A DNA stretch of 49,545 nt from Octopus bimaculoides (lineage: Eukaryota). The translations under genes were made by a program, and so were the position numbers. The stretch spans positions 78,332,879 to 78,382,423 of the forward strand of contig NC_068982.1 in NCBI RefSeq assembly GCF_001194135.2. Reading direction: 5' to 3'. Shown here piece by piece: positions 1 through 49,545 of the stretch (position 1 is its first letter; the number at the start of each line of letters is the position of its first letter). The notes under the pieces were generated by a model. The model saw only the letters and a program-made list of their open reading frames with translations. It did not search any database and was not told the origin of the DNA.

Positions 1-1
1 G

Positions 2-395
2 TGTACACCGCTTCCGTACATTAAATTTCTAGAAGAAACAACGGAACGCAGATTCTGAACAACATAACAATATTTATTTCCAGTGGAATTCAGTTCACGC
101 TTGGAGGGAATTCGGTAGCTCGTCGCCCTCGGTTACTGAGCCGCCTTCTGAATGATTTCCGTGGTTATTTGTGAAGCTCTGGTGCTGACATGTGAGAGTG
201 CTCTGTTGGACGTCTTGGCTCGACGGAGATCAGTCAACGAAGAGACTGAGAAAAGGCGCCAAAGCTGGGTGTCGAACTCTACGTATGCGTAAGAGACTCT
301 TCCTGTATTCCTTTCGGAACTAGTCCCTGCGCATGCGTGGATTAAACTCCGGACATTGAACATATAACAGTCGTCTGCTATAAGTTGTCACTACA
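2..395 (-). mobile_element. probable LTR (TGT...ACA termini), solo or 5' LTR
   Basis: Both ends read TGTA...TACA; minus-strand AATAAA near + 73-78; CpG-rich with GCGCATGCG at about 329. The TSD cannot be checked at the window edge. Confidence 0.4.
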
Positions 396-1095
396 AAGGG
401 AACAAATAGCATGATATCGAAGGCTGCAGGCAGCAAGCCCGCTACCCATGCAAGATTCCAAGAGTTCCAACAAAACTTGAGATACACACACACGTACACA
501 TATATTAATCGAAGTGTACAGTACAATATATCCATTATGGACGAAGATACCAATAGTGCCTGGGTGAAATTGTCAATGAAGCCACGTACATCAACAGAGG
601 AAGAAAGTTCGGTACGGTTGAGGTGAGGTTCGCCACTATAGAAGAGTCAACCAAGCATGCAACCAACATATTAAGAAATGAGAAAATAGCATTACTACCA
701 AGCTATAGAGGAAGAAGAAGAAGTGTGAAAATACGAATTCCCAGAGTTACACCAGATATTAAACCAGAGTGGTTGGTTGCAACAGTGCTGGCTGCAACCA
801 AGGAGGAGCCGGAATTGGGACCAGTGGCGAAAACAAAAGTGTGCAAATGGTGGGGATTTGGACTCGAAATTTGGCTTTTTGCCACATTCGAGGACATAGA
901 AAGAATTCCCTACCAGATAGAAGTGGAGGACGAGAAAACGTTAAATGTCGTAGTCGAGGGAAGAAAACCAAATTGTTATATATGCGGGGAGAGAGGTCAT
1001 ATGAAGACCAAATGCCCCCTATATGAGTTCACACAGCCACAGCAAGAGAAAGCACAAGCAGAGGAGGAAAAAATTGTAGACCACACTGAGGAAAT
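396..1095 (+). mobile_element. non-LTR retrotransposon ORF1 (gag-like, CCHC knuckle; L1/Tx1-like), frameshifted, truncated by gap
   Basis: CX2CX4HX4C (CYICGERGHMKTKC) at 974-1015 preceded by VVVEGRKP. Frame 2 is open from 557 (CLGEIVNEATYINRGRKFGTVEVRF) and the upstream part is in frame 3. Confidence 0.75.
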
Positions 1096-1608
1096 NNNNN
1101 NNNNNNNNNNNNNNNNNNNNNNNNNNNNNNNNNNNNNNNNNNNNNNNNNNNNNNNNNNNNNNNNNNNNNNNNNNNNNNNNNNNNNNNNNNNNNNNNNNNN
1201 NNNNNNNNNNNNNNNNNNNNNNNNNNNNNNNNNNNNNNNNNNNNNNNNNNNNNNNNNNNNNNNNNNNNNNNNNNNNNNNNNNNNNNNNNNNNNNNNNNNN
1301 NNNNNNNNNNNNNNNNNNNNNNNNNNNNNNNNNNNNNNNNNNNNNNNNNNNNNNNNNNNNNNNNNNNNNNNNNNNNNNNNNNNNNNNNNNNNNNNNNNNN
1401 NNNNNNNNNNNNNNNNNNNNNNNNNNNNNNNNNNNNNNNNNNNNNNNNNNNNNNNNNNNNNNNNNNNNNNNNNNNNNNNNNNNNNNNNNNNNNNNNNNNN
1501 NNNNNNNNNNNNNNNNNNNNNNNNNNNNNNNNNNNNNNNNNNNNNNNNNNNNNNNNNNNNNNNNNNNNNNNNNNNNNNNNNNNNNNNNNNNNNNNNNNNN
1601 NNNNNNNN
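1096..1608. other. assembly gap (N run); others at 6788-6797, 28912-28970, 34302-34311, 44606-44711
   Basis: Runs of N in the sequence. Confidence 1.
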
Positions 1609-1861
1609 CGAGTATTTCAATTTTTTGAGTTGCAAAACCGTTAAAATGTTTACATGACGTTGAACGAAAAAGTGAAAAACTGGATAAATGTAACCACCCG
1701 ACTTCGGGGATCGAGTGGACATTGCGCCTCATTTTTTTCATTCTTGCATATTATCATTTTATTTTAATTACCCCGATTTTATGTTTGCGTTTTGTACTGT
1801 CTTTATGTTTTGCGATGTCTTAAAAAATTCTTTGTATAGCCCTTTATGGATAATAAAGAAA

Positions 1862-2250
1862 TCGGTATTTCGTCTGTCGTTACGTTCTGAGTTCAAATTC
1901 CTCCGAGATCGACTTAGCCTTTCATCCTTTCAGGGTCGATAAATTAAGTACCAGTTACGTACTGAGGTCGATGTAATCGACTTAATACCTTTGTCTATCC
2001 TTGTTTGTCCACTCTATGTTTAGCTCCTTGTGGGCAATAAAAAAATAATGAAACGTTAGCACGCCGGGCGAAATGCTTAGCGGTATTTCGCCTGTCTTTA
2101 CTTTCTGAGTTCAAATTCCACCGAGGTCGACTTTGCCTTTCATCTTTTCGGGGTCGATAAATTAAGTACCAGCTGCGTACTGGAGTCGATCTAATCGACT
2201 GGTTCCCTCCCCAAAAATTTCAGGCCTTGTGCCTAGAGTAGAAAAGGATA
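1862..2250 (+). mobile_element. two tandem copies of SINE family A
   Basis: Shared core ttctgagttcaaattcc...gaggtcgact...gggtcgataaattaagtaccag. Further copies near 4490-4670, 22780-22985, 24410-24625 (+) and 18850-18960, 21310-21790, 25420-25630 (-). Confidence 0.8.
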
Positions 2251-2649
2251 AATGAATGACTTAAGAACACTGGTTACCTAATCATTTTCATTACCTGTGC
2301 ACCAAAAGCTGAAAGTCAGTACATCTCATGACTTCATCGGAGTCTTAGAGGTAGATAGAGCTAGCTAGCTAGATAGATAGATAGACAGACAGACAAAGAC
2401 AGACAGACAGATAGATAGATTGAGAGAGAAAGAGAAAGAGAGAAACAGACAGACAAAGACAGGCAGACGAGCAGAGAGAGAGTCAAAGACAGACAGATAG
2501 ACAGAGACAGAGTGAAATAGTTCTGGCTTCAATATTATGCCAGAAGGGCACCCTGTTGTACTTTTATTCTAAGCAATAGTTCGCCCCTCTTGTAATCTTG
2601 AAGCCAGGAAGGGAGACCACACACTGGTCACATGATGCGTCAGTTATTG

Positions 2650-3935
2650 AAAACACGTACAGGTGGACAATTTTTTCTTTTCTTTTGGACACCTGAAACA
2701 TTGTATTTCTGGAAAGTTATTTCGTGGAGTTACTTAGAGCAGTTAAGCAGGTACTTGTGAACTTCAAATTGACTGAAAGTAAGATGCTTGTTTCAGTTTT
2801 TACATATTTTGGTATAAATTACATGACATTATTTTTCGGACATAGCAGAATGCTTACTTTAGCATTTTTTATGAAAATTTTCGTGTTCAAAGGCAGCATG
2901 CAATAGTTCAATAAGTATTATCCTTGAAGAAACCTTCGGATGAAAAAGCATTCAAAGGAAATAAGTTCTTTATTTTGAAGGAAGAGAGATGGCCTAAGCT
3001 TGAGAAAAAAATAACTGTTGATTTGAACATTTCGAAGTCTACAGTGGAATATGTGTTAAAGAATGACTATAACCGGAAGAAAAGAGGAAAGAATATGTCG
3101 CTTGAGAAGAGAACTCAAAAGCAAATGAAGATGACTTAGTTCCGTGTACGGGTAGCTGGAGAAATGGTAATGATACAGAAGGTGGAGGACAAATGTGAAA
3201 TAGATGTAAATATTCGAACTGTTCAAAGAATGCTGAAAGAAATTGGATACAAGTATGGAAAGGTCAAGAAAATTCATTTAAGCAAAAAAACATGAGGCAA
3301 AATTGTTAACTACTTCTGTTGATTTTACCTAAGTAATTTTTACCGACGAAAAGTGATTTAAGTTCGATGGACCCAACGGCTGGTATTGTTGGTCAAGGAA
3401 AGGTGAACCAGTGATGCTGAATAAAAGTCAGATGGGCAGAGGTGGAGTAATAGTAGAGGGCATGGTCTTTTCAAGTGGATATTTTTGGTTAGAATGGCTG
3501 AAAGGAAGGCAGAACAGCCGAAGTTACATCCAGTTGTTACAAACGAGAGCCTTCCCCCGTTTTAAAGAAGAAATGAGGGATAATTTTATCTTCCAACAGC
3601 ATTCATGTGTAAAAAAAAACAATCAAAGAATGGATGCAAAACATGAACATAAGTCTACTGCAATGATTTCAACATAATTGAAAATATGTGAGAAATGTTG
3701 GCACAGCATATATACTATTGGAAATGGGTTTTAGGAGCCAAAGAAGACTTATAGAAACAAAAGATGTTGTAGTGAGCATGTTTGTCTGGTATAATGAACG
3801 AATAGTGCAAGTGAGCAAAAAGAAAGGCGAGTGTTTGGACTTCTGAAGTAGAGTGGTGCTGTCCGAAAAATATTGTGGCATGATTTTAATAAAATTTTCA
3901 CAAAATACTACTAAGATTTTTACATACGCCCAGAG
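2650..3935 (+). mobile_element. decayed Tc1-like DNA transposon
   Basis: Transposase remnants FTDEK*FKFDGPNGW (about 3340), GGVIV...NSRSYIQLL...FIFQQ, and NDFNIIENM*EMLAQHIY (the SPDLNxIENxW motif); many stops; TIRs not resolved. Confidence 0.75.
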
Positions 3936-6549
3936 TCGAATCACAGCAGGAATATTTTACTCTACAAATGTATTTATCGCGAAGCGTCAAGAAAATGTGT
4001 CGACCCCTTGTAGATTCACAAGAAACAGAGAGAGCGTGTCCAGGTGGATGTGTAATGGCAGCATACACGAACGATGTAATAAAAAGGAGTTGAGAATAAA
4101 CAAAAAGGGGGCTCGGAGAAATCAGTTGTAATGCGCAAGAGGGAAAACTGCGCTGGTAAGAACTTGTGATGAGTAGAAAGGATAACAGTTGGGTGAAGAA
4201 GTTCAAGTAATTTAAGAGTGTTTCTAGAATCTGTCCTAGTGGTCACGGAGAAAGGAGAACAATTAGAATTATTGAAGGAACTGTCTTTTTTTCACAAAAA
4301 TTTCTATCTTCTTTGACATATTGAAAATGGGAAAGATAAAGTAATTGATAATGTCGCAGAAGTTGCTATTCTTTGAAAAAGGAGGATACATCATCATATG
4401 GTTCATAAGTTGGTTAGATTCCTGTTATAAGATAAAAATTAAATGGTGATTTGCGTATTTATTCTTAATATGTTCCACTAGATTAAGGTGATGAGCTGGC
4501 AGAATACTTAGCAGTATTTTACCTGTCTTTATGTTCTGAGTTCAAATTCCGTCGAGGTCGACTTTGCCTTCCACTCTTTCGGGGTCGATAAAATAAGTGC
4601 CAGTTGATCACTGGGGTCGATACCCCCTCCACTGAAATTGCTGATCTTGTGTCAAAATTTGAAACCAATATGTTCCAGCAGATTCAAACTCAAAATATGC
4701 TGGTCGCTGTTATGCATTTCACAGGAAAATAGCTTCTCCCTTTTACGACGACAGTGTGTTCATAACAAATTCGGCTCATTGGTACAAGGATTTGGGGACT
4801 TGGTGATAATAGATGGTTCTGGAACATATAGTTGAGGATATTGATTGGATCGCCGTAAGGGCTGACCGCCATATTCGATGAAGTGTGACATTAAACAGAT
4901 GAACACGGTTGCTTTATTCAAGATGTGTTTGCTATGTTAAATAAATGTCGATCTTGTAGTTTAACAAAAGACGTTTCAACTGTGACCAACACAACTGTTT
5001 CACAGACATTGTACAGACGTTTTACACTACATATCATTCAATGTGTACTTCATTTTTTCGTATCTTTGAGACAGTGTATGTCGTAAAAAAAATAGATATA
5101 AAGGAGAAGTGGTGGGGAGAGGGGAAGTTGTGTGTGCGGAATAGAATTAAAAGCGAAACTGTGGCGGACAGTAACAGAGATAGAGAGAGAAAGAGAAAGA
5201 AAGAGAGAGTCGGTACCAAAGAGAGGGGGGAATAAAAGAAGCCGATAGAACAAAGGAAAGAGAGAGACAGACAGACAGCTGGATATTTATAGAGATGCAA
5301 AGAGACTGTATTAAAGAGAGAAGGAGGGGAGTAAGAAGAAAATTAAGTTAGCGTGTTTTCCTACATTTTCCGTATTTGTACAGACAATTCTTAAACCATT
5401 TTTCAAATTGTTGACAACAATTTCTACAAACAAATTATTTCTCCACGTCCATTCGACCATCCAGTTTCCGTTGTTTGACAATGCAAGTAATTTGTATTGC
5501 CAGGATAGGTTTCATCTTTCAGATTCTTGACATCAGTAATGGCACCCTCAGGAAGTTCTGTTCAATTGAAATGCAAACTTTTCAAGACAGCTGCACCACT
5601 TCGAAGAATTTATGTCAACGAATCTAAATGTTGATGCAATAATTTGGTGTAATATAAGACAGACGTACATAAGTTGGTGTAATATTAGACATATGAACAC
5701 ACGTTAGGGTGGATAGGGTTGCTTTATTCAAGATGTCTTAAATAAATGTCGATCTTGTAGCTTAAAAAAAGACGTTTCAACTATGACTAACATAACTTTT
5801 TCACAGACGTTTTACACCACATATTATTCAATGTGTACTTCCTTTTTTTAAGACGATAAGATATGATTTGGGGAATATTTGGCTGCTGTTTCTAGAGTAA
5901 AGTGTAAGAATCCCTCATTGGCCTGTGCTACTTTGTATGATGTGATATGAGAGAGGAGACTCAACCGTTCCATTTCCTCACCTACAATTCTGCTCACCCC
6001 ACTCACCGAGTTCTGAACTAGTCCTTCCTTCCCAGAACATCTACCCTCTGGAATTTCCTCCATACTCATGTCTTTCCCCACAAGTGTTAACTTACAAAGG
6101 TTTGGGAGGAACATAAATAACATCAGTCTTACCATTCAAGGAAAATTTGCAAAGGCCAGAGGCATTGACACTAACGGCAGTCCCATCAAAAATAAGATCC
6201 TGTCTCAACAGTCAGTCAAGTCATTTTTGTGCAAATAGCATAGAGTTTCTAATGATGGACGGAGGACTGTAAAGTAAGAACATCTCGTCATTGTAAGTAG
6301 AGAGAACACTACGCATAGTGCCAAATATTTAATCGACCTGCAGTACAGAGTTCGGTTCTTCTTGTGGCCTAAAGACGACAATGGTTAGCCACGGCAATAC
6401 ATAACACTTTCCTTGAATCCCTACATCAAAATTGAATTGGTTATAAAATTATTTACCATTATGATGTGACATAGTGTTATGGCCAGTATAGAAGGGAGTT
6501 GTCTGTGAAAATTGACAAAAAAAAAAGTGGTAGGATGGGAGATAAATTG

Positions 6550-6551
<2 letters not shown>

Positions 6552-6587
<36 letters not shown>

Positions 6588-6596
6588 GAGAATGTA

Positions 6597-6632
<36 letters not shown>

Positions 6633-7148
6633 TGTGTGAATCCCTAAAACTCCAGAACTACACAACCAATTTCATTCAAATTTTACACATGCCTTACTTA
6701 GGGTCCCGGTTGTGTTTTAGTCAAAAATTTTTTTACCTTCTTGCATACTTCCAGCCCACAGCAACATCATATCTCCTCCACTATTTANNNNNNNNNNCAA
6801 AAGTGAAACAAAAACACTCATGTCATTTGAACCGGAATCTCAAAAACATTGTTATTATTAAATTTATGCATTTCTAATCAATTTGGAGATATTTGCTATC
6901 GAGTTGCAGATTTTTAACAATGCATTTGGTGATTATTTGCTTTATTTCTCGGGAAAAATTTACAACCTGCCAGCCCACGTAAGTCCAGTCTTACTTTGTT
7001 CTCCTTACTAACTCACCATGACATTCTTTTTTTCTACCAAGATCCGTCGCCCAAACACCACTTCGTATCCACTTCTTCCTCTTTTTTATGTCTTCGTTTC
7101 TCTCTTCGCGTCGTTCTCTGACCGGGTGAAACCGGGCTTAGCTACTAG
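6552..7148 (+). mobile_element. non-autonomous Helitron-like element
   Basis: 5' (TA)n-aaaattgagaatgtatgtc-(TG)n head; 3' CCGG-gtgaaa-CCGG hairpin at 7122-7135 followed by terminal CTAG|T at 7145-7149. Confidence 0.6.
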
Positions 7149-10142
7149 TGTTTGATAAAATTTCGATCGTTTCAAACTTTTTAAACTTGTTCACCGCCAT
7201 CATGAAGAGAGAAGAATTAATTATACGGAAGTAAATAAAACTATTCTAGTTCATGACGTGCATGCAGAATCCCGAAAATCCAAACAATATTGTATCTATT
7301 CATTCTTAATATGTTCTAGTAGATTCGAACATGAATATGTTGATTGCTTTTGCATTTCATCAATGGAGAACGTCTCATTTTAGACAGTATGTGGTCATAA
7401 CGTATGCAAGATTCACTAAAGCTAGAGGACTTTAAAACACCGAGGTGTTTCGACCTTATTGTGTATCCCTTCAGTCGAAGCTACTCCAACAGACCGACGA
7501 ATCTAACAAGAATGCAGGCTCTTGATTATAGAAATCAGCAAACAAAACATTTGTTGATCGATGCTGATGTCTTCCAAACAGATGGGGTCCAGTGAAAATA
7601 GTAAGTATCCAAGCAGTAACGTATCTATTCGTTCCCATTACTTTCGAATCTATCAGAGCTTACTGACAATCAATAGATACAAAACTATTTTGTTTTCTAA
7701 AGAGTGGGGGGAGGAAGAAGTGCACAAAATATTTTCATTAACATCGGGAGTTGGGTGATATTTCTCGGCTTATCATTTCTTGATGTAGTAGGATATTATA
7801 TTGGAGGATGGTACTATTACTGTTATTTAGCCCAAGGACGGCCCGGGTCAAGCAAAGTTAAGATCACAGGTATTCCAGTCGTCTTTTTTAAGTATGTAGG
7901 ATTGCAGTATTTAATTCGTCTTTTAAGTAGAAATATGATTAGCGAGAGATTTGGTTGTTATTTCTAACTGGCTGAGTGACCATGTAGAACATCTTCATTG
8001 GCTGGTTAAAATATAGCTGTATGATGTGATAACATAAACGAGTGTATACAACGGTATGTATGCGTTGTATGTGTGTTCCCTTATACAGAAGGTTTATGAT
8101 ATAGTGGATGTATCACATATATATGGGTCTGTACACAATGATATATGGGACGTGTGTATCTTAGTTCTGTTATACGAATATCCACATGATATAGTGGCTC
8201 TGGTTTACGTAGATATGTGGATATTTTGAAATGTAGATTATGGTATAAATGATTGGTGCCTTCCATGAATGATAACAATGTTAAAAAAAGAGGTTATCGA
8301 TATTTAAGCCGAGGTCAGCTTTAATTGAACAAATCTGTGGTCGTATGTGCATTCTTCTGATCAATTTCTGTGTCAACTGCTTAATTTGTACCGAGAAACG
8401 CTATCTAGATCCAACATGCTGACTTTTCCGTTTGCTTACAGTAGATCTCGGCCTCGACCTTATTTTTCTGTTGTTCTTATTGCTCTCAACCATGTCATCA
8501 ACTTTTCATTTACGATGAAGACAAGAGACCAACTTTTAAACGTTCTGTTCGGCTTTTCTTACCTCTGTCTCATTAAAGCTACTACTTAACTCCACAATAC
8601 AAGTATAGACAGAGTTCGTTTCAACAGTTTGCATTCTACTTTTGAATTGAACCACATCAAAGACAATAGAAAGTTTAACCTGGTTTAGATCTTCAACTGA
8701 TCTACCAAAACGCTGAGCCAAAGTGACCTACAATATTACATCACAATGAGCAGCAGCTAGAATCAGCGACTATCAAAGTAATTGACTACGACTGGCTCTC
8801 TGTCATTTACGAGACGAGGGTTCCAGTTAATCCGATCAACTAGCTCGTGAAACCTACGCACTAAGCGCTCCACAGGCATGCTTACCCTTAACGTAGTTCT
8901 CAGGGAGATACAGCGTGACAAGGTTGGCCCTTTCAAACCCGGGTTATACTCATTTTTGCCAGTTGAGTGAACTGGAGCAACGCGAAAGAAAGTGTCACGA
9001 TGTGCCGCCAGTAATAGAACTCACAAACTCACGATCGTGGACCGAATATCCTAGCCACTAATTTACACGCCTTCATTTCGTTAGTGGGAAACATTATCAA
9101 TGTTTAGCAAAACATTGTCAATGCTAATTATGTATTAAGACAATATTAACCCAATGGGAACTGTTTAATGATATAACTGAAGTTTAAGGTAGACTACTTA
9201 TCTTTTATCTTTAACTTGTTCCAGTCATTAGACTGTGGCCATACTGGGGCACGACCTTGAAGAAATTTTAATTGAATGAACTGGCCCCAGTACTGATTTT
9301 TTTAAAGCCTGGTGCTTATTCTGTTGGTCACTTTTGATAAGCTTCTAAGTTAAGGAGATAAGCACGTTAAAACCAGTTGTCAAGCAGTGGTGGGGGACAG
9401 ACAGACAGACACACACACACTACGGGCTTCTTCCAGTTTTTGTCTACCAAATCTTCTCACAAGGCTTTGGTTGACCTGGGGCTATAGTAGAAGACACTTG
9501 CCCAAGGTGCCAAGCAGTGGAACTGAACCTGGGACCATATGGTTGGGAAGCAAGCTTCTTACCACACAGCGATGCCTGTGCCTACTTAGGTCTTAGTTTG
9601 TCTAATAGAAGCCTTAAGTCACCACCATTATCATCATCATCGTCACTGTCACCCTTTTCTGTCTGCTTTGCATGCTGCTGTGTGTTGGATCTTGGGCACG
9701 ATCCAACAGGCAGGACTACACCATGCTCTTGGTATGGTTTCTACTGCTGGATGCCCTTCCTAATGCCAATTATTTTGCAGTGTTTTTTCCTTTCCATAGT
9801 GACTGAGAGAGTGGTGACTTTAGGTAAGATTCTGAGAAGTGAAAATATGACAGACGAACAGGTTTACTGTGAAGAGGAGAATAACAGAAACAGGGCCAGG
9901 AAAGGGAGTAATAGAAGAGAAATAGAGAGAGTAGCATTTGTGGGTTAGTGAGAGAGTGATAAGGAGTGCAGTGAAGTAGGAGATTCAGGGTTACCCCCTG
10001 TTGTATAGGGTGGGGCATCATCATTTAACATCTACTTTTCAGTGCTAGCATGAGTCAGACATAATTTTTTGAGGCAGATTTTCTGTTTGGATGTCCCTCC
10101 TACTCTAACCCTTGCCTCTTTCTAAACAAGGTAATATTTTCC

Positions 10143-10552
10143 ATGGTAAGATGTGGAATGAAGTGATGAGAAAGGATCTACAGACATTGAGACACATAGC
10201 AGAGATGACAGGAGACTGAGACTCCTGGTGGTTTGTTATGCTTGAAAAGACGTCAAACTAAGTAAAAGCATGGTTGCCCTTGCATACAAGTTCGTCCCCT
10301 GCAACCCTCTTCAGCTGAGCATCCCTAATCTTGCGGACTCGTAGGTGCTAGTGCCACATAAAATGCTCCCATGCTGATGCTGCATAAAAGTACCCAGTAC
10401 ACTCTGTAAAGTGGTTGGCATTAGGAAAGGCAGCCAGCTATATAAACCATGCCAAAACAGACAGAGCCTGAACAGCCCTTCAGCTGGTCAACTCCTGTCA
10501 AACCGTCCAACTCATACCAGCATAGAAAACGGATGTTAAATGATGATGATGA
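10143..10552 (+). mobile_element. RTE-clade LINE 3' end
   Basis: Decayed ORF2 C-terminus (W.EVMRKDLQTL), conserved 3'UTR and (GAT)n tail. Same family at 16676-17030, 19818-20200, 20840-21050, 43155-43330 (-) and 46645-47080 (+). Confidence 0.7.
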
Positions 10553-11428
10553 GGCATGGTTTCCACAGATGACAGGAAATGAACATCATTTGTATGACAG
10601 TGATGCTTCATTTATAACTATCAGATGATGCCAAGACATGGGAACACCCACATTATACACCCCTACACACTGAGCTTCTTTCAGTTTCTGCCAACCAAAT
10701 CCACTCAAAAGGCATTGAATGACCTGGGATTATTGTAGAAGACACTTACCTGAGATGCTACACAGTAGGACTGAACCTGAGACCATATGATCGGAAACCA
10801 AGCTCCTCAACCACACATTTTAAAATCAATCACCAAGATTAATTACAAGTCAAACAATTATTGACCAACAAATTCCTAATGATAGTAAAGCAGTCATCAT
10901 CATTTTAACACCTACTTTTCTATGTTTGCATGGGTCAGATGGAATTCACTAAACAGTGTTGGTCACTAATAGAAACTAAATAAAGACTATACTTAGACTT
11001 TTTATTTATTTTATCATCATTTTTATTGCCATATCTCTAGTGTTGAAGTCATAATAAAATACATCCAGTGAATTCTGTCAAGTGTGAGATCAAGAGGACC
11101 CTATAAATCAGTCGACAACAATCCCTACAGCAATGGTACCATGATAAAAAGCACTCAGTACATCCTGTAAAGTGGTTGGCATTAGGAAGAGCAGTCTGTC
11201 ATAGAAACCAGATCAAAAATTTAACATTAGCGAGATGAGGTCGTCCAACCTAGGGGGCAGTAACTCTGAATAGGAACCAATACAGATTACAATGACTCAA
11301 CTAACCCATGCCTGCATAAAAGGGTAACATAAATAAAATGATAGTGATGACACCATTAGAAAAGGATTGACTTGTAAGCTGGAACCAAATAAATCAACAA
11401 ACAAGATATAAATAACATTTTAAATAGT

Positions 11429-11439
11429 TTTATTTTATT
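11429..11439 (-). terminator. two overlapping AATAAA polyadenylation signals of the minus-strand gene
   Basis: First AATAAA hexamers I found downstream of the stop (+ strand tttattttatt); implies a 3'UTR of about 550 nt. Confidence 0.5.
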
Positions 11440-11958
11440 GCCACTTGGTTTCTTCTTGTATTTGTTATGATAAGGGATGATATATGTTTACATGTAATAT
11501 ATAAGTAACAGAATGAAGCAGTTTCTGTGGGGTAATACAGTTTTTATCTGTTGTGGAAATATGAATGAGAAGTAGAATAAGGAAAGGAGAGATTGGTATA
11601 AAAGAAAGAAGAATGAAGATAAAAAGGAGATAAGTATAAACAAATGATAGGTAAGTAGGTAGGTAGATAGATAGATGGATGGGTAGATAGATAGATAAAT
11701 AGATAGAGAGAGAGGAGGGAGAGAGAGGATGAAAGAGAAACTGAAAAAGAGAGAGGCAGACAGACAGGAAGTGCTCACATTACCAACACTGTTTACTCTC
11801 TTGCAAATGTAGTGCAATGACAACAGCCAGAAAAAAAACAAATAACAGGAATGGAAATTTCATTGAAGAATTTGGTAAATTCATTTGAAATTAAAGCAGG
11901 CAACAATTCTATTCCTTGGAAGAATATACCCAAAACTGTTTTCTTTATGGATAGTGCT

Positions 11959-12045
11959 CTAGAACACTCCAACAGGACGGTTCTGACCAAAATATTCCTC
12001 AAGGTATGCAACCCACTCTTTGACAGAAGCATCCGTTTTGGTAGG
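11959..12045 (-). CDS. terminal coding exon 12 (PTKTDASVKEWVAYLEEYFGQNRPVGVF*)
   Basis: ctcctttccattgcag acceptor, phase 0, TAG stop at 11959-11961. Confidence 0.88.
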   Translation of the reverse strand, partial: PTKTDASVKEWVAYLEEYFGQNRPVGVF

Positions 12046-15000
12046 CTGCAATGGAAAGGAGACTGTGGTTATACAGAGATGTGTTGTTATAGTAGTAGTA
12101 GTAGTAGTGGTAGTGGTAGTTGTGGTGGTGGTAGGAGGAGGAGGAGGAGCAGCAGCCCAACACTTTCACTTTAAAACTAACTGAATTGATTGGAAGTCAG
12201 TTGGATTGACTTACCTACAAACTGAAGCTGGGTTCTTGCTTAGAGAATGAAGTTAGGTCTCTTATGTACAGATTGAAGTAATCAGGGCATCTTACCTACA
12301 GACCTAAGTTGGGTGATTTGCCTACAGATCAAAGTAAGTTGGGTATCTTGCCTACAGACTGAGGTAAATTGGGTCTCTTACCTGTAAACTGAATTAAGTT
12401 GGGCAGCTTACTTATAGAATGAAATATGTTGGGTCTCTGACCTATAGACTGAAGTTGAGTACCTTATCTATAGACTGAAGTAAGTTAGGTGTCTTGTCAA
12501 TGGAACCAACAAGAGTGAGTTACACATACCAACTACTCAAATTAGTTACAAATGTGCAGTTCGACCTGGTCACTTTGTGATACACAAACATTCATAGCAA
12601 CCCCATACTCTGAAATGAGGTAAAATCTATAACAAATAATATTTAAAAAAACAACAAAAACTCACCGCAATATTGCCCTTCATTTTCACGTCTCCACTTC
12701 TCACAGAAAGAAGTGCAATATTTGGATGGTCAGCAGATGACAGCTGCAATGTGCATATAATGTTAGCATTCTTGCCAACAATAACACGCAGTCTGTTTAA
12801 GTGCTGTATCCAATCAGCTGGAAGTCTAAATAAAATAGAAGCCTCAACACATTACAACAATAAACAAGGCATGAGATTAATGTGATTGATCAATCATCAT
12901 CTGTTTAACACCCACTTTCCCAAGCTTGCATGTATCAGATAAGGTTTACTGAGAGATTTTCTACAACTGGATGTCCTTCCTGTCAACAACCCTCACCAAC
13001 CTTTCCAAGTAAAGTAATGTTGGCCAGGCAGGTTTTTCAAAGAGTGGAAATGAAAGACATCACTTGTTTAATGCTGACAAATCAAATCACGAATCTCACA
13101 CAATATCAAGACAAGCATACACAAACATTCATACATGCTGTATATATATATATTTACACTATGATATAAATATATATTTAAATTTTACCACAGCTGTTGT
13201 CTTTGTGTTTCAGAGCAAAAGTAGATAACTCTGCTCATTCCACTTTGCCTGGTTGACTCAAAAGTAGATCACTCTTATTTGAGTGGTTAAGAAGGACATC
13301 CAGAGCAATGATGGAAATGGTGGGTATGCAGGGAATGAGGGGTGGCAGTGGTGATATTTCCCTACTTTTCAGGTTATGGAGGTTGGGAGCTTATAGCATT
13401 TAGCCTCCCCTCTTGTCCAATATCAGCATCATGGGTCTTGCTGTGCCCCTTGTTCCCTGAAACCAAATCCCATCACTGATCCAGGTATGAAAACAAGTTC
13501 ACCAATCCAATAAAATCATCCACTTCACTCATCCAAGCATGGAAAATGGATGTAAAAAGAAAATGGAACAAAAGCAAAAAAAAAAAAAAGAAAAACAGTA
13601 GACATCAGAATAACAGGGAAAGTACAGAGTTAGTTTAAATAATAACACAAGAGTACATAGGTTGTTTAACCTTCTAGAAATAACAGCCAAATTTCCTTCA
13701 AATCACATTATGTTACATAGGTCTGCTTAACCAGAGTTTAAACATCATCATCATCATGTTTATCATCATCCAATAAAACAAGAACCATACCTTCCAATAT
13801 ATCTATTCTTTAACCCTTTAGCATTTAATCCAACCATATCTGGCCTAAATATTCAACTTGCTTTATGTTCAAACTGGCCAGATCTGGCCTCTCACACCTT
13901 TCCTAAAATGTCATTCTAAAAACAAAAAATTACATCAAGCATTACATGTTGTTGTTGGCACTCCGTCGCTTACGACGTCGAGGGTTCCAGTCAATCCGAT
14001 CAATGGAACAGCCTGCTCATGAAATTAACGTGCAAGTGGCTGAGCACTCCACAGACACGTGTACCCTTAATGTAGTTCTCGGGGATATTCAGCGTGACAA
14101 GGCTGACACTTTGAAATACAGGTACAACAGAAAAAGGAAGAAAGAGTGAGAGAAAGTTGAGGTGAAAAAGTACAGCAGGGTTCGCCACCATCCACTGCCG
14201 AAGCCTCGTGGAGCTTTAGGTGTTTTTGCTCAATAAACACTCACAACGCCAGGTCTGGGAATCGAAACCGCGATTCTACGACTGTGAGTCCGCTGCCCTA
14301 ACCACTGGGCCATTGCGCCTCCACAAGCATTACATACGACAGAGTAATCTGAATACTAAAGGGTTCAAGTTGTAGACTGTGTGATTTGAGATCACTTGGC
14401 TATTATTTCTAATATGAAAATAAGTTTACAAAGCCTGAATTGAAGGTAAATGATAAGAGATGGGGAAAGGGAAAAATAACGAAGAAATGAGTCAGAGATT
14501 TAAAAGGAGTTTATGATAAGAGAGAGGCAGAAGGAGGAAGAGAAGAACTAAAGAGAGAGGGAATGTCTTCTTTTAGTCTTTATTCTTTTGTCTTTTGTCA
14601 TCAGACTGCAACCATGCTGGAAAAATCACTCTCATGAAGGATTTAATTAGCCAGATTCATGAGGGATTTAATTAGTCAGATTCATGTCCTCTTTTCTATG
14701 TTTGCATGGATTGGACAGAGTTTATTGATGCTGACTGTCTATGGCTGGATGCCTTTGCTATCACCAACCCTCACCTGTTTCCAAGAAAGGTAATATTTCC
14801 TCATGGCTAGACATGTTTCCAGAGAATATTGAGAATGAATGACAGTGGTGCTCATTTATGACTATAATGCAAAGAGAAGACGAAGAGACATAAACACACA
14901 CCTTCACACACACACACACACACACAACAGGCTTCTCTCACTTTCCATCTACCAAATTCACTCACAAGGCTCCAGTTGTCTCAGAGCTGTGGTAAAAGAC

Positions 15001-18000
15001 AGTGCCACACAATGACACTGAACACAAGACCATGTAGTTGGGAGAAAAACGTCTTAGCTACACAGCCACACCTGCATCAAGTAAAAAAGAAATAGAATAT
15101 CTGACATCTGATGGCTAAACACACAGTAAACTATTTAAAATGTGAAAGTGAACAGACAGTAAATTGCTTATAAAGTGTTTCATATATGTATACACACAGA
15201 CACACACACAAATAAGCACATAAATACAAAACAAGGTGAAAAAATATATTACTGAAATACCAAAGGTAGAGTAATATACATTTTATTAAAGCCAAAAAAA
15301 ATCTTCATAAACTGTTACTTAGTTTCATGTTACCGTTCATCAGACAATTGTGATCATACCAAAATAAAAAATGATATATGATATGATCACATATTACATT
15401 ATAAATACCATCACAATTTTCATTTTAGTATGATCACAACTATCCAACGAATGGTAACGTGAAATCTTGAGTAACAGTTTGTAAAGATTTTTTTCAGCTT
15501 TAATATATATATTTTCTTTCATTCTTTTACTTGTTTCAGTCATTTGACTGCAGCCATGCTGGAGCACCACCTTAAAGAAATCGACCTCAGGACTTATTCT
15601 TTGTAAGCCTAATACTTATTCTATTGGTTTCTTTTACCAAACTGCTAAGTTACAGAGATGTAAACACACCATCAATTGTCAAGCAATGGTGGGGGGACAA
15701 ACACAGACACACACATACACATATATATGTGATGGGCTTCTTTCAGTTTCCCTTTACCAAATCCATTCACAAGGCTTTGGTTAACCTGATGCTATAGTAG
15801 AAGACACTTGCCCAAGGTACCATACAGTGGGACTGAACCCAGAACCATGTGGTTGGAGAAGCTTAGAAAGCAGCCAATGAAATTACAAAAATGAGGTGCA
15901 GGAGAGTGTCTACACAATGTAGAAGAAATGGGAATAAAGATGAGTTTTTAGGGCAATGAAGGGAAATCATGGTTAATAAGCAGTTTTACCTGTTCTGAAT
16001 ATCATTGATCTGTTCCTTCAAACTGGAATAATAGTGCCATCGATCTATGATGTTCTTTACACAAGAGGGTAAATTCTGGATTTTCTGAACATGTTCAATG
16101 CAATCAGTTATATAAACATCAGAATTGTTCACCTGTTGTGGCAAGAAGAAATAAAATTAGACATTTAAAACAAAAATAACTAAATGAATTCATTGAACAG
16201 GTTATAATTTTCCAGTTTGTTAATCTTTAACTTCATCTTTAGTATTGCTAAGGTGGAGCGCGAGGGCATGGGAGTTAGTTCACCCTGGGTAACACTTTTA
16301 TGGTAGGGCAGCAATTTTGGGTCTGCTGTATAAATTTGTATAAGGGTGGGTTAGTAGGAGACTTAAGAGCTTCCCCAGGTGCCATATCAATTATGTCATT
16401 GTTAACTTCATTATTAGATTATAGTTCATATTTACATATATTTAATCCATACTAGCATGGGTTAGATGAATGCATTCATAAAGCTTTGTTTTTCAGCCAG
16501 ATGTTATTCCTGTCACTAAGCTTTACTTATTTTTTAAGTAAAGGATCACTCACTTTCCATGTCTTTGATAGTGCAAATCCAGCTGAAGAGTTGTTGACTG
16601 GAGAAATTATGGCAACATTACTGATTGTAGCTCAGTGATGTTCAGAGAAATAAATAAATAAGGTCATGCACTCAGACATCATCATCATCATCATCCTTTA
16701 ATGTTTGTTTTCCATGCTGGCATGGGTTGGACAGTTTGACCAGAACTGGCAAGCCAGAGAGCTGCACCAGGTTCTAGTCTGATTTGGCTTGCTTTCTACA
16801 GCTGGACACCCTTCCTAATGCCAACCACTTTACAATGCGTGTCTAGGTGCTTTTAATGTGGCACCAGCATGAATGCTTTTACATGGCACTGACACAAGTG
16901 CTTTTTCTGTGACACTAGCAGACCAATCCTCTTCATCAGGAGATGTGGTCTTAACACTTCTGCTGTGGAGGAGTACAGTAAGACACCAGGTGTCTCGGTC
17001 CTTTGTCATCTCATCTGAAAGGTTCACATACATCGAATACATTATAAATTGTCCTATTGTAATATAGCTACCCAATATCTTATCTGAAACCTTTGGGATC
17101 AAGCATGTTTTGGAATCGAGAATTTTTCAGATTTTGGAAATGATAAATACACGATATTCATTCGGTATATTCTTGGTTATAAATCCTGACTCCAAAGAAT
17201 ACGCTTACATCCAGCCTACCACCAACTTTGAAAGTAAAATTCTGATTTGTATATTTCTTGACTGTAGTTTTGAGTCCATAGAAATACTATTACTGAATAT
17301 TGATACACCTGGCCTAGTAGCAGGGCATGTGAATGCTTTTGCCAACTAACCACAATTTTGAGGAAAATAGCTTTCATTCCTGTCTTTCTTTACTTTACTT
17401 GTATCTTTTACTTGTTTCAGTCATTAGACTGCAGCCATGCTGGGGCACTGCCTTGAAGAATTTTTAGTTGAATGAATCAACCTCAATACTTATTTTTTTT
17501 TAAAGCTTGTCACTTATTCTATCGTCCCCTTTGCTGAAGCACTAAGTTACAGAGACATAAACACACCAACACCAGTTGTCAAGTAGTGGTGGGGAACAAG
17601 CACACATACACATAATATGACAGGCTCCTTTCAGTTTCTGACTACCAAGTCCACTCACAAAGCTTTGGTCAGCCGGAGGCTACAGTAGAAGACACTTAGC
17701 CAAGGTGCCACACAGTGGGACTGAACCCGGAACCATGTGGTTGAGAAGCAAGCTTCTTTATTTCATTAAATTGGTCATGGAGACCATGCACAGAGTAAGA
17801 AGCTTGTGGGCTGGACGTAGACAAAATGAGATGAAATGAAAACATAATGATAAAGATGAGAGGGATGTCAGCGCCCACCGACCAACAAGCCCTCGAATAC
17901 AATTTTTCCTTTACAATCAAAAATATCAATACACAATTCAAAAATCAAGTTTCTTACCAGACAGACACACCTGCACCTATATGTCAAGCAACAACTTATA

Positions 18001-21000
18001 AGCCTCTCTTTTAACCTCTTCTGGTGAGTTGTAGTGCACCTGAGCACTATTATACAATAAGTTCATTATTATTACATCAGTGGCTAGCTAAGAATAATGT
18101 AAAAATACAGATTAAACAAGACACCTACATACCAAACACCTAGCAAAGTTCTGTAAACACACCCTAGTGAAAGTAATGCACCTTATTGTTCATTTGAGTT
18201 GTAAGTAAATACTTTAAATGATATTATAGTTTATTTGTATAATGATAAACTGGTAAATGAAGTGAGATAAAGATAGATTATAAAATTACTAGTGTAATGT
18301 CTAAGTTTGTTTGATGGCAAACATGATTTTTGGAGTGCAAATGACTTCCATTAGAATTGGAGTGCAGATGATTTCCATTTGGAATTTTGGATAAGAGATT
18401 GTGTACCTGCATTTTTTAACAACAACAAGAGATTTACCTGAACCTCTGACACCAGCATGGTACCATTCTGTGATTGTTTGAAGAAGAAAGTAACAAGGAG
18501 AGATGTACCACCATCTTGGGGTGCTTTCAGTTCAATTTGAACAGAATTCTTGTCATATTTTTGTAAACTGACACCTGTGAATGATTCATACATCTGATGC
18601 AGCTGTTGACTTCTGTGTAAAGATGGAGCAAGTGGAGAGTATTAAGTCAGAGACAGTAGGATGTAAGGTAAAAATGACAATGGAGACAGTGTGATGTATA
18701 AAGTAAACATGACAAAGGTGAGTGGAAAATATAACAAAAGAAGAAGGTTTTAGGACCAAAATTTTGTTTGCTTCAGAGATAAAATCTAATAGCATTAGCC
18801 TTGAAATATAACTGTTTTTAAATCAAGCACGCCAGAAATGTAGAGGAAAGAGCAAGGTGATTATATCAACCCCAATAGTTGACTGGTACTTTATCAACCT
18901 CAGAAGAGTGACAGGCAAACTAGACCTCAGCAGGATTTGAACTCAGTTCACTGATAACCAGAACTAATATGCAAGGTTGTCTATTTGACAGTCTGTGCCA
19001 ATTTGCCAAAACACTTTTGTTAACATATTCCTGTTGAGGTACATTCTGTTTGTTTCAGTTATGTGAAAATAATGAAGACTTTATGCAAATAACTTTTGAT
19101 GCCAATCTGCCTGAGACTGCCCAAATGTCTTGTTTTAAAGTGATCTAAAATAAAACCTTCCACAAAATTTCACATTAATTTATATCTTAAACCCCAGATT
19201 AATAATGAAATTGTTTTACTAAATTCTTCATTATTTTCAAAATTAATTGAAACAAAAATAGTTTATGTTAACAGAAATATGGTAACAAAAGGGTTAAGCT
19301 GGTGTTTGGCACATGAAATTTTGATAGAAGGTTTTAATTTAGATCACATTAAAAACAGGAACTTTGTAACAGAGAACCAGGGTTGGCCTTAGTCAGGTTT
19401 GTATCAAAAACAATAAAGTTACATCTAGACAAGGATACAATTCTGAAAAATCTTAAAAAGAAAAGGAAAAAAAAAGAAAAAAAATGATAAGTATAAGGCT
19501 CTGAATTAGTAAATTCTGAAAAATATTTTAAAATAAAATATATTTCTACGAAGAATTTTGAAAGATAAAGTTAAAATTTAAACCTACAAATTTAATTGCT
19601 TTTCCAATTTTTGATTCTGCGTTTGATATAGGTTTTCTTTCTGTGATAAAGTTTCTGTAAGTTGTTCACAGGATCCCTTCATATCTTCCAGTTTTATCTG
19701 GAGTTTACTCAAATTTTCCTTGCCATTCTGGCACATCATTTTGGCCGTCTCAATTTTGGAGAGCTGCACAACAACAATAAACAAAAACAGAGATAACAAC
19801 AAAAGCCAAACAATTCTTCATCATCATCATCGTCTTTTAACGTCCGCTTTCCATACTAGCATGGGTTGGACGGTTTGACTGAGGACTGGTGAAACCAGAT
19901 GGCTACACCAGGCTCCAATCTGATTTGGCAGAGTTTATACAGCTGGATGCCCTTCCTAACACCAACCACTCTGAGAGTGTAATGGGTGCTTTTACGTGCC
20001 ACCAGCACGAAGGCCAGTCAGGTGGTACTGGCAACGGCCACGCTCAAAATGGTGTATTTTATGTGCCACCTGCACAGGAGTCAGTTCAGCAGCACTGGCA
20101 ACGATCTCGCTCAAATGTCTTTACACATGCCATCCAGCACAAGTGCCAGGAAGGCGATGCTGGGCACAGGTATCATGACGATTTCGCTTTCCAGATGATA
20201 CTAAATATTTGCTTTAATGAGAATGCCTTGGGAGACTAGGGGTGGCCCACAATAACTCTGCCAGTGCAAGACCCTAGAAAAAAAAAAAAACATGTACACA
20301 CACACACACATACACATGGTTGTAAAACAAGGTGGAAGAAAATAACATTTGACTATCAAAGGGTGGATTAAATAATGTCTTACTGAAATTGAAAATCTTT
20401 ACAAACTGTTACTCAGAGTCTCATACAACTGATCATCAGCCAACTTTAATAGTCACTTCCCTATGTTTGTAGCTGGATGCCAACTAATATTTGTTTCCAC
20501 AAAATATAGGAAATAAACAACACTGCTTCTATAACAGTGACACTCATTTACAACTACCATGCAAAGCCAAGACATGAAGGCACAAACATATATACATATA
20601 TATACATACACACATACATATATGACAAGATCTTTTCAGTTTCAATCAACCAAATCCACTCACAAGGCTTTGGTCAGCCTAGCGCTATAGTAGAATGCAC
20701 TTGCCCAAGGTGCCTGAATACAAAACCATGTGGTTGGGAAGAAAACTTAATCTTCAGAGCCATGCCTATGCCTCACATCTCTTTCATTCATATTTTTTTT
20801 GTTTCAGTCATTTGACTGTGGCCTTGCTGGAGCACAACATCCATTTTCCATGCTGGCATAGGTTTAATGGTTTGACAGGAGCTGGCAAGTCAGAAGACTA
20901 TGCCAAGTTCTACTGTCTGCTTTTGCATGGTTTTTACAGCTGGATGGCCTTCCTAATGCTAATCACTTTACAGAGTGTGTATTGGGTGCTTTTTACATGA

Positions 21001-21963
21001 CACTAGCATCAGTGAGGTCACCAAATGATTTACAAGACAAGACCCCTCAATTGAGGGAGTAGCATTGAGAAAAGTGGCTTTGTGCCAGAGGAGGGTAATA
21101 CGAGTAGAGGGCTAGATATATAACTAATTTTACAAATTTTCCAAATGTATACATACCAAATCTTCATGGAGATAGAAATCACTGGCAGGAAGATGTTGTT
21201 CAAAGATTTCTTGAATTTTGTCAACTTTTTCTCGTTTCAACTTGCTGTATTGCTGAGACTAGGAGAGAAGAAAATATGAAACAACATTATAACTTTGCGG
21301 TAAATATGGTTTCAAATTTTGGCACAAGGCCAGTGATTTCGGGGGGAGGAAGTAAGTTGATTACATCCACCTCAATGTTCAACTGGTACTTTATTGACCC
21401 TGAAAGGATGAAATGCAAAATCGACCTTGGTGGAATTTGAATGACAGATAGCATACAATAAAAGTAACAGTAACAACAATAATCTTTTCTACAATAGGCG
21501 TAAGGCCTGAAATTCTGGGTGGAGGGAGGCTAGGCAATTGCATTGACCTCAGTGTTCAGCTGGTACATATTTCAGCAATCCCCGAATGGATGAAAAGCAA
21601 AGTCGATCTCAAATAGTAACAACAACAAGAATGGTTTTCCAACATACAGATGAGGGCAGAAACGTGGGGTAGATGGGAGGGAGAACAATGAATTAAATTA
21701 ACCTGAGTACTTAGTGCTTATTGTATTGACTTTTCAACGGTGAAAAGATATGTAGACATTTAAGTTCAGAACGTAAAGAGGCATCTAAATAACACGAAGA
21801 ATTTTGTGGTTGTTTCTCATTGCCTATGTCACACGTAGCAATAAAAGTAGTTAAAGCAAAAGAAAAAGCTTGAAAGAATTAAGAAAAATAACTCTGTAAA
21901 GATTTATTCTGAATTACCTCCCCTGAATTCTTCTTTTTAACTTTCGTTCCTAAAGACGCACAC

Positions 21964-22011
<48 letters not shown>

Positions 22012-25000
22012 ATGAGTTTTTTGTTTATCAAAAATATTTTACTTTAACATTAAGAAATAATTTCATTTCAAAAAAGAGAGTACAGTCCTTTGGAAGTTTC
22101 TCTCGAGAAAAGCAGGGAAGAGATATTAATCAAAATATCCAAATATTTGCAGCAAAACGAAGGAAACCTCCAGACACTGGCTGTGTGGTAAGAAGCTTGC
22201 TTCTCAACCACATGGTTCTGGGTTCAGTCACACTGCATGAGACCTTGGGCAAGTGTCTTCTATTATAGCCTCGGGCTGACCAAAACCTTGTGAGTGGATT
22301 TGGTAGACAGAAACTGAAAGAAGCCTGTCGTATATATGTGTGTGTGTGTGTTTGTCCCCCCCCCCCACCATCGCTTGACAACCGATGTTGGTGTGTTTAC
22401 ATCCCCGTAACTTAGTGGTTCGGCAAAAGACACCGATACAATAAGTACTAAGCTTACAAAGAATAAGTCCTTGGATCGATTTGCTCGATTAAAGCCAGTG
22501 CCCTAGCATGGCCACAGTCAAATTACTGAAACAAGTAATAGAGTAAAATCTCAAACGTACATTTACAAAAGGATGTGCTAAGTATTTGGATTGATGAACG
22601 ATGAGAATTTCATTACTTACAATGGATGGATAAGTGTCCTCACTTTGTTGTTACCACAGACAAGGTGAGGACACCTATCTGTTTATTTTAAATAATGTAC
22701 ATAATTCCTCATCTCAAAAATGTAGAATAGTAATGCGAGTTTAATTTTTACAATAAGGAAAGCTCTGGTTTTGTTTCATAGCTGGCAGAATCACTAGTGC
22801 ATTGGACAAAATGCTAGACAACATTTCACCAGCTCTTTATGTTCTGAGTTCAAATCTTACCAAGGTCAACTGTGCCTTTCATTCTTTCAGGGTCAATAAA
22901 ATAAAGTACCAGTCAAGTACTAGGGTTGATGCAGTTGACTAGACTCCACCCCTAAAATTGCTGGCCTCATGCCAAAATTTGAAGCAATTCTTCTTCTTAT
23001 TGTTGTTGTTATTAGTGAACAAGTTAGTCAATTAAACAATCATCAGCAAAATGCCCTCCACCAACAATACATCTCTTTCAATATGATGTGCTTTATAAGA
23101 ATCTTGAAAAAACAACTGAAAAAAAACAACAACTCACTCTCCATATCCAGTAGATTGAATTTGTAGGTCAACAAAGTTCTAGGAAAAAAATCACTGTTAC
23201 CCACCAGGGAAAAAACTGAAATATATTTATAAGAGGACATCTTACCTTAGCTTTCACTGCAGTCACTTTGTCTGCAAGAATTATCATTTTTTCATGAAGG
23301 TTGATAAATCCTGAGAGAAAAAAAATGTATATGTGTGTAAGTGTGTGTGTGTTACTGTTATCATCATTATCATTTTAAGGATCCACTTTTCCATGCTTCT
23401 ATAGGTTATACAGAATTTAGTGAGGCAGATTTTCTATGGGCAGATGCCCTTCCTATTGCCAGCCTCCACCTACTTCCAAGCAATGTAATATTTCCCCATG
23501 GCCAGACATGCTTACACAGAAGATTAGAAATGAATGACACCACTCATATGATAGTGACACCCATTTACAACTGTCATGCAAATGTGAAGGTAAAGAAACA
23601 CATACACACACACACACACACACACAGAGGCTTCTTGGTTAGTCCAAGGCTTTAGTAGAAGAAATTTGCCCAAGGTGTCAAGTAGAAGGACTGAACCAGA
23701 AACAATGTGGTTGGGAAGCAAACAGCTCAAACATGCAATCATTCTTGTGCCTATATATATCATCATCATCATTTAATGTCTATTTTCCATTTTTCTATAT
23801 AGGCTCAGGCGTGGTCAGCCTTGAACAGAAGCCATTATCTGCTGCACAGTGGGACTGAACCTGAGACCACATAATTAAGAAAAGAAGTTTTTTAACCACA
23901 AAGATGCTTTTATATTTTAGAATTCTTGGTTGGTTCATGGTGGAAAGTAGTCCTGACCTTTTCAGAAACCCTCCCTGTCCCACCTTCTGCAAAGTAAGAT
24001 AGCAACAACATTAATTAGAGTGTTAGATGAAAGGTTTGGCAGTATTTGTTTTAGATCTCTGTAGTCTGAATTCAAATCCTACCATGGGCAACTTTACCTT
24101 TTATCATTTCAGGGACCAATAAATAAAATAAAATAAAGCACTGGTCCAGGCCATAAATTAGCAGACCCAAAGTGTCAAACAAAAAAGCTTTCTTGTGTAT
24201 GTTCAAGGATTAGATGATTAAATTGACCCCAGTATAAAACTAGTACTGTATTTTATCAACTCTGAAACAACGAAAGGCAAAACTGATCTTGGGAGGATTT
24301 CAACTCAAAACATAATGACCAAGAAGAAATACCACAAGGCATTTTTTATTTCCTATATTGTAAAGATTCTTAGAAATAAAAAAAAAAGTTCAATATTGTA
24401 ATGATTCTTAAAGTGGTGAGCTGGTAGAATCATTAGCATGCCAGGCAAAATGCTCAGCGGCATTTCATCCATCTTAACATTCTGAGTTCAAACTCTACTG
24501 AGGTTGATTTTACCATTCATCCTTTCAGGGTTGATAAACTAAGTATCAGTTGAGCACTGGGGTTGTTGTAATCGACTTACCCCCTGCCCCGAAAATACTG
24601 GCCTTGTGCCAAAATTTGAAACCTATGTTGTAACGATTCTGCCAGCCCACCGCCCTAGTAGTAGTAGCAGTAGCAGTAGTGATAGTAGCAGTAGTAGATG
24701 AAGAGAGCGACTGAGAAAGTGAAAGATGAGAAAGAGAGAGAGAGAGAGTAAAAGAGAGAGAAAGTAAGATGAAAAAGAATGAAGAAATGGTTGGCCAACA
24801 AACATTAAAGGACATTAATTAAAGGTGTGAAGTGAAAGAGTTGCCAATCAGGTAAAAATGTATGATCAATGAATAAATACAAAAATGAATTGGTAATAAT
24901 ATTTACTTTGGCTTAGTTCAGGAATAAGGTTATTGATTTTCTCTGCCAAATTTTCGCTCAATTCTTTCAGCTCTTTGAGTTTGGTTCCATCTGAAATTGA

Positions 25001-27102
25001 ATAGAAAAAGAGGGAAAATCCTTGTGAATTAAGGATTTCTTCTTGAGTAATTATAAGAAAATTTCTGAGCACATAGAGAAGTAGTTTTGAGCCAGTACAA
25101 GAGTATTTTTCTACATACTTAAAAATACAGATGCAAGGCATCTGGTCCAACATTCTTACAAACCACTGTCCTGGACTGGTGCTTATCTATTGACCTTAAA
25201 AGGAATAAAAGAAGTTGACTTTGGAAGAATTTGAATTCAGAACAGCAAATGTCAGTACAAACACTAACAAATATTTTAACTGAATCTACAAAGTTGCCAT
25301 TAATGACAGTGGCAGCACTACTTAGAGAATCAGACAAAATGCTTCATGATCTTTGTCTTTCATCGCTTCAAGGTCAATAAAAAAGTAGTAAACTAATTCA
25401 GTGGTTTCTAAGAATGGTTACAAATGTTGGCACAGGGACAGCAGTTTTTGAAGGGAAGGGGAAGTCAATTACAACAACCCCAGTACTCAGCTGGTATTTA
25501 TTTTATTGATTCCGTAAAAATGAAAGGCAAAATCAACCTGAGAGGAATTTGAACTCAGAACGTAAGGATGGATGAAATGCCATTAAACATTTTGTCCTGA
25601 TGTGCTAATGATTCTGCCAGCTCACCACTTTAGTGACTTGTAAGAATGTCACACTAAATGCCTTGCAATATTTGTTCTAGAGCTTTGTGCTCTGAGTTCA
25701 AATACCACCATAACCCACTATATGAGACACCAAGTTTTTACTGCCACTGCCTAGCACCTTGGGTGTCTTTGGTGGACCTTACTCTGTCGCAAGCATTTTG
25801 GTCAGAGATCCAGTTTTTAAGATACTTTCTTCCCTCTCTCCCTAACTATCTCAAAGACCCTATAAAGGGTCATCGACACCAACTTCCCATCTGACTCATC
25901 ATCATCATCATTACCATTTAGTGTAACATGTATTAAGCTGACATAAGTAGGTTAGTTTGACAGGGTCTGACAGGGTCAGAGCATTGCATCAAGCTCTAAT
26001 GTCTGCTCCAATGACATGATTTCTGCAGCTGGAAGTTTTTCCTAACACCGACCACTTTACCAGAGTGAGATGAGAGCTTTTGTCATGGCACCAGCATAAG
26101 TGGGATCACTATGCAGCATACAAGATTAAGATCACCTTCAACTGAGTGGGTGGCTCTATGCAAGGCAATGAGAAGTTGAAGTTTGAAAGAAGGGGCTGAA
26201 AGGGGTTTCTTGCAGTAAAAGAGATGCATGGCTTCTTACATTATAGAAGAGTGAGGGGTAGTTAGAGATGGGGTAAGAGTGGGGGGAGCACTGTACTGAA
26301 TGATAAACAAGTGTTGGATGAGGGAGAGAAGTGATGGTAAATATGAACTAGAGGGAAGGTAGGAAAGAGAGTAAAAGATTAAATAAAAAAAACTCCATCA
26401 TTAACACTGAAAAACATCAATAAGGTTTGAATTTTTCTAAGTTACCAGCAATTTTCTATCTTACCATAGCAAATTGGATCCAGTAATTCTTTGTCTTTGG
26501 TAGCCAGGAACTTCAAAAGAAGTAGTCGTGCCTCGAGTTGAGAAGCAAGATTCTTTGAAGCACTCCTCTTGTCCTGAACAACAAAATAAATAGAAATATT
26601 ATATCTGTTTCCATAGGTGCGGGGATGAAGAGGTGAGAAAGAGAGAGAGAGAGAAAAAAAAGATAATACTTAACCAATACTCTCACCATGTTATCTCCCC
26701 TCTTTTGTTCATACATTTTTCCATGTCAGCATGAGTTAGAGCAGTGGTTCTCAAACGGGTCCATATAAGATTTTTGGGGGTCCACACAACAAAATAGTAA
26801 ATTGGGGATCCACAAAAGGTATTTTAAGGACCTCTGAAAAATTTTGCTTTAGATTTATGTATTGGTATGTATTGCAAGAAACAGCTAGGTTTCTTTCTCT
26901 AGCATTTTACGCAGTTCAACCTACACAAGTTAATGAGTGGAAAACAAAATAGGAATTTTGAAAGAAGTTTCTATAAAACTAGTTTTTAAACATCAAATAG
27001 CTACGGAGGTCCACCAGAATAAAATAGTAATCAAAGGGGTTCAAAGATGAAAAACGGTTGAGAACCCCTGAGTTAGAGGAATACACATATTATTGAGGTA
27101 TG

Positions 27103-27139
<37 letters not shown>

Positions 27140-30100
27140 GAGAATATACAAATAATAACAACAGACGAGGACAGGTGGTGTAAATAACAAAAGTATATAT
27201 TAGTATGACGCTCGGGAGTACGGAAAGTCTTTGACGTTTCGAGCTACGCTCTTCAACAGAAAGAATACGGAGACAAGGAGAAAAACACGGAGAAAAAAAA
27301 TTGAATAGTGTTCAGTCATGGTAATATTCCCCTTAGTCCTTCAAACATGAACAGCACAGTTGCCAGACATGTTTTCATGGAACATTGCAAATGAATGATA
27401 CTACTTGTATAACGGTGACATCTATTTACAAGTAGTGTGCAATGTCAAGACAATGAGACACGAATGCATTCTCACACAAGCACGTATGCGCATGCGTACA
27501 CACACATGCACACACACACAAAAACACACAAGTAATATATACAGAGAGGTGGTTTTTTTTAAGATACTTTGAAAATTTTTGAGATTTTGTGAATTGTTCC
27601 AGAAACATTTTCTTTGAGGTTTTTTTTTTTGAAGTTTATTAAGCTTTTAAAAATCTTTTCTTCAAGCAATTTTAATATCTGCTTACCTTAATCTCCAAAA
27701 CACTTGCATTAGATATTCCACAATCAGCATGGAGCTCATCAAATAGAAGCTCTTCTGACATCAACTGGTTGATTAGTCTGAAAGACAAAAATCAAAACAA
27801 TGAGAGGGCGGGGGAATTAGGAAATGTGTCACATTATTATATTATCGTTTATCACAATTAATGGAAGACTAAGTGATTATAATGTAGATGATGATGATTA
27901 TAGTGATGGTAAGGATAGCACTAACCAGAAAACTTATTACCATAAAATTGATGATGATAAGGAAAGTGATAGTGCTGAAAGGCAGGAGAACTATGATGGA
28001 TGGAATTTGTTGAGGCAGATTTTCTACAGCTGGATGCCATTCCCATTGCCAACCTGCAATTGTTTCCAAACAAGGTAACATTTTGCCAATTTGTAGCCAA
28101 AGTAATTTGCATAATTTAAACAAAAATGAGCTAAGAGAAAGACTCAGAGTGGCTAGTGGCATGTATTTGAACAACATAGACAAATACAGGTACATCAAAC
28201 ACCATACAACATAAAATTTTGATTTATTAAAATTATCTCTGCCTCCAAAGGACACGTCATAATTACTAAAAGGTAATTAAGATCAGCTTCACTTGAAAAG
28301 GGGAGATAATCTTAAGAATCAAGAATTCTTAATAGCATGCTATTTAAGGAAAAGGACAGGTTTAGACCATAAATGTTTTCTACTCTTTTTTGTATAAGTC
28401 TAGGTCCCTTGGGTACTGCAGATAAGGCCAAGCAATTGTCATGGTGATGATGGCTATCGAGCCAGAAACGAGTGGTTACTAACTGTCCTCTTATCTGCAG
28501 ACAGTAAGCTTGTCCTTTTCTTCAATGACATATCAACTTTGGAGAATTCTTGACTCTTGAGGTTATCTCTTCTGTGGAGGTGGTCATAATTGCTATTTGG
28601 TAATTATGATACATCCTCTAGAGTTGGAGATAATTATTTAACAAAGCAAAAATTAATGCTGTATGGTATTTGATATATGTTTAGTTTTATATATACACAC
28701 ACACATGTATATATATTCTTTTATTCTTTTACTTGTTTCACTCATTTGACTGCAGCCCTACTGGAGCACCACCTTGAAATGTTTTAGTTGAGCAAATCGA
28801 TTCCAGGGCTTTTTTGAGCCTAGCACTCATCCTATTAGTCTCTTTTGCTGAACCACTAAGTTACAGGGATGTAAATACACAAACACCAGTTGCCAAGTGG
28901 TGATGGGGGGGNNNNNNNNNNNNNNNNNNNNNNNNNNNNNNNNNNNNNNNNNNNNNNNNNNNNNNNNNNNGGGGGGGGGGGGGATAAACAGGAATACAAA
29001 GACTCACACAGATATGTAGTTCAAGTTTACAGAAAACAAAAGATGACAGGTGAAGGAACAACAAGCAGGTGTATTAGTTTAAAGCTCAGGAAAAATGGAA
29101 AAATGTTTGACGCTTTAAGCCTATGCTCTTTGACAAAAAGGATTAAGAGGAACAAAAAAAAAAAAACAGATAAAATATGTGTAGGGATTAACGGCTCAAC
29201 ATGCTGAACACAGATGTATGTATGTATGTATGTATGACGGACTTCTTTCAGCTTCTGACTATCAAATCCACTCACAAGGCTTTGGTCAGCCCAAGGCTAT
29301 AGTAGAAGACACTTCCCCAAGGTGCCAGAAACTAACATTACAACAGTTGAAGAAGTACAACAACCATTGTATTGTTGACATAGAAACTTGAAATTCTGTA
29401 TGTGAGTCTCCATAACCGTATCAGTCCTCTATTTCCAATGATACTGAGGTCTATCTCTTGTTGTCACATACACATATATATATTAGGTTCAGGAAAAAGT
29501 TTGTGTGCCATGTTAAAACAATGCTTTTTTATATATTTTTGTGGTGTGTGTGTTCACTCAGTTCATGTCATGTTCAATGGTGACTCACGGCATACAAACT
29601 TTTTCCTCTCAACCTAGTATATATATATATATATGATGGAGAGCACCAATTCCCAATGTAGTGTTAATTACATCAAAACTAGTACTTATATATATTGATA
29701 TTTATTTCAGAAAGATGAAAGTTAAAACTCCAATGGCATAGGAAACAAGACTGTAGGAGGACATTATCAAATAGCACAAGGTATTTTTTCTTTTAGCAAT
29801 AGTCTACAGGCCCTGACATCTGCCATTTTATGAGTAATTTTGTGTCTGTCTGTCTGTTTGTCCATCTGTCTACTGAATAACTTTCTGATTACTGTAGATA
29901 TGGGTGTGCAGTCATTTTTATTACATGCTTTTGTGTGTGTGTGTGTGTGTGTGTGTGCGTGAGAGAGAGAGAGAAAGTATATCTGTATATGTATGCTCTT
30001 GTTAAATAACTATGAGTGTTCCAAGTATGTATGTGTGTTCTTGTTAAATAACTATATGCTTGCTGTAGTTATTGTGTATATCTGCATGCGTATACATACA

Positions 30101-32679
30101 CACACACACAATTTTTGTTAGAATGTTTGTGTGTGAGTGTGTGTTTATGTTTGTGTGTTAGCCCTTGTTAAATAACTATGATCGCAGCAGGTATGTATGT
30201 GTGAGCTTTCATTTTTGTTAGAAAACTTGTGTGTGTGTGTGTTCCAGTAATGTTTGTCCACTTGGTATGTGCTCTACTGTGGACATTGAAAACATCCCAT
30301 TTACCCAAGTCAAGGTCAACTTGGAATCAATGATAATAACAGGAAGCATCATGATGGTGGGTAGTGGTAGGAGAGGGGAGAACAGAGGTGGACGTGAGTG
30401 AAGCTGGCAGAGTGGTGGTGGTTCAAGTGAAGCTGGTGGAGTGGGGGTTATGGTGGTTCTGCCTACCAAAAGCTGTTCTATTGATTCCATGGCACTGCTA
30501 TGTGTATTGGCTTTAAACAAACGAAGAATCCTGGTTGAGCAAACAGAGAGTTGCTTGTAATATTTTTATTTGCTGGGCTATAAAAGATACATTTTAACAG
30601 CAGGAAAAAAAGGGATGTGGTGATAGCCATGCTTGTACAGAGAGTAAAGTAAGTGGAACGGGGCCCCAGCAAGGAAATGAAACCTAATTGCAGAGTCAGT
30701 TTGCAGAGGAACTTACCTCCTGTACCTGGTATGTTACTAAATGTGTATACACGTATACACACACACACACAAGTGTGTGTAAGCATAAATAAAAACACAC
30801 GCACATATATAAGCATATACAGACTCACACACATGTACACACATGCACACACACACACATGTACACACATGCATACACACACACACACACAATTTTTAGC
30901 CAGCAAGTTTCACTGACAAAGCATTGGTGAATTGCAGCCAGGCAGCTCTGTATGTGTGTGTGTGAGAGAGAGAGAGAGAAAGAGAGGAGGAGGGAGGGAG
31001 AGAAAGGATGGGGAAGAGAGAGAGAGAGGGGGGGAAGAGAAAGAGAGTTGCAGCAATCCACAAGATTAATATTTAACTCCGTAATGGGTACAGTTGGATC
31101 ATTTTTGCAATGTTACCTGGATAGAGAGATGACCTATCCAGGGGTAGATTTCACTCTCACTCACTCAACAAGAAGCGATAATGGAATTAATAAGTGCAAA
31201 CACAACCATGTGGGTTTAGGTTTAAGCTCAGTGAATGACACCTTAGAAAAGTTTCTGCTACAGTGGCCTTGGAGTGTATGTGGGTGGGGGGGGGGCTTTT
31301 CAAAGATTTGTTTGACACCCACACCCTAACAAGATGAAATTTGGTTGATAGACACCAGTCAGGGGGACAACTTGTCTTCCTGAGTAGTTCTTAATCCAAA
31401 GCTCTCATTTAACACAAGTTGGCTTGTGGCTAACTGAACCTGTTAATTCCCACATTTTTTTTTTAATTAATAAATTTATTATCAGAAAACAGTTCTTTAT
31501 AATAATGCATCAATTCATTCTTGTTACGTTATCTTTTATTTGTTTCACTCATTGGACTGGGACCATGCTGGGTTCACCACCTTGAAGAATTTTTTAGTCA
31601 AATGAACTGACCCCAGTACTTTTCATTTTTAAAACCTGGTACTTATTGTATCAGTCTGTTTTGCTTAACTGCTAAGTTATGAGGCTGTAAACATACCAAC
31701 ACCAGTTGTCAAACAGTGGTGGGGTACAAAGACACAAAACACACACACACACAAGTAAGGGTTATAAACCTTATTAAGGGATAATAAATCCAATGAAAAT
31801 ACTGGTTAATTACCAATCCATAGATGATGTGTGTTCATGACACATGGTTCATCAATGCAATTGACTTTGAAATACCAGTTTCAACCTTATTACATGTCTC
31901 CTTAGTTAAAGTTACTCTCACTGGACTGATGAATTTAAGAAGAGTTAGCAAAGGTCACCAAATAATTTGTTTGCCGATTTCTATAAACACTACCTTCTCC
32001 TCCTGTGTTCGATTGAGGCCTTCTTTAATCAGCTCTTTTTCTATATATGCTATCAGTTAATGGTTTATATCCATTATCTCAATATGCATTTCTAATCAGT
32101 ATATCTTTACCACCTCTGAAGAGATTCATCTTATAATGATTTTAATTTCATAAATTAATTATCTAAAGATTACTGAATCGAAAGAGCTGTCAGAGATGTC
32201 ATCATATTTTATAATTAATAAATAATATTTCATGAATTACCTCTCCATTTTCTCCTTATTCTTTACATATATAAATAGATAGATAGATAGATAGATTTGT
32301 TGGCACTCTGTCGCTTACAACGTCGAGGGTTCCAGTTGATTCGATCAACGGAACAGCCTGCTCGTGAAATTAGCATGCGAGTGGCTGAACACTCCACAGA
32401 CACGTGTACCCTTAACGTAGTTCTCGTGGATAATCAATGTGACAATGTGTGACAAGGCTGACCCTTTGAATTACAGGCACAACAGAAACAGGAAGTAAGA
32501 GTGAGAGAAAGTTGTGGTGGAAGAGTACAGCAGGGTTCACCACTATCCACTGCCGGAGCCTCGTGGAGCTTTAGGTGTTTTCGCTCAATAAACACTCACA
32601 ACGCCCGGTCTGGGAATTGAAACCGCGATCTTATGACCGCGAGTCCGCTGCCATAACCACTGGGCCATTGTGCTTCCAC

Positions 32680-32716
<37 letters not shown>

Positions 32717-35700
32717 CATAGATAGATATATGTAAGCTCCAAGGATTGAGGCATAGGAAGAGAGTGAGCTTCAAGCAATCCGTAGAAAATATTAAAAAAC
32801 AATTTTCAGGAATAATAGTGGTTTAATGGGACAGAAAGTTATGGAATTTTTCATATCTAAGTACGGTAAACTGAAAAAAATTACTTTATATTTCACAGTA
32901 GGCAGCCAGGTTTACCGGGTATGTGAATCCTCCGTGTGTTAACATGGGCTTCCTAACAACAAGGTAAACTTCATTTAATCAAGATACCCTTGGCCTGAAG
33001 AGTAGCCTGTGGTATACATCTCACTTGGATATTTACCACTTCTGAGGTTCTGTCTCCTACTAAACATATGTAGCCCTGATCTTATCTACTCCATTCCATA
33101 ATTCTTGTATGTCATCATCATCATGTATATATATATATATACGACAGGCTTCTTTCAGTTTCTGCCTACCAAACCACTTACAAGGCTTTGGTCAGCCCAA
33201 AGCTATAATAGAAAACATTTGCCCAAGTGGGACTGAACCAGAACCCAGATTGGGAAAGCAAACTTCTTACAACTCAGCCATTCCTATCCATTCTGACAGA
33301 TTGAAAGGTATCTGATTGCTGTTATTTTTTGTCAACAGAGAATGCCTTCACCCTTTAGATCAGAGGTTAAGCTTTTTAGGCCACCACCTCCCTCTCATGG
33401 TCCTCAGCACCTCCACTCCTATTTTTATGTATACTCTCTACTCTTACTCTTTTACTTGTTTCAGTCATTTGACTGCGGCCATGCTGGAGCACCGCCTTTA
33501 GTCGAGCAAATCGATCCCAGGACTTATTCTTTGGAAGCCTAGTACTTATTCTATCGGTCTCTTTTGCCGAACCGCTAGGTTACGGGGACGTAAACACACC
33601 ACCATCGGTTATTAAGCGATGTTGGTGGGGACAAACACAGACACAAACATATACAAACACATACATATATATATATATATATATAAACAATATATGAGTA
33701 TATGAATATATATGTACATGTATGTACATACCTTCATCTACATGTACACACAGATACATAACTGGGTACATGACGTGGCAAAAGAACATGGACAAAATGA
33801 TAAACAAGGTACAACAAACAGGCAAGCCACATAGAAACATCTCCTTCATCAGCTGCCACCATTAAAACACCGGCGTTAAAACACAAATTAAATCGTTTTC
33901 GTGAAGGATAGTGGCGGACGGAAAACAAGACAAGAAAATGAAACGGTATATACGACAGGCTTCTTTCAGTTTCCGTCTACCAAATCCACTCACAAGGCTT
34001 TGGTCGGCCCGAGGCTATAGCAGAAGACACTTGCCCAAGGTGCCACGCAGTGGGACTGAACTCAGAACCATGTGGTTGGTAAGCAAGCTACTTACCACAC
34101 AGCCACTCCTGCGCCTATAAATATTTTACTAATTTATATATACTACGAATCATTTGATATTTAATATAATATTATATAGTTTGTATACAATACAAACTAC
34201 ATGAATTCACAGCGTCCCCCAATCCACTGGCTTTCTCCTAATGCCTCCTTTTTCTCTACCACCCCCTTAGACAGCACTCACCTGGACCATCTCAACACCC
34301 ANNNNNNNNNNGGGGGGGGGAGTAGCATCCACTTCGAGAACCTATGCTTTAGATAATGTGTATATTCATGACACATGATTCATCAAAGCAGAGTTTCAAC
34401 CTTATTACATGTCTCTTTAGTTAAAGTTACTCTCACTGGACTGATGAATTTAAGAAGAGTTAACAGAGGTCAGCAAATAATTTGTTTGCTAAACAAGACC
34501 ATGTGCTCTCCTTAGATCATTGATCCAAGGGTAGAAGACACTTACCCAAAGTGCCACACAGCAGAACCGGACTAAAAACCATGTGGTTGAGAAGCAAACG
34601 TCTGAGCTGCACCTACCTTTATGACTAATAAAATATGGCAGAATTCTGGTTTAAGCACCCCATATCTTATATATTTTTTTAGAATTTTCAGAAAATTTTT
34701 GCAAATTTGTGTTCTACATTTGGGAATTTATACAATTATGAAAAAAAAAAAAATGTTTTCCGTGTGTGATTTCAGAGCGATTCGGGTGTTATTTTTAGTA
34801 CGTCTCATGACCACATGATACCTTCTTCATTTCTTTGTCACTCTGACATGTATTGATGTTTTTCAATATTTTTCTCCCCATAAACACATTTAAAGGAATG
34901 ATGATGCACCGAAGGGTGGTCCATTGCTGGGATTTAAGCAAAATATTCAGACTGTCCAAATTTTAAACACTGATTAAAAACAAAAAAATTTGAGAAAGAG
35001 TGAAACTTTTAGGATTTATGGGGGTGATGGCTTCAAAAATTTTATGAGGGATTATATGGGATGCTTAAACCAGAATTCTGCCAAATATATACCTAGTGGG
35101 TGAAATATTAATAATTATTTTTATGGTCTTACTGAAATTTTTTTTTTGAAGCACAAATCCTGAGAAAGCCCCTTGGGACAACACCTGGAAGAATTTTGCA
35201 CCACTATTCCATATCTCTAAGTCGACAAAAGCAATGTAGAATCCACTGCTTAGACTAGAGACCCAACAAAACATAATCGTATACATTCCCAAAACATGCA
35301 ATAGGTTTGAACATAGAATAACATTTTAATAATTTATTGTTCTACTCAGCTATCTTTCTTCTATATCAGTGATTCTTCTCCTGATTGGTAGCATACCTGT
35401 GGGGAACAATAACCTTACAAAAAAAGGATGTGTGACTGAGGTGGTGGGGCAATGTCAAAGAAGTGCTGGGTATTCAGAGGGGGTGGAATTTTTCATAGAA
35501 AGAAAATATTTAACCCTTTAGCATTCAAACCAGCCATATCAGACCCAAATATTCTAATTGTTTTATGTTCAAACTGATCAGATCAAGCTTCTCACACCTA
35601 CCCGACAAATGTCATTCTAAAAATAAACGATCTCAAAGCTACAAGACAATGCATAATTAATTCAAAACAAGTTGAATAAATAAATATTTCATTTGACTGA

Positions 35701-38700
35701 GTAATCTGAATGCTAAAGGGTTGAAGCAGGTTCAATACTTAATCTTTTTAAACACATTTTTAAAATCATCATAGTCAAGATTAGAATACTTATGTTATAG
35801 ACATTGTGCTATCAGTGAGCAGAAAATATGGCTGATAATGCACTAATGTTATATGTAATTTCATTATAAAAGAAATAGTAAAGTTATATCAAATCTTGGT
35901 GTAGTAAGTGATCACCTTCTTTTTTTTTTTTAGTAATCTCAACACAAATTGACCAAAGAAGGCACTAATCCTTGCAAATATCTAAAAAGAGGTACATACT
36001 GGATAGATTAGTGTTAGAAAACTTGGGTAATAAAATCAATAAACCCCTAAACAAAATTAACAGCATTTTTGCTTAAAATAATGTTTCCCATTTTTTTTTT
36101 ATCAAAATCTAGGGAGGGATCATTAGTAAACCACCATTTGGTGAAGGGGAAGGGCACTAGGTTACAAAAGGTTGATAACCACTGATCTACATGATTGTCA
36201 AACTGTTTACTAATTAGTGTAACAGGAGAACTCATTAAGTTTAATAGCAGCAAGTAGAGAATCTAATATTTCAGTTTTTATATCCCTCTGAGAGAGTCAC
36301 TTATGTTGTTGGCATGGGATAATTAGTACACAATATGTGCATATGTATGTGTGTGTATGTATGTATATATATATGATATGTTTATTGTATGTATGTGTGT
36401 GCGCGTGCATATATCGTGTAGGAGTGTGGCTTACTAGAATCAGGCTACATATCTACTAATTACCAACCAAAATCTGAAACCAGTTACACAACTCACGGTT
36501 TGTCATGTTCTCTTTCACCCAAATTAGGAATAAATCTATACTAAGCATTTTAAATCAACTCAACTAAAATTCTCTCTAATAATATCCAAAACATTACAAG
36601 ATATCTCCCAGATTCACAGGAATTAAACCATTCCACCTACACAAAAATATCAACTATTAATATTTATATGTTGAGTCACAATTTTAACATAAGCACTGAA
36701 TATTTGTAAACACTATTTCAGAATCATGAAATGACAAACCATCTCTAAGTGATCCACATTTTGTATGTTTCCCAACCACATGGTTTTGGGTTCAATCCCA
36801 CTGTATAGCACCTTCCTTAGGCAAGTATCCGCTATAGTTCTAGGCTGGCCCAAACATCAAGAGTGGATTTGGTCGACAAAAATTGAAAGCCCATTGTATA
36901 CGTATATGCATGTGTATATATGTGTAAGTGTATGTGTGCATGTTTGTATGTGTATATAAGTATGTATATGTGTGAATGTGTGTACGTGTGTATGCATGTG
37001 TATGTATGTGTGTATATGCATATGACAAAAATTGTGTTACACAGTGTTATCAAAGTTTAGAATTTCTGTCTGCATCTTCTGGTGCTGTGGTGAATAGAAA
37101 ATAGGTTCCGGGACAACAAAGATTGGATTGCATGACTATAACATGAGACTGTAATATATGGTGAGGTTAGGTGGTTGTGTCTGAGGCCCTCATCCCTCAG
37201 CTATGTTCATTCTTTGATATGCTATCAAACAAGAAATTCCAAGAGTACTTACTTACAGTGTGCTCCTATTTGGAGTACACAGAGAGGTTAGATATCTGCA
37301 GGGAAGATATTACCCACTGATAAATAACTGCCAAGATAGACTGGAATAAAGAAATTATAGATGCCACAAGCAAAAGAACCAATGAAGAGAGAAGAAAGAA
37401 CATTGTGGAGCAACACAAGATTTGGTTGGATAAAAAGAAAATTCGTTCTATAGAACATGGCGTGGTTGTGTGGTAAGAAGGTTGCTTCTCAACCACATGG
37501 TTCTGGGTTCAGTTCCACTGCATGACACTTTGGAGAAGTGCCTTCTACTATAGCCTTGAGCTAACTAAAGTCTTGTGAGTGGATTTGGTAGATAGAAACT
37601 GAAAGAAGCTCATTGTGTATATGTGTGTGTGTCTTTGTGTCTGAGTTTGTCTCCCAATACTGCTTGACGATCAGTGTTGCTGTGTTTACATCCCTGTAAC
37701 TTAGCAGTGTGGCAAAAGAGACCAATAAAATAAATACCAGGCTTAAAAAGAAAATAAGTACTGGGATTGATTAGTTCAACTAGAATTCCCCAAGGTGGCA
37801 TCCCAGTACAGCTGCAGTCTAATGACTGAAACAAGTAAAAGAGAAAGGATAAAGATGGTGCCATAGATGTCTTTGTCAACTTAACAAGACTTTTAACAAG
37901 GATCGATGCAATCCTGTCAAGTGTGCAATAAAAACATCGAATGTAGTTGAAAGACTTGTTCCAGACATTAAAAATAGTGATTTTGGCATATGAAAGGGTT
38001 TCTGTCAAATCTGAGTCTTCAGCAAATTTCTTTTTTAGAATTACAGACAAATTTAGAACTGGATGTTTATGAGAAACTTGTTTGCTGAGGACTAGTTGTC
38101 ACAAATAGTAAAATAACCCTTTAAAGGAATCTCTATGTAGTTGTTCAACATGTTAGAAATAATAGTTAAATCTCCCTCAATTCACACACTACTATTTTAC
38201 ATAAGAAAAGGAAACATTACACAATGTAGACATTTAAATCATTCTCAAAACGATGAGACAATCAGAGCTTTTGATTATAGTTCAACTCAATCAGGACTGA
38301 CCTGGTATTAAATAATAGCCCTCTTAAATATGTATCACAGCTTACACATGGAGATGATCTGTCTGCCTGTCTGTTTCTCTCTCTCTCTCTCTCTCGCTCT
38401 CTAAAAGATCAACCAATTTCTTATACTGCAGTTTGGAATGTTATATGATCTATTCACATCTATATTTTATTCTTCCTACTTTTAACACTGATTAGCATCA
38501 AATTCTTCGTTAATTACTATCCCCACTAAACCTAGATAGACACACACTTCACCATATATCTATATATCTACGATATAAATCTTTTTCCTCCTCCTCCTCC
38601 TCCTGACTGGCTGGCTGGTCTAGATATATAGACGTTATCAAAGAGGAACTAGGTTAACAAGAGTTAATAAAGCGTACTATTTTATCACCATCATGACTTA

Positions 38701-39160
38701 CTTCTGCAAAAGCAAACCTCGCTCTATCGCAACATCTGGGTAATCATTTCCTCGTGTATACAAAACAGTGTCACAACAGCTGAACTCCTTTTACATACAC
38801 GCACACACAAAATCATCGTGCCTTTCTCTTTCCCCCCTCCCCACTCCTCCCCACTCATTGCCTCTTCTGTCACCTCCCAGTTTATATGACAGTTGGCAAG
38901 TCTGAAAAACACGTTTTTCGCCTCTCCTTGACTTTTTCACCCCGGATGGCGTGACTATTCACCTTCAAACCACCACCACCATCACCGAATACGGCAGCCG
39001 CCAGCACCACCAGTGCCTTTCTTCGTGAGTAAATAGAAAAATAACAAACCTGGCTTCCCAAGACGCCACCAACCTCACATATACATACCCCACCCGCTCT
39101 TCTTTCTAATCTAGACATGTGACAAGACAAGTCAGTTGTTCTTCGTCCAGTCTTTCCCAT
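11959..39160 (-). CDS. ZWINT: 12-exon gene, Zwint-1-like kinetochore protein (coiled coil + tandem RWD-like C-terminus), about 428 aa; 5' exons tentative
   Basis: Hand-spliced join of 39089-39160, 38702-38787, 37257-37295, 27687-27777, 26465-26573, 24907-24990, 23246-23310, 19588-19763, 18438-18612, 15990-16132, 12666-12825, 11959-12045 = 1287 nt with one open frame, GT-AG introns and matching phases. SKNLASQLEARLLLLKFLATKDKELLDPI resembles human ZWINT DKLLCSQLQVADFLQNILAQEDTAKGLDPL (recalled, not aligned). The gene is well supported; the family name is an inference. Confidence 0.6.
12200..12500. repeat. intronic minisatellite, about 10.5 units of 25-30 nt
   Basis: Consensus GTTGGGTMTCTTACCTAYAGACTGAA(GTAA), read unit by unit; lies in intron 11. 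Confidence 0.85.
12666..12825 (-). CDS. exon 11, RWD-like domain 2 (LPADWIQHLNRLRVIVGKNANIICTLQL...KGNIA)
   Basis: ttctattttatttag acceptor, GCG|gtgagt donor, phase 2/0. Confidence 0.9.
13814..14363. mobile_element. piggyBac-type MITE interrupted by a SINE
   Basis: TTAA|CCCTTTAGCATT ... AATACTAAAGGG|TTCA; the uninterrupted relative is at 35514-35720. Confidence 0.8.
13948..14324 (-). mobile_element. full-length tRNA-derived SINE family C with 12-bp TSD
   Basis: Head GTGGAGGCGCAATGGCCCAGTGG (A box)...GGTTTCGATTCC (B box); TSD CAAGCATTACAT at 13936-13947 and 14324-14335. Confidence 0.85.
15285..15504. mobile_element. Penelope-like inverted terminal repeat with hammerhead-like core
   Basis: Imperfect arms of about 80 bp; the minus strand of the left arm reads CTGATGA-ACGGTAACAT-GAAAC. 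Confidence 0.55.
15990..16132 (-). CDS. exon 10 (VNNSDVYITDCIEHVQKIQNLPSCVKNIIDRWHYYSSLKEQINDIQN-R)
   Basis: tttcttcttgccacaacag acceptor, AG|gtaaaa donor, phase 0/2; helical end of RWD1 and linker helix. Confidence 0.9.
17076..17312. mobile_element. pogo/Tigger-like MITE remnant
   Basis: cttatctgaaacctttgggatcaagcatgttttggaatcgagaatttttcagattttggaa resembles Tigger4/Zombi-type ends (from memory). Confidence 0.35.
18438..18612 (-). CDS. exon 9, start of RWD-like domain 1 (SQQLHQMYESFTGVSLQKYDKNSVQIEL...LLVTFFF...LVSEVQ)
   Basis: catctttacacag acceptor, CAG|gtaaat donor, phase 2/0; helix followed by alternating beta-strand pattern. Confidence 0.9.
19588..19763 (-). CDS. exon 8, coiled coil (LSKIETAKMM...QKLEKQLN-L)
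   Basis: ttgttgtgcag acceptor, TT|gtaggt donor, phase 0/2, heptad-like L/K/E/Q composition. Confidence 0.9.
22179..22547 (+). mobile_element. near full-length tRNA-derived SINE family B (most abundant repeat here)
   Basis: ggctgtgtggtaagaagcttgcttctcaaccacatggttctgggttcagtc head, internal (TG)n, shared tail. About 20 further full or partial copies, e.g. 9230-9590, 15515-15860, 17395-17757, 33440-34115, 40680-41130 (-) and 37458-37850, 47217-47795 (+). Confidence 0.85.
23246..23310 (-). CDS. exon 7 (FINLHEKMIILADKVTAVKAK)
   Basis: tttttctctcag acceptor, AAG|gtaaga donor, phase 1/0. Confidence 0.9.
24907..24990 (-). CDS. exon 6 (GTKLKELKELSENLAEKINNLIPELSQ-R)
   Basis: ttctattcaatttcag acceptor, A|gtaaat donor, phase 1/1, coiled-coil-like. 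Confidence 0.9.
26465..26573 (-). CDS. exon 5 (DKRSASKNLASQLEARLLLLKFLATKDKELLDPICY-D), Zwint-like N-terminal motif
   Basis: ttttgttgttcag acceptor, G|gtaaga donor, phase 0/1. Confidence 0.9.
26742..27070. mobile_element. hAT-type MITE with perfect 8-bp TSD
   Basis: TIRs CAGTGGTTCTCAAAC / GGTTGAGAACCCCTG; TSD AGTTAGAG at 26734-26741 and 27071-27078. Confidence 0.9.
27130..27320 (-). mobile_element. Penelope-like element end with degenerate minimal hammerhead
   Basis: Minus strand CTGTTGA-A-GAGC-gta-GCTC-GAAAC-GTC-aaa-GAC at about 27224-27259. Confidence 0.5.
27687..27777 (-). CDS. exon 4 (LINQLMSEELLFDELHADCGISNASVLEIK)
   Basis: ttttgtctttcag acceptor, AAG|gtaagc donor, phase 2/0. Confidence 0.88.
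32297..32679 (-). mobile_element. second full-length SINE family C copy, inserted in a (GATA)n tract
   Basis: Colinear with 13948-14324 along its whole length; flanked by agatagatag on both sides. Confidence 0.85.
35514..35720. mobile_element. piggyBac-type MITE
   Basis: TTAA|CCCTTTAGCATT ... AATGCTAAAGGG|TTGA, perfect 12-bp TIR. Confidence 0.85.
37257..37295 (-). CDS. exon 3, 39 nt (YLTSLCTPNRST-L)
   Basis: tcttccctgcag acceptor, CT|gtaagt donor, phase 2/2, matching exons 2 and 4. Confidence 0.65.
38702..38787 (-). CDS. putative exon 2 (EFSCCDTVLYTRGNDYPDVAIERGLLLQ-K)
   Basis: Strong donor AA|gtaagt in phase 2, open frame, joins exon 3. The acceptor (gtatgtaaaag) is weak. Confidence 0.55.
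39089..39160 (-). CDS. putative exon 1 (MGKTGRRTTDLSCHMSRLERRAGG)
   Basis: ATG at 39160, donor GGG|gtatgt in phase 0, which matches exon 2. An alternative phase-0 donor AAG|gtgaat near 38962 lies in the same ORF. Confidence 0.35.
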
Positions 39161-39620
39161 TTCAACTTTTAAATGGAAAAAGCAAGAAAAGAAAATAAGA
39201 GTTATGTCCCTTGTCTCTCACGTTGCGACCAATTCGTGTGTGTGTGTGTGTGACACGTCCGTAGAGAAACAAATGTTTCATGTCAATGTTGAATCACACA
39301 CACACATCGCCTTTCCACACAAAACTTAACAAACTCACGTCTCTCTCTCTCTCTCATCCTCCCCCACATACATACAGAGACACCCACTTCGTATCCTGTT
39401 ACTGACGTCGTTTGTGTCCATGACAAAAGCACTTCAATGTTTAACTCCAGTTATCATCATCTCTACACACAGACAGACATATTTACATCTGAAAAAGCAG
39501 ACTTCACCATTGGCTGGTTTAGTTTCATGGCTCTAAACGTTCACAGCAGTATAAAACTGTGACGAGTGTTCCGTTTCACTCGGCCCAGTAGGGAAAGTGA
39601 GCCTTGATCCAATGGTGGAT
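39161..39620 (-). promoter_or_regulatory. candidate promoter/5' region
   Basis: Locally richer in CpG; CCAAT boxes at 39229-39233, 39509-39513 and 39609-39613; TTTAAA at 39168-39173; TGACGTC near 39402. Short motifs only. Confidence 0.3.
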
Positions 39621-39767
39621 TTGTGCGTATGTTTCTCTAGCAGCAGAAATATAACAATATATAAACAGTTTTTATATTTCTGCTGCTTTTAAATAAAGTA
39701 TATTACTCTACCTCTGGTATTTGAGTACTCTTTTTTCCACCTTGTTGCACATTCATGTGCTTACTTC

Positions 39768-39826
<59 letters not shown>

Positions 39827-40045
39827 ATATAAATAATGAGGGTAGAAATTGATATCAATCAATTAACATCAATTTAAACCAGTGGTGTAGCATATTAAAA
39901 AAAAATCCGAAGATTTAAAAATTATATTACAATTTATAAGAGGAATGACCACTCTTATAAAGAACACACTCTGTGGTAAGGCGATTTGATGTCTATCTCT
40001 AGCATATAGGAATCCACTTTAGTGGTCATTCCTCTTATAAATTGT

Positions 40046-40081
<36 letters not shown>

Positions 40082-40934
40082 GATTCAAATGAATATGGTA
40101 CTTAAGTTGAGGCACCAGAATTTAGCATGGTATTATCCATACAATTTCAAAGGAAGGTGATTAAAATCAAAATAAACAAGGATATCCTTATTGCTTATTT
40201 TGATATATAATGATTTTTTTTTATATATATATAATGATTTTTTGGCTAATTTCTGGAAGAAAATGGGCATTTTTTTGTATTTGCTGCCGATAAGAAAACT
40301 GCACATGCATGGTAGATATGAAAAATTATAACACATAAGCACGAGGCATGTTTCTATGTATTGCCTTGTATTTATGTGTTAACTTTGGCTTTCCCGCTGA
40401 TGATAGCTGGCCTAGCAAATTATTTTATTTTGCTGAAAATAGCTTGAGACCTTGGTTCAGGAAATAAAAGGTAAATGTTTTTATTTTTCATTCCCTTTCG
40501 AAATTATCCCTAATTGTGGTTTGGAGTTTGACTGCTCCTTCTAGCGGATTCGATGTCCTATTATGGACATCTCTCATGTGTTTAAATGTACACAGTATGT
40601 ATGTATATATATATAGATGGCATAACAGCTGTATATATGTGCATTATACACACACAATATATTGTATATGTGTGTGTGATGTTTTATTTTTGACTTGTTC
40701 ATTTATTCGACTGTGGCCATGCTAGGGCACCAACTTGAAGAATTTTTAATCGACGACCTCAGTACTAATTTTTTTGTTAAGCTTGATACTTATTCTATCA
40801 TTCTCTTTTGCTGAACTGCTAAGTCACAGGGATGTAAACATACCAACACTGGTTGTTAAAAAGTACTGGGGGAGAAACAGAGACAAAGATACACACACAT
40901 AGGTATACAAGGTTAACATATCTGCTAATTTATA

Positions 40935-40975
<41 letters not shown>

Positions 40976-41311
40976 TGGGCTTCTTTCAGTTTTCATCCAC
41001 CAAATCCACTCACATGGCTTTGGTTGAACTGAGGCTATATTAAAAGACACTTGCCCACGGTGTCTTGCAATGGGACTGAACTTGGAACGGTGTAGTTGGG
41101 AAGCAAGCTTCTTATCACACAGCCCCATCCGTGTCTATAATATTATATATACTTTTCAGTTGAGTTTATCTCAGAACCAAGGTATGTGAAATCATCAATT
41201 TGATTTATGGGATCTCCGCTTGTGCTGGTAATTGTGAGCAAGGAATTTGGTTTTACTAGGATTAACAAGTAGTCCAACATTACGTGCAGCTAATTCTAGA
41301 CTATGAAGTAA

Positions 41312-41623
41312 TTAGGTGGAGGTTGATATGATGTCAAAGACCAAGGCTAAATCATTAGCATAGTCTACATTATTTATTTTTAGATTTGGATGTCCAATTG
41401 ATCTTCCTTTCATGAGTGTGAAACCAAGGCTGTTTAGATAGTCAAGTAATGCTCTGAGGAGATAATCCAGAATGATCACAAAAAGAAAAGGTATCAATAT
41501 GTCCCGCTGAAGTACTGCGGCTCTGATAGGAAAGAAACTTGTATCTCCATCTGGGGACCTTACCATTGATTTAGAGTTGTTATAGAACAATAATTGCAGC
41601 TGTTGTTTCTCCAGGGATACCAC
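41312..41623 (-). mobile_element. decayed LINE reverse transcriptase core (RTE-like)
   Basis: VRSPDGDTSFFPIRAAVLQRDILIPFLFVI (GVLQGD-type motif) and VDYANDLAL (YADD motif). Confidence 0.8.
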
Positions 41624-42529
41624 AGGCCAGTAGTATTTTTTCTATTTTACCACAGTGTATAGAGTCAAAATCATTAATGTAGCCCCTTATGTATCACTAT
41701 ATCTCTCTCTACACTGCTCCTACAATTGCACATACTTTCTGCTCTATTCTCCTTCTTGAGCCACTCTTGTATCTCCCACCTTACCCTTCTTCATGCTGGT
41801 ATTTCCCATCATCTGTACCCTCCTGATTTGTTAATCACTCACTACATTAACCTCTACTACCACCTGTTTACTATCAGAGCTCATCATATATAGAAGGGGG
41901 TTCTCAAAATATTTTCTGATTATAGGGAAAGATTTGACTAAGACTAATCCCAAATAACCCGTAAACTAGCATTCACTCTCAAAATACATTCAAATTGCAT
42001 CTAACCTCAAGATTTATATCATCATCATCATTTAACATGCTTGTATGGGTCAAACAATCCATTGAGGTAGATTTTATATGGTTAGATGCTCTTCTTGTCA
42101 CCAACACTCAACTGTTTCCAAGTAAGGTAAAATTTCCTCATGGCCAAACATGCTTTTCACAAAAGTCTGCAAACAAACAATATTTCTTGTATGACGATAA
42201 AGCTCATTTACAACCATCAAGTGAGGCTAGAGAAGCAAAGGTGCACATTTAGTACACACACTCAAACACGATAGGCTTGTTTCAGTTTACCAAATCCACT
42301 CATAAGGTTTTGTTGACCTGGGGTGATAGTAAAAGACACTTGCCCATGGTGCTGCACAGTGGAATTGAACCCAAGACCACATGGTTGGGAAGCACGCTTC
42401 TTACCCATACAGTTAAGCCTGTCTATACCTTACACTGGATATTGGAAAAGAGCTACCTGTATCATGACTGTTACTCAGAGCTCTGCGACCACTACAAAGG
42501 CTGTAAAACATGAAATGGGCAGCTGCAAT

Positions 42530-43155
42530 GGAGACTATGAAGACATGGCCAGTGGGAAGGGGTACAGCAGGCAACTTGACTGTGCCCACATGCTGGAATT
42601 TGTGCAACAACTGGTGAACAGGGCCTTAGTCTCAATTCAGGTGGCTATGTGAAGCTGCTAGACTGTGGCCAATCCCTAGCTGGAGAGAGTTGTTGCTGGA
42701 AGGTCATATGCAAGGCAGCAGGATTTGGTTCCTTGCCAAATCTCTGGAAAGATTTGGAAGTGGTTGTTGGAGAATTTCTACAATTTCACCAGCCCCAATC
42801 TCTGGCCTTTTAATTCACCTGACTGTGATCCAATGGTTTACTTACTATGTGTGGGGTGTGGTTGAGAAAGACACCAACCACTCTGCTTGCAACACCAAAA
42901 TCAAGCTGGTGGCCAAGATCAAGATGTTCGAAGATCTTCCCAAGATCATAGTGAGGAACACATACGCCAGGTTCCTGAGTCAACTTGAGGCCATAGTGGA
43001 AGCTGAAGACGGTTAATTTTTGAATAAACTATTATCTCCCAGCCATAATCTAGTTGATATTTTTGTTTGTTTTTTTAAAATACTTTTATTTTTGGAATGG
43101 ATATTATGTTTTCTTTTCCTTTTATGTAAGCTGTCAAATTTAGCCTAAACATTCT
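42530..43155 (+). mobile_element. decayed Tc1/mariner transposase 3' part
   Basis: YYVWGVVEKDTNHSACNTKIKLVAKIKMFEDLPK...RFLSQLEAIVEAEDG matches the DDE transposase C-terminal pattern. Confidence 0.7.
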
Positions 43156-44557
43156 GCATCATCATCACTTAGCATCCATTTTCCATGTGGGCATGGGTTA
43201 GATGGTTTGGCTGGAACTGGTAAGTTGGAGAGCTGCACCAGGCTCCAATCTGTTTTGGCTTGGTTTCTATAGTTGGATACCCTTCCTAATGCCAACCACT
43301 TTACAGAGTGTGCTGGGTGCCTTTAACATGTCACCACACATATTTATACATATACTTATATATATTATGTGTATACATATTTTTCCTTTTACCAGTTTCA
43401 GCCAGAGGCTGAGAACATGCTTGGACACTTTTAAATATATATAGTGCATGCATGGCTGTGTGGTCAGAATTTTGCTTCTCAACCATAAAATACCAGGTTC
43501 ATATTCAATGCATGGCACCTTGGGCAAGTGTCTTTTACTAAAACCTCAGGCCAACCAAAGCCTCATGAGTGGATTTGCTAGACAGAAACTGAAAGAAGCA
43601 TGTTGTGTGTGTGTGTGTGTGTATTTGTCTCTTAACCACCACTTGACAACCAGTGTTTACTTTTCAATTTGGCTGTAATTTTTAATCGATTGAATATTTA
43701 TTTTGGTTGCATTCTACATTGTGTAAATATTAGCTAATACTTAACTATTTGTTCTTAGTACACTACAACCATCACCACCATTGCCACTCCACCACCACCA
43801 CCACTATCACCAGCATCACAATCCAGCAGATCATATAACGAGCAAATAGCAAAGTGGTTGAATGATATTTCAACAAAGGCAGAAGAAGACAAAAGACAGA
43901 ATCTTGTGGCACCTTGAGCAAGGTGTCTTTTACTAAAACCTCAGGTCAACCAAAGCCTCGCGAGTGGATTTGCTAGACGGAAACTGAAAGAAGCCTGTCG
44001 TATATGTGTGTGTTTGTCCCTCTCCACCACTTGACAAGCAGTGTTGGTGTGTTTACATCCAAGTAGCTTAGCAGTTTGGCCAAATAGACTGACAGAATAA
44101 ATACTAGGCTAAAAAAAAAAATAAGTACTGGGGTCAATTCATTTGACTAAAATTTCTTCAAGGCAGTGCCCCAGCATGGCCACAATAAAATGACTGAAAT
44201 AAATAAATAAGATCAGTCATGTAATGACATGTGTTTTTTTTTTTCTCAGACTTTCTTTTCTTTCTCTTTGGACATTTTCCTCTTTCTGGCAAATAGCCAT
44301 GCTCAAAATATCTCCCACTCTACCACCACCACTCCTTTTATCCAACTTTCTCTGAACGTCAACCTAATACATTCACTGTGTATGTCCTTTTGACTTTTGT
44401 TGCTTTTCCTGTTTTTGTCTTTATTTTTGATTTGTCTATGTATGTATATATATTCATACATACATAAACTTGTATTGATGAGCACACACATAACTGAGAC
44501 CAGTTCAAGAAAACAATTGTTTGTTGATTAATGCTTTTGAACACAACTGTATATACA

Positions 44558-44561
<4 letters not shown>

Positions 44562-44605
<44 letters not shown>

Positions 44606-44711
44606 NNNNNNNNNNNNNNNNNNNNNNNNNNNNNNNNNNNNNNNNNNNNNNNNNNNNNNNNNNNNNNNNNNNNNNNNNNNNNNNNNNNNNNNNNNNNNNN
44701 NNNNNNNNNNN

Positions 44712-44748
<37 letters not shown>
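44562..44748. repeat. compound (AT)n / gap / (AC)n microsatellite; other long (AT)n at about 6552, 27110, 39771, 49493
   Basis: Directly visible dinucleotide tracts. Confidence 0.95.
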
Positions 44749-44749
<1 letters not shown>

Positions 44750-45129
44750 CATACAGGAAGTAAACAGACAAATTACTTTACAGAAACTAAGTTTTTTCTT
44801 CATATCCGGGAGATGAGTAATAATAAAGCAAAAGCTCACATTCTGTCCTGTACTACACACTGTTGTTACTGTTGTTAACAGGTTTTATCTGTGTAAACAG
44901 CAGCAATGTGTTTGCAGGCGGTCACAGAACGACAACTAAACAATGTTGATGTCTCATTTCTAAAGACCACACGCCAATCCAAGAAATTACAATACATATC
45001 TGCCACAGAACCTGACAACATTTACAAATTCACATGATGTCCCTTCCCATAGATCTTTGTCACACTTTGCCCTTTAATCTTGATAAAAACCATGTGTGTT
45101 TCTTTTCCATGTTCACATCTAAGAAAGAA

Positions 45130-45870
45130 GCACTAACTTATTTTCTTAGTCTTAGGTCCTCCTGTGCCATGTGGCAATTTCAGCTTCATCCCATGAAATG
45201 TCAATGGCTTTGAGGTCATCGATGAAGGTGTAGCACCAAGTTGCTTTTGGTCGCCCTTGTTTTCTCTTGCCATGCGGTGACTTCCACAGAATGGCAGTTT
45301 TCGCATGCTGTGACAATGCATGGAGGACATGGCCTGTGAATCGAAATGACAATGTCATAGAGTGGACGGCTATCAGTTCAGTGATATATCTCATCGTTGG
45401 TGATGTGGTCCTGGTATGATATTTGCAGTATCTGCTGGAGGCATTGGAGCTGAAATACATTGAGGCTTCACATGATCTTTGCTGATGTCTTCTATGTATC
45501 AAGTGTATTGCTGATAGTATGACAATCCACCATGTATATTGCTGATGGTATGATGATGCTGTTGAAGAGATCGCCTTGCCTGCCCAGACAAGTTTGAATC
45601 TTTAAAAGACAACCGAGGCCTTCCCAATCCAGCAGGCAACGTCGCGTTCGGTGTCCCTGTCGCTGGCCACGACGCTGCCCAAATAGGTGAACACATGAAC
45701 TTCTTCAATTTGGTGTTGTCCAATCATCAAGGGGATGCCATTGTTGTTCCCATCAACATATCCAATCCTCATGATCTTCATCTTGTTTGCACTTATGTGG
45801 AGTCCGATCTTGGCTGACTCCCATTCCAATCTCTCTGTCATTGTGCAAATGATATTCTTTGTCACTCATG
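45130..45870 (-). mobile_element. 5'-truncated RTE-clade LINE ORF2 fragment
   Basis: IGQHQIEEVHVFTYLGSVV...DVACWIGKASVVF; LRFTGHV...KRKQGRPKATW; several frameshifts. Confidence 0.85.
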
Positions 45871-45970
45871 CCTGGCCATGACGAAATATTAATTAGCTTG
45901 GAAACAAACGCCTAATTTAGTAGAACTTGTAACAAAGAATTGATTAAGGCTTAAAGGTCAAGAATCAGAC

Positions 45971-46170
45971 TTTAGGGTTACAGCTAAGGTCTAGGGTTAG
46001 TGCTGGGTTTAGGGTTAGGACTTGGTTAAGAGTTAGGGTAGTACTGGGTTTATGACTAGGGTTTAGGGTTGAACTTAAGGCTAAGGCTGGATTACAGTTA
46101 GGGGTTAGAGCTGGATTAAGGTTAGGGGTTAGGAGTGGGTTTAGAGTTAAGGATTAAGATTAAGCATTAA
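45971..46170 (+). repeat. degenerate TTAGGG-like array
   Basis: Six exact TTAGGG hexamers (45972, 46009, 46033, 46063, 46098, 46122) among variants such as CTAGGG, CTGGGT, TTAGAG and TTAAGG. Confidence 0.7.
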
Positions 46171-46644
46171 GCAGTGGAATGGTCACAGCTGAAAGCTGTA
46201 TTTGTATTGAATTTATTTTTGTTTTTGTACCTGACATGTATTTTTAGACAGATGCTTGACCAAGTTTAGTCAGAAATCAGATATAGGAAACATATGCACC
46301 ATGAAATGTGGTAACATCTGTCTTCAGCACAGGAAGTTTTCCTGTTTGTCTCACACTATATTTGTGCATCAGCAAACAGTGAGTGCATCTTGTGACCTCA
46401 CATGATGGCTCTTAGCAATAAATGAACTTACTGATTAAAAGCAATTCAGTTTCAACCTAAAGTAGATAAGATGTTCTAGTTTATTCAAGTGTCCCTTCCA
46501 TTCAGACAACTGTACAATACTTCCACCTGACAATCATATCAATCTAGTAACTAACTCCAGCAGCAGATAAGACTAACTTTAATAACCAGAGACATGCCCT
46601 ATCGAGAGCTGGTCTATCATCTTTGCTTTTCATTTGGTCCTCTC

Positions 46645-47080
46645 CTGGTCAGACCCAGGAAGACGTGGGACAAAGTAGTGAGAAAGGATCTTCAGAAGTT
46701 GGACCTCACAGAGGGAATGGCAGGAGACAAAGACTTCTGGTGGTTTGCTGTACTTGGGAAGATATGTCAAGCCAAGTAAAATCATGGTTGTCCTTGCATA
46801 CTGACGTGTCCCTTGCATCCCTCTCCGGCTGAGAGTTCCTAACCTTGTGAACTCATGGGTGCTTGTGCCACATAAATGCAACCGTGCCAGTGTTGTGTAA
46901 AAGCACCCAGTACACTCTGTAAAGTGGTTGGTATCAGGAAGGGCATCAAACTATAGAAAGCATGTGAAAACAGACATGGAGCTTGGGCAGCACTTTAGTT
47001 GGCCAGCTCCTGTTAAACCATCCAATCCATGCCAGCATAGAAAATGGACACTAAATGATGATGATGGTGGTGGTGGTGGT
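46645..47080 (+). mobile_element. RTE-clade LINE 3' end
   Basis: RPRKTWDKVVRKDLQKLDLTEGMAGDKDFWWFAVL followed by family 3'UTR and (GAT)n tail. Confidence 0.8.
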
Positions 47081-49488
47081 GGTGATAACCCTTCACCACT
47101 CAAGATGCCTAATGAAACCAGATCCAGTTTCATTTCACTTTATGAAATATCATATGAGCTGAAAATTGTCCTACAAGTTTTTTTCTGCGGGATGGGGGTA
47201 TGCTAAGGAGCTAGCAAGGCTGTGTGGTTAAGAAGTTTGCTTACCAACTACATTGTTTAAGGTTCAGTCCCACTGTGTGGTATCTTGTGCAAGTGGCATC
47301 TTGTGCAAGTGGCATCTAAATATAGCCTTGTGTCAACAAATGCCTTCTGGCAGGCAGAATTTGGCAGACAGAAACTATGTGGAAGCCTGTTGTATATGTG
47401 TGCGTGAGAGGGGGGGGAGAAAGAGAGGGGGATGAAGAGAGAAGGGGGAGGAAGAGAGAAGGGGAGGAAGAGAGAGAGGGGGAGGAAGAGAGGGAGGAAG
47501 AGAGAGAGAGAGAAAGAGTGTGTGAGAGTGAGAGTGTGTATGCGTGAGAGTATGTGTGTGAGTGAGTGAGAATGTGTGTATGAGTGTTTGCATCATGTTT
47601 AGATCTTGCTGCTTGATAGGTGATGTTGCTTTGTTTGCGCCTTGTAACTGAACAGGGTGGAAAAACGAAGTCAACAGAATTAGTACCAGACTTTAAAAAA
47701 TAAGTCCTGGAGGATCCATTTGTTTGATTAAATCCGTCAATGCAGTGCCCCAGCATGGTCACAGTCCAATGACTGAAACAAGTAAAACAATAAAGGAACA
47801 TCATCATCATTACCATTAACAAGAACAACGATTATGGCTGTAAATGAGTATCATTGCCCAACAAGCCATGTCTGGTCATGAGGAAATATTAATTAGCTGG
47901 GAAATAGGTATGGGTTGGTGAGAGGAAAGGCATCCAATCAGGGAAAAGTCAGCCAAAATTGGCCTCAAAAAAATTCATCTAGCCCATGCAAGCAAGGAAA
48001 AGGGTGGGGCGGAAAGGACATTAACCCTTTTGATACCAAGCCCTCTCAGACTACTCTGGTCCAATGATACAAACTTCCTGATTTATGACTGAACTAAATC
48101 AAAATCTTCAATCAAAACTTCATGTTAATTTATATTGCAGGTGCCAGCTTAATAAGTCTGGTTTCTTCTGGGCAAGTTGTTGGTCCCCCACAATTCAGTT
48201 GGATGATGGGGCTACCACCTTGGCAGAGAGCTGACACACTGTGGTCACTGTCAGTCTGGAACATCCCCGGGAGACCAGCTTGCCTTGGGTGGCCCTACCA
48301 GGAGCAAAGCTCCAGACACTAACGGTCTCTCAGATCTATGGAACATGCAAGCTCCTTTGCTACGACAAGGCCAGATCCACGAGGGAAATCAGATAGGATG
48401 CAGAGGGGCTGGCATGGGACCACCAGCGATAGAAAGCACTGGTGGACCTGGTTGAGTCTACACATGACGTCTCTGGGACCACTAACCTAGGATGACCCCA
48501 GCCCTATCAAGCAAGAGCATGAAGCAGCAAGCAGCTTAATAATGACAAAGTAATTTTCCTAAATTCTTCAGTATTTTACAAACTTAAGAGAAACAAAAGC
48601 AGTGTATTTCGCCAAGATAAATGGTAAAACAACAGCAACAATGAAGTTCTAAGGAATGAGGTGATGTTGGTCCCCAACAAAACTACAAAGTGCATCCTGT
48701 CTCCGCCCCTGCCACCAATGACACTCACTAACGAGAATTGTCTTAACAACTAATGACTACTTTTCGATTTGGCTGTAATTTTTAATCGATTGAATAGCTA
48801 TTTTGGTTGCACCACAACATTGTGTAAATATTAGCTGATACTTAACTATTTGTTCTTAGTACAATACAACCATCATCACCATTGCCACCACCACCATCAC
48901 AATTGAGCATATCATGTAACAAGCAAACAACAAAGTCGTTGAATGGTGTTTCAATACAGGCAGAGAAAGACAAGAGAGAATCTTGTGGTGACCTATTTGA
49001 GTGGAAAGGTGGTTGTAATAGTAGAAGATGGCCTGGTTTAGATTTTGGCTATATTTAACATTCATTGAGAATAGCATGGTGGGAAGAAGAAGGAGGATAG
49101 AGTGATGAAAGAAAGAGAGAAGAGATGGAGGGAGAGAGAGAAAGGGAGGTACAGCTGTTATCCAAACCAAATTGAAATTCATAGCATTGCACACACATAC
49201 ATACACTAACGGAAGTAAGCATATCATGTATGTGTGTGTGTGTGGAAACATTTAGGGTTATGCTTGTGTAACATCTTTTATAAATGATACCAGTGTTATA
49301 ATATCATATATATCTAAGTGTTGGTCCATTGCTTCATCTCTTTATTATATGCTCAACATGCACAGTTCTCAACTCAGAGCCAACTCTTCTGTAGAATTAC
49401 TTCTACTGATTAGTAAATTGGAGATTTAAAGTATTTTAGACCTTCCAAGTATTAATCTGGTGTTTACACAAGCATTTTGTTACCCATT

Positions 49489-49528
<40 letters not shown>

Positions 49529-49545
49529 ATATATGTGTGCATATA

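Follow-up and report, generated by a model that had tools for sequence, protein, structure and literature searches.

Within the KMN network of the outer kinetochore, Knl1 has a small partner, Zwint-1, which is named Sos7 (fission yeast), Kre28 (budding yeast) or ZWINT (human). Its described forms differ most at the C-terminus. Frog and chicken ZWINT carry a tandem RWD, Kre28 has a single RWD, S. pombe Sos7 (264 aa; Pfam PF20882) terminates ahead of the RWDs, and human ZWINT (O95229, of PDB context 8PPR/8Q5H), a protein of 277 aa, has lost them; mammalian ZWINT is a truncated derivative of the ancestral protein. ZWINT and KNL1 have been proposed to be paralogues, the double RWD of Zwint-1 has been predicted to heterodimerise with Knl1, and a tandem-RWD architecture had already been predicted for non-mammals (Tromer 2019, Polley 2024). 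In the curated set of van Hooff et al. 2017, the Zwint-1 group includes Saccoglossus SKOW012488, Trichoplax TRIADDRAFT_54081 and Branchiostoma BFLO046808. Its members have ~350–470 aa and are built from an N-terminal motif, a long coiled coil and a C-terminal domain of the form AIDW...LRV.G..G.I.CTL...W..YLE, in this order. The inner-kinetochore CCAN components CENP-O and CENP-P (Mcm21 and Ctf19) belong to another orthologous group and also place two RWDs after a coiled coil, with the same fold and order; their heterodimer is a structural model for the presumed Zwint-1/Knl1 RWD pairing.

We analysed a stretch of 49,545 nucleotides from Octopus bimaculoides (hereafter the window). A reading of the sequence alone had proposed a hidden 12-exon gene for a Zwint-1-like protein with a tandem RWD tail. 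The functional identity stands, whereas the gene model needs correction at the N-terminus and at one omitted exon, and the label "hidden" does not apply. We conclude that the minus strand between 11959 and 27777 very probably holds the ten coding exons of the O. bimaculoides Zwint-1 orthologue, in its ancestral full-length form with a tandem RWD. The octopus protein resembles the van Hooff Zwint-1 group in size, order of parts and C-terminal domain, and Sos7 in a motif LKF.Y.E..TK..FL followed by a coiled coil. With human ZWINT it shares a presumed function as Knl1 partner and, by eye, a similar motif register (SQLQVADFLQNILAQEDTAKGLDP in human, SQLEARLLLLKFLATKDKELLDP in octopus). Neither the locus nor any cephalopod Zwint is mentioned in the papers found in the literature.

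The locus and its gene model

The window is 100 % identical to O. bimaculoides chromosome CM046602.1, and the gene corresponds to RefSeq LOC106868412, annotated on the minus strand with two isoforms, X1 (407 aa) and X2 (391 aa). Since this annotation already exists, the gene is unnamed rather than hidden; both RefSeq and UniProt leave it "uncharacterized".

All 12 exons first proposed are present on the minus strand, and for every one of the 11 junctions there is a single canonical GT..AG choice that keeps the frame. Nine of the 12 match the RefSeq protein exactly (Table 1). The model had the wrong start and lacked one exon. Its first three exons, which supply 71 N-terminal residues up to M72, are absent from every homologue. 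In O. sinensis the counterpart of the second has an in-frame stop and no orthologous alignment was obtained for the third; most of the upstream stretch is ~91 % identical in DNA to its O. sinensis counterpart and shows nothing to suggest constraint on a protein. Further downstream, the model joined 23246 directly to 19763 and thereby skipped a conserved 102-nt exon. This exon is present in O. bimaculoides, O. sinensis and Argonauta proteins, and is flanked by a pyrimidine-rich AG acceptor (ttcttctctcctAG) and a GTATGT donor. Once corrected, the coding sequence in the window has 10 exons, all its introns are GT-AG, and its translation is identical to isoform X2.

The two isoforms differ in their first exons. 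In the exon that holds the X2 start, the acceptor lies at 27777 and the first 16 nt are coding in isoform X1 only. Coding in X1 begins with an exon (MEIKEIAEVN) located ~37 kb past window position 49545, and a search for it in the readable sequence of the window found nothing. For X2, we located a segment homologous to the first coding exon of O. sinensis X2 (MVACREAR), which here reads LVASWEAR and has no ATG. A donor CAG|GTTTGT closes this segment, leaving 39050 as the final exonic base, and the phase fits that of the exon at 27777. The segment probably forms the 3' end of a non-coding first exon used as an alternative. The O. sinensis X2 isoform (P0005) has no called gene on record.

Two runs of N interrupt the window, both inside intron 3 of the 12-exon model (37256..27778), so that no exon is touched, and both are identical in the chromosome-level assembly. 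We found no coding sequence for the gap region in the gap-free O. sinensis locus or in any homologous protein. Rfam and tRNA scans of the window returned nothing.

Table 1. Features of the O. bimaculoides locus in window coordinates, in the order of transcription
Feature	Position	Strand	Exon in the 12-exon model	Basis or remark
Span of the first three proposed exons	37257..39160	-	1–3 (39160-39089, 38787-38702, 37295-37257)	Coding status unsupported by homologues and O. sinensis comparison
Probable 3' end of alternative non-coding first exon of X2	39049..39072	-		Inferred from O. sinensis homology
Assembly gap, 10 N	34302..34311			Intronic
Assembly gap, 59 N	28912..28970			Intronic, between 37257 and 27777; also in GCA_001194135.2
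Coding exon with isoform-X2 start, ATG 27761-27759, MSEELLFDELH...	27687..27761	-	4 (27777-27687)	P0001 begins here
Coding exon, conserved N-terminal Zwint/Sos7-type motif SKNLASQLEARLLLLKFLATKDKELLDP	26465..26573	-	5	Junctions, homologues, profile alignment
Coding exon, coiled coil	24907..24990	-	6	Junctions, X2 translation
Coding exon, coiled coil	23246..23310	-	7	Junctions, X2 translation
Coding exon, 102 nt / 34 aa, SQQYSKLKREKVDKIQEIFEQHLPASDFYLHEDL	21157..21258	-	missed	Homologous proteins, splice sites
Coding exon, second long helix	19588..19763	-	8	Junctions, X2 translation
Coding exon, end of coiled coil and predicted RWD-N beta strands	18438..18612	-	9	Model strands 218-263 of P0001
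Coding exon, predicted RWD-N helices	15990..16132	-	10	Junctions, AlphaFold2 model
Coding exon, predicted RWD-C beta sheet, D314 and W315 in LPADWIQHLNRLRVIVGKNANIICTLQL	12666..12825	-	11	Junctions, alignment, model
Last coding exon, predicted RWD-C C-terminal helix and stop codon	11959..12045	-	12	Junctions, alignment, model, X2 translation

An unnamed family across animals

Single-sequence searches were of little use for this protein: the octopus protein alone matched no Pfam family, and a Pfam scan and a PDB phmmer search with the protein as first proposed gave coiled-coil noise only. A word-indexed homologue search, with the single protein or a 3-sequence profile, returned octopods only, and with a 39-sequence profile Saccoglossus was the sole addition, the candidates being overwhelmed by coiled-coil words. 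An exhaustive HMMER search with an octopod profile recovered ~44 relatives at E<1e-3, most of which have ~400 aa and align collinearly from one end to the other. They come from Trichoplax, a cnidarian, molluscs, an annelid, a brachiopod, a myriapod, echinoderms and a hemichordate. All are unnamed or misnamed, with database labels such as myosin-11-like, paramyosin and cingulin-like. Identity between the octopus protein and non-cephalopod members is 15–23 %. Conservation in the family is strongest over the 175 aa of the globular C-terminal part rather than in the coiled coil: in the 39-sequence alignment D314 is invariant and W315 nearly so, and W374 and L378 in the C-terminal helix of RWD-C are also nearly invariant. 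At the P..YP..G loop of RWD-C, cephalopods depart from the van Hooff Zwint-1 group by a 2-residue deletion that removes the 'YP'.

Two family members, P0023 (Saccoglossus) and P0038 (Trichoplax), occur verbatim in Zwint-1.fa, the Zwint-1 file of the set curated by van Hooff et al. 2017. Nematostella has a family member, yet no Zwint-1 entry in that set.

Profile comparisons place the family in Zwint-1

To avoid circularity, the family profile was rebuilt without P0023 and P0038 and then run with hmmsearch on the curated sequences. It scored 13 of the 17 curated Zwint-1 sequences at 33–288 bits, with the three animal sequences SKOW012488, TRIADDRAFT_54081 and BFLO046808 at 161–288 bits. Amphioxus, Capsaspora, choanoflagellate and fungal Zwint-1/Sos7 sequences matched at 33–267 bits (amphioxus 267, Capsaspora 95, Mortierella 64, Cryptococcus 60, choanoflagellates 48), and Sos7 itself reached 50 bits over its full length. 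All 19 curated CENP-O/P sequences stayed below 10 bits. Long coiled coils inflate sequence scores, and these values should be read against the best pure coiled-coil noise of ~26 bits. Alignment with Sos7 and Capsaspora stays collinear throughout, and with Capsaspora, Mortierella and Cryptococcus Zwint-1 it extends into RWD-N.

Profile–profile comparison with hhalign gave 99.2 % (E 3.6e-19, 277 columns) between the family and non-metazoan Zwint-1 and 98.6 % with fungal Zwint-1 only. The N-terminal part, upstream of the coiled coil, contains the Sos7-type motif LKF.Y.E..TK..FL, and the family consensus 'kelKnkfiqletkllllkylakdee' pairs there with Sos7 FTRLKFSYIEQGTKERYLRAILDD. Pfam Sos7 matches 7 of 39 members at 16–20 bits, under the Pfam gathering score of 27.3; in the four of these inspected, the whole 75-position model is covered, over residues ~45–135. 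An N-terminal-only profile run against the PDB returned just coiled-coil noise, ZWINT not being matched.

Two described members lie beyond the reach of the family profile. Kre28 was undetected (1.4 bits), and mammalian ZWINT reached a non-significant 16 bits (E 0.02; 4 % by hhalign). As a control, mammalian ZWINT was compared with curated non-metazoan Zwint-1, which gave only 27 % by hhalign. Accepted Zwint-1 members thus also fail against mammalian ZWINT, and similarity to ZWINT is not decisive.

The predicted structure has a tandem RWD

An earlier AlphaFold2 run on 3 sequences (pLDDT 53) was too poor to use. The final model of the 391-aa isoform, with a mean pLDDT of 82, predicts a short N-terminal helical region with the Sos7-type motif, two long helices (residues 63–131 and 136–216, pLDDT ~70–90) and, over the last ~175 residues, a bbbb-aa / bbbb-a topology, that of a tandem RWD. 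The two domains are predicted at ~217–310 and 313–385, and pLDDT exceeds 90 over most of residues 221–380. The top 14 Foldseek matches in the PDB are all kinetochore RWD proteins (Spc25, CENP-O/Mcm21 and CENP-P/Ctf19), and the CENP-O alignments (7pkn_O, 7qoo_O, 7pb8_O) span 200–220 columns, that is, both RWDs; KNL1 RWDs were absent from the 50 Foldseek matches listed.

At the sequence level the signal for the RWDs is weak. The full family profile hit Spc25 in the PDB at 5.5e-7, and an RWD-only profile returned nothing significant there (Spc25 E 0.94), which indicates that the former match is largely driven by the coiled coil. Assignment of the tandem RWD therefore rests on the predicted fold together with weak hhalign matches to CENP-O/P. 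The predicted long helices make up a coiled coil that may pair with the C-terminal helices of Knl1.

Alternative identities

The alternative that survives best, although we consider it unlikely, is a coiled-coil and RWD family paralogous to Zwint-1 whose members are not Knl1 partners, the true octopus Zwint-1 lying elsewhere. An orthology call drawn from profile scores and a curated set leaves room for such a family, as does the distance to mammalian ZWINT noted above. Yet each named species has one representative cluster, length and architecture are the same from Trichoplax to hemichordates, the curated Saccoglossus, Trichoplax and amphioxus Zwint-1 are themselves members or top matches, and the agreement with Sos7 and Capsaspora runs from end to end.

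That the gene is instead an octopus CENP-O or CENP-P, which likewise place a tandem RWD behind an N-terminal coiled coil, is very improbable. Both proteins are among the 14 leading structural matches, where Foldseek had no solved RWD-bearing Zwint-1 to prefer, and hhalign aligned the family weakly with CENP-O (27 %) and CENP-P (51 %), over the RWD region only. The N-terminal profile A4 separates the groups, with 96.8 % for non-metazoan Zwint-1 and <1 % for CENP-O/P, as do the curated CENP-O/P sequences, all of which stay under 10 bits with the family profile. With ~215 aa, the helical part of the octopus protein has about double the length of that in CENP-O/P, and in Saccoglossus the curated set lists CENP-O and CENP-P genes in addition to the family member.

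We regard a short Knl1 paralogue or Knl1 fragment as just as improbable. Among PDB entries, the family profile gives matches to Spc105 (E 2.2e-4) and human KNL1 (E 3.3e-4), one member matches Pfam Knl1_RWD_C, and published work treats ZWINT and KNL1 as paralogues. However, a search of the octopus protein for MELT, RVSF, SILK and KI motifs found none, the gene is complete (391–407 aa) with its own start and stop, and Saccoglossus has separate Knl1 entries, as it has for Spc25. The sequence-only reading had likewise set Knl1 aside.

Finally, a generic cytoskeletal coiled-coil protein, suggested by the relatives' database names and by myosin-11 and similar matches at ~26 bits in the PDB profile search, is rejected, since conservation peaks in the C-terminal part with its predicted RWD fold, the Zwint-1 profile scores are as given above, and the protein has ~400 aa vs roughly 2,000 aa in the myosin heavy chains matched.

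Proposed role and significance

The double RWD architecture, the family membership and the view of Zwint-1 as Knl1's partner together lead us to see the octopus protein as the ancestral full-length Zwint-1. By analogy with what is established for KNL1-ZWINT, Spc105-Kre28 and CENP-O/P, its long helices would run parallel to the C-terminal helical region of octopus Knl1 in a shared coiled coil, and its two RWDs would pack on Knl1's own tandem RWDs in a CENP-O/P-like heterodimer. Such a heterodimer would stabilise Knl1 and help the Knl1 complex dock on the Mis12 complex.

None of this alters how the kinetochore is currently understood, the architecture having been predicted for non-mammals before (Tromer 2019, Polley 2024). 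The assignment gives a functional name to an octopus gene and, by extension, to ~40 invertebrate proteins that are unnamed or carry names such as myosin, paramyosin or cingulin, and it fills gaps in tables of kinetochore-protein presence and absence. It also adds lophotrochozoan examples of the ancestral tandem-RWD Zwint-1, on which models of the Zwint-Knl1 RWD heterodimer can be based; this heterodimer cannot be studied in human, where ZWINT has no RWD. A broader reading, to which we give an even chance, is that one unnamed animal-wide family is full-length ancestral Zwint-1 and that cephalopods have remodelled its second RWD through loss of the YP loop. If so, Zwint-1 'absences' in comparative surveys (e.g. 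Nematostella in 2017) would be annotation artefacts and not losses, and cephalopods may have a different Zwint-Knl1 RWD interface.

Identity of the protein family

Queried alone, the octopus sequence had no Pfam match, its PDB matches did not rise above coiled-coil noise, and word-indexed homologue searches gave matches confined to octopods. When the octopod profile was run in an exhaustive HMMER search, 44 proteins came up at E<1e-3, most of them ~400 aa long and aligned end to end; those with a named source are from molluscs (scallop, limpets, mussels, abalone, Aplysia, Lymnaea) and beyond (the annelid Owenia, the brachiopod Lingula, Nematostella, the centipede Strigamia, two echinoderms and Saccoglossus). 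As the sequence-only reading anticipated, the family is often left uncharacterised, its members being labelled "uncharacterized" or after coiled-coil proteins. The RefSeq/UniRef names of six members (P0010, P0012, P0017, P0021, P0027 and P0023), 'myosin-11-like', 'paramyosin', 'cingulin-like', 'myosin heavy chain, muscle', 'early endosome antigen 1-like' and 'Centromere protein F-like', look wrong and stem from coiled-coil similarity. Conservation is highest in the C-terminal ~190 aa (signature AIDW..(E)..LRV.VG..G.IVCTL..P..YP..G.I.L ... L..W..YLE..F), where D314 is invariant and W315, W374 and L378 nearly invariant in the family alignment. The second RWD carries a two-residue deletion in octopods (octopus SSA--DHPN) and the Logan-derived relative P0009, which removes the 'YP' of the conserved P..YP..G loop (columns ~160-168) and is shared by no other member of protein alignment A5.

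Three lines of evidence agree on the identity of the family as Zwint-1. Pfam PF20882 (Sos7, the fission-yeast Zwint-1) was the family most often matched (7 of 39 members), with the whole 75-position model covered at residues ~45-135 in the four matching members inspected and scores of 16-20 bits, below the gathering score of 27.3. In the curated kinetochore orthologue groups, the FASTA files supplementing van Hooff et al. 2017 (PMC5579357), members P0023 (Saccoglossus) and P0038 (Trichoplax) appear verbatim in Zwint-1.fa, and the CenpO, CenpP, Knl1 and Spc25 files have Saccoglossus entries of their own. Nematostella, although it contributes P0012 to the family, has no Zwint-1 entry in this 2017 set.

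The family profile was rebuilt without P0023 and P0038 and searched (Z = 100,000) against 17 curated Zwint-1, 10 CENP-O and 9 CENP-P sequences. Zwint-1 scores, in bits, were 267 for amphioxus, 161 for Trichoplax, 95 for Capsaspora, 64 and 50 for Mortierella, 60 for Cryptococcus, 50 for Sos7 (collinear over its full length), 48 for two choanoflagellates, 35 for Yarrowia, 33 for Debaryomyces, 33 for Mucor, 21 for Schistosoma, 16 for human, 14 for mouse and 1 for Kre28; CENP-O and CENP-P all scored <10 bits. The family stretch "lKnkfiqletkllllkyl" aligns with "RLKFSYIEQGTKERYLRAIL" of Sos7 and "KLKFNFIELETKSAFLMHV" of Capsaspora, the latter alignment extending into the first RWD, and the octopus motif to which the sequence-only reading had drawn attention, SKNLASQLEARLLLLKFLATKDKELLDP, is this same stretch. 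By hhalign, the family matched non-metazoan Zwint-1 at 99.2 % (E 3.6e-19, 277 columns) and fungal Zwint-1 alone at 98.6 %, against 27 % for CENP-O and 51 % for CENP-P, both in the RWD region only, and 4 % for mammalian ZWINT. The absent mammalian link is not peculiar to this family: mammalian ZWINT itself gives only 27 % against curated non-metazoan Zwint-1.

Predicted tandem RWD tail

Structure prediction supports the tandem RWD tail that had been proposed from sequence. An AlphaFold2 model from three sequences was poor (pLDDT 53); with a 39-sequence alignment the model was confident (mean pLDDT 82; >90 for most of residues 221-380). Its predicted helices span 3-14, 18-50, 63-131 and 136-216; residues 218-310 follow with four strands and two helices, and residues 313-384 with four strands and one helix. 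The best 14 Foldseek matches in the PDB were all kinetochore RWD proteins, namely Spc25 (8ppr_G, 3vz9_B, 2ve7_B), CENP-O (7pkn_O, 7qoo_O, 7pb8_O), Mcm21, CENP-P and Ctf19; 12 had probabilities of 0.87-1.00, and the CENP-O alignments covered both RWDs (200-220 columns). No comparison structure was an experimentally solved Zwint-1 with tandem RWDs, and KNL1 RWDs were absent among the 50 Foldseek matches listed. Among PDB sequences, the full-length profile also touched Spc25, Spc105, KNL1 and Csm1, and a profile of the RWD region only had no significant match, so that at sequence level only the weak CENP-O/P matches by hhalign speak for the RWDs. Two RWDs are predicted in the octopus protein, whereas Kre28 has one predicted and human ZWINT none (Polley et al. 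2024).

Corrected gene model

The sequence-only reading had described a hidden 12-exon gene encoding 428 aa. With tblastn, all 12 exon pieces were placed on the minus strand, and testing every possible splice position left exactly one frame-keeping GT..AG solution at each of 11 junctions. The gene is not hidden but unnamed: it is annotated as LOC106868412, one of three octopod homologues in the database (with O. sinensis LOC115232421 and one from Argonauta hians), all "uncharacterized". Alignment showed the database protein to be identical to the proposed one throughout their overlap. The first 71 proposed residues occur in none of the octopod homologues, and 34 residues common to all homologues had been missed. 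RefSeq isoform X2 (391 aa) begins at M72 of the proposed protein, and a 10-exon coding sequence drawn from the window with this start and the missed exon translates exactly to X2, all nine introns being GT-AG. Isoform X1 (407 aa) has the N-terminus MEIKEIAEVN, whose exon was not found in the readable window sequence; it precedes an intron of ~58.9 kb that is interrupted by several large assembly gaps. The layout in O. sinensis is the same, with an intron of ~52.8 kb.

Features of the locus (window coordinates unless stated; L001 is a chromosome stretch reaching beyond the window)
Feature	Position	Strand	Detail
ORF with zf-CCHC zinc knuckle	623-1095	+	CYICGERGHMKTKC; runs into gap
Assembly gap	1096-1608
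Tandem repeat	12305-12495		30 bp, ~6.5 copies, 70 % match; in the gene's last intron
Exon with YP deletion	12666-12825	-
Missed exon	21258-21157	-	34 residues; acceptor ttcttctctcctAG, donor GTATGT
N run	28912-28970		59
N run	34302-34311		10
Proposed intron 3	37256..27778	-
Interspersed repeat	~37459-37851		just upstream of proposed exon 3
MVACREAR homologue	39072-39049	-	LVASWEAR, then donor CAG/GTTTGT
Proposed ATG and stretch to the probable donor	39160-39050	-	MGKTGRR...
N run	44606-44711
X1 first coding exon (MEIKEIAEVN)	L001 10001-10032		~37 kb past window 49545, outside window

Most of the stretch matching proposed exons 1-3 has ~91 % DNA identity to the gap-free O. sinensis locus. There the exon 1 counterpart has a one-codon insertion and that of exon 2 an in-frame stop (EFSCCDTVLYTRGNDYPDVAI*RDLLLQK), and the stretch holding exon 3 has no orthologous O. 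sinensis alignment. The interspersed repeat beside the unsupported exon 3 has >25 matches, on both strands at 70-80 % identity, in the 90-kb O. sinensis locus. O. sinensis isoform X2 begins MVACREAR, coded adjoining the exon 1 counterpart, and the donor after the homologous window sequence matches the phase of the exon at 27777. The simplest reading is an alternative first exon ending at 39050 that in O. bimaculoides has no in-frame ATG, and X2 therefore starts at MSEE. The proposed ATG, conserved in O. sinensis (MGKTGRKRTTDL...), lies upstream of this probable donor in a different frame; judged from sequence, it would be an upstream ATG and, if the transcript starts upstream, a uORF ending within the exon at 27777 and overlapping the main start codon.

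Assembly context

The window (G+C 37 %, five N runs) matches Octopus bimaculoides chromosome CM046602.1 (GCA_001194135.2) from 1959 to 49545 in reverse orientation, with 100 % identity bar N runs; the three N runs in the table have equal lengths in this chromosome-level assembly, which leaves them unclosed. The first two lie within proposed intron 3 and touch no exon, and neither the gap-free O. sinensis locus nor any homologous protein has coding sequence at these sites, so continuity across them does not affect the reading frame. Rfam and tRNA scans of the window gave no match. The zf-CCHC domain scored 23.7 bits (Pfam gathering score 20.8), and its ORF is probably a gag-like retroelement fragment truncated by the adjoining gap.

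Implications for Zwint-1

Zwint-1 was previously reported to be similar to double RWDs (Tromer et al. 2019). Models of frog and chicken ZWINT have tandem RWDs, lost from human ZWINT, and kinetochore KNL1 falls upon ZWINT depletion (Polley et al. 2024). In octopus, the two long helices may pair with the Knl1 C-terminal helices and the RWDs pack against those of Knl1, which would make the Knl1 complex more stable on the Mis12 complex. We found no published mention of the locus or of any cephalopod Zwint; the gene is annotated though unnamed, and its architecture agrees with what was already expected of Zwint-1 outside mammals. The analysis gives an uncharacterised gene a correct functional assignment and a corrected gene model, and the assignment also covers a largely mislabelled family of invertebrate proteins.
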